From an uncultured Mycobacterium sp. (GTDB taxonomy: Bacteria > Actinomycetota > Actinomycetes > Mycobacteriales > Mycobacteriaceae): a stretch of 64,000 nt of DNA. Location: positions 37,498-101,497 of the forward strand of contig CAYURT010000004.1 of NCBI GenBank assembly GCA_964447215.1. Direction: 5' to 3'. Numbering within the stretch: position 1 is the first letter of the stretch; the number at the start of each line of letters is the position of its first letter. This document shows positions 1 through 64,000 of the stretch, in pieces. The notes beneath the pieces were generated by a model that did not search any database, was not told the DNA's origin, and saw only the letters and a program-made list of their open reading frames with translations. The translations under genes were made by a program, and so were the position numbers.

Positions 1-918
1 ACGACTAACAAGAAGACCCGTGCCGCTACGCCCGTACCGGCGGCCGGCGCCGTGCTCTGGCGGCCGGACGGCTCATCGGCCGACTCCCTGATCGCCGTGA
101 TCCACCGGGCACGGTATGACGACTGGTCCCTTCCCAAGGGGAAAGTCGATCCCGGAGAGACCGAGCCTGTCGCCGCGGTCCGCGAGATCTTCGAGGAGAC
201 CGGGCAGCGCTCCAGCCTCGGCCGGTCTCTGGGCTCGGTGAACTATCCGATTCCGCCCGGCCGCAAGGTCGTCCACTACTGGGCGGCTCGTGGCAGAGGT
301 GGCGACTTCAGCGCCGGCGACGAGGTCGACCAGTTGGTGTGGCTGACGCCGAAAGAAGCCGCGAAGCGGCTGAGCTATCCCACCGACCGCAAAGTGCTGG
401 CCCGCTTCGCCAAGAAGCCCGCCGACACCGCGACCGTCCTGATCGTCCGGCACGGCGCCGCTGGCCGCAGGGCGCGGTACAAGGGCGATGACCGGATGCG
501 GCCGCTGGATGCCAAGGGCCGAGCGCAGGCCGAATCCCTTGTTCCGCAACTGCTGGCATTCGGAGCCACGTCGGTACACGCGGCCGACCGGGTCCGGTGC
601 GCCCAGACCGTCGAACCATTGGCCGGCGATCTCGATGTGCCGATCCGGCTGGAGTCCACCCTGACCGAGGAGGCCTATTCCACCGATCCCGACCGCGCGC
701 ACCGAAGGGTGCTCGCCATCGCCGCGGCCGGCGGGACACCGGTGATCTGCACGCAGGGGAAGGTGATCCCCCCGCTGATCGAGTGGTGGTGCAAACGCGA
801 CGGGGTCAAGCCGGCCAAGTCACGCAACCGTAAGGGCAGCACCTGGGTTCTCTCGCTGGCCGGGGGGAAGGTCATCGCCGCCGATCATCTGCCGAGTCCG
901 CTTGCGGCGCAGCGCTGA
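1..918 (+). CDS. mutT1: Bifunctional NUDIX hydrolase / histidine-phosphatase-domain protein (MutT1-like). Possibly 5'-truncated by the window edge.
   Basis: The frame is open from nt 1, and the ORF track starts at GTG 52. It has a NUDIX box ([22 protein letters not shown]) followed by an RHG phosphatase motif (LIVRHGAAG). It lies next to hupB, as Rv2985 does in M. tuberculosis (from memory). Confidence 0.8.
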
Positions 919-924
919 GAACAG

Positions 925-961
925 CACTGCGCCGCGGGTCGCGTGGACCCGCGGCGCAGTG
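925..961. terminator. Putative bidirectional terminator hairpin between the convergent mutT1 and hupB genes
   Basis: A perfect 16-bp inverted repeat (CACTGCGCCGCGGGTC / GACCCGCGGCGCAGTG) with a 5-nt loop sits between the two stop codons. There is no clear U-tract. Confidence 0.55.
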
Positions 962-971
962 GCGAACGGTG

Positions 972-1694
972 CTAGCGGCGGCCCTTCTTGGCCGGAGCCT
1001 TCTTCACGGCGGCCTTCCTGGCCGGAGCCTTCTTGACGACCTTGCGGGCCGGAGCCTTCTTCGCCGGCGCCTTCTTGACGACCTTCTTGACGGCGGCCTT
1101 CTTCACCGGGGCCTTCTTGGCCGGCGCCTTCTTGACGGCGGCCTTCTTGACGGCGGCCTTCTTGACGGCGGACTTCTTGGCCGGCGCCTTCTTGACGACC
1201 TTCTTGACGGCGGCCTTCTTCACCGCGGCCTTCTTGGCCGGCGCCTTCTTCACGACGGCCTTCTTGGCCGGAGCCTTCTTGACGACCTTCTTGGCCGGAG
1301 CCTTCTTCACCGCCTTCTTCACGGCGGCCTTCTTGACGGCTTTCTTCACAGCAGCTTTCCTTACTGCGCCGCCGACGGCGCCTCTCTTGACAGCGGGTCC
1401 TTCTGTCGGAATCTTCTGCGCTCCGGAAACAATCGCCTTGAATTGCGCGCCGGGACGGAACGCCGGCACCAGGGTGGGCTTCACTTTCACTGTCTCGCCG
1501 GTGCGAGGGTTGCGTGCGACGCGGGCCGCGCGGCGGCGTTGTTCGAACACCCCGAACCCGGTGATCGTCACGCTGTCACCCTTTTGGACAGCGCGCACGA
1601 TCGCGTCGACCATGTGCTCGACGGCGTCAGTCGCCTGGCGGCGGTCGGCGTCCATTCGAGTTGTGAGAATCTCGATCAACTCCGCTTTGTTCAT
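972..1694 (-). CDS. hupB: Histone-like DNA-binding protein HU with a Lys/Ala/Pro-rich C-terminal tail (HupB/MDP1 type)
   Basis: The N-terminus matches the HU fold ([11 protein letters not shown]...[26 protein letters not shown]). The C-terminal ~135 aa consist of AKKA/PAKK repeats. A GGAGGA Shine-Dalgarno-like sequence lies upstream. Confidence 0.95.
975..1365 (-). repeat. Coding low-complexity repeat (degenerate AKKAAVKK / PAKKA units) forming the HupB tail
   Basis: GCCTTCTT / GGCCTTCTTGACG-type motifs recur many times on the plus strand. They translate to (A/P/V)KKA units on the minus strand. Confidence 0.8.
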
Positions 1695-1868
1695 TCACAT
1701 CCTCCGAAACAGTGGTCCGCTCTGGACCGACTGCGCAATACGGTAAACCCTGGACGAGCAGATATCCATGAGCCACGCACGGTTTCAGCAGGAAGCTTTG
1801 GGCCGCGATTGCCCTTCCCGGGGCCGCGATTCCGGGCCCACGAGCCCCCGAAGAGGCTCCAGAAACCC

Positions 1869-2465
1869 TCAGGCGCGCTGCGGAATGGCGGGTTTCCAGC
1901 TCGGACGGTGCGCCTCGAAAGCCTCGATTTCAGGGAGTTTCCGCAGCGTAAGGCCTATATCGTCGAGTCCTTCGAGAAGCCGCCAGGCGGTGTAGTCGTC
2001 AATCGTGAACGGCAGCACCACCGTTGCGGCCGTGATCGTCCGATCTTCAAGGTCGACAGTGATTTCCAGACCGGGATTCTGCTCGATCAGCTTCCACAGC
2101 AGTTCGACGTCGTCCTGGGTGACCTCGGCCGCGAGCAGTCCCGCCTTTCCGGCGTTGCCGCGGAAGATGTCGGCGAACCGGGATGAGATCACCACGCGGA
2201 AGCCGTAGTCCATCAACGCCCACACCGCGTGCTCGCGGGACGAGCCCGTCCCGAAGTCCGGGCCCGCAACCAATACCGAACCCCGGTCGAAAGGACTCTG
2301 GTTGAGGATGAACGACGGGTCCGCACGCCAGGCCGCGAAAAGCCCGTCCTCGAAACCTGTTCGGGAGACGCGTTTGAGGTAGACCGCGGGGATGATCTGG
2401 TCGGTGTCGACATTGGAGCGTCGCAGCGGCACCCCGATCCCGGTATGAGTGCGGAAGGCTTCCAT
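1869..2465 (-). CDS. leuD: 3-isopropylmalate dehydratase small subunit
   Basis: The N-terminus [33 protein letters not shown] is typical of LeuD. The gene lies directly downstream of leuC. Confidence 0.95.
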
Positions 2466-2480
2466 GTTTCGGTTTTCCTC

Positions 2481-3914
2481 TCAGCCGTCGAGATCCGCCG
2501 GGGAACTGAGCCGGCCACGGATCGCGGTCGCCGCGGCCACCGCCGGTGACACCAGATGGGTGCGTCCGCCCTTGCCCTGGCGACCTTCGAAGTTGCGGTT
2601 GGACGTCGACGCGCACCGTTCGCCCGGCGCGAGCTGGTCGGGGTTCATACCGAGGCACATCGAGCACCCGGCCTGACGCCATTCAGCACCGGCCGCGGTG
2701 AAGACCTCACCGAGCCCCTCGGCCTCGGCCTGCTCGCGCACCCGCATCGACCCCGGAACGATCAGCATCCGAACCCCGTCGGCGATCCGCCGTCCGCGCA
2801 GCACCTCGGCGACCGCGCGCAGATCCTCGATGCGGCCGTTGGTGCAGGAGCCTACGAACACCGCGTCGACGACGATATCGCGCATCGGGGTTCCGGGGCG
2901 AAGATCCATGTAGGCCAACGCCTTCTCGGCGGCCTGACGCTCGGCGTCGTCGACCATGAGCTCGGGGTCGGGTACCGACTCGGCCAGCCCGACGCCCTGG
3001 CCCGGATTGGTGCCCCATGTCACGAAGGGACTCAGTCCGGCGGCGTCGATGTAGATCTCGGTGTCGAATTCGGCTCCGTCGTCGGTGCGCAGCCCGTCCC
3101 AGGCCGCGACGGCTTGCTCCCATTGCGCACCCGCCGGCGCGTACGGACGGCCGCGCAGGTAGTCATAGGTGGTCTGATCGGGTGCCACCATTCCGGCGCG
3201 GGCCCCGGCCTCGATGCTCATGTTGCAGATCGTCATCCGGCCCTCCATCGACAGCGCCTCGATGGTGCTGCCGCGGTACTCGATGACGTGCCCCTGCCCT
3301 CCTCCGGTGCCGATCTTGGCGATCACCGCCAGGATGATGTCCTTGGCGGTGACCCCGTCGGGCAGTTGACCGTCGACGTTGACCGCCATGGTCTTGAAGG
3401 GCCGCAACGGCAGGGTCTGGGTGGCCAGCACGTGTTCCACCTCGGAGGTTCCGATGCCCATCGCCAGCGCACCGAACGCGCCGTGCGTGGAGGTGTGGCT
3501 GTCACCGCAGACGATCGTCATCCCCGGTTGGGTCAGCCCGAGTTGGGGTCCCATCACGTGCACGATGCCCTGCTCCGGGTCGCCCATCGAGTGCAGCGTG
3601 ATCCCGAACTCGGCGCAGTTGCGCCGCAACGTCTCCACCTGGGTGCGCGACACCGGGTCGGCGATCGGCCGGTCGATGTCGACGGTCGGCACGTTGTGGT
3701 CCTCGGTGGCCAGGGTCAGGTCCGGCCGCCGCACCGTACGTCCGGCCAGTCGCAGGCCCTCGAAGGCCTGCGGGCTGGTCACCTCGTGGATGAGGTGCAG
3801 GTCGATGTAGATCAGGTCGGGTTCACGCGCCGCGCCCTGCCCGGCGCCGGCGACCACGACGTGATCCGCCCACACCTTCTCGGGGAGGGTTCGGGGCTGC
3901 TGGGTGTCGGCCAT
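2481..3914 (-). CDS. leuC: 3-isopropylmalate dehydratase large subunit
   Basis: The start is ATG at 3914 ([20 protein letters not shown]...), giving 477 aa. Aconitase-family motifs are present ([36 protein letters not shown]). The longer ORF-track extension to 5186 is antisense to other genes. Confidence 0.95.
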
Positions 3915-3953
3915 ATCGCTGTTTCTCACATCGTGGGAAGTTAGTATCTGGAT

Positions 3954-4661
3954 GTGGGACAGGATAGCGGCATCGGGGTACTGGACAAAGCCGTGGTCGT
4001 GTTGCACGCGGTGGCGGCATCGCCGTGCGCCCTCGCTGAACTGTGCGTGCGTACCGGCCTGCCGCGCGCGACCGCGCACCGGTTGGCCACCGGGCTGGAA
4101 GCCCATCGCCTGCTGGCCAGGGACGCCGACGGCCGCTGGCTGCCCGGCCCGGCGCTTGGCGAGCTCTCCGCCGCGGCCGCCGACCCGCTGCTGGCCGCGG
4201 GCGCGGCGGTGCTGCCCGGGCTGCGCGAGACCACCGGCGAGAGCGTCCAGATCTATCGGCGGGAGGGCACCACCCGAGTCTGCGTGGCCGCTCTGGAACC
4301 TCCTGCGGGACTGCGCGACACCGTGCCGGTCGGAGCGCGGCTGCCGATGACGGCCGGCTCGGCGGCCCGGGTCCTGCTGGCCTACAGCGACCCCGCCACC
4401 GTCCGGAGAGTGCTGGACTCGGCGGCCTTCACCGAACGCACGCTGGCCGAGGTCCGCCGCCGGGGCTGGGCACAGAGCGTCGCCGAACGCGAGCCGGGTG
4501 TGGCCAGTGTCTCGGCTCCGGTCCGTGACCGCCACGGATCCGTCGTCGCCGCGGTGTCGGTCTCCGGTCCGGTCGACCGGATCGGCCGGCGGCCCGGATC
4601 GCGCTGGGCCGCCGACCTGCTGACCGCCGCGGCGGACCTGACGGAACGCCTGACAGACTGA
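3954..4661 (+). CDS. ltbR: IclR-family transcriptional regulator divergent from leuCD
   Basis: It has an N-terminal wHTH ([42 protein letters not shown]) and an IclR effector domain. The symbol is given by positional analogy to the Corynebacterium LtbR / Rv2989 arrangement. Confidence 0.8.
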
Positions 4662-4667
4662 GCCATC

Positions 4668-5171
4668 ATGGGAGCCAATCAGCGCCGCCAGATCGTCATG
4701 ACCGAACCGGAGATCGCCGATTTCGTGGCCCGCAGCCGCACCGGCACCATGGCCACCGTCGGGCCCGGGGGCCAGCCGCACCTGGTGGCGATGTGGTACG
4801 GCATCGTCGATGGCGACATCTGGGTGGAAACCAAGGTGAAGTCGCAGAAGGTGGTCAACCTGCGCCGCAATCCCCGGGTGAGCTTTCTGATCGAGGACGG
4901 CATGACCTATGACACCCTGCGCGGGGTCTCCTTCGAGGGAACGGCCGAGATCAGCGACGACCCCGACACCATCTTCGCCGTCGGTGTCAGCGTCTGGGAG
5001 CGCTACAACGGCCCCTACACCGAGGATCTGCGGCCCGCGGTGGACATGATGATGAACAAGCGCGTCGCCGTGCGCATCACCCCGCAGCGGGTGCGGTCCT
5101 GGGATCACTCCAAACTCGGCCTGCCGGCGATGCCGGTCGCCGGTTCGACGGCGCCGGTCTCCCCGCGGTGA
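4668..5171 (+). CDS. Pyridoxamine 5'-phosphate oxidase family (PPOX class, probably F420-dependent) protein
   Basis: The pattern [23 protein letters not shown]...[13 protein letters not shown] is typical of the split-barrel PPOX family. Its position matches Rv2991. Confidence 0.75.
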
Positions 5172-5950
5172 ACTCCGGCAGCGCATCGGGGCCCGCCCCG
5201 AGCCTGCGGGGCCGGTGCGCGATCGTCACCGGCGCCAGCGCCGGAATCGGACTGTCCACCGCGAGCCGGCTTGCCGCCGCCGGTGCCGACGTGGTCGTCA
5301 ACGCCCGCGATTCGGTGCGACTGGAGCGGGCGGTTGACCGCATCGCGGATCACAGCCCGGCCCGTGTCACCGGTGTCGCCGGCGATGCCGCGGCGGCGGA
5401 GACCATCGCCGAACTGACCGCGCGGGCTCGCCGATGGGGCGGAGCGTCGATCGCGGTGGCCAACGCCGGCGGCGGGCTGCCCAGAGGAGAGGTGACCGAG
5501 GGGGACGCCGCACTGCTGTGGCGCAGCAACGTCTGGAGCGCGCAGGCGCTGATCGCGGCGGTCGGCCCCGACATGGCCCGGCAGGGCTGGGGACGGATCG
5601 TCACGGTGTCCAGCCTGGCGGGCCGCTATTGCAGCCCCACGTCGACTCCGCTCTACGCCGCCGCCAAGGCGGGGGTGATTGCCCTGACCCGTTGTGCCGC
5701 GATAGATCTCGCCCCGCACGGAGTCACGGTCAACAGCGTCGCCCCCGGGGTCACCGCGACCGACCGAATCGTCAACCGGCTCGCCGGGATGCCCCCGGAC
5801 GAGGTGGCCGCCATCGAAGCCCAAGTCCCGGTTGGACGATGGACCGACCCCGACGAGGTGGCCGCGGCCATCGCTTTTCTGTGCTCCCCGCAAGCCGGCT
5901 CCATCACCGGACACACCCTGGACGTCAATGGCGGCGCCTGGATGAACTGA
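5168..5950 (+). CDS. Short-chain dehydrogenase/reductase (SDR)
   Basis: It has the TGxxxGIG cofactor motif ([13 protein letters not shown]) and a YxxxK catalytic motif (YAAAKAGV). Its GTG start overlaps the upstream stop (GTGA). Confidence 0.85.
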
Positions 5951-5985
5951 GGCGAGCTGAAAAGCCCTGCCGACGGTCCGGAAAG

Positions 5986-6058
5986 TACCCCCGATGGGAT
6001 TCGAACCCACGCTACCGCCGTGAGAGGGCGGCGTCCTAGGCCGCTAGACGACGGGGGC
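5986..6058 (-). tRNA. tRNA-Glu (anticodon CUC)
   Basis: The reverse complement GCCCCCGTCGTCTAGCGGCCTAGGACGCCGCCCTCTCACGGCGGTAGCGTGGGTTCGAATCCCATCGGGGGTA folds as a cloverleaf with a GTTCGAATC T-loop and a CT-CTC-AC anticodon loop. No CCA end is encoded. Confidence 0.9.
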
Positions 6059-6111
6059 TAGAACAGATCCGGTGAGCCAGCATAGCTGACCCTCCGCAGC
6101 CGGCATAACTG

Positions 6112-6183
6112 CTGGGGTACCAGGACTCGAACCTAGAATGGCTGAACCAGAATCAGCTGTGTTGCCAATTACACCATACCCCA
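6112..6183 (-). tRNA. tRNA-Gln (anticodon CUG)
   Basis: The reverse complement is TGGGGTATGGTGTAATTGGCAACACAGCTGATTCTGGTTCAGCCATTCTAGGTTCGAGTCCTGGTACCCCAG. It has a 7-bp acceptor stem, an anticodon stem GCTGA/TCAGC with loop TTCTGGT, and a GTTCGAGTC T-loop. Confidence 0.9.
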
Positions 6184-6274
6184 TCGGGCCTATAACAGCT
6201 GGTCAAACACCCTTTCGCCGGTGGACCGGGCGGGCCGGGCGGCCAGTGTTCGCTGTTGCGGGCCGACGAGCAGA

Positions 6275-7747
6275 CTACCAAAGGTTACGCTCGGCGCCGC
6301 CTCGGGCTTCCCGCAGCCGGCCCAGGCAGCGCTCGCGGCCGAGCAGTTCCATCGACTCGAACAGCGGTGGGCTGACCGTGGCTCCGGTCACCGCCACCCG
6401 GACCGGCCCGAAGGCCTTGCGCGGCTTGAGTCCGAGCCCGTCGACGAGGACGTCTTTCAGGGCCTGCTCGATATCGGGCGCGGTCCATTGCCCGAGGCCG
6501 TCGAGCGCGCCGAGGGCCGAGTCGAGCACCGGCACCGCCTCCGGCCGCAGTTCCTTGGCGGCAGCCTTGGGGTCGATGAAGTAGGCCTCGTCGTTGAGGA
6601 ACCGCAACAGGTCCCAGGCCTCGGAGAGCACCACCACGCGGGTCTGCACCAGTTCGGCGGCGGCCGCGAACCCCGCGTCGTCCAGACCGGTGTCATGGCC
6701 CCGTTCGGCGAAGAATGTCCGCAGCCGGGCCGCGAACTCGGCGGGTTCCAGGGCACGGATGTGCTCGGCGTTGATGGCGTCGGCCTTCTTCTGGTCGAAC
6801 CGGGCCGGGTTGGAGTTGACGTCGACGACGTCGAAGGTCTCGACCATCTCCGGCAGCGAGAAGACGTCCCGGTCCGGCGCGATCGACCAGCCCAGCAGCG
6901 CCAGGTAGTTCAGCAGCCCTTCGGGTAGGAATCCCCGGTCGCGGTGCACGAAGAGGTTCGACTGCGGGTCGCGTTTCGACAGCTTCTTGGTGCCCTCACC
7001 GAGCACGGTGGGCAGGTGCGCGTAGTCCGGGACGGCCTCCCCCACCCCGACGCCGATCAGCGCGCGGTGCAGGGCGATCTGCCGGGGTGTCGAGGGCAGC
7101 AGATCCTCACCGCGCAGTACGTGGGTGATTCCCATCAGCGCGTCGTCGACCGGGTTGACCAGCGTGTACAACGGATCGCCGGTGGCCCGGGTCAGCGCGA
7201 AATCCGGCACCGTGCCCGCGGCGAAGGTGGTCTCACCACGCACCAGGTCGTGCCAGCTGATGTCCTCGTCGGGCATCCGCAGCCGCAGCACCGGACGGCG
7301 GCCCTCGGCCTCGTAGCCGGCGCGCTGTTCGGCGGTGAGGTCGCGGTCGTAGTTGTCATAGCCCAGCTTCGGGTTGCGCCCGGCCGCCAGATGCCGGGCC
7401 TCGACCTCCTCGGGAGTCGAGTAGGCCGGGTAGGCCGCCCCGGACTCCACCAGCCGGGCGACCACGTCGCGGTAGATCTCGCCGCGCTGGGACTGCCGGT
7501 AGGGCTCGTGCGGCCCGCCGATCTCGGGACCCTCGTCCCAGTCCAGGCCCAGCCAGCGCAACGCCTCCAGGATCGCGGCGTAACTCTCCTCCGAATCCCG
7601 CGCGGCGTCGGTGTCCTCGATCCGGAACACGAACGTGCCGCCGGTGTGGCGGGCATAGGCCCAGTTGAACAGCGCGGTCCGCACCAGGCCGACGTGGGGG
7701 GTGCCGGTCGGTGAGGGGCAGAACCGTACGCGCACCGGCCGGGTCAT
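6275..7747 (-). CDS. gltX: Glutamyl-tRNA synthetase
   Basis: The start is ATG at 7747 ([32 protein letters not shown]...), giving 490 aa. It has the HVG (HIGH-type) motif and the KLSKR (KMSKS-type) motif. Confidence 0.95.
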
Positions 7748-8523
7748 CGTGGTCCTTTCCGAACGACGGGGTTGCTCAGGGTCCCGATGCCCTCGATGGT
7801 GACGCTGACGGTGTCGCCGTCCTCCAGCGGCCCCACCCCGGCCGGGGTGCCGGTGAGGATCACATCGCCGGGCAGCAGTGTCATCACCGCGGAGACCCAC
7901 TCGATGATGGCCCCGACGTCGTGGATCATCAGGGATGTGCGGCTGCGCTGGCGCACCTCGCCGTTGACCTCGGTGCGGATCTCCAGATCCGAGGGATCCA
8001 GGTCGGTGACGATCCACGGACCCAGCGGGCAGAACGTGTCGTGCCCCTTGGCCCGGGTCCACTGGCCGTCGGCGCGCTGCTGGTCGCGGGCGGAGACGTC
8101 GTTGCCGATGGTGTAGCCCAGGACGACTCCGGCGGCGGCGCCGGCCCGGACGTCCTTGCAGGGCCGCCCGATGACGACGGCCAGTTCTCCCTCGTGGTGG
8201 ACCGGGGAGGCGTTGGCGGGCAGCTGGATCGGGACGTCCGGGCCGATGATGGCGGTGTTGGGTTTGAGGAAGATGACCGGTTCCTCCGGAGCCTCCCCGC
8301 CCATCTCCTCGATGTGCTCGACGTAGTTCTTGCCCATGCACACCACTTTGGAGGCCAGGATCGGGGCCAGCAGCCGCACGTCGTCGAGCGGCCAGGACCT
8401 CCCCGTGAAGGTGGGGGTGCCGAAGGGGTGCTCGGCGATCTCGCGGACGGTCGCGTCCGGGCCGTCGCCCTCGATACTTACGAAGGCCACCCCGTCGGGG
8501 CTGGCGATACGACCCAGGCGCAT
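7744..8523 (-). CDS. Fumarylacetoacetate hydrolase (FAH) family protein
   Basis: The pattern [17 protein letters not shown]...[14 protein letters not shown]...GELAVVIG...[13 protein letters not shown] is typical of the FAH fold. Its stop overlaps the gltX start (ATGA). Confidence 0.85.
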
Positions 8524-8622
8524 TCGTGACAGCCTAAGGTGTCCGGCGCACGGCCCGGCAAGCGACAGTGCGCGGAGCGCACGCGGCGGCGGCGCGTCGG
8601 TGTGCCGACACGCACGCCCGCC

Positions 8623-9636
8623 TTACAGCCGCTCCCGGATGCGCTCCCCGACCTCGCGGGTGGACAGCGTCGCGCCGCCGCGGGTGGCCAGGTGGTCGGC
8701 GACGGCCTTGTCCACCCGAGCGGCCGCGGCCTCCTCGCCGAGGTGGTTCAGCAGCAGCGCCACGCTCATCACCGCCGCGGTGGGGTCGGCGGCGCCGGTG
8801 CCGGCGATGTCGGGGGCGCTGCCGTGCACGGGTTCGAACATCGACGGATTGGTCCGGGTGGCGTCGATGTTGCCGCTGGCGGCCAGGCCGATGCCGCCGG
8901 ACACCGCGGCGGCGAGGTCGGTGATGATGTCGCCGAACAGGTTGTCGGTGACGATGACGTCGAAGCGCCCGGGGTCGGTGACCATGAAGATGGTGGCTGC
9001 GTCGATGTGCTGGTAGGCCACCTCGACGCCGGGATACTCCGCACCGATCTCGGCGACGGTGCGCGACCAGAGGTTCCCGGCGAAGCTCAGCACGTTGGTC
9101 TTGTGCACCAGGGTCAGGTGCCGGCGCCGCCGGGCCGCGAGATCGAAGGCGTAGCGCACCACCCGGGCCACCCCGAAGGCGGTGTTGAGGCTGACCTCGG
9201 TGGCCACCTCGTGCGGGGTGCCGGTACGGATCGACCCGCCGGTGCCGGTGTAGGGGCCCTCGGTGCCCTCCCGGACGACGACAAAGTCGATCTCCGGCGT
9301 CCCGGCCAGCGGGCCGGTGACCCCGTCGTAGAGCCGGCTGGGCCGCAGGTTGACGTGGTGGTCAAGGGCGAAGCGGATCTTGAGCAGCAGGCCGCGTTCC
9401 AGCAGCCCGGGCGGCACCGACGGGTCCCCGATGGCGCCGAGCAGGATCGCGTCGTGACCGCGCAGCTCGTCGATCACGCTGTCCGGCAGCACCTCTCCGG
9501 TGGCGTGGTAGCGGCGGGCCCCGAGGTCGTAGTCGGTCTTCTGCACCCCGGGCAGGACGGCGTCGAGGACCCCGAGGGCCTCGCCGACGACCTCCGGGCC
9601 GATCCCGTCGCCGGGGATCACCGCGAGTTTCGTCAC
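8623..9636 (-). CDS. leuB: 3-isopropylmalate dehydrogenase
   Basis: The GTG start at 9636 overlaps the serA stop (GTGA). [17 protein letters not shown] and [12 protein letters not shown] are the isocitrate/isopropylmalate dehydrogenase signature. Length is 337 aa. Confidence 0.95.
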
Positions 9637-11219
9637 GACAGGTCGACCACTTCCACGGTGGTGGCCCCGACGGCCTCGCGGATCGCGGCCTGCAGCTCGG
9701 CCGGCACGTCGCGGTCCACCCGCAGCATCACCGTGGCGCCGCCGCCGGTGGAGTCCTGGCTCATCTGGGCGGCCTCGATGTTGACCCCCGCCGCCCCGAG
9801 CAGGGTGCCGATCTTGCCCAGCGCACCGGGCTGGTCGCTGTAGTGCAGGATCAGGTTCATCCCCTCGGCGCGCAGGTCGAAGCTGCGGCCGTTGATCTGC
9901 ACCACCTTCTGCACCTGCTGGGGACCCGACAGGGTGCCCGAGACGTTGACCGCCGAGCCGTCCGGTGCCACCACCCGCACGTCGACCAGGCTGCGGTGGT
10001 TCGGGCTTTCGGTCCGGGTGCTCAGTTCGGTGTCCAGGCCGCGCTCGGCGGCCAGCGCCGGGGCGTTGACGAAGGTCACCTGCTGGTCGGTCATGGTGGA
10101 GAACAACCCGCGCAGCGCCGAGAGCTTGAGCACCTCGACGTCCTCGGCGGCGAGTTCCCCGCTGACCTGCACCGAAAGCCCTTCGGGCGGTTCGGTCACC
10201 AGGGCCCCGCCCAGCACGCCGAGCTTGCGCACCAGGTCCAGCCACGGCGAGACCTCCTCGCTGACCGCTCCGGCGCCGACGTTGACCGCGTCGGGCACGA
10301 ACTCCCCGGCCAGCGCGAGCTTGACGCTCTCGGCGACGTCGGTGCCGGCCCGGTCCTGGGCCTCGGTGGTCGACGCGCCCAGGTGCGGGGTCACCACCAC
10401 CTGGGGCAGCTCGAACAGCGGGCTGTCGGTGCAGGGTTCGGAGGCGAACACGTCCAGCCCGGCGCCGCGGACGTGGCCGCTGGTGATCGCGTCGGCCAGC
10501 GCCTGCTCGTCGATGAGACCGCCGCGGGCGGCGTTGACGATGATCACTCCGGGCTTGGTCTTGGCCAGCGCCTCCTTGCCCAGCAGTCCGGCGGTCTCCT
10601 TGGTCTTGGGCAGGTGCACCGAGATGAAGTCGGCGCGGGCCAGCACATCGTCCAGCGGCAGCAGTTCGATACCCAGCTGGGCGGCGCGGGCGGGCGGGAC
10701 GTAGGGGTCGTAGGCGATCACGTGGGCGCCGAACCCGGCCAGCCGCTGGGCCACCAGCTGGCCGATGCGGCCCAGTCCGACCACCCCCGCGGTCTTGCCG
10801 TAGATCTCGGTGCCGTTGAACGACGACCGCTTCCAGGTGTGCTCACGCAGCGTGGTGTCAGCGGCCGGGATCTGGCGGGCGGCGGACAGCAGCAGCGCCA
10901 TCGCGTGCTCGGCGGCGCTGTGGATGTTCGAGGTCGGGGCGTTGACCACCAGCACCCCGGCGGCGGTGGCGGCGTCGACGTCGACGTTGTCCAGCCCGAC
11001 CCCGGCGCGGGCGATGATCTTCAGTTTCGGCGCGGCGGCGATCACCTCGGCGTCGACGGTGGTGGCCGAGCGCACCAGCAGGGCGTCGGCGTCGGCGACG
11101 GCCTCGAGCAGCTTGGGACGGTCGGGGCCGTCGACCCAGCGGACCTCCACCTGGTCGCCGAGGGCGGCGACGGTCGATTCGGCGAGTTTGTCGGCGATCA
11201 GCACAACGGGAAGATTCAC
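9633..11219 (-). CDS. serA: D-3-phosphoglycerate dehydrogenase (long form with ASB and ACT domains)
   Basis: It has the NAD-binding motif [13 protein letters not shown], the D-2-hydroxyacid dehydrogenase signature, and a C-terminal ACT-like region. Length is 528 aa. Confidence 0.95.
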
Positions 11220-11260
11220 GCGGACAGCCTAAAGGCTTGCCGATGGGGTCTAATCAGCCC

Positions 11261-12688
11261 ATGGACGTCACCGTCGTCGGCAGCGGCCCCAACGGGCTGT
11301 CCGCGGCGGTCATCTGCGCCCGCGCCGGCCTGAAAGTCCAGGTCCTGGAAGCCCAGCCGAGCCTGGGCGGTGGTGCCCGAACCCTGCCCGACCCGGAGTT
11401 CGGCGGGGTGCGGCACGACATCTGTTCGGCGATCCATCCCCTCGCGCTGGCCTCGCCGTTCTTCGCCGAGTTCGATCTGCGGGCCCGCGGGGTGGAGTTG
11501 GCGGTGCCGGAGATCTCCTACGCCAATCCGCTGCCGGGCCGTCCTGCCGTGCTGGCCTACCGGGACCTGAAGCGCACCTGCGCCGGCCTAGAGGATGGTG
11601 ACTCCTGGCGCAAGCTGCTGGGGCCGCTGACCGACCGTGGCACGCAGGTGGTCGACGTTCTCATCGGTGATCGCCGTTCGGTGCCGGGCAGCCTGACAGC
11701 GGCGGCCCTGCTGGCGCCCCGGATGCTCGCGCAGGGAACCCCGGCGTGGGGCGCCCTGCGCGGCGAGGACGCCCGGGCGCTGTTCAGCGGCGTCGCCGCC
11801 CACACCATCGCCCCGATGCCCTCCCTGGTGTCGGCCGGGGCCGGGCTGCTGCTGGCGACCCTGGGCCACACCGTGGGATGGCCGGTTCCGGTGGGCGGCA
11901 GCCAGGTCATCGCCGACGCGCTGATCGCCGACCTGCGCGCCCACGGCGGCGAACTGCACACCGGTGTCGAGGTCGACGCGCCACCGACCGGGGTGGTGCT
12001 CTACGACACCGCTCCCACCGCGCTGCTGGGCATCTACGGTGACGCGCTGCCGGAACGCTACGCCGCCGCGTTGCGCCGGTATCGGTACGGTCCGGGTGTG
12101 GCGAAGGTGGATTTTGTTCTGTCCCAGGATGTTCCGTGGTCCGACGAACGGCTGGCCGGGGCGGCGACCCTGCACCTGGGCGGCAACCGCGAGCAGATGG
12201 CTCACGCCGAACGGGAGATCGCGGCCGGGCGGCACGCCGAGTGGCCGATGATCCTGGCCGCCCAGTCCTTCACCGCCGACCCGGGCCGGGTCGACGCGCA
12301 GGGCCGCCGTCCGTTCTGGACCTACGCGCACGTGCCGGCCGGCTCTCCGCTCGACCAGACCGCCGCGATCACCGCGGCGCTGGAACGCTTCGCGCCGGGC
12401 TTCTCTGACATCGTCCTGGCCGCCCGCGCCGTCCCGGCCTCGAAGATGAACGGGCACAACGCCAATTACGTCGGCGGCGATATCGGGGTGGGGGGCAACA
12501 CCCTGACCCACGCCCTGCTCGGCCCCACCCCCCGGGTCGACCCGTGGGCCACCCCGGTTCCCGGGGCCTACCTGTGTTCGTCGGCCACCCCGCCGGGCGG
12601 CGGGGTGCACGGGATGAGCGGCTTCTACGCCGCGCGCACCATGCTCAGGCGCGAGTTCGGGCTGGGGGTGCCGTCGCTGCGGCCGTGA
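11261..12688 (+). CDS. FAD/NAD(P)-dependent oxidoreductase of the phytoene-desaturase/amine-oxidase family (Rv2997-like)
   Basis: A Rossmann dinucleotide motif lies directly after the chosen ATG (MDVTVVGSGPNGLSAAVICARAGLKVQVLE). The ORF track starts earlier, at TTG 11237. Confidence 0.75.
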   Translation: MDVTVVGSGPNGLSAAVICARAGLKVQVLEAQPSLGGGARTLPDPEFGGVRHDICSAIHPLALASPFFAEFDLRARGVELAVPEISYANPLPGRPAVLAYRDLKRTCAGLEDGDSWRKLLGPLTDRGTQVVDVLIGDRRSVPGSLTAAALLAPRMLAQGTPAWGALRGEDARALFSGVAAHTIAPMPSLVSAGAGLLLATLGHTVGWPVPVGGSQVIADALIADLRAHGGELHTGVEVDAPPTGVVLYDTAPTALLGIYGDALPERYAAALRRYRYGPGVAKVDFVLSQDVPWSDERLAGAATLHLGGNREQMAHAEREIAAGRHAEWPMILAAQSFTADPGRVDAQGRRPFWTYAHVPAGSPLDQTAAITAALERFAPGFSDIVLAARAVPASKMNGHNANYVGGDIGVGGNTLTHALLGPTPRVDPWATPVPGAYLCSSATPPGGGVHGMSGFYAARTMLRREFGLGVPSLRP

Positions 12689-12700
12689 ACCGGAGGGCGC

Positions 12701-13216
12701 CTATCCGACCGGCCCGCGGTAGCGCAACCCCGGATCTGCGGTGATCATGTCCTCATAGAGGATCGCCATCCGGTCGATGAACCACAGCTTGGTGCCGGCG
12801 ATCAGCAGCACGCCGACCACTGTCGGCCACACCTGCAGAACGATCAGCCCCCACACCAGGAACGGCAACCCGGCAAGCTGCGCGAGGTTGAGTATGTGCG
12901 GCACGGTCTGGTGCCGTTCGGGCACCGGCACGCGGTCCCGGTTCACCCAAAGCCGCTCACCCAAAACGCCTTTGGTGATCCAGGCGCTGTCGTCGGCGGC
13001 GGGGCCGAAGGCCCGGGGGTTGAGCCAGATCCAGGCCAGCGCGCCGGCGACCGGGATCAGCGACCACCAGCCCAGCCAGATCCGGCTCCACACGGCCAGC
13101 ACCAGAACCGGCAGCGCGGTGACCGCCCGGCTCCACCCGCTCCACGGGTTGGCGTGCCGCGCCCAGCCGGCGTCGTCGAGGCGGAAGACCCGCGCCACCC
13201 GGCGCTCGACGGTCAC
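12701..13216 (-). CDS. Hypothetical integral membrane protein
   Basis: This 171-aa ORF has several Trp-rich hydrophobic stretches (LPVLVLAVWSRIWLGWWSLIPVAGALAWIWL, LPFLVWGLIVLQVWPTVVGVLLIAG). I recognise no family motif. Confidence 0.5.
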   Translation of the reverse strand: MTVERRVARVFRLDDAGWARHANPWSGWSRAVTALPVLVLAVWSRIWLGWWSLIPVAGALAWIWLNPRAFGPAADDSAWITKGVLGERLWVNRDRVPVPERHQTVPHILNLAQLAGLPFLVWGLIVLQVWPTVVGVLLIAGTKLWFIDRMAILYEDMITADPGLRYRGPVG

Positions 13217-13247
13217 CGCCGCACCCCGCCCGCGACCTGCGCGGCCG

Positions 13248-14817
<1,570 letters not shown>

Positions 14818-14818
<1 letters not shown>

Positions 14819-16680
14819 CAGGCCCGGCCCTCCTCGTTGTCCTCGTCGAACAGCGGCCGGATGTTGCGCGCCGCCATGATCTCGTCGTTGCCGGTGCCGG
14901 CGGCGACCATCGGCCACACCTGGGCGTCGGCGCCGACGATGAAGTCGATCACCACCGGCCGGTCGTTGATGGCACGTGCCTGGGCAATGACGTCTGCCAC
15001 ATCTTCTTCACGCTCGCAGCGCAATCCGACACATCCCATCGCCTCGGCCAGCTTGACGAAGTCGGGGATCCGCTGGCTGTGCGTGGACAGGTCGGTGTTG
15101 GAGTAGCGCTCGCCGTAGAACAGCGTCTGCCACTGCCGCACCATGCCCAGGTTGCCGTTGTTGATCAGCGCCACCTTGATCGGCACGCCCTCCACCGCGC
15201 AGGTGGCCAGTTCCTGGTTGGTCATCTGGAAGCAGCCATCGCCGTCGATCGCCCAGACCTCCGCCTCCGGGCAGGCCATCTTGGCGCCCATGGCCGCCGG
15301 GACGGCGTAGCCCATGGTGCCCAGGCCGCCGGAGTTCAGCCAGGTGCGCGGCTTCTCGTAGGAGATGAACTGCGCGGCCCACATCTGGTGCTGGCCCACC
15401 CCGGCGACATAGATGGCGTCCGGCCCGGCGATCCTGCCGAGTTGTTCGATCACGTACTCCGGGCTCAGGCTGCCGTCGGACTGAGGGCCGTAGCTCAGCG
15501 GATAGGTCTCGCGCACGTTGTTCAGGTACGCCCACCACGGCGCGAGATCGGGATCCTCGACGCCCTCGTTGCCGATCCGGTCGTCCCCGCCGGGCCGGCG
15601 GCGCAACGCGTCGATCAGATCCCGCAGCACGGCCTTGATGTCCCCGACGATGGGCACGTCGGCGTGCCGGTTCTTGCCGATCTCGGCGGGGTCGATGTCG
15701 GCGTGGATCACCTTGGCGTCGGGGGCGAAGGTGGACAGCTTGCCGGTCACCCGGTCGTCGAAGCGGGCGCCGAGGGTGATCAGCAGATCGCTCTTCTGCA
15801 GCGCGGCCACCGCTGCCACCGTGCCGTGCATGCCCGGCATGCGCAGGTTCTGCGGGTGGCTGTCGGGAAACGCGCCGCGCGCCATCAACGTGGTGACCAC
15901 CGGGATTCCGGTCAGTTCGGCCAGTTCGGCCAGTTCGGCCGTCGCGTCGCCGCGGATCACCCCGCCGCCGACGTAGAGCACCGGCCGCCGTGCGGTGGGG
16001 ATCAGCCGGGCGGCCTCCTTGATCTGGCGGCCGTGCGGCTTGGTGTTGGGCTTGTATCCGGGCAGTTCGAGCTGCGGCGGCCAGGAGAACGTGCACTCGT
16101 TCTGCAGCACGTCCTTGGGGATGTCGACGAGCACCGCGCCCGGGCGGCCGCTGGCGGCGATGTGGAACGCCTCGGCCAGCGAGCGGGCGATGTCGTCGCC
16201 GTCGCGGACCAGGATGTTGTGCTTGGTGATCGGCATGGTCATGCCGGTGATGTCGGCCTCCTGGAAGGCGTCGGTGCCGATCAGTCCGCGGCCGACCTGA
16301 CCGGTGATCGCGACCACCGGGATGGAGTCCATCTGCGCGTCGGCCAGCGGGGTGACGAGGTTGGTCGCGCCCGGGCCGGAGGTGGCCATCATGACGCCCA
16401 CCCGGCCGGTGGCGTGCGCGTAGCCGCTGGCGGCGTGCCCGGCGCCCTGCTCGTGGCGCACCAGGACGTGGCGCAGCTTGGTGGAGTCGAACAGCGGGTC
16501 GTAGACCGGCAGCACCGCCCCGCCGGGGATGCCGAAGATGATGTCGACCCCCAGTTCCTCCAGCGCGCGGACCACGGCTTCGGCGCCGGTCATGGTCACC
16601 GGGGCCACGCGGGTGCCCGGATGGCTGTCACGGGTGCCGTTGGCCGGCGCTTGCGGTGCTCGGGTGGTCGGAGCGCTCAC
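14818..16680 (-). CDS. ilvB: Acetolactate synthase large subunit
   Basis: The start is GTG at 16680 ([10 protein letters not shown]...), giving 620 aa. It has a ThDP-enzyme N-domain ([23 protein letters not shown]) and a ThDP-binding motif ([15 protein letters not shown]...[10 protein letters not shown]). Confidence 0.95.
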
Positions 16681-16732
16681 TGGTGTCCCTCGGTATCTCG
16701 TTGTCGCTGGGTGTCTCGTCGTTGCCGGGCAA

Positions 16733-16769
16733 GAAAAAACCCCCGTCAGCGCGGATGGCTGTACGAGGG
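16733..16769 (-). terminator. Putative attenuator terminator in the ilvB leader
   Basis: The minus-strand RNA CCCUCGUACAGC-CAUCCGC-GCUGACGGGGG forms an interrupted GC-rich hairpin followed directly by UUUUUU. It lies about 55 nt upstream of the ilvB start. Confidence 0.55.
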
Positions 16770-16789
16770 TTGCGCGTTGGTGTGTGCGG

Positions 16790-16837
16790 CTAGACCCGGC
16801 CGGGCGCGACACCAACGCGCTGGCCTACTACCGTCAT
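16790..16837 (-). CDS. Putative Val-rich leader peptide of the ilvBNC operon ([15 protein letters not shown])
   Basis: This 15-codon ORF has a GAGGAA Shine-Dalgarno-like sequence about 8 nt upstream of its ATG, and 5 of its 15 codons are Val. Its codons overlap one arm (16809-16820) of a perfect 12-bp inverted repeat; the other arm is at 16772-16783. Confidence 0.45.
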
Positions 16838-16917
16838 CCCGCCGTTCCTCACGCGGAGAAGGCTAGTCCGGCACAGGTCAAGCGTCAAATCCCGGCGGCG
16901 GGTGCCATGATGCACAA

Positions 16918-17334
16918 ATGGCCGGATCCCAGGACGCAGCCGCTGACGGTGACCACGCCGACACCCCGGTGGTGATCCGGATATCGCCGATGGCCCACAT
17001 CGCCCCGGTATTTATGGTCGCCGGGCTGATCATGTTCTTTCCGCTGTTCGGACGGTGGAGCGTCGGGTTGCTGGTCGTCCCGATACTGCTTTCGGTGGCG
17101 ATCGAGCGGTTCCGCACGGTCGCCGACCGCGAACGGGTCACCGCCCGGACCCTGACCGCCAGCCGGTCGGTGCCCTGGTCCCATATCGAGGGCCTGCGGT
17201 TCAGCAGGGGCGGATGGGCCCGGGCGCGGTGCAACGACGAATCGGAGATCCTGCTGCCCGCCGTGACGTTCGCGACCCTGCCGGCGCTGACGAAGGCCAG
17301 CGGGGGCAGAGTGCCCAACCCGTTCCAGCGCTGA
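16918..17334 (+). CDS. Small membrane protein with a PH-like domain (Cfp6 / Rv3004-like low-molecular-weight antigen)
   Basis: Two hydrophobic helices (IAPVFMVAGLIMFFPLF, VGLLVVPILLSVAI) are followed by RFRTVADRERVTARTL...VPWSHIEGLRF. Its position matches Rv3004. The start is uncertain; an internal ATG near 16990 is possible. Confidence 0.55.
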   Translation: MAGSQDAAADGDHADTPVVIRISPMAHIAPVFMVAGLIMFFPLFGRWSVGLLVVPILLSVAIERFRTVADRERVTARTLTASRSVPWSHIEGLRFSRGGWARARCNDESEILLPAVTFATLPALTKASGGRVPNPFQR

Positions 17335-17353
17335 CCGGGGTCAGCGCACGCGT

Positions 17354-18208
17354 TCAGCCGAACGGGTTGTTGCCGCGCAGGAAGAGCCAGGCCGCTACTC
17401 CCGCGCCGACCCCGAGCAGCAGCGCCAGCATCGAGCCGACGAACGGGCGGCGTGCCCAGCCGCGCGCGCCGTCAAACCCGTAGCGGCCCGGGCCGGCCAG
17501 GATGATCGCGGCCGCCACCGCGATGAGAACCAGCAGGTACTCCGAGCTCCCCGAGCCCAGGATGGCCAGGCCGCCGTCGCGGCGCTGGGCGTCGATGTCG
17601 GCCAGCGACCCGTTGATCAGGAACGCCAGTGCCGCGGCCGCGGCCACCGGAGTGAACAGGCCCAGGACCAACAGCACCCCGGCGGCGATCTGGACACCGG
17701 CGCCGACGTAGGTCAGCACTCCCGCGTTCTGATAGCCGGCCTCGACCAGCTCGGTCTTGAAGCCGTTGAGCCCCTCCCCGCCCCACCAGCCGAAGGCCTT
17801 CTGAAGGCCGTGGGCGATGAAAACCACCCCGAGCGCCAGGCGCAGCAGCAGCAGCCCCATGTCCTGGGTGCCGCGCCGGCCGGCCGCCTTGACCTCGGCG
17901 TCGACCGCGACGATCTCCACCGGGGCCGGCCCCACCGGCGGCTGGACGTGCGGCGGCTGCACATAAGGCAGCGGTTCGGCGTCGCCGAGCATGCCGTGCA
18001 ATGTCGGCGCGGGCTCGCCGGGCGCCGCGGCGGCCGGGGCCGCCGGGGCCGCACCCATCGGCGGGATGCGGGTGGTCTCGAAGTCCCCGCCGTAGGTCGT
18101 GGTCCCCAGGTCGTCCTCGGGGTCGACCAGCCGCGCCGACGGCGGACGCCCCGCCGCCGCGGGATCCTCGGGTCGCTGCCAGCCGGTATCGGGGTTCTGG
18201 CTCGTCAC
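17354..18208 (-). CDS. DoxX-family membrane protein with a Pro/Ala-rich N-terminal region (Rv3005c-like)
   Basis: The DoxX core is LLLLRLALGVVFIAHGLQKAFGWWGG...GVLLVLGLFTPVAAAAALAF. I chose GTG 18208, giving 284 aa. The longer ORF-track form overlaps lppZ. Confidence 0.8.
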   Translation of the reverse strand: MTSQNPDTGWQRPEDPAAAGRPPSARLVDPEDDLGTTTYGGDFETTRIPPMGAAPAAPAAAAPGEPAPTLHGMLGDAEPLPYVQPPHVQPPVGPAPVEIVAVDAEVKAAGRRGTQDMGLLLLRLALGVVFIAHGLQKAFGWWGGEGLNGFKTELVEAGYQNAGVLTYVGAGVQIAAGVLLVLGLFTPVAAAAALAFLINGSLADIDAQRRDGGLAILGSGSSEYLLVLIAVAAAIILAGPGRYGFDGARGWARRPFVGSMLALLLGVGAGVAAWLFLRGNNPFG

Positions 18209-18320
18209 GCCTGCCAGGGTAAGGGCAATCGCTGCCCAAACCGGGGATTTGACCTGCCCCGGCGGTGGCCGCAACCCGGCGCGTGGCGGGCGGCGCGGTG
18301 CTGTACGTACCCTTGCGGAC

Positions 18321-19430
18321 ATGCGAGGAGGTCGGGTCGTGGCGGCGCTGTGCGCGCTGACGGTCGTCGCCTCGGGGTGCGCCCGGTTCGACGACACGGT
18401 GTCGCAGCCATTCACCACCCCGCCGGAGTACGTGCTCGGGCCGAAGTCGACCCCTCCGCCGCCCCCGCCATTGCCGGCCAAGCCGTTTCCCAAGGAGTGT
18501 CCGGCGCCGGGGGTGATGCAGGGCTGCCTGGAGAGCACCAGCGGGCTGATCATGGGACTCGACGGCAAGACCGCACTGGTGGCTGAGCGCACCACCGGCG
18601 TCGTCAAGGATGTCTCGATCAGCGCCGAGCCCTCGGTCCGGACCGTCATCGACGTCGACCCGGCCGGGGACGGCGGCCTGATGGACATCGTGTTGTCGCC
18701 GACCTACTCCCAGGACCGGCTGATGTACGCCTACATCACCACCCCCACCGACAACCGGGTGATCCGCATCGCCGATGACGACGTCCCCAAGGACCTGCTG
18801 ACCGGAATCCCCAGGGGGGCGACGGGCAACACCGGGTCGCTGCTGTTCACCAGCCCTACCACGCTGGTGGTGCAGACCGGCGACGCCGGCGATCCGGGGC
18901 TGGCCGCCGACCCGAAGTCGCTGGCCGGCAAGGTGATCCGCATCGAGCAGCCGACCACCGTCGACCAGGCGCCGCCGACCACGGCGCTCAGTGGGATGGG
19001 CTCGGGCGGCGGAATGTGCCTGGATCCGGCTGACAAGTCGCTCTACATCACCGACCGCACCCCGGCCGGGGACCGGCTGCAGCGACTGGGCCCGGACGGT
19101 AAGGCGACGACGGTGTGGACCTGGCCGGACCGTCCCGGCGTGGCCGGCTGCGCGGCCCTGGAGGGCACCGTGCTGGTGAACCTGGTCAACACCAAGCAGA
19201 CGGTGGCGGTGCGGCTGGCCGCCGCCTCCGGCGCGGTGACCGACGAACCGGAGGTGGTCCGGGAGGACAAGCACGGCCACGCCTGGGCGCTGGCGGTGTC
19301 GCCGGACGGCAACATCTGGGGCGCGACGGTCAATCGCACCGCCGGGGATGCCCAGCGGCTCGATGACGTGGTCTTCCCGCTGTTCCCGCAGGGCGGCGGC
19401 TTCCCCAGGGCCAACGCCGACGTCACCTAG
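18321..19430 (+). CDS. lppZ: Lipoprotein LppZ-like (soluble sugar dehydrogenase-type beta-propeller)
   Basis: The ATG at 18321 gives a signal peptide with a lipobox (MRGGRVVAALCALTVVASGCARF). Length is 369 aa. Its position is equivalent to Rv3006. Confidence 0.8.
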   Translation: MRGGRVVAALCALTVVASGCARFDDTVSQPFTTPPEYVLGPKSTPPPPPPLPAKPFPKECPAPGVMQGCLESTSGLIMGLDGKTALVAERTTGVVKDVSISAEPSVRTVIDVDPAGDGGLMDIVLSPTYSQDRLMYAYITTPTDNRVIRIADDDVPKDLLTGIPRGATGNTGSLLFTSPTTLVVQTGDAGDPGLAADPKSLAGKVIRIEQPTTVDQAPPTTALSGMGSGGGMCLDPADKSLYITDRTPAGDRLQRLGPDGKATTVWTWPDRPGVAGCAALEGTVLVNLVNTKQTVAVRLAAASGAVTDEPEVVREDKHGHAWALAVSPDGNIWGATVNRTAGDAQRLDDVVFPLFPQGGGFPRANADVT

Positions 19431-19456
19431 AGACCCGATCGTCCCCCCGCCGGTTC

Positions 19457-20308
19457 TCAGCCGCGCCGCAGGACCAGCCCGGGGTCGAAGGTGGCCCGGG
19501 CCGCGACCGAGGCGGCGGCGGCCGAGACCACCAGCGCGGCGGCATCCTCGTAGCCCTTGGGGAACACGATCTCGGCGCTGTCGGGCCCGTCCCGGTGCGC
19601 CATCAGCCAGTCATAGAGCAGCCAGTCCAGCGCGCAGGCCACCGTCATCGGATCGGCGCCGGGAAGACGCGCCGCGGACACCACCGCGTGCAGGGCCTCA
19701 CGGTGCTCCTTGCGAGCCCCCTCCTTGTTCACCCCCGAACTGTCGAACATCATCATCGACAGGGTCAGCGGGAACCGTTGGCCCGCCTCGGTGCGCACCA
19801 CCCAACGGCCGCCCTTCCACGGCGCGTCCGGGTCGACCCGGTGGAACTCCCCGAAGCCCCCCACCACCCCGAGTTCGGGGTCGTCGAGTTCCCCGTCCAA
19901 GGGCGCCGGACCCAGCAGACCCAGCGGCTGGCGGGCCAGGATGGAGAACAGCGCGGCGGTTCCGACGATCTTGCCCGCGCGCAGGTCCGCGGCGGACCCG
20001 GTCTGTTCCAGCGCGGCAGCGTACTCGAAGCACAGCCGGTCCAGCGCCCGGTGCAACTCCAGCAGGTCGTCGCGTTCGGCTTCGCCGGAGGGGCCGCGTC
20101 CGCCGCCCAGGATCTCACCGAAGCGCCCCGCCGCGATGATCAGCGCGTCGTCGAGCGCCTCCAGGTGGGTGGCGATCAGGCGGTCGGCCTCGTCGTCGCC
20201 GACGACGAGCGCCTGCAGCGTGGTCGCCGCTCCCTCGGGGGTGACCCAGTAGAAGCCGATCTGCTCGTCGGTCTGCACGATCCGGGGCCTCACGGTTCCC
20301 TCTTCCAC
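19457..20308 (-). CDS. Hypothetical protein, last gene of the hydrogenase operon
   Basis: This 283-aa acidic ORF has coding-like composition but no motif I recognise. Two starts are possible: ATG 20308 (19-nt overlap with the NHL gene) or GTG 20293 (GTGA overlap with the NHL stop). Confidence 0.6.
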   Translation of the reverse strand: MEEGTVRPRIVQTDEQIGFYWVTPEGAATTLQALVVGDDEADRLIATHLEALDDALIIAAGRFGEILGGGRGPSGEAERDDLLELHRALDRLCFEYAAALEQTGSAADLRAGKIVGTAALFSILARQPLGLLGPAPLDGELDDPELGVVGGFGEFHRVDPDAPWKGGRWVVRTEAGQRFPLTLSMMMFDSSGVNKEGARKEHREALHAVVSAARLPGADPMTVACALDWLLYDWLMAHRDGPDSAEIVFPKGYEDAAALVVSAAAASVAARATFDPGLVLRRG

Positions 20309-21549
20309 AGCACCACCCGGTTGTTGCCGGAGTCCGCCACCGCCAGGGCGTCACCGCGCAGCGAGAGTCCGTAGGGCCAGCACAGCGTGTCGCGCTGGAC
20401 CGAGGTCCAGCGGTTCTCCCCGTTGGAGGCGAAATCGGGCTGCGCGAGTACACAGTCGGCACCCCGGAAGGGCGTGCCGCCATCGGACCAGTCGGCACCC
20501 CGGAAGGGCGTACCGCCATCGGCACAGTCGGCACCCCGGAAGGGCGTGCCGCCCGGCACGTCGTCCCACAGCAGGATCCGGTTGTTGGCGGTGTCGGCCA
20601 CAGCCAGGGTCTGGCCGTCCAGGCATACCGCGTAGGGGAACCGGAACCGGTCGTTGGTGTGCGGACCGTACGGCCACTCTTCGGCGCTGGTGAAATCCGG
20701 TTGACCGAGTACCACGTCGGCTGCCCGGTCACCGGCCGGGTGCGGCGACCAGCCCAGCACCCGGTGGTCCCCGGCGTCGGCGATGAGCAGCAGGTCGCCG
20801 TCGCCGGAGATGTCATGCGGCCAGCGGAAGCTGGCCGGGCCCGCTGGCCCGCCCCGGTTCTCGGCGTGAGATGCCGGATCCGGCTGGCCCAGCAGGATGT
20901 CGGCGGGCTGATCGGGTTCGGGGATGCCGCCGCGCCAGCCCAACACCCGGCGGTTTCCGGTGTCGGCGACCCAGAACACCGAACCGACGATCGCGATGCC
21001 GAAGGGCCAGTAGAGGCCGGTGGCCGAACAGGGGCCGCCACGGTTCGCCTCGACGCTGCCGGCATCGGGCTGTCCGATGACCAGATCGGGCGCCACGTCG
21101 CTGGTCCGCGGCACGCTGTCCCACACCAGGATCCGGTGATGCCAGGCGTCGGCGACGACCAGCCGGCCCTCGTGTACCAGCACCCCGGTGGGCAGGTGCA
21201 TCCCCCGCTCCGGGCCCCGGCCGCCGGCCGCCGGGCCCTCGGTGTGGCCGTCGGGTTGGCCCAGCACCACATCGGCGGGCTGCTCGTCGGAGTCGGGCAG
21301 GGTGTGCCAGATCAGCACCCGGTGGTTGCCGGAGTCGGCCACCACGAGCTGGTCCTCGCCGAGGAAAACCCCGCGCGGGGAGTACATCCACGCCATCGAC
21401 GGTGCGGCGGGCGGCAGTGCCAGGCCGCCGGGTGCGGGGGCGCCCAGCCAGGCCTGCGGTCGCCACCCACCGCTCAGGTCCACCTCCGGGGCGACGTCGG
21501 GCCGGGTGCCGACCCCGCTGATGTTGTGCCGAACCGTGTAGCGGCCCAC
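20290..21549 (-). CDS. Six-bladed NHL-repeat beta-propeller protein (hydrogenase-associated)
   Basis: There are six copies of the blade motif (VVADSGNHRVLIW, VVADAWHHRILVW, WVADTGNRRVLGW, LIADAGDHRVLGW, AVADTANNRILLW, AVADSGNNRVVLW). They are separated by AD-x-(V/L)LGQPD linkers. Confidence 0.8.
   Translation of the reverse strand: MGRYTVRHNISGVGTRPDVAPEVDLSGGWRPQAWLGAPAPGGLALPPAAPSMAWMYSPRGVFLGEDQLVVADSGNHRVLIWHTLPDSDEQPADVVLGQPDGHTEGPAAGGRGPERGMHLPTGVLVHEGRLVVADAWHHRILVWDSVPRTSDVAPDLVIGQPDAGSVEANRGGPCSATGLYWPFGIAIVGSVFWVADTGNRRVLGWRGGIPEPDQPADILLGQPDPASHAENRGGPAGPASFRWPHDISGDGDLLLIADAGDHRVLGWSPHPAGDRAADVVLGQPDFTSAEEWPYGPHTNDRFRFPYAVCLDGQTLAVADTANNRILLWDDVPGGTPFRGADCADGGTPFRGADWSDGGTPFRGADCVLAQPDFASNGENRWTSVQRDTLCWPYGLSLRGDALAVADSGNNRVVLWKREP
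20453..20553 (-). repeat. 36-bp in-frame tandem repeat (2.8 copies) inside the NHL gene
   Basis: The units at 20453-20488, 20489-20524 and 20525-~20553 (CAGTCGGCACCCCGGAAGGGCGTGCCGCCATCGGAC) differ at 1-3 positions. They encode GGTPFRGADCAD / GGTPFRGADWSD / GGTPFRGADC. Confidence 0.9.
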
Positions 21550-21561
21550 GACCGTCGCCGC

Positions 21562-22431
21562 CTATCCGACCCGCACCCAGACGGCGCCGTCATCGACGCG
21601 CAGCGGCAACTGCTCGAGTTGGGCTCCCGGCATGCTCAGGCACTCACCGGAGCTGGCGTCGAAACAGAAACCGTGCCATGGGCAGGTCAGCGTGCCGTTC
21701 GCGAGGTCCAGGACGCCGTCGTCCAAGGGCAGCGCCTCGTGCGCGCATTCGTTGCGGTAGGCCGACAGCCGCTGGCCCAGGTTGACGATCAGCACGTCGG
21801 CGCGCGCACCGGCGGTGGTGTTCAGCGACACCGGCGTCAGGTCGTCGACCTTGAGATCCGATGCCGGGCCGACCCTCGCCCAGCCTTCGGACTCCGGATC
21901 GCGGCCGATGCGCAGCGACTCGACCGGGATCAGCGTCGGGCTGGGCTCGTCGGCGAGCACCTCGACCGACGTGATCGACGGAACCCCCTGCACCAGAGCC
22001 TCTTCCACCAGGTTCCGCAGGGTCACCGAGGACATCGAGCAGCCGTTGCACGCGCCCTCCAATCGAACGAAGGCCGTGCCGTCGTCCACCCGGACCAGGG
22101 TGACGTCGCCGCCATGGCTGTGCAGCTGCGGCCGCACCGAGGCCAGCACCTGGTTGGCGTTGGTCACCGGGTCGGGCCGGACGATGCCGTGCAGCGAGAG
22201 CAGCAGGTGCACAACGGGGTCGTCGACGAGTTCGAAGAGCACCTCGCGGGCCGCTTCGTGCTCACGCATCCGCCGCACCATGGTCAGCAGCCCGGAGCGG
22301 TGCACCGCCTCGACCGCGTCCTGGAGTTCCTGCGCGACCGTGCGGGCCGGCTCGTCGAGTTCGGCGGCGGCGGCGACGGCCGCGTCGACCCGCTCGGCGA
22401 GTTCCTCGAACGTCGGTTCCGGATCACTCAT
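21562..22431 (-). CDS. hucE: NifU-like / Rieske [2Fe-2S] fusion protein (HucE-like putative hydrogenase electron-transfer protein)
   Basis: The ATG at 22431 overlaps the upstream stop (ATGA). It has a NifU C-terminal-type CxxC motif (EGACNGCSMSSVTL) and a Rieske pair (NECAHE ... CPWHGFCF). Length is 289 aa. Confidence 0.75.
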   Translation of the reverse strand: MSDPEPTFEELAERVDAAVAAAAELDEPARTVAQELQDAVEAVHRSGLLTMVRRMREHEAAREVLFELVDDPVVHLLLSLHGIVRPDPVTNANQVLASVRPQLHSHGGDVTLVRVDDGTAFVRLEGACNGCSMSSVTLRNLVEEALVQGVPSITSVEVLADEPSPTLIPVESLRIGRDPESEGWARVGPASDLKVDDLTPVSLNTTAGARADVLIVNLGQRLSAYRNECAHEALPLDDGVLDLANGTLTCPWHGFCFDASSGECLSMPGAQLEQLPLRVDDGAVWVRVG

Positions 22432-23681
22432 CCCGGCGTCTCCTCGGTGCGGGCCAGCGCCTGCTGCTTGGCGATCTCGTCGAGCACGCCACGCACGGTG
22501 CGCACCGAGTCGTGATCGCCGAGTTCCTCGAACAGGAACCGCGCGTCGTAGAGCTTGGCCTTGGCCTGCTCGAAGTCCCCCAGGTGGGCCAGCACATTGC
22601 CCTGGTTGGCCAGCACCCGGGCACGCCCCAGCGGGTCGCTGTCCCGGTCGCGGGCCGAGAGCACCCCCTCGTAGAGCTCTACGGCCTCGACGAGGTTGTC
22701 GAGCCGATGGTTCGACGGGGTGTACACCAGCGAGTTGGCCAGGTTCAACTGCACGCTGGCCCACTGCTCGGGGTAGTCCTCGCGGGTGTAGACCTTCAGC
22801 GCCGAGCGCAGCGACTGGGCGGCGACGCCCAGCCGGAGCTGATCGGAGGCCTCGGTCATCGGCATGGTCAGGTAGGCGGTGGCCAGGTTCGCGTGCGCGG
22901 ACGCCCACAGCAGCGGGGCCTCCTCCCGCAGCACCAGCTGAAGCGCGGAGTGGTAGTGCGGCACCGCGCGGGCCAGCAGGTCGGGGCGGTCCCCGGCCTG
23001 CTCGTGCAGGACACCGGCCAGGTTCAGGTGCAGTTCGGCCCGGGCCACCCGCAGGCCGTCGGCCCCGTCGAGCGCCCGCAGCGCCCGCTGGAACCGGTCG
23101 ACGGCCTCAGTGCCCCCGGCGATCGGCGCCGAGGCCCCCAGCAGCACCCCGCGCAGCGGGGCGGACACCGCGCCGGCCTGTTCGGCGGCCCGATCGAGGT
23201 GATCCAGCGCTGCGGCGGCATCACCCGCCGCGAGTGCGTGACCGGCCTGGGCCGAACCCGCCACGGCGGCCAGTTCGGCATCGGCGGCCTCGGCGTCCGG
23301 GGGGCTGTCGCAGCGGCCGAGCGCGAACAGCACGACGTCGACCATGATCGCGAATTCACCGAGCGCCGAACGCAGTTGGTCGGGGTCCTCGGAATCGGGA
23401 TCCATGACGAACCGGTTGTAGCGGGTGATCGGATCGTCTCCGGTCAGCTGGGCCAGCGCCCCGTCGCGATCACCGGCCAGTGCGAGTTCGTGGGACTTCA
23501 GTACCGCCGGCCACCGGGGCACCTGGCCGGCCAGCAGCGCCACGCGGGCCTCCTCGGTCTCCGGCGAGGCCGGGATCAGCAGGTAACCCAGCGGCAGCGG
23601 GAAGGCGCCGACCGGCTGCGGGCGAACGGCCAGGACGGCCGGATCGTCCAGGTCGGACACTCCGGTCTCGGATGCGGTCAC
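22428..23681 (-). CDS. TPR-like repeat protein (hydrogenase-associated, function unknown)
   Basis: An AAGGAG sequence lies 4 nt upstream of the GTG at 23681, and that GTG overlaps the upstream stop (GTGA). The C-terminal half has TPR-like helices (NLATAYLTM, LNLANSLVY, LANQGNVLAHLGDFEQAKAKLYDARFLFEELGD). Length is 417 aa. Confidence 0.7.
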   Translation of the reverse strand: MTASETGVSDLDDPAVLAVRPQPVGAFPLPLGYLLIPASPETEEARVALLAGQVPRWPAVLKSHELALAGDRDGALAQLTGDDPITRYNRFVMDPDSEDPDQLRSALGEFAIMVDVVLFALGRCDSPPDAEAADAELAAVAGSAQAGHALAAGDAAAALDHLDRAAEQAGAVSAPLRGVLLGASAPIAGGTEAVDRFQRALRALDGADGLRVARAELHLNLAGVLHEQAGDRPDLLARAVPHYHSALQLVLREEAPLLWASAHANLATAYLTMPMTEASDQLRLGVAAQSLRSALKVYTREDYPEQWASVQLNLANSLVYTPSNHRLDNLVEAVELYEGVLSARDRDSDPLGRARVLANQGNVLAHLGDFEQAKAKLYDARFLFEELGDHDSVRTVRGVLDEIAKQQALARTEETPG

Positions 23682-23938
23682 AGTGCTCCTTGTATCGGCC
23701 CGGCGATATCGCGCTCGGCGGCCCGCTTGATCAGATCGGCGGCCAGTTCCGCGCGCCTCTTGGTGGCGTGGGTGTGGATCCGCTTGCGGACCACCCCGTC
23801 GGCGAACACCACGATGATGTCCACCGCCCAGCGGCCACGCTCGGGGACCACCACGGTGGTCACGTCCAGCGCCTCCTGAGCCGAGCTGTCCGTGCGGACC
23901 TCGGTCTTGGGGCGCTGCGGATCGGACACGATGATCAC
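23678..23938 (-). CDS. Small hypothetical protein (86 aa) between the protease and TPR genes
   Basis: The GTG at 23938 overlaps the protease stop, and its own stop overlaps the TPR start (GTGA both times). The sequence is VIIVSDPQRPKTEVRTDSSAQEALDVTTVVVPERGRWAVDIIVVFADGVVRKRIHTHATKRRAELAADLIKRAAERDIAGPIQGAL. I recognise no motif. Confidence 0.5.
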   Translation of the reverse strand: MIIVSDPQRPKTEVRTDSSAQEALDVTTVVVPERGRWAVDIIVVFADGVVRKRIHTHATKRRAELAADLIKRAAERDIAGPIQGAL

Positions 23939-24771
23939 TCCCCCACCGGCCCGTGCACCCGGATCCGCAGCGCCTTGTCGCCGTCGTCCCAGCGGGCCTG
24001 CAGCACGCCGGCCGCGATGTCGTCGCCGAGCACTTCCCGCACCAGCACCGCCCGGTCCCCGGCCGGGTTGCGCTGTTTGAGCAACAGACCGCCGCTGCTG
24101 GGTCCACGCAGCGGGTAGAGCCACAGTTCGCCGTCGCGCAGCGCTGCCGCCACCGCGTCGGAGGGAAACCGGCTGGCGGCCAACTCGGCGGCGAGCCGAA
24201 GATAGCCGTCAGCGGTGAGTTCGACGGTGCTCTCGGCCTCGGCGGGCGGACGCAACGGAGCGAAGAAGTCGCGTTCGATGCGGGCGATCACCTGTTCCAT
24301 CGCCGCGGACACCGGCTCGGACAGCTCGGCGCCCAGTTCCACCCCGGCCGCCTCGATGAGGAACACGGTGATGTCGGTCGGGCAGGCCTCCCCGAGCGCC
24401 CAGCGGGCGAACGGGATGGCGTGGTCCCAGCGGAACGAATGGGTGTGCAGGCCCTGCAGCGGCGGCAGGTCGCTGAGTTCCTCCCCGGGAACCCGGTAGA
24501 CGGTGCCGGGTTCGGCGCCGGTGGCCGACGCATCGACGATCACCACCCGCCGCGCGCCGCGCATCTGGAAGGCGACGTCCATACCGGCGGTGCCGCCGTC
24601 GACCAGTCGGGCGCCGTCGGGAACGCCGCGGTCCCACAGGTGGCGAACCAGGACCGGTCCGACGCCGTCATCGCCGCGCAGCAGATTCCCGCAGCCCACC
24701 ACCAGCACGTCGTAGGGCGGCGGCTCGATGTCGACGGCCGCGTCGCTACCGGGAGTGGCCTCCCCGGTCAC
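23935..24771 (-). CDS. [NiFe]-hydrogenase maturation endopeptidase (HupD/HybD family) with an extra ~110-aa C-terminal domain
   Basis: The GTG at 24771 overlaps the large-subunit stop (GTGA). The protease core is VLVVGCGNLLRGDDGVGPVLV...VVIVDA...HTHSF. The C-terminal part (STVELTADGYLRLAAELA...RIRVHGPVGE) is unassigned. Length is 278 aa. Confidence 0.8.
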   Translation of the reverse strand: MTGEATPGSDAAVDIEPPPYDVLVVGCGNLLRGDDGVGPVLVRHLWDRGVPDGARLVDGGTAGMDVAFQMRGARRVVIVDASATGAEPGTVYRVPGEELSDLPPLQGLHTHSFRWDHAIPFARWALGEACPTDITVFLIEAAGVELGAELSEPVSAAMEQVIARIERDFFAPLRPPAEAESTVELTADGYLRLAAELAASRFPSDAVAAALRDGELWLYPLRGPSSGGLLLKQRNPAGDRAVLVREVLGDDIAAGVLQARWDDGDKALRIRVHGPVGE

Positions 24772-26375
24772 ACCATTCCGTTGACGACGAACTTCGAGAG
24801 CTCCTTGCCGGTCTTGCCGTCGTAGGCGTGCACGGTGCACACCAGGCAGGAGTCGAAGCTGCGGGCGACGTGTCCGAGCTCGACGGGGTCCTCCGGGTCG
24901 ACGATCGGCGCGCCGACGAACGCCCGCTCCATCGGCCCGAGCACCTCGTTGCCGTCCCGGGGGCCGATGTTCCACGCGGTCGGGGTGACCACCTGGTAGT
25001 TCTTGATCTTGCTGTTCTCGATCACGATCCAGTCGGCCAGCGAGCCGCGGGCGGCCTCGGTGGCCCCGAAGCCCTTGCCCTCGGCGTGCTCGGTGGGCTT
25101 GGTGTAGAAGCTCTCCTTCAGGTCGAGCTGGTCCAGCCAGGACTTGACCCACTTGTAGTACTTGGGCGCCTCGTGCATACGGCCCAGTTGCCGCACCATC
25201 ACGCTGGGCCCGATCTTGTTGTAGATGTCGAGGAAGAGCGGATCGTTGTCCTGGTGCGGACCGGCGTTGGGGCCGGCCGCGGCCATCCGGCGGGCCAGCG
25301 GCCCGGTCTCCAGCGGGATGGCGCCCAGGTCGCCCACCTCGTAGCGCGGCGACTTGGCCCAGCTGTACTTGCCCTGCTTCTTGGCGGCCTCCGGGTCCAG
25401 CGGGATGGTCTCGCCCTCGAACGGATGCAGCGGACGGCTGCCCTGATAGAAGGAGTGCGTGACGTCCTCGCGGACGTTGGCCTGATCGAAGTCGAACCAC
25501 TGGCCGTCGGTGAACACCCCGCCGCGCCCGATCAGCGCGGCGTTGCGACCCTCGATGGTGGGCCGCTGGTAGAGGTTGGGGTCGAAATAGGTGCCCATCG
25601 CCATGTAGTTGCCGACCCCGGCGCCGTACTTGTCCAAGCCGACGTCGAGGCAGTAGCGGATGAAGAAGCCGCAGTCGCTGTTGTACTGCGACTCGTTCTC
25701 GTCGACCCAGGCCAGCACATCCTCCCAGGTCTTGTTCTCCAGCCACCGGTCCACGCTGCAGCCCAGCCACTCGGCTTCCAGCCAGTTGTCCTTCCAGTGC
25801 TCCAGGATCGCGATCGAGCGAGTCACGTCGGACAGCGACGGGGCCCCCATCACGCCGCCGGGAACCATGAAGCTGGAGTGCGGCCACTGCCCGCCGAAGA
25901 TCGCGTAGACCTCGACGGGCTTGTTCGACATCGTCACCCCCTTCTGATACGCGGTGCCGACGTAAGGGGCGAAGCGGCGGACGGCCTCGTCGTACAGGGC
26001 CGACTTGGCATAGTTCTTGTTGGTCAGGTCGATGGCGAACAGCGCATAGAAGTAGCGCGGTATCGACTGCAGCGTCTCGCAGGCCTGCGCGATATTGCGC
26101 ACCAGGGTGGCGTTGGGCGGCATGTGGGTGCGCCAGGCGGTGTCCAGGGCGTAAGCCGACTTGTAGAGGTGGCTGCCGCCGCAGATCCCGCAGATGCGCG
26201 GACACACGATGAGCCCGGCCTGCGGGTCCTTGCCGCGAAGGATGATCTCGAAGCCGCGGAACATCGCGGCCTCGGTCCACGCCGAGGTGACCACCCCGTC
26301 GTCGATGGTCACCCGGACGTCGAGGTCACCCTCGACGCGACCGAGGGGGCTGACGTGAAGATCGAGTGCTGTCAT
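24768..26375 (-). CDS. hucL: [NiFe]-hydrogenase large subunit, group 2a-like (Huc-type)
   Basis: It has the N-terminal Ni-binding motif PRICGICGGSH, the C-terminal motif FDSCLVCTVH, and a 19-aa tail for proteolytic removal. An AAGGA Shine-Dalgarno-like sequence precedes the ATG. Length is 535 aa. Confidence 0.95.
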   Translation of the reverse strand: MTALDLHVSPLGRVEGDLDVRVTIDDGVVTSAWTEAAMFRGFEIILRGKDPQAGLIVCPRICGICGGSHLYKSAYALDTAWRTHMPPNATLVRNIAQACETLQSIPRYFYALFAIDLTNKNYAKSALYDEAVRRFAPYVGTAYQKGVTMSNKPVEVYAIFGGQWPHSSFMVPGGVMGAPSLSDVTRSIAILEHWKDNWLEAEWLGCSVDRWLENKTWEDVLAWVDENESQYNSDCGFFIRYCLDVGLDKYGAGVGNYMAMGTYFDPNLYQRPTIEGRNAALIGRGGVFTDGQWFDFDQANVREDVTHSFYQGSRPLHPFEGETIPLDPEAAKKQGKYSWAKSPRYEVGDLGAIPLETGPLARRMAAAGPNAGPHQDNDPLFLDIYNKIGPSVMVRQLGRMHEAPKYYKWVKSWLDQLDLKESFYTKPTEHAEGKGFGATEAARGSLADWIVIENSKIKNYQVVTPTAWNIGPRDGNEVLGPMERAFVGAPIVDPEDPVELGHVARSFDSCLVCTVHAYDGKTGKELSKFVVNGMV

Positions 26376-26423
26376 GGAAGTCCTTAGGGGTCGGTCGGTG
26401 GGCGGGGGCGGCTGGGGTTCGAC

Positions 26424-27395
26424 TCAGACGACGAACATGTCCTCTTTGGACCACTTCGGCGCGGCCAGTCGGGCGGCGGCGGCGTGGGCCATGTAGGAGA
26501 GCTTCTTGGTCCCGGTCGGCACCTCCTCGGGGATCACCCCGGCCACCTTCTGGGTCTTGAACAGCGTGCCGGGAGCCAGGTCGAAGTGCGGGAACTCCGG
26601 TTCGGTGCAGCCGTAGCAGGGCTGGCCGGCTCGGGTCTTGGAGGACTGGCGGTTCCACAGGATCCGGTTGCACGGCGAGTGGGTCATCGGGCCGCGGCAG
26701 CCGAACTCGTAGAACAGGCATCCGGTGCGGGTGCCCTCACCGAAGGACATGGTGGACTGCTTGTATTCGAAGAACTGCACGCGCGTGCAGCCGGTCTGGG
26801 TGAACGTCTTGAAGAAGGTCTCCGGGCGCTGCAACTCGTCCAGCGCGATGTCCCCGGCCCGGCCGCTGGCCAGCGCGACGATGATCTGGGTGATCCAGTC
26901 CGGGTGGGCCGGACAACCGGGGATGTTGATCACCGGCAACCCCATCTTGGACTTGAAGTTCGGGCCCAGGAAGCCGCCCTTGTTGCGCTTGTGGAACTGC
27001 AGGCCGGTCGAGCCCGACGGGTTGGGCTCCATCGCCGGGATGCCGCCCCAGCAGGCGCAGTCCCCGATCGCCACGACGATCTGGGCCTGGGCCGCCAGCT
27101 CGGTGACCCAGTCCTTCATCGGCCGGTCGGCGAACATGTCCATCCGGCCCGAGCCGTTCGGGGCCTGGATGATGCTGCCCTCGAACACGAACACGTCCAG
27201 CGGCCGCTCGCCCTTGGCGCAGTCCCAGAACAGCTTCTGGGCGTTGTTGCCCAGCTCCAGCCCCAGCGACGGATGCCAGATCACGTCGAGGCCGAAGTCG
27301 ACGATCAGGTCGACGACATTGGGTTCCTCGGCGTTCAGGAACGACATGGTGTTGCCGCTGCACGCCCCTCCCTGCAGCCATAGAACAGATGCCAT
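26424..27395 (-). CDS. hucS: [NiFe]-hydrogenase small subunit without a Tat signal peptide, group 2a-like
   Basis: The ATG at 27395 is preceded by GAGAGGAG 7 nt upstream. The N-terminus MASVLWLQGGACSGNTMSFLNAEEP resembles cyanobacterial-type HupS. There is no RRxF twin-arginine leader. Cys motifs GDCACWGG and GCPAHPDW are present. Confidence 0.9.
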   Translation of the reverse strand: MASVLWLQGGACSGNTMSFLNAEEPNVVDLIVDFGLDVIWHPSLGLELGNNAQKLFWDCAKGERPLDVFVFEGSIIQAPNGSGRMDMFADRPMKDWVTELAAQAQIVVAIGDCACWGGIPAMEPNPSGSTGLQFHKRNKGGFLGPNFKSKMGLPVINIPGCPAHPDWITQIIVALASGRAGDIALDELQRPETFFKTFTQTGCTRVQFFEYKQSTMSFGEGTRTGCLFYEFGCRGPMTHSPCNRILWNRQSSKTRAGQPCYGCTEPEFPHFDLAPGTLFKTQKVAGVIPEEVPTGTKKLSYMAHAAAARLAAPKWSKEDMFVV

Positions 27396-27708
27396 GCGCA
27401 GACTCCTCTCGGAAGGGTTCAGCCGAAGATCCGAAGACCCCGGCACCGGCGCGAGCGCCGCAGTGGGGGTAGTTCGACACTAACCCCACGGCGTCGATAC
27501 CGGAACCGGAAAACACCCTCTATTTCTGACTTCTGGCCCGACGATCACCGCGCCGCGGCCGCGGGCTCCTACCCCGGGTCCCACCCGTGCGGGGGATTGT
27601 CTTCCCCGGGAGCCACCGCCACTATTGACGGGCGCTCGGGGCGGACGCGGGAGACGTTCCGGACCCCGGCGCGGATGAACGCGGATCTTGCGGAGAGGGG
27701 TCGCCACC

Positions 27709-28779
27709 ATGCTGACCAACCACACCACGCTGGTGCGGTTCCTGATCGAGGAACGCGCCCGCCACCCCGAGGCCAGCGGCGACCTCAACGCGCTGATCCT
27801 CGACGTCGCGCTGGCCTGCAAGGCGATCTCCAACCGGGTGGCCCAGGGTGAGCTGGGCGGGGTGCTCGGCGCCGCCGACGCGGTCAACGTCCAGGGCGAG
27901 ACCCAGCAGAAGCTCGACGTGCTGGCCAACGAGTACTTCCTGCACGCCTGCGAGTGGGGCGGGCAGACCGCGGGCATGGTCTCGGAGGAACTCGAGGAGC
28001 ACTACCGCCTGCCGTCCCGGTACGCCCGGGGCAAATACCTGCTGAGCTTCGACCCGCTCGACGGGTCGTCCAACATCGACGTCAACGTCTCGGTCGGCAG
28101 CATTTTCTCGATCCTGCGCGCACCCAACCCCGGCGAGGACGCCGCGCCCGAGGATTTCCTTCAGCCGGGCACCGAGCAGGTGTGCGCGGGTTACGCCATC
28201 TACGGCCCGTCGACGATGCTGGTGCTGACCGTGGGGACCGGGGTGCACGCGTTCACCCTGGACCCGGGGCTGGGCGAGTTCTTCCTGAGCCGGGAGTCGA
28301 TCACCATCCCGACCCATGCCACGGAGTTCGCGATCAACACCTCCAACCGCAGGTTCTGGGAGCCCGCCGTCCAGCGCTACATCGACGAGTGCATGGCCGG
28401 CCAGAGCGGGCCCCGCGGCAAGGACTTCAACATGCGCTGGGTGGCCTCGCTGGTCGCCGAGACCCACCGCATCCTCGGCCGCGGCGGGGTGTTCCTTTAT
28501 CCGCGTGACTCCAAGGACCCCAGCAAGGCCGGACGGCTGCGCCTGCTCTACGAGGCCAACCCGATCGCCTTCATCATCGAGCAGGCCGGCGGACTGGCCA
28601 GCACCGGCCGCCGCCGCCTGCTGGAGGTGGAGCCGACCGAGATCCACCAGCGGGTCCCGTTCATCTTCGGGGCGGCCGACGAGGTCCGCCGCGTCGAGCA
28701 CTACCACAGCGAGAGCAACGACAACCCGAACACCTCTCCGCTCTATGGCACCCGCGGCCTGTTCCGCAGCACCACCTGA
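27709..28779 (+). CDS. fbp: Class I fructose-1,6-bisphosphatase (CbbF-type; possibly FBPase/SBPase)
   Basis: The ATG at 27709 has a GGAGAGGGG Shine-Dalgarno-like sequence upstream. The class I signature LLSFDPLDGSSNIDVNVSVGSIFSI is present. Length is 356 aa. Confidence 0.9.
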   Translation: MLTNHTTLVRFLIEERARHPEASGDLNALILDVALACKAISNRVAQGELGGVLGAADAVNVQGETQQKLDVLANEYFLHACEWGGQTAGMVSEELEEHYRLPSRYARGKYLLSFDPLDGSSNIDVNVSVGSIFSILRAPNPGEDAAPEDFLQPGTEQVCAGYAIYGPSTMLVLTVGTGVHAFTLDPGLGEFFLSRESITIPTHATEFAINTSNRRFWEPAVQRYIDECMAGQSGPRGKDFNMRWVASLVAETHRILGRGGVFLYPRDSKDPSKAGRLRLLYEANPIAFIIEQAGGLASTGRRRLLEVEPTEIHQRVPFIFGAADEVRRVEHYHSESNDNPNTSPLYGTRGLFRSTT

Positions 28780-28838
28780 GAACGGTTCGCACCCGCCAAC
28801 GGTCCGGCCAGGAAGCCTCAGCCCAGAAAGGTCCCGTC

Positions 28839-29717
28839 ATGTCCCGACTGCACCCGATCATCTCGGTCACCGGATCCTCAGGAGCCGGCACCACCTCGGT
28901 CATGAAGACCTTCGACCACATCTTCCGGCGCGAGGACGTCAACGTCGCCTATATCGAAGGCGACAGCATGCACCGCTACGACCGTGCCGAGATGAAGGTC
29001 AAGATCGCCGAGGCCCATGCCAACGGCAACCACAACTTCAGCCACTTCGGCCCGGAGTCCAACCTGTTCGCCGAGTTGGAGGACCTCTTCCGCACCTACG
29101 GCGAGACCGGGACCGGCAAGGTGCGCAAGTACCTGCACGACGACAAGGAAGCCGAACCCTACGGCCAGGCGCCGGGAACGTTCACGCCGTGGGAGAGCCT
29201 GCCGGACAACACCGACATACTGTTCTATGAGGGCCTGCACGGCGCGGTGGTCACCGGCGACGTCGACATCGCCCGCCATGCCGACCTCAAGATCGGCGTG
29301 GTCCCGGTGATCAACCTGGAGTGGATTCAGAAGCTGCACCGCGACAAGGTGTCCCGCGGCTACACCTCCGAGGCGGTCACCGACACCATCCTGCGCCGGA
29401 TGCCCGACTATGTGAACTTCATCTGCTCCCAGTTCACCTACACCGACGTCAACTTCCAGCGGGTGCCGATGGTCGACACCTCGAATCCGTTCATCGCCCG
29501 GTCGATCCCGACCGCCGACGAGTCGATGGTGATCATCCGGTTCCGCGATCCGCACGGCATCGACTTCCCCTATCTGCTGTCGATGCTGCACGACTCGTTC
29601 ATGTCCCGGGCCAACACCATCGTGTGCCCCGGCGGGAAGATGGAACTGGCCATGCAGCTCATCTTCACCCCGATGGTGATGCGCCTGATCGAACGCCGGA
29701 GGGCGGCGATGCCCTGA
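28839..29717 (+). CDS. cbbP: Phosphoribulokinase (bacterial class I, CbbP-type)
   Basis: It has an N-terminal P-loop (HPIISVTGSSGAGTTSV) plus the typical bacterial PRK patterns FRREDVNVAYIEGDSMHRYDRAEM and PVINLEWIQKLHRDK. Confidence 0.9.
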   Translation: MSRLHPIISVTGSSGAGTTSVMKTFDHIFRREDVNVAYIEGDSMHRYDRAEMKVKIAEAHANGNHNFSHFGPESNLFAELEDLFRTYGETGTGKVRKYLHDDKEAEPYGQAPGTFTPWESLPDNTDILFYEGLHGAVVTGDVDIARHADLKIGVVPVINLEWIQKLHRDKVSRGYTSEAVTDTILRRMPDYVNFICSQFTYTDVNFQRVPMVDTSNPFIARSIPTADESMVIIRFRDPHGIDFPYLLSMLHDSFMSRANTIVCPGGKMELAMQLIFTPMVMRLIERRRAAMP

Positions 29718-29760
29718 GGCCCCGCCGGGGTGAACTGACCGGGTCTCAGGACGCGGCGAC

Positions 29761-30666
29761 TCAGGATGCGGCTCTGCGCAGCGGGCCGATCGTGCGCCAG
29801 CCCAGATCCCGGTGCGCGACCAGATGCTTGACCAGAAGTTCGGTGGAACTGGTCGGCGCGGACTGGCTGACCAGGTGCCAGGGGCGGTTCAGCGGTGTGC
29901 CGGGCACCGCCAGTTCGACCAGCGTCCCGCTGTCGAGCTGGGTCCGCACCGCCTGCCGGGACACCAGGGTCACCCCCAGGCCCGCCACCGCCGCCGCGAC
30001 CACCGCCCCGTGCGACCCCAGCACCAGCAACGAGGGACTGACGTCGAGTTCGTCGAGGAGCGCCGAGAGCGCGGACCGGGTTCCCGAACCCGGCTCGCGC
30101 AGCAACCACGTCGTGCCCGCCGGTGTGAAGTCCGCGGCCACCGCCGGCGCGCCGACGACGATCAGGGTGTTGGGGCTGACAGCCCGAACCCGGGCTTTGC
30201 GCCGCAGGTTCTCCGGCGGCCGCCCGGCCACCACGAGGTCGACCTCGTGGCGAGCCAGCATCGGCCACACGTCGTTACGCGAGGCCACCTCCAGGTTCAG
30301 GACGACCGAGGGATAGCGTTCGCGGAACGAGGCCAGCGCGGCCGGGATCAGCAGTTCCCCCGCCGAGGTGACCGCCGCCAGCCGCACCGAGCCGTTCTCC
30401 GGGTCCGCCTCGCCGCGCGCAGCCAGGATCGCCTCATCATGCAAACCCAGGATGCGCCGGGCGTACTCGACATAACGCTCCCCGGCCGGGGTCAGTTTGA
30501 CCCCGCGACCGTGCCGGTCGACCAGGGCGATCCCGATCTCGTCGGACAGCGCGCGGACCGCCGAGGAGATCGAGGACTCGGTCACCACCAGCCGCTCCGC
30601 GGCGCCCCGCACCGAACCGGTCTCGGCCAGTTCAACCAGGGCGCGGAGCCTGGCCTTAGTTGTCAT
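29761..30666 (-). CDS. LysR-family transcriptional regulator (CbbR-like by context)
   Basis: It has an N-terminal HTH (LRALVELAETGSVRGAAERLVVTESSISSAVRALSDEIGIALVDR) and a LysR substrate-binding domain. It is divergent from the aldolase gene and convergent with cbbP. Confidence 0.8.
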   Translation of the reverse strand: MTTKARLRALVELAETGSVRGAAERLVVTESSISSAVRALSDEIGIALVDRHGRGVKLTPAGERYVEYARRILGLHDEAILAARGEADPENGSVRLAAVTSAGELLIPAALASFRERYPSVVLNLEVASRNDVWPMLARHEVDLVVAGRPPENLRRKARVRAVSPNTLIVVGAPAVAADFTPAGTTWLLREPGSGTRSALSALLDELDVSPSLLVLGSHGAVVAAAVAGLGVTLVSRQAVRTQLDSGTLVELAVPGTPLNRPWHLVSQSAPTSSTELLVKHLVAHRDLGWRTIGPLRRAAS

Positions 30667-30698
30667 CAGTGGTCATCGGTCGCCCGCCATGACCACTG
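30667..30698. promoter_or_regulatory. Perfect 10-bp inverted repeat (CAGTGGTCAT-N12-ATGACCACTG) abutting the LysR start codon. Candidate operator or 5'-UTR hairpin.
   Basis: The repeat was read directly from the sequence. It lies in the 190-bp divergent LysR/aldolase intergenic region, which also contains an unusually AT-rich patch (ATTGTCCAATATTTTCG, ~30731-30747). Confidence 0.4.
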
Positions 30699-30856
30699 AG
30701 GGTGCCTGACGACACTGAACTTGTCTACGGATTGTCCAATATTTTCGCTGAACCGATCACCTAACTGTTGCCCTCCCCCGCAACATCCACCCAAAGGGTG
30801 ATTTCCCCGGTCGCGGCACGTCCTATCGTTTCGCAATTCGACGTGAGGAGCACCGC

Positions 30857-31849
30857 ATGAACTGCAGGCAGATCGCCGCCGAGATGACCGCCTTCGGCAA
30901 GGGCGTCCTGGCCGCCGACGAGAGCATCGCCACGATGTCCTCGCGGCTGGAGAAGGCGGGCGTCACCCCCAGCGAGCAGAGCCGCCGGGACTACCGCGAA
31001 CTGCTGTCCTCGACTCCGGACCTCTCCGACGGGGTGTCGGGGATCATCTTCTGCGACGAGACCCTGAAGCAGACCTTCGCCGACGGCACCCCGTTCCCGC
31101 AGGCGGTCCGCGCCCGCGGGATCCTGCCCGGCATCAAGGTGGACACCGGCGCCAAACCCTGTCCGGGGCTGCCCGGCGAGACCATCACCGAGGGCCTCGA
31201 CGGGCTGGCCGGACGGCTGGCGACCTACGCCGAGATGGGGGCGGCCTTCGCCAAGTGGCGGGCGGTCTACACCATCACCGACAGCACCCCCAGCCGCGGC
31301 TCGATCGTCAGCAACGCCAATGCCCTGGCCCGCTACGCGGCCGCCTGCCAGGAGGCCGGGTTGGTCCCGATCGTCGAGCCGGAGGTTCTGATGGCCGGCG
31401 GCCACGGCATCGACACGTGCGCGGCGGTCACCACCGCGGTGCACGAGGCGGTCCGCGAACACCTGGCGCTGCTCAACGTCGACCTGGCCGGGATCGTGCT
31501 CAAGCCCAACATGATCACCGAGGGCGAGGACGCGGCCTCGGCTTCCCCGGAGGAGGTGGCGGCGGCGACCGTCGAGGTGCTGCGCGCCTGGCCCGACGAT
31601 CTGGCCGGGGTGGCGTTCCTGTCCGGGGGCCAGCCGCCGGAGCGGGCCACGGCCAACCTGGCCGCCATGCAGTCCCACCCGACACCGTGGCCGCTGACCT
31701 TCTCCTTCGGCCGCGCGCTGGTCTCCCCCGCGCTGGCGGCCTGGCACGGCGAGAAGGCCAACTGGACCGCCGGGCAGAGCGCCCTGGCCGAGCACGTCAA
31801 CGCCAACGCTGCGGCGGTCCGGCTGCGCGGCGAGCTTCAGTCCGCCTGA
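30857..31849 (+). CDS. Class I (Schiff-base) fructose-bisphosphate aldolase
   Basis: It has GKGVLAADESIATMSSRLE, ILPGIKVDTG, and the Schiff-base lysine context IVLKPNMI. A GAGGAG Shine-Dalgarno-like sequence precedes the ATG. Length is 330 aa. Confidence 0.85.
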   Translation: MNCRQIAAEMTAFGKGVLAADESIATMSSRLEKAGVTPSEQSRRDYRELLSSTPDLSDGVSGIIFCDETLKQTFADGTPFPQAVRARGILPGIKVDTGAKPCPGLPGETITEGLDGLAGRLATYAEMGAAFAKWRAVYTITDSTPSRGSIVSNANALARYAAACQEAGLVPIVEPEVLMAGGHGIDTCAAVTTAVHEAVREHLALLNVDLAGIVLKPNMITEGEDAASASPEEVAAATVEVLRAWPDDLAGVAFLSGGQPPERATANLAAMQSHPTPWPLTFSFGRALVSPALAAWHGEKANWTAGQSALAEHVNANAAAVRLRGELQSA

Positions 31850-33084
31850 GGCTCGCCCGCCTCCAGCGGGATGGTCACCGTCACCCCGGTGCCCGCCCCG
31901 GGTTGGGAGCGCACCTCGAGCCGTCCGCCGACCAGTTCGGCGCGCTCGGCCATCGACAGCATGCCGAAGCCGCCGGACACCGCCGCGCGCTGAGTGCCGG
32001 GGACCCTGTCGTCGGCAGGGTCGAAGCCGACCCCGTCGTCGGTGACCTCCAGCCGGGCCACCCCGTCCTCGACGGTGAACCGCACCGACGCACGCAGGGC
32101 ACGGGAGTGCTTGACGACGTTCTGCAGGCCCTCCTGGGCGATGCGATAAAGAGCGACCTCGATGTGTTCGGGCAGCCGCATCTCGGCCAGTTCGAGCCCG
32201 AGGTCGACCTCGGTGACGGATGCGGCCAGGCTGGCCAGTCCGCCGGCCAGGCCCAGGTCGTCGAGCACCGGCGGGCGCAGGCCACCGATCGCCGAGCGGG
32301 CCTCGGCAAGGGTGAGATCGACGAGGTCACGGGCCTTCTCCAGCTGCTCGACGGCGTCGGCGCACTGCTGGCGATCCACGGCGCGGGCCGCCGCGTCGAG
32401 CCGGTAGGTGAGGCTGACCAGCCGCTGGGAGATGCCGTCGTGGATATCGGCCGCCAGCCTGCGGCGCTCGCTTTCCTGGGCGGCGATCACCTGCTCGGCG
32501 AAGTCCTCGTGGGCCCGCTCGCGGGCGCTGAGCTGACGGTGCAGCCGTGCCTGGTGCAGGGCCCCGGCGATCAGCCGACCGATCACCAGCAGCAGCTGGA
32601 TGTCGCGGGCGGTGAAGTCCCGCCGGGTGATGGTGTGCACGTTGAGAACCCCGACCAGCCCGCCCGGCTCGGTCTCCATCGGCACCGAGGCCATCGAGGT
32701 GAAGTCCGACCCCCGCAACGACTCGATCGGCAGGTAGCGGGGGTCGTCCTCCTTGCCGGTCACGATGACCACCGGCTCGCGGTGGGCGGCAACCCAGCCC
32801 GAGACCCCCGCGCCCAGTGGTATCCGGATCCGACCGACCTGCTCGTCGAACGGCGGGGTCGCCCCGGCCAGGGTCAGAGACCGGTCGGTGTCGTCGAGGA
32901 CGTGGACGAAACACACGTCCGACGCGGTGGCGCCGGTGATCAGCTGGGCGACCGCGGCCGCCATCGGTTCCACCCCGGGTCCGCTGGAGGTGGCGGCGAT
33001 GATGTCCAGCAGCAGGGTCACCTCTCGGTCGGCGTCGACCAGACCGTGAACATCCTGGGCACCCAGGCGGCTGGCCGGACTCAC
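31837..33084 (-). CDS. Soluble GAF-domain sensor histidine kinase (HisKA_3 / NarL-partner type)
   Basis: No transmembrane segment is visible. It has a GAF-like N-domain, the H-box ERRRLAADIHDGISQRL, and HATPase motifs (GLQNVVKHS, DDGVGF, GFGMLSMAERAELVGG). Its 3' end overlaps the aldolase 3' end by 13 nt. Confidence 0.85.
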   Translation of the reverse strand: MSPASRLGAQDVHGLVDADREVTLLLDIIAATSSGPGVEPMAAAVAQLITGATASDVCFVHVLDDTDRSLTLAGATPPFDEQVGRIRIPLGAGVSGWVAAHREPVVIVTGKEDDPRYLPIESLRGSDFTSMASVPMETEPGGLVGVLNVHTITRRDFTARDIQLLLVIGRLIAGALHQARLHRQLSARERAHEDFAEQVIAAQESERRRLAADIHDGISQRLVSLTYRLDAAARAVDRQQCADAVEQLEKARDLVDLTLAEARSAIGGLRPPVLDDLGLAGGLASLAASVTEVDLGLELAEMRLPEHIEVALYRIAQEGLQNVVKHSRALRASVRFTVEDGVARLEVTDDGVGFDPADDRVPGTQRAAVSGGFGMLSMAERAELVGGRLEVRSQPGAGTGVTVTIPLEAGEPQAD

Positions 33085-33752
33085 TGGAAGATCCCCTCCC
33101 GCAAGGCCGTCGCCACGGCGCCGGTACGGTCGCCCACCCCGAGCTTTCGGTAGATCGAGCGCAGGTGGCTCTTGACGGTCTCCTCGCCGATGATCAGCTT
33201 GGTGGCCACCCCGCGGTTGGACAGCCCGGCGACCACCAGTGAGAGGATTTCGCTCTCCCGCTGGGTCAGCCCCTGACGGGCGCCGGGCCAGAATTCGTCA
33301 CGCTGCATCCGCGCGGCGGTGTCCACCGCACGGGCGGCCAGTCCGGGGTCGATCGCCATCTCACCGTTGTGCACCAGCTCCAACTGGCGGACCAGTTCGT
33401 CGCTGCCGATCCCCTTGAGCAGATAGCCCGAGGCGCCCACCCGCAACGCCTGGAAAAGGTACTGCTCGTCGTCGTAGACCGACAGCAGGATGACCTTGCG
33501 CTCGGGGTCGCGCTCCCGGACCGCGCGGCACAGATCCAGGCCGCTGGACCCCTGCATCCGGATGTCGCTGAGCACGATGTCGGGGGCGAGGCCGGCGATG
33601 ACGTCGAGGGCTTCGTCCACACCGAGTGCCTCACCGACCACCGTGACCCTGGCGGCGAACGGCGAGAGCATGGCCTTGAGACCTTCGATCACCATCTGGT
33701 GATCGTCGACGATCACCACGCGGAGCGGTCCCCCGCCGGCTGGCCCGGTCAT
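33081..33752 (-). CDS. NarL/LuxR-family response regulator
   Basis: It has a receiver domain (RVVIVDDHQMV...IVLSDIRMQGSSGLD) and a LuxR HTH (LTQRESEILSLVVAGLSNRGVATKLIIGEETVKSHLRSIYRKLGV). Its stop overlaps the kinase start (GTGA). Confidence 0.9.
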   Translation of the reverse strand: MTGPAGGGPLRVVIVDDHQMVIEGLKAMLSPFAARVTVVGEALGVDEALDVIAGLAPDIVLSDIRMQGSSGLDLCRAVRERDPERKVILLSVYDDEQYLFQALRVGASGYLLKGIGSDELVRQLELVHNGEMAIDPGLAARAVDTAARMQRDEFWPGARQGLTQRESEILSLVVAGLSNRGVATKLIIGEETVKSHLRSIYRKLGVGDRTGAVATALREGIFQ

Positions 33753-33829
33753 GGGCTAACGATAGGTCACCGCCAATCGCCGAGCACCGATCCGGCATCG
33801 ACATATCCTGTCCGGCGGAGGTGTCCGAG

Positions 33830-34570
33830 ATGGATCGAACCGGTGGTCTGGCGGCCGTCATCTTCGACGTGGACGGCACCCTGGCCGACACCGAACGGGA
33901 CGGCCACCGGCCGGCCTTCAACGCCGCCTTCACGTCCCACGGCGTGGATGTGCAGTGGAATCCCGAGCATTACGGCCGGCTGCTGAGCATCACCGGCGGT
34001 GACCGCAGGATCGCCGCGGACCTGCGCGAGCGCGGGTTCGGCGACCGGACCGAGACCCTGGCCGCCGACATCCACAAGACCAAGACCGGGTTGTTCCGCG
34101 AGGCGATCCTCAACGGTGAGATCTCCCCGCGGCCGGGATTGCCGGACCTCGTCGTCGACCTGCGCCGGGCCGGCATCCGGATCGCCGTCGCGACCACCGG
34201 CCGTCGGGCCTGGGTGGAGCCGCTGGTGCGCCACCTGCTCGGTGACGGCGTGGTCGAGGTGATGGTCACCGGCGACGACGTCGCCAACCTCAAACCCGAT
34301 CCCGAGGCCTACCGCAGAGCGCTGGACCTGCTCGGCGTCGCACCGGAACAGGCTCTGGCGGTTGAGGATTCGGCCAACGGACTGCAGGCCGCCAATGGCG
34401 CGGGGCTGGCCACGGTGGTGGTGACCAACGACTACACCCATGACCAGGACTTCACCGGTGCCGCCGCGGTGTTCGACCGCTACGACGGACCCGAGCCGCT
34501 GGACGCCGAGCGCTGCCGGCAGATTCACCACCGGTTCTGGTCCGGCCGCACGCAGCCAAGACGGGGCTAA
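33830..34570 (+). CDS. cbbY: HAD-superfamily phosphatase, CbbY-like
   Basis: [26 protein letters not shown]...[12 protein letters not shown] closely follows the CbbY N-terminal pattern as I remember it. I preferred ATG 33830 because of the GGAGG spacing; the ORF track gives GTG 33821. Its 3' end overlaps the gatB 3' end by 4 nt. Confidence 0.75.
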
Positions 34571-36081
34571 CCGTCCTGGCCGCACGCGGCCAAGACGAGT
34601 TCCCGCACCCGGGCGGCGTCGGCCTGCCCCTTGGTCGCCTTCATCACCGCACCGACGATCGCACCGGCGGCCTGGACCTTGCCACCCCGGATCTTCTCGG
34701 CGACATCGGGGTTGGCGGCCAGCGCCTCGTCGACCGCAGCCTGGATCAGCGAGTCGTCGCGCACCAGAGCCAGCCCCCGTGCGGTCATCACCGCCTCGGG
34801 TTCACCCTCCCCGGCCAGCACCCCCTCGACCACCTGGCGGGCCAGCTTGTTCGACAACTTTCCCTCCTCGACCAGGGCGATGACCGTGGCCACCTGGGCG
34901 GCCGTGATGGCCAGGGCATCCAGTTCCACCCCGACCTCGTTGGCCTTCTGCACCAGGAAGTTGCCCCACCAGGCGCGGGCTGACTCACTGGGCGCGCCGT
35001 GGGACACCGTGGCCGCGACCAGCTCGACCGCACCGGCGTTGACCAGGTCGCGCATCACCTCGTCGGAAACCCCCCAGTCCTGTTGGATCCGCTTGCGCGC
35101 CAGCCAGGGCAGTTCCGGGACGGTGCCGCGCAGCCGCTGCACCGTTTCCGGGCTCGGCGCCACCGGCTCCAGATCCGGCTCCGGGAAGTACCGGTAGTCC
35201 TCGGCGGTCTCCTTGTCCCGGCCCGGCGAGGTGTGCCCGTCCTCGTGGAAGTGCCGGGTCTCCTGGTGCACCGTGCCGCCGGCAGCCAGGACGGCGGCCT
35301 GGCGGCGCATCTCGTAGCGGACGGCCACCTCGACGCTCTTGAGCGAGTTGACGTTCTTGGTCTCGGTCCGGGTGCCGAACTCGGCCTGCTGATGCGGTCG
35401 CAGCGAGACATTGGCGTCGCAGCGCAGCGAGCCCTGGTCCATCCGCACGTCGGAGACCCCCAGCGCGCGCAGCAGGTCCCGCAGCGCGGTGACGTAGGCG
35501 CGGGCCACCTGCGGAGCGCGCTCACCGGCCCCCTCGATGGGCTTGGTGACGATCTCGATCAGCGGCACCCCGGCCCGGTTGAAGTCCAGCAGCGAGGTGG
35601 TGGCGCCGTGGATGCGGCCGGTCTCGCTGCCCAGGTGGGTCAGCTTGCCGGTGTCCTCCTCCATGTGGGCGCGCTCGATGCCGACCCGGAAGGTGTCACC
35701 GTCCTCGAGGGGGACCTCGAGGTAGCCGTCGACCGCGATCGGCTCGTCGTACTGGGAGATCTGGTAGTTCTTGGGCATGTCCGGATAGAAGTAGTTCTTC
35801 CGGGCGAACCGGCTCCACGCGGCGATGGAGCAGTTCAGCGCCAGACCGATCCGGATGGCCGACTCCACCGCCGCCCCGTTGAGCACCGGCAGCGCGCCCG
35901 GAAGGCCCAGACACACCGGGCAGACCTGGGTGTTGGGTTCGGCGCCGAAGTCCGTCGGGCAACCGCAGAACATCTTGGTCGCGGTGGAGAGCTCGACGTG
36001 TACCTCGAGGCCGAGGACCGGGTCGAACCGGGCCAGGACCTCGTCGTAGGCGAGGAGTTCGGCGGTGGCGGCGGTCGTCAT
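34567..36081 (-). CDS. gatB: Asp/Glu-tRNA(Asn/Gln) amidotransferase subunit B
   Basis: The start is ATG at 36081 ([33 protein letters not shown]...), giving 504 aa. The GatB pattern [33 protein letters not shown] is present. Confidence 0.95.
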
Positions 36082-36268
36082 GGCCCCCGATCCTAGTGGG
36101 GCGACGTTCCGGCTCGCCGAACGTGAAACCTCACCGCTTTCCGGGCCGGTTTTTCGCCGTGGCTTCACGCTCGGCGTCCGCAGTCTCGGCGCCCGGCGAT
36201 CGTCCCGGGCATCGGTGCCAGCCCGGTAGGGTGTCGCGGTCGGATCACCCGAGAAGGGAACAACGCTG

Positions 36269-37624
36269 GTGAGAAGCGAGCAGAGCGACCTCGTCGCCGG
36301 GGTGCCGCGGCGGCGCATCGTCGTGGCGTCGATGGTCGGCACCACCGTCGAGTTCTACGACTTCTACATCTACGCCACCGCGGCGGTGACGGTGTTCCCG
36401 TTCCTGTTCTTCCCGAAGGGGAATCCGACCACCGCGCTGCTGGCCTCGCTGGCCACCTTCGGGCTGGCGTTCGCTGCCCGGCCGCTGGGCTCGATCCTGT
36501 TCGGGCACTTCGGCGACCGGGTCGGCCGCAAGGCGACCCTGGTCGGTTCGCTGCTCACGATGGGCATAGCGACCTTCGCCATCGGCCTGCTGCCCACCTA
36601 CCATCAGGTCGGCCTGCTGGCCCCGGCGCTGCTGGCGCTGATGCGTTTCGCACAGGGCCTGGCGCTGGGCGGGGAATGGAGCGGGGCGGCACTGCTGGCG
36701 GTGGAGACCGCCCGGCCGGGCCGGCGGGCCTGGGCGGCGATGTGGCCGCAACTGGGCGCCCCGATCGGATTCCTGCTGGCCAACGGGGCCTTCCTGGCGC
36801 TGCTGACCTGGCTGCGGCATTCCAACGCCGACCCGGACCTGGACGGGGCTTTTCTGACCTGGGGCTGGCGGGTTCCGTTCCTGTTCAGCGCGGTCATGGT
36901 GGGCATCGGGCTCTACGTCCGGCTCCGCCTGACCGAGACCCCGGTGTTCGCCAGGGCCGTCGAACGCGGGGAGCGGGTGAAAACCCCGGTGGCGCAGGTG
37001 TTCCGGACCAGCTGGCCCCAGCTGCTGATCGGCACCTTCGTGATGCTGGCCACCTACACGCTGTTCTACGTGGTCACCACCTGGGCGTTGAGCTACGGCA
37101 CCGCCAAGCGCCCGCCGGACGGTGCGGGCCTGGGTTTCAGCTTCTTCGACTTCCTGCGACTGCAGATGGTCGCGGTGGTCTTCTTCGCCGCGCTGATCCC
37201 GGTATCGGGAATGCTGGCCGACCGGTGGGGCCGCCGACCCACCCTGATCGCGGTGACCGTCGCGATCATCGGCTACGGCGCGGCCTTCGCCGCTCTGCTC
37301 GACCCGCAGCGCAGTTCGGCCGGTTCGGTGCTGCTGTTCCTGGCTCTGGGCATGACGCTGATGGGCCTGACCTTCGGCCCGATGAGCGCCGTTCTGCCAG
37401 AACTGTTCCCCACCAACGTCCGCTACACCGGCTCGGGAATCGCCTACAACGCGGCCAGTATCCTCGGTGCGGCGGTCGCCCCCTTCATCGCTACGTGGCT
37501 GTCGACCCGCTACGGCGTCGGGTGGGTCGGCGTCTACCTCGCGACGGCGGCCTGCCTGACCCTGGTGGCGCTGCTGGTGATGCGCGACACCCGCGACACC
37601 TCACTGGACAGCCCGCCGGGCTGA
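36269..37624 (+). CDS. MFS transporter (metabolite:H+ symporter family-like)
   Basis: It has about 12 hydrophobic segments and the motif [19 protein letters not shown]...[10 protein letters not shown], typical of MHS-type MFS permeases. Confidence 0.85.
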
Positions 37625-37629
37625 GAGGG

Positions 37630-38289
37630 TCAGATCCGGCCGGCGACGAACGCGGCGGCGTCCTGGGAGTAGGGCGGGAACTCGTAACCGTTGTGCGCGG
37701 CGCGGTCCCGGCCGCCCGGGTAGCAGATGGGGTCGCCGGGGCTGCACAGGTCGATCGCCTGCCCGGCGAACAGCCCGGTGGTCGACAGCGGGGTGCCGAA
37801 CCGGTTGGCCGGGTTGCCGAACACCGCCACCGCGGCGATCTGATCGGCCGCCTCCGGCGGCATCGGCGGCGCCGAACCGAGGTTGCCGACCAGGTTGCCC
37901 AGCGGCGGCACCCCGGCCAGCATCGAGATCACCGCCGCCCCCTGGGAGAACCCGCCGAGCACGAACCTGGTGGCCGGGCAGGCCACCGCCGCCCGGGACA
38001 GGTGGTTCTCGATGTCGGAGGCCCCGCTGGAGGTGGCCAGGAAGTTGACGCTGGCCGGGTAGTTCACCCCGTAGACGGCCAGGCTGCGCCCGCCCAGCAT
38101 GGGTGCCAGATTGTCGGCCAGCGCCTGGCCCACCCGCCCCAGGCCGGGGGGCTCACCGGTACCCCGGGCGAAGAGCAGTTCGACGTCCGGACAGTCGTCG
38201 GCGGCGGCCGCGGGCGCGGGGCCGGCCAGCACGGCCAGCGCGCTGACGGCGGCCGCCCCGAGTGCGGCCAGCCGCCGGTGCTCAGCCAA
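37630..38289 (-). CDS. Secreted cutinase-family serine esterase
   Basis: It has a signal-like N-terminus ([24 protein letters not shown]), [17 protein letters not shown], and the GFSQGA nucleophile elbow. I chose TTG 38289 as the start; it overlaps the pfkA stop and is uncertain. Confidence 0.7.
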
Positions 38290-39313
38290 AGAATGCCGCC
38301 GCGTCGTCGTAGCGGCTCTGGGGAACCAGCTTGAGCTGGCGCACGGCGTCGGCCAGCGGCACCCGGCCGATGTCCTCACCGCGCAGCGAGACCATCATCC
38401 CGTACTCCCCGGCGTGGGCGGCATCGGCGGCGTTGACGCCGAACCGGGTGGCCAGCACCCGGTCGTAGGCGGTCGGCGAACCGCCGCGCTGGACGTGTCC
38501 GAGTACGGTGACCCGGACCTCCTTGCGGATCCGCTTCTCCAACTCGACCGCGAGCTGCTGGGCGACACCGGTGAACCGTTCGTGGCCGAATTCGTCGATA
38601 CCGCCGGACCGCAGCTGCATCGAACCCTCGGCCGGCTTGGCGCCCTCGGCCACCACGCAGATGAAATGCGACGCTCCCCGCTGGAACCGGTGCTTGACCA
38701 TCCGGCAGACCTCGTCGACGTCGAAGGGCTGCTCGGGGATCAGGGTCATGTGCGCCCCGGAGGCCAGGCCGGCGTTGAGGGCGATCCAGCCGGCGTGCCG
38801 TCCCATGACCTCGACCAGCATCACCCGCTGGTGGGACTCGGCGGTGCTGTGCAGCCGGTCGATCGCCTCGGTGGCGATCATCAGCGCGGTGTCATGCCCG
38901 AATGTGACGTCGGTGCAGTCGATATCGTTGTCGATGGTCTTGGGCACCCCGACGACGGGCACACCCTCCTCGGTCAGCCAGTGCGCGGCGGTGAGCGTCC
39001 CCTCCCCGCCGATCGGGATCAGCACATCGATCCCGTTGTCCTCCAGGGTCGCCTTGATATCGTCGATTCCGGCCCGCAGTTTCTCCGGGTTGGTCCGGGC
39101 GGTGCCCAGCATGGTGCCGCCCTTGGCCAGCAGCCGGGCGTTGCGTTCGTCGTTGACCAGCTGGATGCGTCGGTTCTCCAGCAGTCCGTTCCAGCCGTCC
39201 TGGAAACCGACCACCGAGGACCCGTAGCGGGCGTCGCAGGTCCGCACTACCGCGCGGATGACGGCGTTGAGGCCGGGGCAGTCTCCCCCGCCGGTGAGAA
39301 CTCCGATACGCAT
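38282..39313 (-). CDS. pfkA: ATP-dependent 6-phosphofructokinase
   Basis: [32 protein letters not shown] and MGRHAGW are present. The ATG at 39313 gives 343 aa. Confidence 0.9.
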
Positions 39314-39351
39314 GGTGCCCATCTAACCCGCTGGGCGGACGGCGCGCGGGG

Positions 39352-40851
39352 CTACACCGCAGACGGCAGCGGACCGCGGGCGGCCTCGAAGGCGGCGCCG
39401 ACCCGGTAGAGCCGGTCGTCGGCCAGGGCAGGAGCCATGATCTGCAGGCCGACCGGCAGGTTGTCGTCCGGTGAAAGACCCGAGGGCACTGACATGCCGC
39501 AGTGCCCGGCCAGGTTCAGCGGAAGCGTGCACAGGTCGAACAGGTACATCGCCAGCGGATCGTCGACCTTCTCGCCGAGCCGGAAGGCCGTGCTCGGGGT
39601 GGCCGGGGACACCAGCACGTCGACGGTTTCGTAGGCGGCGTCGAAGTCGCGGGCGACCAGCGTGCGCACCTTCTGCGCCTGGTTGTAGTAGGCGTCGTAG
39701 TACCCGGCGGACAACGCGTAGGTGCCGATCATGATGCGGCGCTTGACCTCCGGCCCGAAGCCGGCGGCCCGGGTCAGCGCCATCACCTCCTCGGCGCTGT
39801 GCGTGCCGTCGTCGCCGACCCGCAGCCCGTAGCGCATCGCGTCGAAGCGGGCCAGGTTGGAGGAGACCTCCGAGGGCAGGATCAGGTAGTAGGCCGACAG
39901 CGAGTAGTCCAGGTTGGGGCAGTCGACCTCGCGGATCTGCGCGCCGAGATCCGCCAGTCGGGTGACCGCGGCCTCGAACGAGGCGAGGACACCGGGCTGG
40001 TAGCCCTCGCCGCTGCGCAACTGCTTGACCACCCCGACGGTCACACCGCTGAGGTCTCCGGACGCGCCGGCGCGCGCGGCCTCCACCACGTCCGGGATCG
40101 CGGCGAACAGCGAGGTCGAGTCGTGCGGGTCGTGCCCGGCGATCACCGAGTGCAGCAGGGCGGTGTCGAGCACCGTCCGCGCGCACGGGCCGCCCTGGTC
40201 CAGCGAGGACGCGCAGGCCACCAGCCCGTAGCGGGAGACCGTCCCGTAGGTGGGCTTGACTCCGACCGTCGCGGTCAGGGCAGCCGGCTGGCGGATGGAT
40301 CCGCCGGTGTCGGAACCGATGGCCAGCGGGGCCTGGAACGACGCCAGCGCCGCGGCGCTGCCGCCCCCGGACCCGCCGGGCACCCGGTCGAGGTCCCAGG
40401 GGTTGCGGGTCGGCCCGAAGGCGGAGTTCTCCGTCGAGGAGCCCATCGCGAACTCGTCCATGTTCGTCTTGCCCAGGATGGGGATTCCGGCCCGCCGGAT
40501 GCGGGCGGTCACCGTGGCGTCGTACGGCGAGGTCCAGCCCTCCAGGATCCGCGACCCGCAGGTGGTCGGCATATCGGTGGCGGTGAACACGTCCTTGAGC
40601 GCCAGCGGCACGCCGGCCAGTTGCGAGGGCAGCAGTTCACCGGCGGCGACGGCGGCGTCGACCTGCCCGGCCGCGGCCAGCGCACGGTCGGCGGCGACGT
40701 GCAGGAAGGCGTGATAGCGCTCGTCGGTGTCGGCGATCTGATCCAGGCAGGCCTGGGTGATCTCGGTCGAACTGAGCTCCTTGGCGGCGATCTTGGCCGC
40801 CATGGCCGCCGCATCGAGGCGGATGATGTCCTCGGCCCCGTTCGCGCTCAC
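39352..40851 (-). CDS. gatA: Glu-tRNA(Gln) amidotransferase subunit A
   Basis: The GTG at 40851 overlaps the gatC stop (GTGA). The amidase signature [12 protein letters not shown] is present (here [13 protein letters not shown]). Length is 499 aa. Confidence 0.95.
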
Positions 40852-41147
40852 GCCTCCTCCCCCAGGATCTGCGGGACGGCGAACCGGCCCTCGTCGGAGG
40901 CCGGCGCCTCGGCCAGCGCCTGCTGCTGGGTCAGGCTGAACTGGACGATGTCGGGACGGGTGACGTTGACGTCGGTCAGCGGGTTTCCGGTGGGCGCGAC
41001 ATCGGTGACGTCGACAGCCTGGATCTGGCCGACATAGGCCAGGATCGCATCGAGCTGGCCGGCGAACGCGTCGAGTTCGTCGTCGGTCAGGGCGAGCCGG
41101 GCCAGCTTGGCCAGCTTCGCCACGTCGTCGCGGGAGATCGTGGACAC
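40848..41147 (-). CDS. gatC: Glu-tRNA(Gln) amidotransferase subunit C
   Basis: The start is GTG at 41147 ([36 protein letters not shown]...), giving 99 aa. Confidence 0.9.
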
Positions 41148-41267
41148 GGTGGGTAAGCCTATGGGACGGGTCATCCGGACCGGTAAGCCCGTGCGGCGGC
41201 GATTTCGGCGGCGGCAGCAACTAGGGTTGCGCTCGACCCGGTTGGCGACTTGAGGACAGGAGTGCCC

Positions 41268-42047
41268 GTGCACCTAGCGAACACCACCGCGCTGATCACC
41301 GGCTCCAGCGGCGGCATCGGTGAGGAGTTCGCCATCCGGTTCGCCCAGCGCGAGGCCAACCTCGTCCTTGTGGCCCGTCGGGCCGACAAGCTGGACCAGC
41401 TGCGCACCAGGCTGCTGCAGATCAGCCCCGGGCTGACCGTCGACGTGATCCCCGCCGACCTGGCCGTTCCCGGTTCGGCGGCCGCAGTCGCCGCCAGGGT
41501 CGCCGATCTCGGGCGCCGGATCGACGTGCTGGTCAACAACGCCGGTGTCGGGCTGCACGGCGACTTCGCCGACCAGGACGTCGACGCCAATTCCGCCCAG
41601 ATCCAGTTGAACTGCGTGACGCTGGTCGAACTCACCGGGCTGTTCCTGCCGGCAATGATCGGGGCGGGCAGCGGGATGATCATCAACGTCGCCTCGACTG
41701 CGGCTTTCCAGCCCACCCCCGGCATGGCCGTGTACGGGGCCACCAAGGCCTTCGTGCTGTCCTTCACCGAGTCGCTGTGGCAGGAGACGAAGTCCAGCGG
41801 GGTGCGGGTTTTCGCGCTCTGCCCGGGCGCCACCGAGACCGAGTTCTTCGCACGGACCGGCGAGGAGTTCCTCACCGACGGTCGGCAGACCTCCCAGCAG
41901 GTCGTCGACACCGCGATGGCCGCCATCGACAAGTCGACACCGACGGTGATCTCGGGTCTGCGGAACGCCCTGCTGGCCAACGGATACCGGGTGGCGCCGC
42001 GGCGGGTCCTGCTGGAGGTGGCCCAGCGGATGATGCGGGCCCGTTAG
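41268..42047 (+). CDS. Short-chain dehydrogenase/reductase (SDR)
   Basis: It has [16 protein letters not shown] and YGATKAF motifs. I chose GTG 41268 because it follows a GGAG; the ORF track gives TTG 41250. Confidence 0.8.
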
Positions 42048-42048
42048 C

Positions 42049-44797
<2,749 letters not shown>

Positions 44798-44833
44798 CTA
44801 TCGCCTGCCCCGGGGGCGGGACGGCCGCCGGGG

Positions 44834-46390
44834 TCAGTTCCGGCCGGGCAGGCGCATGACCCCCTGCACGATCGGCAGCAGCGACTTCTGCCAGAGCGTC
44901 GGGGACAACCCGAACGGCGGGTCGAGGTTGAGCACCCGGGCGGTGGCGATCGTCTGGGCCTCGGTGTATTTCAGCAATCCCTCCGGGCCGTGCCTGCGGC
45001 CCACTCCCGAGACACCCATACCGCCCATCGGCGCGCTGAGGCTGCCCCAGGCGAACGCATAACCCTCGTTGACGTTGACCGTGCCCGACCGCAGTCGCGC
45101 CGCGATCCGCTCCCCCTCACCGGTCGAGGCCGCCCACACGCTGGCGTTGAGTCCATACTCGGTGTCGTTGGCCCGCGCGATGGCCTCCTCCACGTCGGCG
45201 ACCGGGTAGATGGAAACCAGCGGACCGAAGGTTTCGTTGGCGTAGCACTCCATCTCGGGCGTGACGCCGGTCAGCACCGTGGGCTCGTAGAACAGCGGAC
45301 CGATGTCCGGGCGGGCCTTGCCGCCGGCGATCACCGTGGCACCCTTGGCTTTCGCGTCCTCGACATGGTCCGACATGTTCTTCAGCTGGCCTTCGGAGAT
45401 CAGGCTGCCCATGTCGGCGGAGAAGTCGTAGGCGCTGCCGAGCCGCATGTTGCGCACCGCCTTGCCGAACTTGTCGGTGAACTCCTCGGCGATGCCGTTC
45501 TCGACGTAGATCCGCTCGATGGAGATGCACAGCTGGCCCGCGTTGGAGAAGCACGCCCTGGTGCCGGCTTTGGCCACCTTGTCCAGGTCGGCGCCGCGGG
45601 TGACGATCATCGGGTTCTTGCCGCCGAGTTCGGCGGAGAACCCGATCAGCCGGCGTCCGCACTGCTCGGCCAGCTCCCGACCGGTTGCGGTGGAACCGGT
45701 GAACATCAGGTAGTCGCAGTTCTGCAGGATGGTGGTGCCGACGACCGCACCCGGCCCGGGGACGATGGCGTAGAGGTCGCGTGGCAGGCCGGCCTGGTAG
45801 AGCAACTCGGCGCAGGCCAGCGCACAGTAGGGCGTCTGGCTGTCGGGTTTGAGCACGACCGCGTTGCCCGCGATCAGCGCCGGAACCGAGTCCGAGGCGG
45901 TCAGCGTCATGGGGTAGTTCCACGGCGAGATCACCCCGACAACGCCCTTGGGCTGGTGGGCGACGGTGGTCTTACCGATACCGGGCAGCAGCGCCTGGAC
46001 GGTGTGCGGCTTGAGCAGGTCCGCGGACACCCGGGCGTAGTAGTTGGCGTTGGCGATCAGGTCGATCAGCTCCTCCTGCGCGGCCCAGCGGGCCTTGCCC
46101 GCCTCGGCCTGCAACAGGTCCATCAGGAAATCGCTGTTCTTGACCACCAGATCGCGGTAGCGCTCCACGATCTTGAGCCGTTCGGAGACCGGCCGGCGGG
46201 CCCACCCGGCCTGGGCGACGCGGGCCTTGGCGACGGCGGCTTCGGCGTCGGCGGCGTTGCCGACCGGGATGGTCGCCATCGGCCGTCCGGTGAACACCTC
46301 CTCCACCGTGCGGGTCGGCCGGGCGGCGGGATCCTCGATCGCGGCCAGGGGCCGCAGACGGTCGAAGACGTCGGCTGAGGGAGTGGGCAT
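44834..46390 (-). CDS. Aldehyde dehydrogenase family protein (succinate-semialdehyde dehydrogenase GabD2-like)
   Basis: The ATG at 46390 has a GAGAGGTGG Shine-Dalgarno-like sequence upstream. ALDH motifs are present (FSAELGGKNPMIV, FSNAGQLCISIERIYV). Length is 518 aa. Confidence 0.85.
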   Translation of the reverse strand: MPTPSADVFDRLRPLAAIEDPAARPTRTVEEVFTGRPMATIPVGNAADAEAAVAKARVAQAGWARRPVSERLKIVERYRDLVVKNSDFLMDLLQAEAGKARWAAQEELIDLIANANYYARVSADLLKPHTVQALLPGIGKTTVAHQPKGVVGVISPWNYPMTLTASDSVPALIAGNAVVLKPDSQTPYCALACAELLYQAGLPRDLYAIVPGPGAVVGTTILQNCDYLMFTGSTATGRELAEQCGRRLIGFSAELGGKNPMIVTRGADLDKVAKAGTRACFSNAGQLCISIERIYVENGIAEEFTDKFGKAVRNMRLGSAYDFSADMGSLISEGQLKNMSDHVEDAKAKGATVIAGGKARPDIGPLFYEPTVLTGVTPEMECYANETFGPLVSIYPVADVEEAIARANDTEYGLNASVWAASTGEGERIAARLRSGTVNVNEGYAFAWGSLSAPMGGMGVSGVGRRHGPEGLLKYTEAQTIATARVLNLDPPFGLSPTLWQKSLLPIVQGVMRLPGRN

Positions 46391-46475
46391 GTCGCCACCT
46401 CTCGGATGCTGGCTGGTGTTGTGGACGGGAGCGTCGGGTCCCACCCTATCGAGCCTGTCGACCGGCGGGCCGAAG

Positions 46476-47483
46476 TCAGATCGCCCCGGGATCCTCGGCG
46501 ATCGCCGCGGCGGCCCGCTGAGCCAGACCGGTCGCGGCCCGCGCCCACGGCTCGTCCGCCCCGGCCAGGCCGCATGCCGGGCTGATGCCGACCTGCGCGC
46601 CCAGCACTGGTCGGCCGAACCCGAGCCGGTCGGTCAGCGCCGCCGCGGCGACGGCCACCTGCTCCGCCGTGGGCCGAACCGGCGGTTGGGTGGCCGACAG
46701 CACCCCCAGCACCGCGGTGCGCCCGGAGTCGAGGAACTCCCCGATCCCGTCACAGCGGTCTCCCAGTAGCGCGGCGTCTACCGACAGCGCACTGATCGTG
46801 CTGCGCTGCAGCACCGTCCATGGCGGGTCGGCCGCGCAGCAGTGCACCATCACCTCCCCGCCCACCGCGCTCACGCAGGCGTCGATCAGTTCGACAGCCA
46901 CCATCTCCTCGACGGGGTGCACCGGACTGAGCGAGGTCACACCCGAGAGCCGGCCGGCCAGCGCGGCAGCCAGCAGCGGCTCGTCGAACTGGACGACCAC
47001 CGGTGCCCCCAGCCGCCGCGCGACCTCGGCCCGATGGGCGGCCACCCCCTCGGCCAGCGAGGCGGTCAGGTCCCGCACCGCGCCGGCGTCGGTGATCGCC
47101 CGATGCCCGTTGCCCAGTTCGAGGGCGGCGGCCAGGGTGACCGGCCCGGGTGCCTGAACCTTCACCGTCGCCCCGCCCGTCGCCGCACCGGCCTTCTCCC
47201 AGGCCTCCTCGAGGGCGTCGACGTCCTCGTCGAGGATGCTGGCCGCACGACGGGCGACCGAGCCGCGCCGGGCGGTGATCCGGTATCCGCGCGGCACGGT
47301 GTCGATCGCGATGTCGACGAGCAGCGCCCCGGCCCGGCCGATCATGTCGGCCCCCACGCCGCGCGCGGGCAGTTCGGGAAGGTAGGGCAGCCGGGGAAGT
47401 TCGCCGACCACGACCTCGGCGGCCCGCCGAGGCGAGGACCCCGGCCAGGAACCGATCCCGGTCGCCGCAGCGAAAACGCTCAC
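46476..47483 (-). CDS. Cobalamin-independent methionine synthase-like (MetE C-terminal/UROD fold) family protein, Rv3015c-like
   Basis: The GTG at 47483 overlaps the mnmA stop (GTGA). The N-terminus is [15 protein letters not shown]. Length is 335 aa. The family assignment comes from synteny and weak motif memory. Confidence 0.6.
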
Positions 47484-48544
47484 GACAGAGTGGCGCTGCC
47501 GATGACCTCGTCGCCCTCGGGGTCGGGTCGGTACAGCACCATGGTCTGCCCGGGGGCGACCCCGCGAAGCGGGCTGCGCAACCGCATCCGGACCCCACCC
47601 CCGGTCAGTTCGGCCACCCCGGGTGCGACCCCGCCGTGGGCGCGGACCTGGACCTCGCATTCGATGGGTCCGCGTGGCGCGGTTCCGGAGGTGAACACTG
47701 GATCCCGGCCGGTCAACTCCCGCACGTCGAGGTCGGTGGCGCTACCGACTCGGACCGTGCCGGTCTCGGCGTCGATCGCCGTCACGTAGCGCGGGGCGCC
47801 GTCGGGGCCCGGGCCACCGATACCGAGGCCCTTGCGCTGGCCGACGGTGAACCCGTGCACACCCTCGTGGCGGGCCAGCACCGCGCCGTCGGCGTCTACG
47901 ACGGCGCCGGGCCGCACCCCGATCCTGGAGCCGAGGAAGGCGCGGGTGTCCCCGGAGGCGATGAAGCAGATGTCGTGGCTGTCGGGCTTGTCGGCCACCG
48001 CCAGCCCGCGCCGGGCCGCTTCTTGCCGGATCGCCGGTTTGGCGGTGTCCCCGACCGGGAACGCGGCGTGGCGCAACTGCCCGGCGGTGAGCACCCCCAG
48101 CACGTAGGACTGGTCCTTGTCCCGGTCCACGGCCCGGCGCAAGCGGCCCTGCGAGAGCCGGGCGTAGTGGCCGGTGGCCACGGCGTCGAAACCCAGCGCC
48201 AGCGCCCTGGCCGCCAGGGCGGAGAACTTGATCCGCTCGTTGCACCGCACGCAGGGGTTGGGGGTCTGCCCCCGGGCGTAGGAGGCGATGAAGTCGTCGA
48301 CCACCTCGGACTCGAAGCGATCGGCGAAATCCCAGACGTAGAAGGGTATTCCCAGGATGTCGGCGACCCGGCGGGCGTCCGCCGCGTCCTCCTTGGAACA
48401 GCATCCGCGCGATCCGCTGCGCAGCGTCCCCGGAGACCTGGACAGAGCGAGGTGCACGCCGACGACGTCATGGCCGGCGTCCACCATCCGTGCGGCCGCG
48501 ACCGAGGAGTCGACACCGCCGCTCATCGCGGCGAGGACCCTCAT
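47480..48544 (-). CDS. mnmA: tRNA 2-thiouridine(34) synthase
   Basis: The ATG at 48544 overlaps the iscS stop (ATGA). The PP-loop [17 protein letters not shown] is present, along with the catalytic Cys context [14 protein letters not shown]. Confidence 0.9.
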
Positions 48545-49740
48545 CGCTCGCCCGCCAGCGAACTGGCCAGCGCGGCGTGGCGGGCGCGTTCGACCACGGC
48601 GGGAAGAACGGCCAGCACCGCGTCGACGTCGTCCTCGGTGCTGGTGTGCCCCAGCGACAGCCGCAGCGATCCGCGCGCCTGATCGGCCGTGTCGCCCATG
48701 GCCGCCAGCACATGGGAGGTCTGCGCCACGCCGGCGGTGCAGGCCGAGCCGGTTGAGCATTCGATCCCGTTGGCGTCCAGGAGCATCAGCAGGGAGTCGC
48801 CTTCGCAGCCGCGGAAGGTGAAGTGGGCGTTACCGGGCAGCCGCCGATCATCGAGGGCGCCGTTGAGCCGCACGTCGGGGATCGAGGCGAGCACTCCGGC
48901 GATCAGCCGGTCCCGCAGGCCGGCCAGCCGGGGCGCGGCTGTGAGCAGTCCTCCGACCGCTGTGTCGGCGGCGACCGCCATCCCCACCGCGCCGGCGACG
49001 TCGGGGGTTCCGGAACGCACATCGCGTTCCTGCCCGCCGCCGTGCAGCAGCGGCACGCACGGGATGTCGCGGCGCAGCAGCAGAGCCCCCACTCCGGGCG
49101 GCCCGCCGAACTTGTGGGCGGTGAGGCTGGCCGCGGAGAGGCCCGAGGCGCCGAAGCCCACCGGGATCTGACCGACCGCCTGGACGGCGTCGCTGTGCAT
49201 CGGAACACCGAACTCCGCTGCCAGCGCGGCCATTTCAGCGACCGGCATGATGGTGCCGACCTCGTTGTTGGCCCACATCACCGAGATCAGTGCGACGTCG
49301 TCGTGGCCGGCCAGGGCCTCGCGCAGGGCGGCCGGGCTTACCGATCCGTCACTCTCGGTGGGCAGAGTGCTGACCAGAGCGCCCTCGTGGTCGGCCAGCC
49401 AGCCGACGGCGTCGAGGACCGCGTGGTGCTCGACCCCGGTGGTGATGATGCGGCGCCGACGGGGGTCGGCGTCGCGCCGGGCCCAGAAGATGCCCTTGAC
49501 CGCGAGGTTGTCGCTGTCGGTTCCGCCGGCGGTGAAGATCACCTCCGATGGCCGCGCCCCCAGTCGGGCGGCGACGGTCTCCCGGGACTCCTCCAGCCGG
49601 CGGCGCGCGGAACGGCCCGCGGAGTGCAGCGAGGAGGGGTTGCCCACCTGTGCCAGCGCGGCCGCCATCGCCTCGACGGCCGCGGGGTGCATCGGGGTGG
49701 TGGCAGCGTGGTCGAGATACACCGACCGGGTCTGGCTCAT
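48541..49740 (-). CDS. iscS: Cysteine desulfurase (class V aminotransferase, IscS/NifS-like)
   Basis: It has [10 protein letters not shown], a PLP-lysine context ([13 protein letters not shown]), and an active-site Cys (STGSACTAG). Confidence 0.9.
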
Positions 49741-49795
49741 GGCCTGTTCAGGATACCGGCCGGGACCGCCTAGCTCCGCCGGGGACGTGCTCCGC

Positions 49796-50620
49796 TCAGC
49801 CCGCCCGAACCACCTCCGCGCAGCGTGCCGCCAGTTCGCGGCGGTTCACCGCAGGAAGTTGCAGGGGCCGGACCGCGACGTGGACGACGGTCCGCCGGGC
49901 GCGGACCGTGCGCAGCAACGAGGCCCGCAGCGAGTCCTCACCGAAAAAGGCCGTCACCGTCGAGGCCCTGCCGTCGCGATGGTGGTAGGACAACTTCAGC
50001 GGCTGCACCGGCCGGCCGGAGTCGACGGCGGCCTGAAACATCGCCGGATGGAACGGCCCGTGGTGGAAGGGTCCGTGCCCGGCTCCGCACCAGGTGGTCC
50101 CTTCCGGGAAGGCGACGACGGTCCGGCCGGCCCGCAGCCGCGCCGTCACCGCGCCGACCACCCCGGGCAGGCCCCGCAGGCTTGCCCGTTCGATCGGGAT
50201 GACGTTCATCAGCCGGGCCGCCGTTCCGAACGCGGGCCAGTCGACGAGGTCGGCCCGGGCGACGAAGGCCCCCGGCAGAACGGCTCCGATGGCGAACACA
50301 TCGGCCCAGGACACGTGGTTGCTGACCACCAGCACGCCTCTTAGGTTGCGAATCGGGCCGCCGGACAGGGTGATCCGGATTCCCAGACAGGCCAGCATCA
50401 ACCGGCAGTACAGCCGCTGGGCGCGCAGCCGGCCCGGCAGCGGCACCGCCAGCAACGGCAGTGCCGGCAGCAGCGCTAGCGCCAGGCCCAGCCGCCAGGC
50501 CGGCCGCAGCCATCCGCTGACCGCCCGGCCCGGCGAGCCCAGGCCGGCACTCAGGCAGGTGTCCCCGCAGGATGTCCGGGGCAGCCAGGAATGGCTTGTC
50601 GGCAGCGCGGTGGGGCTCAC
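49796..50620 (-). CDS. PlsC-family lysophospholipid/1-acylglycerol-3-phosphate acyltransferase (Rv3026c-like, OlsA-like)
   Basis: It has the HX4D motif ([11 protein letters not shown]) and a FPEGT motif. The GTG start overlaps the upstream stop (GTGA). Confidence 0.8.
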
Positions 50621-51432
50621 CGCACGCCGCCCGCGGCCGCCGCCGAGCGCAGCCGGTTGAGATAGCGGGCGTCGGCCCGGCTCTTGGCCAGCAGCGCCGG
50701 GAAATCGCCGACCCCGAACGCCGGATCGTGGGCCGGTTCACCACAGATCCGCGCACCCACGCGCAGGTAGCCGCGCATCAGCGGCGGCACGGCCGGCCGC
50801 TGCGGTGGCTCGATGGCGTCCAGGCCCCGGCCGCCGATCAGCACCGGGCGGTAGGGGTGGACGGTGTGCTCGGGCGGGGCGGCGTGCCGAGCGAGGACGA
50901 TATCGCGCACCCCACGGACCTGGCTGCCCGGCGGACCCTCGCCGTGGGTCGGCACCGACACGCAGCCGATGACGTAGTCGTAGCCGCTGCGGTCCAGGTA
51001 GGCCAGGATGCCGGTCCACATCATCAGGACCACCGCCCCGTTGCGATGGTCGGCGCGCACCACCGCCCGGCCCATCTCGACGATGGAGGGCCGCAACCGG
51101 TCCAGCGCGGCCAGATCGAACTCGGTCGCGGTGTAGAGCCCGCCGGCGGCGATGGCCCCCGGCGGGGGCAGCATGCGGTAGCAGCCCACGATCGCGCCCG
51201 ACTCGTCGTCACGGACCAGAATGTGATCGCAGAACTCGTCGAAGCGGTCGGCGTCGACGGCGGTGTCAGAGCGCAGACCGAACCCGGGCTCGGTCGAGAA
51301 GACCTCGTAGCGCAGCCGTTGGGCGGCGGCGACATGGTCGGGATCGGTGGTCAGCAGCAGGGTGTAGCGGGGGCCGTCGGAGCGGCGGGTCTCGGCGTGG
51401 TCGGGGGCGATGAGTACGGATGAGGTGCTCAT
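50617..51432 (-). CDS. GNAT-family N-acyltransferase (Rv3027c-like, OlsB/hemolysin-like)
   Basis: AAAQRLRYEVFSTEPGFGL...DADRFDEFCDHILVRDDESGAIVGCYRMLPP is typical of the OlsB-type acyl-ACP N-acyltransferase family. I preferred ATG 51432 because the longer ORF (to 51528) would run into the etfA terminator hairpin. Confidence 0.7.
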   Translation of the reverse strand: MSTSSVLIAPDHAETRRSDGPRYTLLLTTDPDHVAAAQRLRYEVFSTEPGFGLRSDTAVDADRFDEFCDHILVRDDESGAIVGCYRMLPPPGAIAAGGLYTATEFDLAALDRLRPSIVEMGRAVVRADHRNGAVVLMMWTGILAYLDRSGYDYVIGCVSVPTHGEGPPGSQVRGVRDIVLARHAAPPEHTVHPYRPVLIGGRGLDAIEPPQRPAVPPLMRGYLRVGARICGEPAHDPAFGVGDFPALLAKSRADARYLNRLRSAAAAGGVR

Positions 51433-51516
51433 AGCCAGCACGGTCGCGGGAGCGGTGGACGTGATGCCGACGCCGGCGTTACGCGTCGGTGCAATTTGGG
51501 TGACGAACAGACGCGC

Positions 51517-51550
51517 GAGCCCCCGCACCTTCGGTGAGGTGCGGGGGCTC
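51517..51550 (-). terminator. Putative terminator hairpin downstream of etfA
   Basis: A perfect 14-bp inverted repeat (GAGCCCCCGCACCT / AGGTGCGGGGGCTC) with a 6-nt loop lies 18 nt past the etfA stop. Confidence 0.55.
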
Positions 51551-51567
51551 GGGCGGGTGTGCCGGGA

Positions 51568-52524
51568 TCAGCCCTTGCGGGTCTTGATCGCCTCGGTCAG
51601 CTGCGGCGCGACGTTGAACAGGTCGCCGACGACGCCGTAGTCGGAGATCTCGAAGATCGGCGCCTCCTCGTCCTTGTTGACTGCCACGATCGTCTTGGAG
51701 GTCTGCATCCCGGCCCGGTGCTGGATCGCCCCGGAGATGCCCAGCGCGATGTAGAGCTGCGGCGAGACCGTCTTGCCGGTCTGGCCCACCTGGAACTGGC
51801 CCGGGTAGTAGCCGGAGTCCACCGCGGCCCGGGAGGCGCCGACGGCGCCGCCCATCGAATCGGCCAGCGCCTCGACGACGTCGAACTTCTCCTTGCTGCC
51901 CACACCACGGCCACCGGCGACCACGATGGCGGCCTCGGTCAGTTCGGGCCGGTCACCGGCGACCGCCGGCTGGCGGCTGGTGATCTTGGTGGCGTTGGCG
52001 GCCGGCGCCGGCACCTCGACGGTGACCTGCTCCCCGGCACCCGCCGACGGCTGGGCCTCCACCGCGCCCGGGCGCACCGTGATCACCGGAACGTCGGCGT
52101 TGACCTTGGCCTCGACGGTGAAGGCGCCACCGAAGATGGAGTGGATCGCGGTGCCGCCCTCCTTGATGTCGACGACGTCGGAGAGCACCCCCGAACCGAT
52201 CCGGGCGGCCAGCCGGCCGGCGATCTCCTTGCCGTCAGCGGTGGCCGGCAGCAGCACGGCCGCGGGGGCGGCGGTCTCGACCAGGTTGGCCAGCACGTCG
52301 ACGAACGGGGTGATCAGGTAGTTCTCCACGTCGTCGGACTCCGCGACGTAGATCTTCGCCGCACCGGCGGCCGTGAGGTCCTCGGCCAGCTTCGCGGCGG
52401 TGCCGGGGGCGGCGACCACGACGGCGGAGGGTTCGCCCAGCGCACGAGCGGCGGTGATCAACTCGGAGGTGACCTTCTTGACCGCACCGTCGGCATGCTC
52501 GACGAGCACCAGTACTTCAGCCAT
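51568..52524 (-). CDS. etfA: Electron transfer flavoprotein alpha subunit
   Basis: It has [10 protein letters not shown] and a FAD-binding C-terminal region ([31 protein letters not shown]). Confidence 0.95.
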
Positions 52525-52566
52525 GGGAGTTCTCTTTCTGTCTCGGTCTGTCTTGGTCGGCGGGGG

Positions 52567-53367
52567 CTAGATGATCTTCTGGGCGACCAGGTACTCGGCG
52601 ATCTTCGCGCCGCCTTCGCCTTCGTCGCTGACCTTCTCACCGGCGGTCTTGGGCGGCTTGGGGGTCGACGTCAGAACGCTCGAGCCGGCGTTGGCCAGAC
52701 CCACTTCGTCGGCCTCGACGCCGATCTCGTCGAGGGTCAGGGTCGTCACTTCCTTCTTCTTGGCGGCCATGATGCCCTTGAACGAGGGGAAGCGCGGCTC
52801 GTTGATCTTCTCGTTGACGCTGACCACGGCGGGCAGGGTGGCCTCGACGGAGTAGACGCCCTCATCGGTTTCGCGCTCGCCGCTGATGGTGCCGCCGGAG
52901 ACGGTCAGCGAACGCATATGGGTCAGCTGCGGCAGACCGAGGTACTCGGCGATGATCGCGGGGACCGCGCCACCGGTGCCGTCGGTGGCCTCGTTGCCGG
53001 CGATGACCAGGTCGGTGCCCTCGATGGCGCCCAGCGCACGCGCCAGCGCCCAGCCGGTCTGGACCATGTCCGAGCCGTGCAGGCGCTCGTCGAGCAGGTG
53101 CACGCCGCGGTCGGCGCCCATCGACAGCGCCTTGCGGATCGCCTCGGTGGCGCGCTCGGGGCCGGCGGTCAGCACGGTCACCGTGCTCTCCACGCCCTCG
53201 GCGCCCTCCTTCTCCTTGATCAGCAGCGCCTCCTCGACGGCCCGCTCGTTGATCTCGTCGAGCACGGCGTCGGCGGCTTCACGGTCGAGGGTCCAGTCAC
53301 CGTCGGAAAGCTTGCGCTCCGACCAGGTGTCCGGAACCTGCTTGATCAACACCACGATGTTCGTCAT
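52567..53367 (-). CDS. etfB: Electron transfer flavoprotein beta subunit
   Basis: MTNIVVLIKQVPD...DLVIAGNEATDG is typical of EtfB. The gene lies directly upstream of etfA. Confidence 0.95.
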   Translation of the reverse strand: MTNIVVLIKQVPDTWSERKLSDGDWTLDREAADAVLDEINERAVEEALLIKEKEGAEGVESTVTVLTAGPERATEAIRKALSMGADRGVHLLDERLHGSDMVQTGWALARALGAIEGTDLVIAGNEATDGTGGAVPAIIAEYLGLPQLTHMRSLTVSGGTISGERETDEGVYSVEATLPAVVSVNEKINEPRFPSFKGIMAAKKKEVTTLTLDEIGVEADEVGLANAGSSVLTSTPKPPKTAGEKVSDEGEGGAKIAEYLVAQKII

Positions 53368-53583
53368 GGCTCTCTGTGTCCTCCTCCGCGGGTCCGGCGG
53401 CCGTCCGGCCGCACCGGAATCTCAGGTACTTCCGCAGACCAGATCCTGTTACTGACGGGTAACTTATGCTGGTTCGCACTCCTACAATAACCCGCCGCGG
53501 ATTGTGTTCCCGCAGGCCCGGCAGCGCATCGGACGCACCGCAAGGGGTTCGGGAGGGCGTCCGCTCGGTTAGCCTGCCTTGCG

Positions 53584-54360
53584 ATGGGCACACACCTGAC
53601 CGACTCCGCCGACGGCGGTCTGCCACTGACCGGTGAGCGGACGGTCCCCGGCCTGGCGGTGGAGAACTACTGGTTCCGCCGCCATGAGGTCGTCTACCGG
53701 CACTGCGCGGCTCTTTGCGCTGGTCGCGAGGTTTTGGAGGCCGGTTGTGGGGAGGGCTACGGCGCCGATCTGCTGGCCTCCCACGCCCGCCGCGTGGTGG
53801 CCGTCGACTACGACGAGGCGACCGTGGCGCACGTGCGTGCCCGCTACCCGCGCGTCGAGGTCGTGCAGGCCAACCTGGCGGCCCTGCCGATGCCCGACGC
53901 TTCGCTGGACGTCGTGGTGAACTTCCAGGTCATCGAGCATCTGTGGGATCAGCCACAGTTCATTACCGAATGCTTACGGCTGCTGCGGCCCGGGGGGGCG
54001 CTGCTGATGTCGACCCCGAACCGGATCACTTTCACCCCGGGCAGCGACGTTCCGGTCAACCCGTTTCACACCCGCGAGCTCAACGCCGCCGAACTGTGTG
54101 AGCTGCTGGAATCCGGCGGCTTTGCCGTCGAGGGGGTCTTCGGGGTCTTTCACGGCCCGCGGCTTGTCGAGATGGACGCCCGTCACGGCGGCTCGATCAT
54201 CGACGCCCAGATCGGCCTCGCGCTGGCCGGCACACCATGGCCGGCCGACCTGCTCGCCGATGTCGCCGACGTCCGCTGCGAGGATTTCACGATCCTGCCG
54301 GCCGGCGAGCGCGACATCGACGACAGCCTCGACCTGCTCGCCGTCGCGGTGCGCCCGTGA
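53584..54360 (+). CDS. Class I SAM-dependent methyltransferase (Rv3030-like)
   Basis: SAM motif I is present (VLEAGCGEGYGADLLA), with a post-I acidic residue (VVAVDYD). Confidence 0.8.
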   Translation: MGTHLTDSADGGLPLTGERTVPGLAVENYWFRRHEVVYRHCAALCAGREVLEAGCGEGYGADLLASHARRVVAVDYDEATVAHVRARYPRVEVVQANLAALPMPDASLDVVVNFQVIEHLWDQPQFITECLRLLRPGGALLMSTPNRITFTPGSDVPVNPFHTRELNAAELCELLESGGFAVEGVFGVFHGPRLVEMDARHGGSIIDAQIGLALAGTPWPADLLADVADVRCEDFTILPAGERDIDDSLDLLAVAVRP

Positions 54361-55919
54361 CCGCGGCACCCGCCGTGCCGGGCCGGTTCAGCCTGGTCCT
54401 GCACACCCACCTGCCGTGGCTGGCCCATCACGGCCGCTGGCCGGTCGGCGAGGAGTGGCTCTACCAGTCGTGGGCGGCGGCCTACCTCCCGCTGATGCGG
54501 GTCCTGCGGCGGCTCGCCTCCGACGGCCGGCGCGGGGTGCTCACCCTGGGGTTGACCCCGGTCGTCGCAGCACAGCTCGACGACCCCTACTGCCTGGACG
54601 GGATGCACCGCTGGCTGGCCAACTGGCGGCTCCGCTCCCTGGAGGCCGCCACGATGCGGATGCCGACGGGCGCCGAGGCCGGAACCGCTACCACTCCGGA
54701 AGCCCTGCGCGCCTTCGGCATACGGGAGCTGGCCGACGCCGAGCGGTCGCTGGAGGAGTTCGGCCGGCTGTGGCGCCACGGTGCCGCCGGACTGCTGCGG
54801 GAGCTGATCGACGCCGGGACCGTGGAGTTGCTCGGCGGCCCCCTGGCCCATCCGTTCCAGCCGCTGCTGGCTCCCCGGCTGCGTGAGTTCGCGCTGCGCG
54901 AGGGGTTGGCCGACGCCGGACAGCGCTTCGCCGTCACACCCGGGGGCATCTGGGCCCCGGAGTGCGCCTACGCCCCCGGCATGGAACACGACTACCGCGC
55001 GGCGGGGGTCAGCCACTTCATGGTGGACGGGCCCTCACTGCACGGCGACACCGCGCTGGGTCGACCCGTGGGCGACAGCGGGGTCGTCGCCTTCGGCCGC
55101 GACCTTCAGGTCAGCTACCGGGTGTGGTCGCCGCGGTCGGGCTATCCCGGCCACGCCGCCTACCGCGACTTCCACACCTACGACCACCTCACCGGGCTGA
55201 AGCCGGCCCGGGTCACCGGCCGCAAGGTGTCCTCGGCGGACAAGGCTCCCTACGACCCGGAACGCGCCGCGGCCGCGGTGGACGCCCACGTCGCCGACTT
55301 CGTCGACCTTGTGGTGCGGCGACTGGTCGGGGAGTCCGAGCGGATCGGCCGGCCCGCCCACGTCATCGCCGCCTTCGACACCGAACTGTTCGGCCACTGG
55401 TGGCACGAGGGGCCGCTGTGGCTGGAGCGGCTGCTGCCCGCACTGGATGAGGCCGGGGTGCGGGTCGGCACCCTGGCCGACGCCCTGCAGGACGGCTACG
55501 TCGGCAGCCCGGTCGACCTGCCGGCCGGATCGTGGGGCTCGGGCAAGGACTGGCAGGTGTGGTCCGGCCCGCAGGTGGCCGACCTGGTGAGACTCAACGG
55601 CGAGGTGGTCGAGACGGCGCTGGCGTGCGTGGACAAGGCCATGGGCCACAGCGGCGCGGCGCCGGCCCGGGACCTCGTCGCCGACCAGATCCTGCGGGAG
55701 ACCCTGCTGACGGTCTCCAGCGACTGGCCGTTCATGGTGAGCAAGGACTCCGCCGCCGACTACGCCCGCTACCGGGCACACCTGCATGCGCACGCGACCC
55801 GGGAGATCGCCGGCGCGCTGGCCGCGGGCCGCCGCGACGCCGCCGAGCGGCTGGCGACCGGGTGGAACGCCGCCGACGGCCTGTTCGGGGCACTGGACGC
55901 CCGCCGGCTGCCACGGTGA
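54357..55919 (+). CDS. GH57-family glycoside hydrolase / branching-enzyme-like protein (Rv3031-like)
   Basis: The GTG at 54357 overlaps the upstream stop (GTGA). The N-terminus FSLVLHTHLPW is typical of GH57. Length is 520 aa. Confidence 0.8.
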   Translation: MTAAPAVPGRFSLVLHTHLPWLAHHGRWPVGEEWLYQSWAAAYLPLMRVLRRLASDGRRGVLTLGLTPVVAAQLDDPYCLDGMHRWLANWRLRSLEAATMRMPTGAEAGTATTPEALRAFGIRELADAERSLEEFGRLWRHGAAGLLRELIDAGTVELLGGPLAHPFQPLLAPRLREFALREGLADAGQRFAVTPGGIWAPECAYAPGMEHDYRAAGVSHFMVDGPSLHGDTALGRPVGDSGVVAFGRDLQVSYRVWSPRSGYPGHAAYRDFHTYDHLTGLKPARVTGRKVSSADKAPYDPERAAAAVDAHVADFVDLVVRRLVGESERIGRPAHVIAAFDTELFGHWWHEGPLWLERLLPALDEAGVRVGTLADALQDGYVGSPVDLPAGSWGSGKDWQVWSGPQVADLVRLNGEVVETALACVDKAMGHSGAAPARDLVADQILRETLLTVSSDWPFMVSKDSAADYARYRAHLHAHATREIAGALAAGRRDAAERLATGWNAADGLFGALDARRLPR

Positions 55920-55941
55920 CCGCCTCGCCCGAGGTGCCCGG

Positions 55942-57177
55942 GTGACGAAGGTACTCATGCTGTCGTGGGAGTACCCGCCGGTGGTCGTCGGCGGCCTCGG
56001 CCGCCACGTCGACCATCTGGCCACCGCACTGGCGGGGGCCGGCCACGAGGTGGTGGTGCTTTCCCGGCAGCCGCCGGGAACCGACCCGGCCACGCACCCC
56101 ACCACCGACAGCCGGCGCGGGGGGGTCCGGGTCATCGCGGCCGCGCAGGACCCGCACGAGTTCGACTTCGGCACCGACATGATGGCCTGGACTCTGGCGA
56201 TGGGACACGCGATGGTGCGGGCCGGCCTCCGGCTGGCCGGTGAGGGCTGGCTGCCCGATGTGGTGCACGCGCACGACTGGCTGGTCGCCCATCCCGGGAT
56301 CGCCCTGGCCGAGTTCTTCGACGTTCCCCTGGTGTCCACCATCCACGCCACCGAGGCCGGACGCCACTCCGGATGGGTGTCGGGCCGAATCAGCCGCCAG
56401 GTGCACGCCGCGGAGTCGTGGCTCGTGCGCGATTCCGACGCGGTGATCGCCTGTTCGGCCTCGATGGCGGCGGAGATCACCGCGCTGTTCGGGCCCGAGC
56501 TGGCCGAGATCACCGTCATCCGCAACGGGATCGACTCCAGCCGTTGGCCTTTCGCGCTCCGGACGGCACGCACCGGCCCGCCCGAGCTGCTGTACTTCGG
56601 CCGCCTCGAGTACGAGAAGGGAGTGCATGACGCGATCGCGGCGCTGCCGCGGATCCGTCGCGCCCACCCCGGCGCCACCCTGACCGTCGCCGGGGACGGC
56701 ACCCAGCAGGACTGGCTGGTCGAGGTGGCCCGGAAGAACAAGGTGCTCAGGGCCGTTCGGTTCACCGGAAGGGTCGAACACGACCAGCTGCTGGGGCTGC
56801 TGCACCGCTGCGACCTCGCAGTGCTGCCCAGCCACTACGAACCGTTCGGCATCGTCGCGCTGGAGGCCGCCGCGGCCGGGGCGCCCCTGGTCACCACCGA
56901 CGTCGGCGGCCTCGGCGAAGCGGTGATCGACGGGCAGACCGGGCTGTCCTGCCCGCCGCGCGACGTCCCGGCGCTGGCCTCGGCGGTGAGCGCGGCGCTG
57001 GCCGATCCGGCCGGCGCTCAGCGGCGCGCCCTGGCCGCCCGGGACCGCCTGACCGCGGACTTCGACTGGCACACCGTCGCCGCCGAGACCGCTGCGGTGT
57101 ACCTGGCGGCCAAACGCCGCGACCGCGAGCCGCATTCACGCCGGCCCGTCACCGAGCACGCCCTCCCCGACCGCTGA
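55942..57177 (+). CDS. GT4-family glycosyltransferase (Rv3032-like alpha-1,4-glucosyltransferase)
   Basis: It has VLMLSWEYPPVVVGGLGRHV and the GT4 EX7E region (SHYEPFGIVALEAAAAGAPLV). The start is GTG 55942, or alternatively ATG 55957. Confidence 0.85.
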   Translation: MTKVLMLSWEYPPVVVGGLGRHVDHLATALAGAGHEVVVLSRQPPGTDPATHPTTDSRRGGVRVIAAAQDPHEFDFGTDMMAWTLAMGHAMVRAGLRLAGEGWLPDVVHAHDWLVAHPGIALAEFFDVPLVSTIHATEAGRHSGWVSGRISRQVHAAESWLVRDSDAVIACSASMAAEITALFGPELAEITVIRNGIDSSRWPFALRTARTGPPELLYFGRLEYEKGVHDAIAALPRIRRAHPGATLTVAGDGTQQDWLVEVARKNKVLRAVRFTGRVEHDQLLGLLHRCDLAVLPSHYEPFGIVALEAAAAGAPLVTTDVGGLGEAVIDGQTGLSCPPRDVPALASAVSAALADPAGAQRRALAARDRLTADFDWHTVAAETAAVYLAAKRRDREPHSRRPVTEHALPDR

Positions 57178-57221
57178 GTCCTCCCCCGCCCGGGGTCGCT
57201 GCGACGCGGCGGCGGGCGGGC

Positions 57222-57959
57222 CTACCGCGAGGCCTTCTTGCGCTCGATATCGGCCAGGTGGGCCGCCAGTTCGGCGCGCTGCGCCGCCGAGGTCTCCCAG
57301 GCCAGCTTCCGATTCTTGACCACCTTGGCGGGCGAACCGACGGCGATCGAGTAGTCCGGGATATCGCCTTTGACCACCGCGTGCGCGCCCAGCACGCAGC
57401 CACGGCCGATGGTGGTGCCGCGCAGGATGGTCACCTTGGTGGCGATCCAGGTGTCCGGGCCGATGCGCACGGGGGTCTTGACGATGCCCTGGTCCTTGAT
57501 CGGCAACTCGATGTTGTCCATGCGGTGGTCGAAGTCGCAGATGTAGCACCAGTCCGCCATCAGCGCCGAGTCGCCGAACTCGATGTCGAGGTAGCAGTTG
57601 ATGACGTTGTCGCGGCCGAACACCACCTTGTCCCCCAGCCGCAGGGATCCCTCGTGGGCTCTGATGGTGTTCTTGTCGCCGATGTGCACCCAGCGGCCGA
57701 TCTCCAGCTGAGCCAGTTCCGGGGTGGCATGGATCTCGACGTCCTTGCCGAGGAACACCATGCCGCGGGTGATGACGTGCGGGTTCGTCAGCTTGAACTT
57801 CAGCAGCCGCCAGTAGCGCACCAGGTACCACGGCGTGACGGCCCGGTTGGCGATCACCCACTTCAGCGAGGCGAGGGTCAGGAAGCGCGCCTGCCGCGGA
57901 TCCCGCAGCCGTGAACCCCGCCAGCGGCGGTGGACCGGCGCGCCCCACATGCTCGTCAT
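57222..57959 (-). CDS. Left-handed beta-helix (hexapeptide-repeat) acyl/acetyltransferase (Rv3034c-like)
   Basis: It has a hexapeptide region (IGPDTWIATKVTILRGTTIGRGCVLGAHAVVKGDIPDYSIAVGSPAK). I chose ATG 57959. The longer 300-aa ORF would overlap the divergent lipoprotein gene. Confidence 0.7.
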   Translation of the reverse strand: MTSMWGAPVHRRWRGSRLRDPRQARFLTLASLKWVIANRAVTPWYLVRYWRLLKFKLTNPHVITRGMVFLGKDVEIHATPELAQLEIGRWVHIGDKNTIRAHEGSLRLGDKVVFGRDNVINCYLDIEFGDSALMADWCYICDFDHRMDNIELPIKDQGIVKTPVRIGPDTWIATKVTILRGTTIGRGCVLGAHAVVKGDIPDYSIAVGSPAKVVKNRKLAWETSAAQRAELAAHLADIERKKASR

Positions 57960-57984
57960 GTCCGATGAGCCTAGTCTCGCCTTG

Positions 57985-59298
57985 ATGAGAACGACACCGG
58001 CGCTGCGGCGCTCGCTGGCCCTGGCGGCGGCGGTGTGGCTGGCCGGCTGCGGCAGCACCGATTCCTGGGTGGAGTCCACGCCGGCGCGCGGATGGCCGGC
58101 CCAGTACGCCGACGCCGCCAACACCAGCTACACCGCCGTCGAGGGCTCCGCGGATCTCACACTGAGCTGGACCCGGTCGGTCAAGGGCGAGCTGGGGGCG
58201 GCGGCGGCGCTGGGCGCCGACGGCTATCTGGCCGTGAACGGGCAGACCGCCGAGGGCTGCTCGCTGATGGTCTGGGAGAACGACAACAACGGCCGCCAGC
58301 GCTGGTGCACCCGGATGGTGCTGGGCGGCGGTTTCACCGGGCCGTTGTTCGACGGGTTCGACAACCTCTACCTCGGCCAACCCGGCCTGATGGTGTCCTA
58401 CCCGCCCACCCAGTGGGTTCGCTGGCGCACCAACGTCATCGGAATGCCCACCACCGCACGGTTCCTCGAGGGCGGGCGGCTGCTGGTGATCACTCACCTG
58501 GGCCAGGTCCTGGTCTTCGACTCCCACCGGGGGTCGGTGGTCGGCGCCCCGCTGGACCTCGTCGACGGGATCGACCCGACTGATGCCACCCGAGGTCTGG
58601 AGGACTGCGCCCGTTCGCTGCCTGGCTGCCCGGTGCCCGCCGCCCCGGCGTACTCCGCGGCGAGCAGGACCGTGGTGGTCGGGGTATGGCAGCCGGGCGC
58701 GCCCGCCCCGGTGTTGACCGCGCTGCGCTACCAGCCCGGCCAGACCCCGTTGCTGGCCCGGGAGTGGACCAGTAACGCCGTCGCCGCGGGCATCCTGGGA
58801 AGTCCGGTTCTCTCCGGCGACGGCCGGACCGTCTACGTCAACGGCCGCGACCGCCGGCTCTGGGCTCTCGACACCGCCGACGGATCCGCGAAATGGTCGC
58901 TGCCGCTGGGTTTTCAGCCGCAGACGCCGCCGTCGCTCTCTCCGGACGGCCTGATCGTGGCCGGCGGCGGCCCCGACACCCGGCTGGTGGGGCTGCGCGA
59001 TGCGGGTGATCGCGCCGAAACACTGTGGCGCCGTGACGACGTGACCCCGCTGTCCACCGCCAGCCTGGCCGGCTCCCCGGTCGGCTCCCCGGTCGGCTCC
59101 CCAGTCGGCTATGCCGTGGTCGACGCCGCACCCGGTCTTGAGTTGCTGGCCTTCGACCCGGTCCAGGACGGTCGAACGATCAACAGCTACCCGCTACCGC
59201 AGGCCGAGGGATTCCCGGTGGGTGTTTCAGTGGGTTTCGACCGCCGGGTGGTGGTGGCCACCAGTGGCGGGCAGGTCTACAGCTTCGGGCCGGCCTGA
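57985..59298 (+). CDS. Lipoprotein with PQQ-like beta-propeller repeats (Rv3035-like)
   Basis: The ATG at 57985 gives a signal peptide plus lipobox (MRTTPALRRSLALAAAVWLAGCGS). Repeated G-x-V/L-Y-x-x-D/G propeller-like segments are present. Confidence 0.65.
   Translation: MRTTPALRRSLALAAAVWLAGCGSTDSWVESTPARGWPAQYADAANTSYTAVEGSADLTLSWTRSVKGELGAAAALGADGYLAVNGQTAEGCSLMVWENDNNGRQRWCTRMVLGGGFTGPLFDGFDNLYLGQPGLMVSYPPTQWVRWRTNVIGMPTTARFLEGGRLLVITHLGQVLVFDSHRGSVVGAPLDLVDGIDPTDATRGLEDCARSLPGCPVPAAPAYSAASRTVVVGVWQPGAPAPVLTALRYQPGQTPLLAREWTSNAVAAGILGSPVLSGDGRTVYVNGRDRRLWALDTADGSAKWSLPLGFQPQTPPSLSPDGLIVAGGGPDTRLVGLRDAGDRAETLWRRDDVTPLSTASLAGSPVGSPVGSPVGYAVVDAAPGLELLAFDPVQDGRTINSYPLPQAEGFPVGVSVGFDRRVVVATSGGQVYSFGPA
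59071..59106 (+). repeat. 12-bp x 3 in-frame microsatellite (GSPV)3 in the lipoprotein gene
   Basis: The sequence is GGCTCCCCGGTC GGCTCCCCGGTC GGCTCCCCAGTC, read directly. Confidence 0.85.
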
Positions 59299-59307
59299 GT
59301 CCGGCGC

Positions 59308-59976
59308 TCAGATCTGCAGCGGCGGAATGGCGTCGCGCGGCACCGAGACGGAGACGGCGTCGGCGTAGGACGGCAACATCTCGGCTCGTCCGAAGAAGAA
59401 GATCACCGCGTCGTCGGTGATCGCGAAGTTCTGGTAGTTCGCCGGGTCGCGTCCGTCGCCCGGCAGCACCGAAAGCCCGGTGCGCGTTTCCAGATCGCGG
59501 CTCACGATCGGGAAAATCGCATCCAGCGGTGCCGCGTCCGGCGAGAACATCGTCTCGAAGGTGACCGGGCGGGCACGGCCGAGATCGTAGGTGAAGGACT
59601 TGTACCAGGTGCTCGGGTGGGCGCTGCCGACGGCCTGGAACAGCGTCAGGACCAGGCTGCGGGTCTGCGCCGACGCGAATGATTCGCCGGTGACATCCAT
59701 CTCGTACGGCAGGTTCGGCGAACCGGGCGTCTGGGCGAGGTTGAGGAACCCGGCCTTGGTCTGCCCGAGATAGTCGATGACCGCCTGGCTGTCGGGATAG
59801 CCCAGGGGGAAGGTGACGTCCATGGTGTAGGACGGCTGGCTGTCACGAACCTGGCAGACACCGCCGTTCTGCACGACTCCGCCCAGCGCCAGGCAGCCGA
59901 CGGGATTACCCACGGCCACCGGTGCGCCCCAGAGCGATCCGGCCACGACGAGGGCACACAGAACGAGTGACCGCAT
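59308..59976 (-). CDS. Secreted protein, TB22.2 (Rv3036c)-like
   Basis: It has a signal peptide (MRSLVLCALVVAGSLWGAPVAVG). The assignment rests on size and position, which match Rv3036c. I recognise no catalytic motif. Confidence 0.6.
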   Translation of the reverse strand: MRSLVLCALVVAGSLWGAPVAVGNPVGCLALGGVVQNGGVCQVRDSQPSYTMDVTFPLGYPDSQAVIDYLGQTKAGFLNLAQTPGSPNLPYEMDVTGESFASAQTRSLVLTLFQAVGSAHPSTWYKSFTYDLGRARPVTFETMFSPDAAPLDAIFPIVSRDLETRTGLSVLPGDGRDPANYQNFAITDDAVIFFFGRAEMLPSYADAVSVSVPRDAIPPLQI

Positions 59977-59985
59977 CCCGACAGC

Positions 59986-61242
59986 CTACCGGCGGGCAGG
60001 TGAGGCACCGCCGGGACGGCAGACGAACGCCGTCGCTCGGGCGGCCGCGCCACGGCCGATCCTGGTGATCACCACCGCCATGTGCTCGGCGCCCGCGGGC
60101 CGCAGCCTGCGGCGCAGCGCGTCGGGGTCGACGTCGACTCCCCGCACCAGGATCTCCAGCGAACCGCAGCCGTGTGCCCCGAGCGCGGCGCGCAGTGTCT
60201 TCTCCCGCATCGGGACCTGCTCGAGAATCTCGAATCCGCGTACCCCGGGCGGAAGCCGGTCCCCGGTGAGGTAGGCGATCTCGGGGTCGAGTTGCCACAG
60301 CCCGTGCCGGGCGCCGTAGTGCCGGACCAGGCCGGCCCGCACCACCGCCCCGTCGGGGTCGACGATCCACCGCCCCGGCGCACCGGCCGGGCAGTCCGCC
60401 GGGTCGGCGTCGGTGACCGTCTCGGCGGTGCCCCCGTCGCGATCCAGGACAGTGGCCCGGCGCCGCACGGCAGGGGCCGACAGCGCCTGCGGCCACAGAC
60501 ACGCCTCGCGGACCGACCCACCGGCCGAGACCACCTCGATCTCCCCGTCGAAACCCAGTCGTCGAACCGCCTCGAAGTCGATTCCCGGCGCGCATTTGAC
60601 GACCGCGGCGCGGTCGCGGTAGATCGCCAGGATCCGGTCCAGCGGCGGCCGGTAGTCGGTCGGGTCGAACCGGCGTCGCCCCTGGGAACGACGGGCCGGG
60701 TCCAGCAGAACCACCACCTCCCGGCCCGCCGGCCCCCCGGTGATCGGAGCCAGGGCGTCGGCGCGGCACAACCCGATCCCGGGACCCAGGTTGTGTCTCG
60801 CCATGGCCAGCCGGACCTCGTCGAGGTCGCTGCCCAGCAGGCCGGCCGCGGTCTGCCGCAGGGCCGCCAGTTCGGTGCCGATCGAGCAGGTGGCGTCGTG
60901 GACGAACGCTCCGACCAGCCTGCCCGCCCGGTGGCGGGCGACCGCCGCGGCGGTGGCCTGCTGCAGAGCCTCGTCGGTGAACAGCCAGTGCGAGACGTCG
61001 ACGCCGGCGAACTTGGCGGCGGCACGGCGCCGCAGCAGGGTGGTCTCAACCAGCACCGCGGCCCGGTCGCCGTAACGGGACCGGGCGGTGGCGACCTCGG
61101 CGAGCAGGGTGGCCTCGGTGAGCGCCAGACGACCCACCTCGGCCAGCGCCGCCGTACCCGCGTCGCTGGTCAGGTATGCGACGTCGGCACGGGTGAATCT
61201 CAGGACGGCTTTACCCCGGTGATCATCACGTTGTAGTACCAC
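59986..61242 (-). CDS. Putative SAM-dependent methyltransferase (Rv3037c-like)
   Basis: It is a coding-like ORF. A motif I-like segment is present (FVHDATCSIGTELAAL). The start is uncertain: ATG 61299, GTG 61242, or CTG 61203 overlapping the upstream stop. Confidence 0.55.
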   Translation of the reverse strand: MVLQRDDHRGKAVLRFTRADVAYLTSDAGTAALAEVGRLALTEATLLAEVATARSRYGDRAAVLVETTLLRRRAAAKFAGVDVSHWLFTDEALQQATAAAVARHRAGRLVGAFVHDATCSIGTELAALRQTAAGLLGSDLDEVRLAMARHNLGPGIGLCRADALAPITGGPAGREVVVLLDPARRSQGRRRFDPTDYRPPLDRILAIYRDRAAVVKCAPGIDFEAVRRLGFDGEIEVVSAGGSVREACLWPQALSAPAVRRRATVLDRDGGTAETVTDADPADCPAGAPGRWIVDPDGAVVRAGLVRHYGARHGLWQLDPEIAYLTGDRLPPGVRGFEILEQVPMREKTLRAALGAHGCGSLEILVRGVDVDPDALRRRLRPAGAEHMAVVITRIGRGAAARATAFVCRPGGASPARR

Positions 61243-62171
61243 CCCTTCGGCACGACCCGGCGCCACACGGTGTCGTCGACCCAGCTCAGCGTGGTCCAAC
61301 TGGTGAAGGCGAACTTCGCCCAGCCCCAGCCCAGCCGGCCCGGCGGCACCGCCGCCTCGAAGGTCCGCAACGGCCAGCCCAGCATCGCCGCGGTGAACTC
61401 GGTGGTCGCGCTGGAAACATCGACGGCGCCCGCGCTGCGGGCCATCTGCTCCAGCTGCGAGGGGTCGAAGGTGTGCAGGTCCACCACCGCCTCCAGCGCC
61501 GCGGCCCGGGAGGACTCGTCGAGTTCGGCCTGGGGGCGCCGCCAGCTCTGCAGACCGGGCAGCCGGGTCGCCGTGGTGGCCAGCCGCCAGGTCAGCGTCG
61601 ACAGCCGGCGGGCGTAACCGTTGCCGACGGTGGTCGGCTCGCCGGCGAAGACGAACCGGCCCCCGGGGCGCAGCACCCTGATCACCTCGCGCAGCGACTT
61701 CTCCACGTCGGGGATGTGGTGCAGCACGGCGTGGCCGACGACCAGGTCGAAGGTGTCGTCGTCGTAGGGGATTCCCTCGGCGTCGGCGACCCGGCCGTCG
61801 ACGTCCAGTCCCAAGGAGTCGCCGTTGCGCACCGCGACCTTGACCATCCCGGGTGAGAGGTCGGTGACCGAACCGCGCCGGGCCACCCCGGCCTGGATCA
61901 GGTTGAGCAGGAAGAACCCGCTGCCGCAGCCCAGTTCGAGCGCGTTGTCGTAGGGCAGCTTGCGCAGTTCCCCGGCCGGCACGGTGGCGTCGAAGAGGTC
62001 GCGGGCGTAGTCCACACAGCGCTTGTCATAGGAGATCGACCACTTGTCGTCGTAGCTCTCGGCTTCCCAGTCGTGGTAGAGCACCTGGGCAAGCTTGGTG
62101 TCGGTCATCGCCGCCTGAACCTGCTCGGCGGTCGCGTGCGGGTTGGGCGCCGGGCCGTCCGTCGTCGTCAT
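61200..62171 (-). CDS. Class I SAM-dependent methyltransferase (Rv3038c-like)
   Basis: SAM motif I is present (ALELGCGSGFFLLNL), along with VVGHAVLHHIPD and LRPGGRFVFAGEP. Confidence 0.8.
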   Translation of the reverse strand: MTTTDGPAPNPHATAEQVQAAMTDTKLAQVLYHDWEAESYDDKWSISYDKRCVDYARDLFDATVPAGELRKLPYDNALELGCGSGFFLLNLIQAGVARRGSVTDLSPGMVKVAVRNGDSLGLDVDGRVADAEGIPYDDDTFDLVVGHAVLHHIPDVEKSLREVIRVLRPGGRFVFAGEPTTVGNGYARRLSTLTWRLATTATRLPGLQSWRRPQAELDESSRAAALEAVVDLHTFDPSQLEQMARSAGAVDVSSATTEFTAAMLGWPLRTFEAAVPPGRLGWGWAKFAFTSWTTLSWVDDTVWRRVVPKGWYYNVMITGVKPS

Positions 62172-62181
62172 GAAGGGCAGC

Positions 62182-62859
62182 CTAACCGCCCGGCCCGGCC
62201 CCGTCGGGGCCGGCGTTGATCAGCGCCTTGATCCCGGCAACCGCTTCCGGCGGGGCTGATACGTAGCGGCCGGCCCAGGCGACCGCCGTGTCGTAGACGT
62301 GGTCGGGGGCCACCATCTCGTCGACGAGTCCCAGGCTCAGCGCCTCTCTGGCGCCGACGAACCGGCCGCTGAAGGCCATCTCCTTGGCCCGCCACGAACC
62401 CACCGCCTCGGAGAGCCGCCGGCACCCGCCGCCGCCGGGGATCCGGCCCGCCAGAATCTCGGTGGCGCCGAGTTTGGCGTTGTCCCCGCAGACCCGCCAG
62501 TCCGCGGCTAGGGCGAGGGTGAGTCCGGCGCCCAGCGCGTACCCGGTCACCGCCGCGACGGTCGGCTTCGGGATCGCGGCCACCGCGTCGATGGCAGCCC
62601 GGCGGGCCCGGTCGGCGGCCGCGGCCTCCGCACTGTTCAAAGTGAGCAACTCGGGCATGTCGTCGCCTGCGGAGAAGATCTCGTGGCCGCCGAAGAGGAT
62701 CACCGCGTGCAGGTCGTCCCGGAGGGCGATCTCGGCGGCGGCGGCGGCCAGTTCGCGGTAGGTCTGCCGGGTCAGTGCGTTGGAGGGTTCCCGGTCCAGC
62801 ACGATGGTCCCGATCCCGGGTTGGCTCTCATGTGTGTGGATGCTGACGAATTCGCGCAT
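62182..62859 (-). CDS. Enoyl-CoA hydratase/isomerase family protein (EchA17-like)
   Basis: It has a crotonase fold pattern ([14 protein letters not shown]...[10 protein letters not shown]...[19 protein letters not shown]). The ATG at 62859 shares one nt with the upstream TGA. Confidence 0.8.
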
Positions 62860-63728
62860 CAAGGCCCCCCGAGCGCCCGCAACGCCCTGCTGCGCGCCGC
62901 GTTGTAGCGCTCGCTGTCGAAGAACTCGATCTCCCAGTTGTCCTGCAGAACAGTCATTTTCGGCTGCACTTTGTCGATCCGGCGTTCCAGGGCGAGCACT
63001 TCGGTCACGGTGTGTCCGGACAGCGAGTCAAGTTGGCTCCAGGTCGGGGGCAGCAGCAGCGTCCGCCCCCGCTCGAAATCCTCGATGGCCGCCTCCGGGC
63101 TCGCCCACCCCGCCCGGTCGGACTCGGTGTTCTCCCCGTCGGCGAGCTGCCCCTCCGGCAGCGCCCCGACGAAGAAATAGGTGTCATAGCGGCGTGTTCG
63201 CTCTTCCTCCGGGGTCACCCAGTTCGACCAGGGCCGCAGCAGGTCGGCTCGCAGCACCAGACCGGCGTCGCGCAGAAAGTCACCGAACGACAGGCTCCGG
63301 TCGGCCAGGGCGGCCCTGGCATGGTGGTGCACCGACGCGTCGGCGACGATCGTGTCGGGGTCGTCGGCGGGCCCGGCGAACAGCACCCCGGACTCCTCGA
63401 ACGTCTCCCGAGCCGCCGCGCACAGCAGCGCTTCGGCCAGTTCGGTCCCGATACCGAAACGCTGAGCCCACCAATCCGGGTCGGGTCCGTACCAGGCCCG
63501 CCGCGGCGCCGCCGACAGGCCCGCGGTCAGGTCGCGTTCGTCGACGCCGCCGCCCGGGAACACGGTCATACCCGCGGCGAATTCCATTGCGGCGTGCCGG
63601 CGCATCAGGAACACCTCGATCGGCCCCCGGGAAGGCGGAGACGCAGCGGGCACCCCGGATGCCACGTCGCGGACCAGTACGACGGTGGCGGCCGGCCGCA
63701 CCGGCAGGGGCGGGGGCGTGCCGGTCAT
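62859..63728 (-). CDS. NUDIX-family hydrolase (Rv3040c-like)
   Basis: The ATG at 63728 overlaps the upstream stop (ATGA). [10 protein letters not shown] ... [12 protein letters not shown] form a NUDIX box. Length is 289 aa. Confidence 0.8.
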
Positions 63729-64000
63729 CGGCCTCTCCGGTGGGCGGCGCGGCTGCGGGCCCGCCGTGCGAAGTAGCGGCCGTCGACGTTGTCCACCACG
63801 ATCGACAACCCGAACGCCGCCGAGAGGTTCTCCGCAGTCAGTGTGTCGGGCAGCAGCCCGGCCGCAACAGCGCGGCCTTCGGCCAGGATCAGGCAATGGC
63901 TGAATCCCGGCGGGATCTCCTCGACGTGGTGGGTCACCAGAACCAGCGCCGGCGAGTCGGGGTCAGCGGCCAGGTCGGCCAGCCGGGTGACAAGCTCCTC
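63725..64000 (-). CDS. ABC transporter ATP-binding protein, C-terminal fragment (its 5' part lies beyond the window)
   Basis: The frame is open to the window edge. ...PALVLVTHHVEEIPPGFSH contains the ABC H-loop region. Its position matches Rv3041c. Confidence 0.6.
   Translation of the reverse strand, partial: EELVTRLADLAADPDSPALVLVTHHVEEIPPGFSHCLILAEGRAVAAGLLPDTLTAENLSAAFGLSIVVDNVDGRYFARRARSRAAHRRGR

Follow-up and report, generated by a model that had tools for sequence, protein, structure and literature searches.

Among the closest described systems is Huc of Mycobacterium smegmatis (PDB 7UTD/7UUS; Grinter et al. 2023, PMC10017518), which remains active but loses its large oligomer when hucM is deleted; H2-oxidising, CBB-positive mycobacteria have also been described (PMC12999727). 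Full islands on the M. cosmeticum chromosome (L098) and on a 437-kb plasmid of M. intracellulare subsp. chimaera AH16 (NZ_CP012886.2; L195) combine huc, hucM, an AraC regulator, hypABCDEF and RuBisCO with PRK, FBA and FBPase (both of class I) and a homologue of the 273-aa protein encoded in our block; CbbX, gap-pgk and a nuo operon are further genes of the plasmid island, and a NicO nickel transporter of the M. cosmeticum island. A third point of comparison is the actinobacterial form I (IE-type) cassette, in which fba is divergent from cbbL-cbbS-cbbX-lysR-fbp-prk (L179-L188, L196-L205). More distantly, megaplasmid pHG1 of Cupriavidus necator H16 (PRK 72% identical to ours) likewise unites hydrogenase and Calvin-cycle genes on one accessory element, but its hydrogenases are of other classes (membrane-bound, soluble and regulatory), its cbb operon is complete with cbbLS, and it is a proteobacterial plasmid as opposed to an actinobacterial chromosome.

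Here we analyse a 64-kb stretch of DNA from an uncultured Mycobacterium (the window), in which hydrogenase and Calvin-cycle genes lie between lppZ and gatB. We consider it probable that this block is a lineage-specific, composite chromosomal island for H2 oxidation and the Calvin cycle, occupying a slot of variable content.

Fifteen genes between lppZ and gatB

The lppZ–gatB interval (19431-34570, ~15 kb) holds 15 genes (Table 1), the number given in a preliminary description: an 8-gene huc operon, class I FBPase, PRK, a CbbR-type LysR regulator, class I FBA, a GAF kinase with a NarL-type regulator, and CbbY. Its coordinates and gene content hold up in gene calls made from GC3 frame analysis, Pfam and NCBIfam and in those made independently for identical metagenome contigs, and the convergent overlaps at 31837-31849 (fba/kinase) and 34567-34570 (cbbY/gatB) are real. 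A further ORF (27480-27977, minus strand) was rejected as a gene because it lacks GC3 periodicity and runs into fbp. Gene order confirms that both flanks are arranged as in M. tuberculosis, with MutT1, leuC, tRNA-Gln/Glu, gltX, leuB, serA, ilvC, ilvN, ilvB, cfp6-like, DoxX and lppZ on the left, and gatB, pfkA, gatA, gatC, ligA, mnmA, iscS, etfAB and Rv3031/3032-like genes on the right.

Table 1. Features of the lppZ–gatB interval and its immediate flanks, in window coordinates.
Feature	Position	Strand	Evidence
lppZ-like lipoprotein (GSDH fold), conserved left flank	18339..19430	+	Pfam GSDH; 73-78% identity to gatB-adjoining lppZ homologues of other Mycobacteriaceae
Conserved hypothetical, 273 aa, last huc-operon gene	19457-20278	-	Homologues 81-91% identical, widespread in mycobacteria
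NHL-repeat protein, Huc accessory	20290-21549	-	Pfam NHL; kept in huc clusters L098 and L195
NifU-Rieske iron-sulfur protein, HucE-like	21562-22431	-	Pfam NifU and Rieske; 63-67% identity to M. cosmeticum and M. chimaera huc-cluster counterparts
TPR Huc accessory protein, 417 aa	22428-23681	-	Pfam TPR_12, weak; position kept in all huc clusters examined
Small 83-aa ORF, huc operon	23678-23929	-	Called in metagenome contigs; 72-73% identity to L098 and L195 equivalents
Hydrogenase maturation endopeptidase	23935-24771	-	NCBIfam TIGR00072, 139.6 bits (cut-off 47)
hucL, group 2a [NiFe]-hydrogenase large subunit	24768-26375	-	1075 bits to M. smegmatis Huc 7UUS/7UTD, residues 1-515
hucS, small subunit	26424-27395	-	Pfam Oxidored_q6 and NiFe_hyd_SSU_C
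Divergent hucS/fbp intergenic region, 313 bp	27396..27708	.	Stands where hucM and AraC would be
Class I fructose-1,6-bisphosphatase, cbbF-type (fbp)	27709-28779	+	NCBIfam NF006779, 512 bits (cut-off 349)
Phosphoribulokinase, cbbP (prk)	28839-29717	+	NCBIfam NF011997, 506 bits (cut-off 362)
LysR-family regulator, CbbR type	29761-30666	-	74% identity to LysR within cbbL-cbbS-cbbX-lysR-fbp-prk cassettes
Divergent lysR/fba intergenic region	30667..30856	.	Aligns with fba-cbbL intergenic regions of L098, L179, L183
Class I fructose-bisphosphate aldolase, cbbA-like (fba)	30857-31849	+	NCBIfam NF033379, 452 bits (cut-off 250)
GAF-HisKA_3-HATPase sensor kinase, cytoplasmic	31837-33084	-	Pfam
NarL/LuxR-type response regulator	33081-33719	-	Pfam Response_reg and GerE; PDB VraR, NarL, DevR at 103-111 bits
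CbbY, xylulose-1,5-bisphosphate phosphatase family	33830-34570	+	176 bits (1e-50) to R. sphaeroides CbbY 4UAR
gatB, conserved right flank	34567..36081	-	Pfam GatB_N and GatB_Yqey; 83-89% identity to Mycobacteriaceae gatB

The [NiFe]-hydrogenase is of group 2a (Huc), HucL and HucS being close homologues of the M. smegmatis subunits. The HucL translation contains RICGICGGSH and DSCLVCTVH, the latter followed by a C-terminal tail; HucS begins with MASVLWLQGGACSGN, has no Tat signal, and is 88% identical to HucS of M. cosmeticum and M. chimaera, whose clusters share the accessory set of protease, small ORF, TPR, NifU-Rieske and NHL proteins. The maturation endopeptidase has a C-terminal extension of ~100 aa, its PDB matches HybD and HycI spanning residues 22-166 only, and the NHL gene contains a variable 36-nt tandem repeat (20453-20560) present in 1 to 3 copies, differing between metagenome populations. 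The 273-aa protein has no match in Pfam, NCBIfam or PDB, and Foldseek gave none for its AlphaFold model, which is helical (pLDDT 66); its gene has a dN/dS of 0.16-0.23, and a 67% identical homologue lies beside hypD and cbbX in the M. chimaera plasmid island. Unlike in M. smegmatis, hucM (the MSMEG_2261-type stalk subunit) is not found upstream of hucS, nor is an AraC regulator or hypABCDEF present, and hucS instead faces fbp-prk; no hucM or AraC homologue was found anywhere in the window.

Among the remaining genes, fbp, prk, lysR and fba resemble those of RuBisCO-containing loci. Our fbp is 75-79% identical to fbp of the cbb cassettes L179 and L098, PRK is 78-81% identical to the RuBisCO-adjoining PRK of the same two loci, and FBA is 72% identical to M. 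cosmeticum FBA, there divergent from cbbL; for the form I (IE-type) cassettes, identities to the window are 75% (fbp), 78% (prk), 74% (lysR) and 77% (fba, over a fragment). The LysR regulator can be typed further as CbbR, its best NCBIfam family (152 bits, under the model cut-off of 450). The phosphatase is a genuine CbbY, matching A. thaliana CbbY 4UAV at 144 bits with the next best HAD protein at 66 bits. A relationship of the kinase to DosS/DosT was rejected, its best PDB matches being DesK and unrelated GAF domains; in L191 a GAF kinase gene lies directly upstream of cbbL.

Both divergent intergenic regions contain conserved motifs. The window, L189 and L191 share a conserved CCCACCC-N4-CGGGGGAT in the hucS/fbp region (~27580-27602 in the window). 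The lysR/fba region contains TCACCCTTTGGGTGG at 30787-30801, a motif with 4 occurrences in the window against 0.34 expected and present as a single copy in most examined fba-cbbL/fba-lysR regions, including L098, L179, L180, L183, L189 and L190; an fba-proximal operator-like motif, TCACC-N5-GGTGG, is common to the form I (IE-type) cassettes and the window. Gene arrangement and these motifs suggest that genes of the block may be co-regulated.

Calvin-cycle genes apart from RuBisCO

The main oddity of the block is that the CO2-fixing enzyme, RuBisCO, is missing among its Calvin-cycle helper genes. The preliminary description had noted that RuBisCO and the hyp genes are missing from these 64 kb, and tblastn over the whole window agreed for cbbL, cbbS, cbbX, hypA, hypB and hypF, finding none. 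In addition to lacking cbbL, cbbS and cbbX, the window differs from the form I (IE-type) cassettes in having fbp-prk inverted relative to lysR and in adding cbbY and a two-component system; it looks like a cbb cassette after loss of cbbL-cbbS-cbbX. The huc-cbb block of L191/L192 shares with the window the gatB site, huc without hucM, divergent fbp-prk, convergent lysR, and a GAF kinase and NarL regulator next to gatB, but has cbbL-cbbS-cbbX between kinase and lysR and neither fba nor cbbY, whereas the window has fba at that position and cbbY next to gatB.

These differences could reflect a relic or repurposed module, in which a deletion has removed RuBisCO from the block, the genome has no other copy, FBPase and aldolase work in gluconeogenesis or the pentose-phosphate pathway under H2-supported mixotrophy, and PRK and CbbY are RuBisCO-independent or being lost. 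In L191, cbbL-cbbS-cbbX indeed adjoin cbbR at the place taken by fba in the window, the region between fba and lysR can be aligned with fba-cbbL regions, as expected after a clean cbbLSX deletion, and among the matches listed no RuBisCO co-occurring with the organism was found, a weak negative. We nevertheless regard this history as unlikely. Measured against a sister lineage of the same arrangement, likewise without cbbLSX in its block (dS ~0.4-1.0; prk and cbbY ~0.4-0.7), the genes have dN/dS values of 0.15 (prk), 0.13 (fbp), 0.17 (fba), 0.11 (cbbR) and 0.21 (cbbY), compared with 0.13 for gatB, while in another lineage, where the pathway seems broken, prk and fbp are down to fragments. Judged by these ratios, the five genes are under purifying selection as strong as that on gatB, and we take the low values as a sign that they are in use. 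To our knowledge prk and cbbY have no role without RuBisCO. Because the Calvin-cycle genes have been kept under purifying selection though cbbL, cbbS and cbbX are missing from the block, RuBisCO is likely encoded elsewhere in the genome.

Without cbbL-cbbS-cbbX, hucM and hyp genes, H2-driven CO2 fixation would be impossible by the block alone, and the earlier idea of a module for it stands only in part: the link between Huc and the Calvin cycle is real, the same families lying beside RuBisCO and huc elsewhere. This link has clear precedent in M. cosmeticum, the M. chimaera plasmid and the gatB slot of L191.

Variable cargo in the gatB slot

The window groups with L191, L096, L189 and L011 in one gatB clade (single-gene NJ tree without support values), all of whose members have huc at gatB. 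The cargo between hucS and gatB differs by lineage, and clade loci show huc only; AraC-hucM-huc with a two-component system and a HAD gene; huc with fbp-prk, cbbR-cbbX-cbbS-cbbL and a two-component system (L191); the window's set plus transketolase; or the arrangement of the window itself. A single 15-gene insertion, as first proposed, does not fit this pattern: the block is a composite built on a huc operon held clade-wide at the slot. Codon usage of block and flanks is nearly identical (r = 0.996) and GC3 likewise indistinguishable, so that this comparison, suggested in the preliminary description, gave no compositional sign of recent transfer; dS of hucL (0.49-0.57) is close to that of gatB (0.47-0.57). 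Old residence of huc at the slot is supported because the block does not differ from its flanks in codon usage and because hucL and gatB have diverged alike. The window's fbp, prk and two-component genes are nearer L189, and its gatB, hucS and hucL slightly nearer L191; the history therefore includes inter-lineage exchange and is not purely vertical.

It is improbable that all 15 genes were recently acquired in one step as an island, perhaps from a plasmid like the M. chimaera megaplasmid. Such a source exists, in that this mobilizable mycobacterial plasmid has huc, hyp, cbbLSX, fbp, prk and fba within ~30 kb; most relatives are without the block, and cbb cassettes elsewhere adjoin integrases, transposases and toxin-antitoxin genes. 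Yet codon usage, GC3 and the divergence of huc in step with gatB argue against recent entry, as do the sister lineages in which this site has huc alone or huc accompanied by different cargo. Proteins of the L098 and L195 islands, which occupy other genomic sites, are ~62 to 88% identical to those of the window, and those of the M. chimaera plasmid only 67-88%. Marks of a classical mobile element are missing, as originally noted: there was no integrase or transposase among the 15 block genes scanned with Pfam and NCBIfam, no tRNA near the block, and no meaningful terminal repeat at its boundaries.

Among the 22 informative Mycobacteriaceae loci, lppZ and gatB adjoin or lie 0-1.7 kb apart in 18; three others have hyp genes or genes of acyl-CoA metabolism as cargo instead, and the last has a huc variant. 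The two genes are also close in Nocardia, Rhodococcus, Gordonia, Dietzia, Tsukamurella and Pseudonocardiaceae. Because the slot is empty or near-empty in these loci, the block is, by this comparison, accessory in an otherwise conserved interval, as the preliminary description had anticipated. That the same genes fill the interval in most mycobacteria and so are core is refuted by these counts, its sole support being that identical copies of the block recur in many metagenome contigs from this species.

A proposed history and function of the block

We suggest that, as a lineage-specific composite island, the block arose when a Huc operon without hucM entered beside gatB in the common ancestor of a small, mostly uncultured Mycobacteriaceae clade. 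The huc operon would have been vertically inherited at gatB since then, and the hucS–gatB segment remodelled afterwards, so that in the window it would comprise those genes of an actinobacterial form-I cbb cassette that do not encode RuBisCO (cbbR, fbp, prk, fba and cbbY), alongside the GAF-kinase/NarL pair.

Huc would oxidise H2 and pass electrons to the respiratory chain; PRK, FBPase/SBPase and aldolase would regenerate ribulose-1,5-bisphosphate, and CbbY may repair inhibition of RuBisCO. CO2 fixation by RuBisCO and maturation of Huc by hyp gene products would depend on genes encoded beyond the window. H2 oxidation, ribulose-1,5-bisphosphate regeneration and RuBisCO repair may be under joint control, exerted through CbbR, the two-component system and the promoter region between the divergent hucS and fbp. 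From its gene content, the block appears to be a cut-down, rearranged version of an H2/CO2-fixation island already present in other mycobacteria.

Gene content and accessory status of the lppZ–gatB interval

The window has about 70% G+C and its raw ORF lists are full of spurious frames; genes were called by third-position GC periodicity, and cross-checked against Pfam, NCBIfam and metagenome gene calls at the identical locus. These calls uphold the block of 15 genes that the preliminary description had placed between an lppZ-like gene and gatB, eight of them forming a single minus-strand hydrogenase operon (huc) with seven others beside it, and the two convergent gene-end overlaps reported there are both real. 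The M. tuberculosis gene order recognised on either side is kept, in the left flank from MutT1 through leuC, tRNA-Gln/Glu, gltX, leuB, serA, ilvC, ilvN and ilvB, and in the right flank from gatB through pfkA, gatA, gatC, ligA, mnmA, iscS and etfBA. Between gatB and pfkA, adjacent in M. tuberculosis and in the related lineage L191, the window carries an MFS metabolite/H+ symporter and a cutinase (36269-38289); related genomes may have either gene, the pair, or none of the two, which makes this interval variable as well.

Genes of the lppZ–gatB interval, in window coordinates
Feature	Coordinates	Strand	Location
lppZ-like gene	18339-19430	+	left flank
conserved 273-aa protein, function not assigned	19457-20278	-	huc operon
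NHL-repeat protein	20290-21549	-	huc operon
NifU-Rieske protein	21562-22431	-	huc operon
TPR protein	22428-23681	-	huc operon
83-aa ORF	23678-23929	-	huc operon
maturation endopeptidase	23935-24771	-	huc operon
hucL	24768-26375	-	huc operon
hucS	26424-27395	-	huc operon
class I FBPase	27709-28779	+	
phosphoribulokinase (PRK)	28839-29717	+	
LysR regulator	29761-30666	-	
class I aldolase	30857-31849	+	
GAF-HisKA_3 kinase	31837-33084	-	
NarL-type regulator	33081-33719	-	
HAD phosphatase (CbbY)	33830-34570	+	
gatB	34567-36081	-	right flank

The block is accessory and not core, as the preliminary description had proposed. A gatB-centred scan with one genome per species gave at least 80 loci, and the listed loci were searched with all window proteins; the closest gatB among the matches listed, at 89%, is in a MAG. 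Among these matches, 18 of the 22 informative Mycobacteriaceae loci have lppZ 0-1.7 kb from the gatB 3' end, with ilvB, cfp6 and doxX beyond it, and the same adjacency is found in Nocardia, Rhodococcus, Gordonia, Dietzia, Tsukamurella and Pseudonocardiaceae. Elsewhere in the Mycobacteriaceae, about 10 kb of other cargo fills the slot at three loci: acyl-CoA metabolism genes in Mycobacterium sp. WMMD1722 (L019) and Mycolicibacterium sp. S2-37 (L022, bounded on its far side by a truncated lppZ), and hypF, hypC and hypD in Mycobacterium sp. Bu41 (L032). Because the slot is empty or nearly so in the 18 loci and differs in cargo elsewhere, we regard it as a conserved site at which genes have been gained repeatedly.

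Classical marks of mobility are missing, again in agreement with the preliminary description: the block has no integrase or transposase domains and no boundary repeats, a search for terminal repeats at its ends gave nothing beyond GC-rich chance pairs of low identity and repeats internal to the NHL gene, and the nearest tRNAs lie at 5985-6183. The notion of a newly inserted module was not borne out, as codon usage matches that of the flanks (codon-fraction correlation 0.996; GC3 0.88-0.96 in the block versus 0.88-0.94 in the flanks) and sister lineages carry differing cargo at the same site. The repeats within the NHL gene (20453-20560) are 36-nt tandem units encoding the 12-aa sequence GGTPFRGADCAD. 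The window and metagenome contigs L001, L005 and L006 each have three copies, L003 has two and L004 a single one; within the species, copy number therefore differs from population to population.

Hydrogenase, Calvin-cycle genes and regulators

By sequence, the hydrogenase is a group 2a enzyme, a class whose traits include O2-tolerant oxidation of H2 at high affinity, coupled to menaquinone. HucL matches the M. smegmatis Huc large subunit (7UUS/7UTD) with 1075 bits over residues 1-515 and all other hydrogenases with at most 207 bits; its translation has intact N- and C-terminal CxxC nickel-iron ligand motifs (RICGICGGSH and DSCLVCTVH); and HucS, whose N-terminus is MASVLWLQGGACSGN, lacks a twin-arginine motif and a Tat signal peptide, as befits a cytosolic enzyme. 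HucS is 88% identical to its counterparts in hucM-containing huc clusters, and the endopeptidase matches TIGR00072 (139.6 bits). This 278-aa protease resembles known endopeptidases over residues ~20-166 only; a C-terminal extension of ~100 aa, with no function assigned, is kept across mycobacterial huc clusters. The 273-aa protein had no family match and no PDB sequence match, and its AlphaFold2 model (pLDDT 66) had no Foldseek match at E <= 0.001.

In M. smegmatis the gene for the stalk subunit HucM lies directly upstream of hucS, whereas the window is without it. The PF07849-annotated gene upstream of hucS on the M. cosmeticum chromosome (L098) encodes HucM (120 bits to 7UUS chain Q), and this query gave no tblastn match in the 64-kb window. 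hucM is absent also from the related lineages L094-96, L191 and L189 (configurations A, C and D below), and present in L011 (configuration B), in locus L097, in M. cosmeticum and on an M. chimaera plasmid (L195). An ORF at 27480-27977 (minus strand) was rejected as a hucM candidate, showing neither coding periodicity nor HucM similarity. An AraC regulator usually accompanies hucM ahead of hucS, and both are absent from the operons of this clade except in L011, the corresponding window region being 27396-27708. Deletion of hucM in M. smegmatis abolishes the large Huc oligomer and leaves Huc active (PMC10017518), so Huc without HucM can still work, but its coupling to menaquinone would be different. 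hucS and hucL without hucM are still under purifying selection (dN/dS 0.08-0.16).

The neighbouring genes match Calvin-cycle families: PRK (NF011997, 506 bits versus a cut-off of 362), class I FBPase (NF006779, 512 versus 349) and class I fructose-bisphosphate aldolase (FBA; NF033379, 452 versus 250), the latter two being 72-79% identical to copies flanking RuBisCO in M. cosmeticum and in the cbb cassette L179. The HAD protein scores 176 bits (1e-50) against R. sphaeroides CbbY (4UAR) and 144 bits against Arabidopsis CbbY (4UAV), with the next HAD protein at 66 bits; on these similarities it is a true CbbY family member, a predicted xylulose-1,5-bisphosphate phosphatase. For the LysR protein the best NCBIfam family is CbbR, at 152 bits versus the cut-off of 450 of a Rhodobacter-type model, and it shares 74% identity with the LysR encoded within cbbL-cbbS-cbbX-lysR-fbp-prk cassettes of actinobacteria. 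Measured against sister lineage L189, which has the same RuBisCO-less arrangement (dS ~0.4-1.0), all five genes are under purifying selection, with dN/dS of 0.15 for prk, 0.13 for fbp, 0.17 for fba, 0.11 for lysR and 0.21 for cbbY, alongside 0.13 for gatB and 0.15 for both hucL and hucS. Another mycobacterial lineage has only prk and fbp fragments after an intact cbbL-cbbS-cbbX-lysR (L193 9467-9763; L194 4110-5227), a decay of the ribulose-1,5-bisphosphate (RuBP) regeneration genes.

RuBisCO is not in these 64 kb, as first described: tblastn gave no match to cbbL, cbbS or cbbX, and hypA, hypB, hypF, NicO and AraC were likewise not found in the window. In a metagenome scan for RuBisCO with M. 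cosmeticum RbcL, 0 of the 80 loci listed came from samples with the organism, and the three RbcL candidates picked by source pattern (P0223, P0232 and P0352) were all from other samples. We know of no established role for PRK or CbbY without RuBisCO, and we therefore infer that RuBisCO is encoded elsewhere in the genome; the hyp genes should be too, because Huc needs them and is under purifying selection.

Only one GAF domain is present in the kinase, whose best PDB matches are DesK, VraS and unrelated GAF domains; it is not a relative of DosS or DosT, as no chain of either was among its PDB matches at E <= 1e-5 and it lacks tandem GAFs. Its partner regulator belongs generically to the NarL/DevR family. 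Between fba and lysR, the intergenic region (30667-30856) can be aligned with fba-cbbL regions, TCACC-N5-GGTGG motif included. A conserved operator-like motif, TCACCCTTTGGGTGG, lies upstream of fba at 30787-30801 and occurs once in most of the fba-cbbL and fba-lysR regions examined; TCACC-N5-GGTGG was rejected as a cbbL promoter signature, since it tracks fba and is missing where fba is missing. A further operator-like sequence, CCCACCC-N4-CGGGGGAT (27580-27602), lies in the 313-bp hucS/fbp region and is common to the window, L189 (configuration D) and L191 (configuration C).

Related islands and configurations at the gatB site

Hydrogen-oxidation and Calvin-cycle genes adjoin in other mycobacteria. 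M. cosmeticum has a contiguous run of class I FBA, cbbL-cbbS, NicO, prk-fbp, hypBA, AraC, hucM and huc-hyp genes, and a 437-kb mobilizable plasmid of M. intracellulare subsp. chimaera AH16, from sputum, has the full island (NZ_CP012886.2 328000-372000), with fba, cbbLSX, hyp, huc, hucM, AraC, hypAB, pgk-gap, a second class I fba and fbp-prk. Actinobacterial form IE RuBisCO is tied to hydrogen oxidation, and hydrogen-dependent autotrophy is recorded for Mycolicibacterium (PMC12999727). PRK homologues of 80-85% identity are widespread in mycobacteria, and M. gadium, M. cosmeticum, M. moriokaense and M. gordonae, which have such a PRK, are listed as CBB-positive (PMC12999727). In M. gadium, M. 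gordonae and M. fortuitum (L091, L092 and L093) fbp-prk adjoins nuoN, with no RuBisCO within 10 kb; a distance between prk and RuBisCO is thus normal in the family. These three loci also have rpe, HAD, FGGY kinase or gap-pgk genes near fbp-prk, and the plasmid island is likewise nuo-linked, carrying a complete second nuo operon. This suggests that a dedicated complex I is associated with Calvin-cycle genes in mycobacteria.

A compact cassette, in which an fba fragment stands divergent from cbbL-cbbS-cbbX-lysR-fbp-prk, recurs in metagenomes beside integrases, transposases and toxin-antitoxin genes. Two such cassettes (L197 1872-2477; L202 102-707) have at their left edge a truncated class I aldolase ORF that also matches a phage-integrase domain, which suggests a recombination site at the cassette boundary.

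Four further configurations occur at gatB. Configuration A (Mycolicibacterium sp. MAGs L094-96) has gatB, 245 bp, eight huc genes, an alpha/beta hydrolase and lppZ; B (L011) has gatB, a HAD gene, a NarL-type regulator, a GAF kinase, and AraC divergent from hucM-hucS-hucL; C (L191/L192) has huc and fbp-prk, with lysR, cbbX, cbbS, cbbL, GAF kinase and NarL-type regulator on the other strand, then gatB, so that RuBisCO is inside the block at the same lppZ-gatB site and the kinase/regulator pair is directly upstream of cbbL; and D (L189, GCA_029977845.1) has the window arrangement with a transketolase ahead of cbbY. A neighbour-joining tree of gatB, a single gene without support values, groups these lineages and the window in one clade apart from other sampled Mycobacteriaceae. 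Synonymous divergence between the lineages is the same for hucL (0.49-0.57) as for gatB (0.47-0.57). The simplest reading is a single entry of huc beside gatB in the clade ancestor, with later remodelling of the hucS-gatB segment.

The fbp, prk and two-component genes of the window are closer to those of L189 (88%, 90% and 86%) than to those of L191 (72%, 85% and 77-81%), while for its gatB, hucS and hucL it is L191 that is nearer, by a small margin; on these identities the history of the hucS-gatB segment is in part its own. Set against the canonical cassette, the window resembles one in which cbbLSX had been removed from between divergent fba and lysR, and fbp-prk inverted to face hucS. From a common ancestor with fba divergent from cbbLSX-lysR, fba would have been lost in configuration C, and cbbLSX in D and the window. 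We conclude that the block is a composite, long-resident and reduced variant of the known mycobacterial hydrogen/Calvin-cycle island.

Proposed function and significance

The preliminary description saw a module for H2-driven CO2 fixation. Its link between Huc and the Calvin cycle has good precedent in M. cosmeticum and on the plasmid, but the block is not self-sufficient, as cbbLSX, hypA, hypB and hypF are absent from these 64 kb. In the scheme that we propose, Huc would oxidise H2 and feed the respiratory chain; PRK, FBPase and aldolase would regenerate RuBP; and CbbY would clear the RuBisCO inhibitor xylulose-1,5-bisphosphate. The CbbR-type LysR and the GAF-kinase/NarL pair may stand in for the usual AraC regulator, acting on two divergent regions, the 313-bp hucS/fbp region among them. 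It is very improbable that the clade is wholly without RuBisCO, and that a HucM-less Huc, sharing a divergent promoter with PRK, FBPase, aldolase, CbbR and CbbY, serves a RuBisCO-independent, H2-linked production and use of RuBP or passes electrons to a partner other than membrane menaquinone.

Coupling of H2 oxidation to RuBisCO is thought to aid the growth and persistence of actinobacteria in soil and extreme environments. The direct regulators of huc in M. smegmatis are still unknown (PMC13098282), and the locus offers candidates in the CbbR-type LysR and in the GAF kinase with its NarL-type regulator. Its interest lies in the hucM-less huc operons, in a block from which RuBisCO is missing, and in the succession of states that this one site displays. 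Naturally occurring huc operons that lack hucM, kept under purifying selection, could test the in vivo need for the HucM stalk. The window and its four sister configurations form a rare stepwise series at one chromosomal site, showing a capacity for H2 oxidation and CO2 fixation assembled, rewired and partly dismantled within a conserved mycobacterial core region.

What the first reader, a model, noticed from the sequence alone, without database searches (positions are those of the whole stretch)
19457..27395. Eight-gene translationally coupled Huc-like hydrogenase operon in which five genes have no assigned function
The gene order on the minus strand is hucS, hucL, protease fusion, 86-aa ORF, TPR protein, NifU-Rieske protein, NHL propeller, 283-aa protein.

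From hucL onward, each junction I could read is a 4-nt start/stop overlap:
- GTGA at 24768-24771
- GTGA at 23935-23938
- GTGA at 23678-23681
- ATGA at 22428-22431
- GTGA at 20290-20293, if the GTG start is used for the last gene

The one junction without an overlap is NifU-Rieske to NHL, which has a 12-nt gap (21550-21561). This pattern argues for stoichiometric co-expression and perhaps a physical complex.

Only the structural subunits, the protease and (in M. smegmatis, from memory) the Rieske protein HucE have experimental roles. The TPR, NHL, 86-aa and 283-aa proteins are uncharacterised.

No gene sits upstream of hucS. As I recall, M. smegmatis encodes the stalk/scaffold subunit HucM (MSMEG_2261) in that position. 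So either this enzyme lacks a HucM-type scaffold or one of the unknown genes replaces it.
Basis: partly seen in the sequence, partly recalled or inferred. Interest (0 to 1): 0.7.

Follow-up and report, generated by a model that had tools for sequence, protein, structure and literature searches.

The report
Stalk-less Huc hydrogenase operon in mycobacteria
This is the standard mycobacterial operon for the air-hydrogen-scavenging enzyme Huc with its known but still unexplained helper genes; what is unusual is that this uncultured aquatic lineage has deleted the stalk subunit HucM and its neighbouring regulator and has changed the enzyme surface where HucM normally sits.

Summary
Eight minus-strand genes (19457-27395) have the stated order, domains and 4-nt start/stop overlaps, and all are under purifying selection. 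HucL and HucS are near-identical to M. smegmatis Huc (1075 and 692 bits to 7UUS/7UUR).

The operon is not new. All eight genes are syntenic in about 80 Mycobacteriaceae and Pseudonocardia loci. The TPR/NifU/NHL module also accompanies group 2a hydrogenases in Thermus and, per the literature, in cyanobacteria. Purified Huc contains only HucS, HucL and HucM, so the accessory proteins are more likely maturation or assembly factors than subunits.

New points:
- HucM (DUF1641) is absent from the 64-kb window and from 16 related loci with enough flank to judge (five shorter ones show none either). These form one clade. The adjacent AraC regulator is missing too, which suggests a single deletion.
- That clade carries a tight cluster of substitutions in HucS 292-300 (EVPEGxDHLT to ExxTGxKKLS). 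This abuts the published HucS(298-311)/HucM menaquinone site. The quinone ligands K212, Y229 and Y301 are kept.
- The 278-aa protein gives a confident fold (pLDDT 93.6) with no PDB match. Elsewhere its gene sits after hypD.

Whether HucM is encoded elsewhere in the genome could not be tested.

The parts
26424..27395 (-). hucS, [NiFe]-hydrogenase small subunit, 323 aa, no Tat signal peptide
   Evidence: Pfam Oxidored_q6 and NiFe_hyd_SSU_C. 691.8 bits, residues 2-323 aligned end to end with M. smegmatis HucS 7UUR_D. Menaquinone ligands K212, Y229 and Y301 are conserved.
26496..26522 (-). Codons for HucS residues 292-300, the segment remodelled in the HucM-less clade (window: VPTGTKKLS; HucM-bearing relatives: VPEG[ST]DHLT)
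   Evidence: 6 of the 15 clade-specific HucS substitutions fall here. A simulation gives P about 7e-5. The segment abuts the HucS 298-311 / HucM 63-78 quinone site described in PMC13433803.
24768..26375 (-). hucL, [NiFe]-hydrogenase large subunit, 535 aa; motifs PRICGICGGSH and DSCLVCTVH followed by a 19-aa tail that the protease is expected to remove
   Evidence: Pfam NiFeSe_Hases. 1075 bits to M. smegmatis Huc 7UUS_A / 7UTD_A. Sequence.
23935..24771 (-). Maturation endopeptidase (residues 22-167) fused to a conserved domain of about 90-110 aa (residues about 183-270) that has no family assignment
   Evidence: HycI and TIGR00072 match residues 22-167. The C-terminal part has no Pfam hit. In Thermus it is a separate 106-aa ORF in another frame (L082 6037-6357), 53% identical.
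23678..23938 (-). 86-aa conserved protein of unknown function
   Evidence: No family hit. Present in nearly all related loci at 53-79% identity. dN/dS about 0.3. Annotated 'hypothetical protein' in NZ_CP012886.2.
22428..23681 (-). 417-aa TPR-containing protein
   Evidence: TPR_12 matched at E=2.6e-6, below Pfam's cut-off. 41% identical to the annotated tetratricopeptide repeat protein in the Thermus hydrogenase cluster.
21562..22431 (-). hucE, NifU-like domain (CNGC) plus Rieske domain (CAH-x17-CPWH), 289 aa
   Evidence: Pfam NifU and Rieske. Motifs read. This is the same architecture as M. smegmatis HucE, which is required for H2 oxidation (PMC6883350).
20290..21549 (-). 419-aa NHL-repeat protein (six NHL matches, probably a six-bladed propeller)
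   Evidence: Pfam NHL, six stretches. Homologues lie next to NifU and hypF genes on plasmids of Mycobacterium, Thermus, Sulfobacillus, sphingomonads and Bradyrhizobium.
20452..20553 (-). 36-bp tandem repeat (2.8 copies) inside the NHL gene, encoding GGTPFRGADx repeats
   Evidence: TRF score 183. A related population in run X25 skips 20452-20549.
19457..20293 (-). 278-aa protein ('p283') of a narrow actinobacterial family, with a confident predicted fold that has no solved relative
   Evidence: No Pfam or NCBIfam hit. 696 homologues, all named 'hypothetical'. Only 98 clusters at 50% identity among 1.84 billion representatives. AF2 pLDDT 93.6, pTM 0.92. Best Foldseek E is 0.9 against PDB and 0.45 against BFVD. 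A 67%-identical gene follows hypD and DUF6390 on NZ_CP012886.2.
27396..27687 (.). 292-bp spacer between hucS and the divergent FBPase gene, at the position where relatives carry hucM and an AraC-family regulator
   Evidence: No HucM or DUF1641 similarity in any frame. No AraC homologue in the window. The RBS region CTGAGAGGAG is shared with HucM-bearing loci, and a TAnnnT -10-like element is conserved in the HucM-less clade.

Best explanation
The locus is a standard mycobacterial huc operon.

HucS and HucL form the catalytic core of a group 2a, Huc-type [NiFe]-hydrogenase. By homology this enzyme oxidises H2 and reduces menaquinone.

The six downstream genes are a dedicated maturation and assembly set, translated in a coupled chain:
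- an endopeptidase that trims the HucL C-terminus, fused to a small conserved domain;
- an 86-aa protein;
- a TPR scaffold protein;
- HucE (NifU-like plus Rieske), which delivers or handles Fe-S clusters or electrons;
- an NHL propeller;
- a 278-aa protein with a fold that has no solved relative, whose gene travels with the hyp genes in other mycobacteria.

I infer that these proteins act on the precursor, probably on the small subunit with its three [3Fe-4S] clusters, and are not subunits of the finished enzyme.

The lineage is special in one respect. A single ancestral deletion removed hucM (the DUF1641 stalk that scaffolds eight HucSL units and pipes menaquinone from the membrane) together with the adjacent AraC-family regulator. 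The enzyme stayed under purifying selection and kept its quinone ligands. The HucS segment next to the quinone/HucM interface changed from acidic (E294, D297, H298) to neutral and basic (T294, K297, K298).

My preferred mechanism is inference. The enzyme works as a stalk-less HucS2L2 unit that meets menaquinone by docking directly on the anionic membrane through this basic patch and the C-terminal helix. Monotopic quinone reductases that lack a DUF1641 partner work this way.

Shown here: gene content, homology, the clade-wide absence of hucM and the regulator at the locus, the substitution cluster, and purifying selection. Inferred: the maturation role, true genome-wide loss of hucM, and direct membrane docking.
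For: Identity: HucL scores 1075 bits and HucS 692 bits to the M. smegmatis Huc structures.

The accessory set is conserved. All eight genes are syntenic in nearly all of 80 loci. TPR, NifU, NHL and the protease-C domain are also in a Thermus group 2a cluster. The cyanobacterial equivalent is described in PMC2408588.

Evidence that the accessory proteins are not subunits:
- Purified Huc contains only HucS, HucL and HucM (PMC10017518).
- The p283 homologue sits after hypD.
- The cyanobacterial ORFs are co-transcribed with hyp genes.
- Deleting HucE reduces H2 oxidation, and the hucE hhyE double deletion abolishes it.

All eight genes are under purifying selection, with dN/dS 0.13-0.35.

HucM loss:
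- tblastn and profile HMMs, including a Thermus DUF1641 probe, find nothing in the window or in any HucM-less locus. The positive control scores 1e-87.
- The HucM-less loci form one clade in the HucS+HucL tree, with the window at its base.
- The AraC regulator is present in 58 of the 59 loci with a HucM match (the exception, L080, is cut just upstream) and in no locus without one.

Interface remodelling: 6 of 15 clade-specific HucS substitutions lie in residues 292-300, P about 7e-5. The HucS 298-311 / HucM 63-78 quinone site is described in PMC13433803. K212, Y229 and Y301 are conserved.

A delta-hucM mutant of M. smegmatis still shows Huc activity but no oligomer. An NDH-2 precedent exists for clades with and without a DUF1641 partner (PMC13524794).
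Against: - Only 64 kb of this genome, and +-10 kb of the relatives, could be searched. A relocated or divergent DUF1641 gene elsewhere is not excluded.
- I could not inspect the 7UTD coordinates, so I do not know that residues 292-297 contact HucM. The link rests on a published residue range (298-311) that overlaps only the end of the cluster.
- The window itself keeps V292 and P293 and carries only four of the six changes.
- No accessory protein has a demonstrated biochemical function. HucE was originally proposed as an electron acceptor rather than a maturation factor.
- The tree is a simple neighbour-joining tree without support values.
- The expression evidence is weak. Metatranscriptome contigs cover genes and spacers evenly and may include DNA.
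Confidence: 0.6

Rival explanations
1. HucM is not lost but relocated. The clade still makes a canonical stalked Huc oligomer from a hucM gene encoded elsewhere in the chromosome, and the operon merely lost synteny.
For: Only the window and +-10 kb flanks were searchable. The hyp genes, which the enzyme needs, are also not at the locus, so essential partners can be encoded at a distance. DUF1641 genes without strict synteny to their partner enzyme are described for some NDH-2 clades (PMC13524794).
Against: - hucM is directly upstream of hucS in the 58 HucM-bearing loci whose flank covers that position.
- It disappeared together with the neighbouring AraC gene, which looks like a deletion rather than a transposition.
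- The HucS surface next to the HucM/quinone site changed charge on the same branch.
- In four metagenomes where hucS of this organism has depth above 100, no hucM-like contig (at least 80% nucleotide identity to a sister-clade hucM) reaches comparable depth. This is a weak test, because hucM diverges fast.
Confidence: 0.2
2. One or more of the unknown proteins (TPR, NHL, 86-aa, 278-aa, or HucE) is a structural partner that replaces HucM as scaffold or electron or quinone conduit in this enzyme.
For: Tight translational coupling suggests fixed stoichiometry. HucE has a high-potential Rieske centre and is required for H2 oxidation in vivo. HhyE was reported to co-migrate with HhySL on native gels (cited).
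Against: - The same genes, in the same order and with similar conservation, occur in relatives that have HucM. They therefore did not arise as a replacement.
- None of them shows clade-specific gain, and dN/dS is the same against HucM-less and HucM-bearing relatives.
- None resembles DUF1641.
- Mature M. smegmatis Huc lacks them.
Confidence: 0.12
3. After losing HucM and its regulator, the operon is a decaying remnant with no role in respiration.
For: Loss of a subunit needed for the oligomer, loss of the dedicated regulator, no hyp genes nearby, and no RuBisCO next to the remaining cbb genes.
Against: - All eight ORFs are intact, with the metal-binding motifs present.
- dN/dS is 0.13-0.35 across 11 species-level relatives of the clade.
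- The clade is diverse and retains the operon throughout.
- Related sequences are present in metatranscriptome assemblies.
Confidence: 0.04

Closest known systems
Mycobacterium smegmatis Huc (group 2a [NiFe]-hydrogenase; operon MSMEG_2261-2270; structures 7UTD, 7UUR, 7UUS, 8DQV)
   Same: HucS and HucL are near-identical end to end, including the menaquinone ligands K212, Y229 and Y301 and the lack of a Tat signal. The downstream set is shared: protease, small ORF, TPR, HucE (NifU plus Rieske) and NHL.
   Different: There is no HucM (DUF1641 stalk) and no adjacent AraC regulator. HucS 292-300 is remodelled. The hyp genes do not follow the operon. The 278-aa gene lies directly after NHL instead of after hypD and DUF6390.
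Cyanobacterial hupSL with the 'extended hyp operon' ORFs asr0689, asr0690, alr0691 (TPR), alr0692 (NifU-like), alr0693 (NHL) (PMC2408588)
   Same: The same kind of module (small ORFs, TPR, NifU-like, NHL) lies between the structural genes and hyp genes of a group 2a uptake hydrogenase, and was proposed to mature the small subunit.
   Different: I compared domain architecture and order only. Sequence homology to the Nostoc proteins was not tested here. alr0692 is described with a thioredoxin-like region, not a Rieske domain. The small cyanobacterial ORFs are predicted to span the membrane, which the 86-aa protein here does not appear to do.
Thermus thermophilus SG0.5JP17-16 plasmid pTHTHE1601 hydrogenase cluster
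   Same: Homologous S, L, protease, TPR, NifU-family and NHL genes at 41-70% identity, in the same order.
   Different: It has a DUF1641 gene and hypAB upstream. The protease is 159 aa, and the domain fused to it in mycobacteria is a separate 106-aa ORF. There is no homologue of the 86-aa or 278-aa proteins.
DUF1641 / HMP scaffold systems (HucSLM, ForCE, Ndh-YjlC/Ncp) and their partner-less relatives
   Same: The NDH-2 family has clades that use a DUF1641 tube and clades that bind the membrane directly through their own C-terminus (PMC13524794). The HucM-less Huc clade would be the hydrogenase counterpart.
   Different: In NDH-2 the inferred direction is gain of the scaffold. Here it is loss. 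Direct membrane binding of this Huc is my inference and has not been shown.

Membership tests
Group 2a (Huc-type) [NiFe]-hydrogenase | Large subunit with N-terminal RxCGxCxxxH and C-terminal DxCxxCxxH Ni-Fe ligand motifs and a cleavable C-terminal tail | tested here: met
   PRICGICGGSH and DSCLVCTVH followed by 19 aa. Pfam NiFeSe_Hases.
Group 2a (Huc-type) [NiFe]-hydrogenase | Closest solved relatives are Huc large and small subunits over the full length | tested here: met
   1075 bits to 7UUS_A. The next best hydrogenase scores 207 bits. HucS scores 692 bits to 7UUR_D.
Group 2a (Huc-type) [NiFe]-hydrogenase | Cytosolic small subunit without a twin-arginine signal peptide | tested here: met
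   The protein starts MASVLWLQGGACSGN and aligns from residue 2 to residue 1 of the Huc chain.
Group 2a (Huc-type) [NiFe]-hydrogenase | Menaquinone head-group ligands of HucS (K212, Y229, Y301) | tested here: met
   All three are conserved at the same numbering (residues named in PMC10017518).
HucSLM complex (stalked 833-kDa oligomer) | HucM, a DUF1641 protein encoded directly upstream of hucS | tested here: not met
   No match in the 64-kb window by tblastn (best E=0.04), by a 57-sequence HMM, or by a Thermus DUF1641 probe. The rest of the genome was not searchable.
HucSLM complex (stalked 833-kDa oligomer) | Conserved HucS surface at the HucM/quinone interface (EVPEGxDHLTYMAH...) | tested here: not met
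   This motif occurs in 56 of the 57 HucM-bearing sequences (the other reads EGPEGSDPLTYRAP). The window reads EVPTGTKKLSYMAH.
High-affinity, O2-insensitive atmospheric H2 oxidiser | Sub-atmospheric H2 affinity and O2 insensitivity | not testable with these tools
   Needs enzyme or whole-cell kinetics.
HucE (hydrogenase-associated NifU-Rieske protein) | NifU-like domain with CxxC plus a C-terminal Rieske motif CxH...CxxH, encoded in the structural operon | tested here: met
   Pfam NifU (residues 94-157) and Rieske (184-271). CNGC and CAH-x17-CPWH read. Family description in PMC6883350.
HucE (hydrogenase-associated NifU-Rieske protein) | Required for H2 oxidation | not testable with these tools
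   Genetic test in M. smegmatis only.
HybD/HycI-type hydrogenase maturation endopeptidase | Full-length match to the protease family profile | tested here: met
   TIGR00072 at 139.6 bits (cut-off 47.45), profile positions 1-143 of 145. Pfam HycI.
Group 2a accessory module (small ORFs, TPR, NifU-like, NHL) | TPR, NifU-family and NHL genes in that order downstream of the structural genes, homologous across phyla | tested here: met
   Syntenic in 80 loci. 41%, 46% and 53% identity to the Thermus TPR, NifU and NHL genes in the same order.
Group 2a accessory module (small ORFs, TPR, NifU-like, NHL) | Sequence homology to the Nostoc asr0689-alr0693 proteins | not tested
   Only domain content and order were compared with the published description.

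The most novel reading that the evidence does not exclude
A whole clade of uncultured aquatic Mycobacteriaceae runs a natural 'stalk-less' Huc. After a single deletion of hucM and its AraC regulator, the catalytic HucS2L2 unit evolved a basic patch beside its quinone pocket. It now takes menaquinone directly from the membrane, without the DUF1641 tube thought to be integral to Huc function. Alongside this, the 278-aa protein is a Huc/Hyp-associated factor with a fold that has no solved relative.
Probability: 0.35. Interest if true: 0.6.

Novelty: new variant of a known kind. Interest (0 to 1): 0.45.

Why it matters
Huc is the model for enzymes that live on the trace hydrogen in air, and it is being developed as an oxygen-insensitive biocatalyst. 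Its DUF1641 stalk (HucM) is regarded as the device that lets a non-membrane enzyme reach menaquinone.

A diverse natural lineage that keeps a selected, intact Huc without that stalk, and with compensating changes at the interface, is a ready-made comparison. It can show what the stalk is needed for: oligomerisation, quinone delivery or regulation. It can also show how DUF1641 partnerships are lost.

The comparative data also narrow the open question about the accessory genes. They are universal companions of group 2a enzymes, they are under selection, and they are absent from the mature enzyme. They should therefore be tested as small-subunit assembly factors. The 278-aa family is a tractable unknown, since it has a confident predicted model and a narrow distribution.

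Tried and rejected
- The 165-aa minus-strand ORF at 27480-27977, just upstream of hucS, as a possible HucM. It has no PDB, Pfam or NCBIfam match, it is antisense to the FBPase gene, and its composition is that of a shadow ORF. Rejected.
- Sequence search of the protease C-domain, orf86, p283 and TPR against PDB. Only weak TPR-repeat hits (E>=0.05).
- Pfam at E<=10 for the protease C-domain, orf86 and p283. Nothing.
- First AF2 run of p283 with 27 close homologues. pLDDT 53, unusable. A more diverse 21-sequence alignment gave pLDDT 93.6.
- Foldseek of p283 against PDB and BFVD. No match with E<0.4. No AlphaFold DB library was available.
- Looking for hyp genes in the window with HypF, HypC, HypE and related queries from L048. 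None.
- Testing 'HucM elsewhere' through metagenomes rich in this organism. hucS is covered at over 100x, and hucM and AraC only by short partial matches. The 80% nucleotide threshold is too strict for a fast-evolving gene and the samples are mixed, so the test is only weakly informative.
- Metatranscriptome contigs cover the operon, but also the spacers and flanks, evenly. They are not usable as proof of transcription or of operon boundaries.
- E. coli-type promoter and terminator scan. Nothing above chance.
- My simple GC3-based gene caller mis-called several low-contrast regions, so I relied on homology instead.
- By eye the protease C-domain resembles an AbrB/SpoVT-like fold. No tool supported this, so it is not claimed.

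Full report
**Observation**

I read the junctions directly:
- GTGA overlaps at 24768-24771, 23935-23938, 23678-23681 and 20290-20293
- an ATGA overlap at 22428-22431
- a 12-nt gap at 21550-21561
- a 48-nt gap with an AAGGA ribosome-binding site between hucS and hucL

All eight ORFs have the codon-position GC pattern of real genes in this 70% GC genome, with GC3 of 0.87-0.94.

Pfam and NCBIfam confirm the labels:
- small subunit: Oxidored_q6 plus NiFe_hyd_SSU_C
- large subunit: NiFeSe_Hases
- endopeptidase: HycI/TIGR00072 on residues 22-167 of 278
- TPR: weak match
- NifU plus Rieske
- NHL: six repeats

The 86-aa protein, the 278-aa protein and the last 110 residues of the protease have no family match, even at E<=10.

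**Identity**

HucL scores 1075 bits against the M. smegmatis Huc large subunit (7UUS, 7UTD). The next hydrogenase scores 207 bits. HucS aligns from residue 2 to 323 with M. smegmatis HucS at 692 bits. It has no Tat signal. It keeps K212, Y229 and Y301, the residues that hold the menaquinone head group in the cryo-EM structure (PMC10017518). This is a group 2a, Huc-type enzyme.

**Surroundings**

The window is the conserved mycobacterial core region, running from hupB, leuCD, serA and ilvCNB through gatB, pfkA, gatA and ligA to trmU, iscS and etfAB (Pfam; the remaining ORFs read by eye). The huc operon and four Calvin-cycle-type genes are inserted between ilvB and gatB. Those four genes are FBPase 27688-28779 (+), phosphoribulokinase 28839-29717 (+), a LysR regulator 29761-30672 (-) and a class I aldolase 30752-31849 (+).

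Downstream, the operon ends 26 bp from a convergent gene (18096-19430). There are no hyp genes in the window.

The DNA occurs in seawater, sediment, marine and oyster metagenomes, and not in any isolate run.

**How ordinary is the operon?**

A scan of one genome per species returned 80 loci from Mycobacteriaceae and Pseudonocardia, with HucL 83-90% identical to the window's. All eight genes are present in the same order in nearly all of them, except where contigs are cut.

The 4-nt overlaps are conserved at most junctions: 55/66, 59/72, 43/71, 51/63 and 32/41. These counts are upper estimates, because I chose the candidate start nearest to -4.

dN/dS between the window and relatives is 0.13-0.35 for every gene, including the 86-aa ORF (about 0.3) and the 278-aa gene (0.15).

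Outside the Actinobacteria, a Thermus thermophilus megaplasmid carries homologous S, L, protease, TPR, NifU-family and NHL genes in the same order.

The literature already describes this module:
- The M. smegmatis huc operon is MSMEG_2261-2270, with HucE as a NifU-like plus Rieske protein required for H2 oxidation (PMC6883350).
- In Nostoc, two small ORFs, a TPR protein, a NifU-like protein and an NHL protein lie between hupSL and hyp. They are co-transcribed with hyp and were proposed to mature the small subunit (PMC2408588).

So 'five genes without assigned function' is true experimentally, but the gene set is a known, widespread companion of group 2a hydrogenases.

**What the accessory genes most likely do**

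Purified M. smegmatis Huc contains HucS, HucL and HucM only. The accessory proteins are therefore not stoichiometric subunits of the finished enzyme.

Three further observations bear on their role:
- The protease extension is an independent 106-aa ORF in Thermus (L082 6037-6357, 53% identical, different frame from the protease). The mycobacterial gene is thus a true fusion of the protease with a small conserved partner.
- The 278-aa gene is the last gene after hypD and a DUF6390 gene in the annotated huc-hyp cluster of an M. intracellulare plasmid (67% identity). In three other loci it lies about 10 kb downstream of hucL. It therefore travels with the maturation genes.
- Its family is narrow: 98 clusters at 50% identity among 1.84 billion representatives, of which about ten are full length. 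It has no conserved cysteines.

With a diverse 21-sequence alignment, the 278-aa protein gives a confident AlphaFold model (pLDDT 93.6, pTM 0.92). That model has no significant Foldseek match in the PDB or BFVD.

Taken together, I read the six genes as a translationally coupled assembly line for the enzyme, probably for the Fe-S-rich small subunit. This is inference.

**The missing HucM**

The ORF directly upstream of hucS in M. litorale (L001) is HucM, matching 7UUS chain Q at E=2.7e-50. tblastn with it finds a copy directly upstream of hucS in 58 loci.

It finds nothing in the window (best E=0.04). It also finds nothing within +-10 kb in L007, L013, L014, L015, L020, L022, L024, L026, L027, L028, L030, L032, L037, L042, L044 and L046. 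Several shorter contigs also show none.

Two more sensitive searches give no hit against all six-frame ORFs of the window and these loci: a profile HMM built from the HucM sequences of the related loci, and a Thermus DUF1641 probe. The positive control scores 1e-87, and 1e-9 with the Thermus probe.

In a neighbour-joining tree of HucS+HucL, all HucM-less loci and the window form one clade, with the window as its earliest branch. The sister clade (M. litorale, M. rhodesiae, M. sphagni and others) has HucM.

Nearly every locus with a HucM match (58 of 59; L080 is cut just upstream) also has a divergent AraC-family regulator next to hucM. Every HucM-less locus, and the window, lacks it. The annotated plasmid shows the canonical arrangement: AraC, DUF1641, S, L. 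The simplest reading is one ancestral deletion of AraC plus hucM.

The ribosome-binding region CTGAGAGGAG immediately before hucS is shared by both groups. The HucM-less clade has its own conserved upstream element ending in a TAnnnT hexamer.

**Correlated change in HucS**

There are 15 positions where the HucM-bearing sequences are at least 90% conserved and the HucM-less clade has a different majority residue. Six of these lie in residues 292-300:
- 56 of the 57 HucM-bearing sequences read EVPEG[ST]DHLTYM.
- The clade reads E[TV][GP]TG[TSA]KKL[ST]YM.
- The window reads EVPTGTKKLSYM.

A simulation gives about 7e-5 for such clustering. H304 and I310 also vary in the clade.

A 2026 structural comparison states that in HucSLM the menaquinone sits at the interface of HucS 298-311 and HucM 63-78 (PMC13433803). 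The remodelled segment therefore abuts the surface that HucM covers. Its net charge moves from acidic to basic, while the quinone ligands are retained.

In M. smegmatis, deleting hucM leaves Huc active but abolishes the oligomer. For NDH-2, clades with a DUF1641 partner have lost the membrane-binding C-terminus that partner-less clades keep (PMC13524794).

My preferred mechanism is therefore a stalk-less HucS2L2 that docks on the membrane directly. I rate this as plausible but unproven.

**Limits**

Relocation of hucM remains possible. I give it about 0.2.
- A metagenome test was only weakly informative. hucS had depth above 100, contigs break exactly at the hucS start, and hucM and AraC have only short partial matches.
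- Metatranscriptome contigs cover the operon and its flanks evenly, so they do not prove transcription.
- I could not inspect structure coordinates.
- The tree has no support values.

**Verdict**

As stated, the finding describes a known operon type.

Noticed in passing
window 20452-20553 (inside the NHL gene): A 36-bp tandem repeat (2.8 copies, 92% match) encodes GGTPFRGADx repeats in a loop of the propeller. A related population in run X25 skips 20452-20549 and has 24 other bases there, so the expansion is strain-specific.
   Followed up: partly
window 27688-31849; L001 about 3800-4020 and 24 other loci: FBPase, phosphoribulokinase, a LysR (CbbR-like) regulator and a class I aldolase flank huc, but no RuBisCO large-subunit match exists anywhere in the 64 kb. 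In 25 HucM-bearing loci a form I RuBisCO large-subunit match lies a few kb upstream of hucS; in L001 it sits between the aldolase and the LysR gene. Phosphoribulokinase without a nearby RuBisCO is odd. In the window, huc is divergent from cbbF-cbbP, which suggests shared control.
   Followed up: partly
L001 7075-8379 and the equivalent position in all HucM-bearing loci; absent from the window: An AraC-family regulator is always divergent from hucM and is lost together with it. It is a candidate for the still-unidentified huc transcription factor mentioned in PMC13098282.
   Followed up: partly
whole window; L001-L046: No hypA-F genes lie in the 64-kb window or within 10 kb of huc in the HucM-less clade and most of its sister clade. 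M. smegmatis-like loci have hypF directly after the NHL gene.
   Followed up: partly
L082 6037-6357 (Thermus thermophilus pTHTHE1601): A 106-aa ORF homologous to the C-terminal extension of the mycobacterial protease is not in the plasmid's gene table. It overlaps the protease gene's end and abuts the TPR gene.
   Followed up: yes
window about 27470-27500; upstream of hucS in L007, L013, L020, L022, L024, L027, L032, L037, L046: A conserved block (GTTTCG...GGAAnTCnTTCC...GGCGGTAcTCT) ends in a TAnnnT -10-like hexamer upstream of hucS in the HucM-less clade. It may be a replacement promoter and operator.
   Followed up: no
L007 about 11600-12360; L022 about 14930-16240: Two HucM-less loci have about 0.8-1.3 kb of extra sequence between hucE and the NHL gene that the window lacks (coordinates). 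The content was not examined.
   Followed up: no
window 975-1694 (-): An HU-type histone-like protein with a long Lys/Ala-rich PAKKA-repeat tail, like mycobacterial HupB/MDP1 (read by eye). This fits a Mycobacteriaceae origin.
   Followed up: no
L081 16667-18261 (M. intracellulare plasmid NZ_CP012886.2): In the canonical cluster the p283 homologue is translationally coupled to a DUF6390 gene after hypD, and is followed by cbbX. DUF6390 is absent from the window.
   Followed up: no
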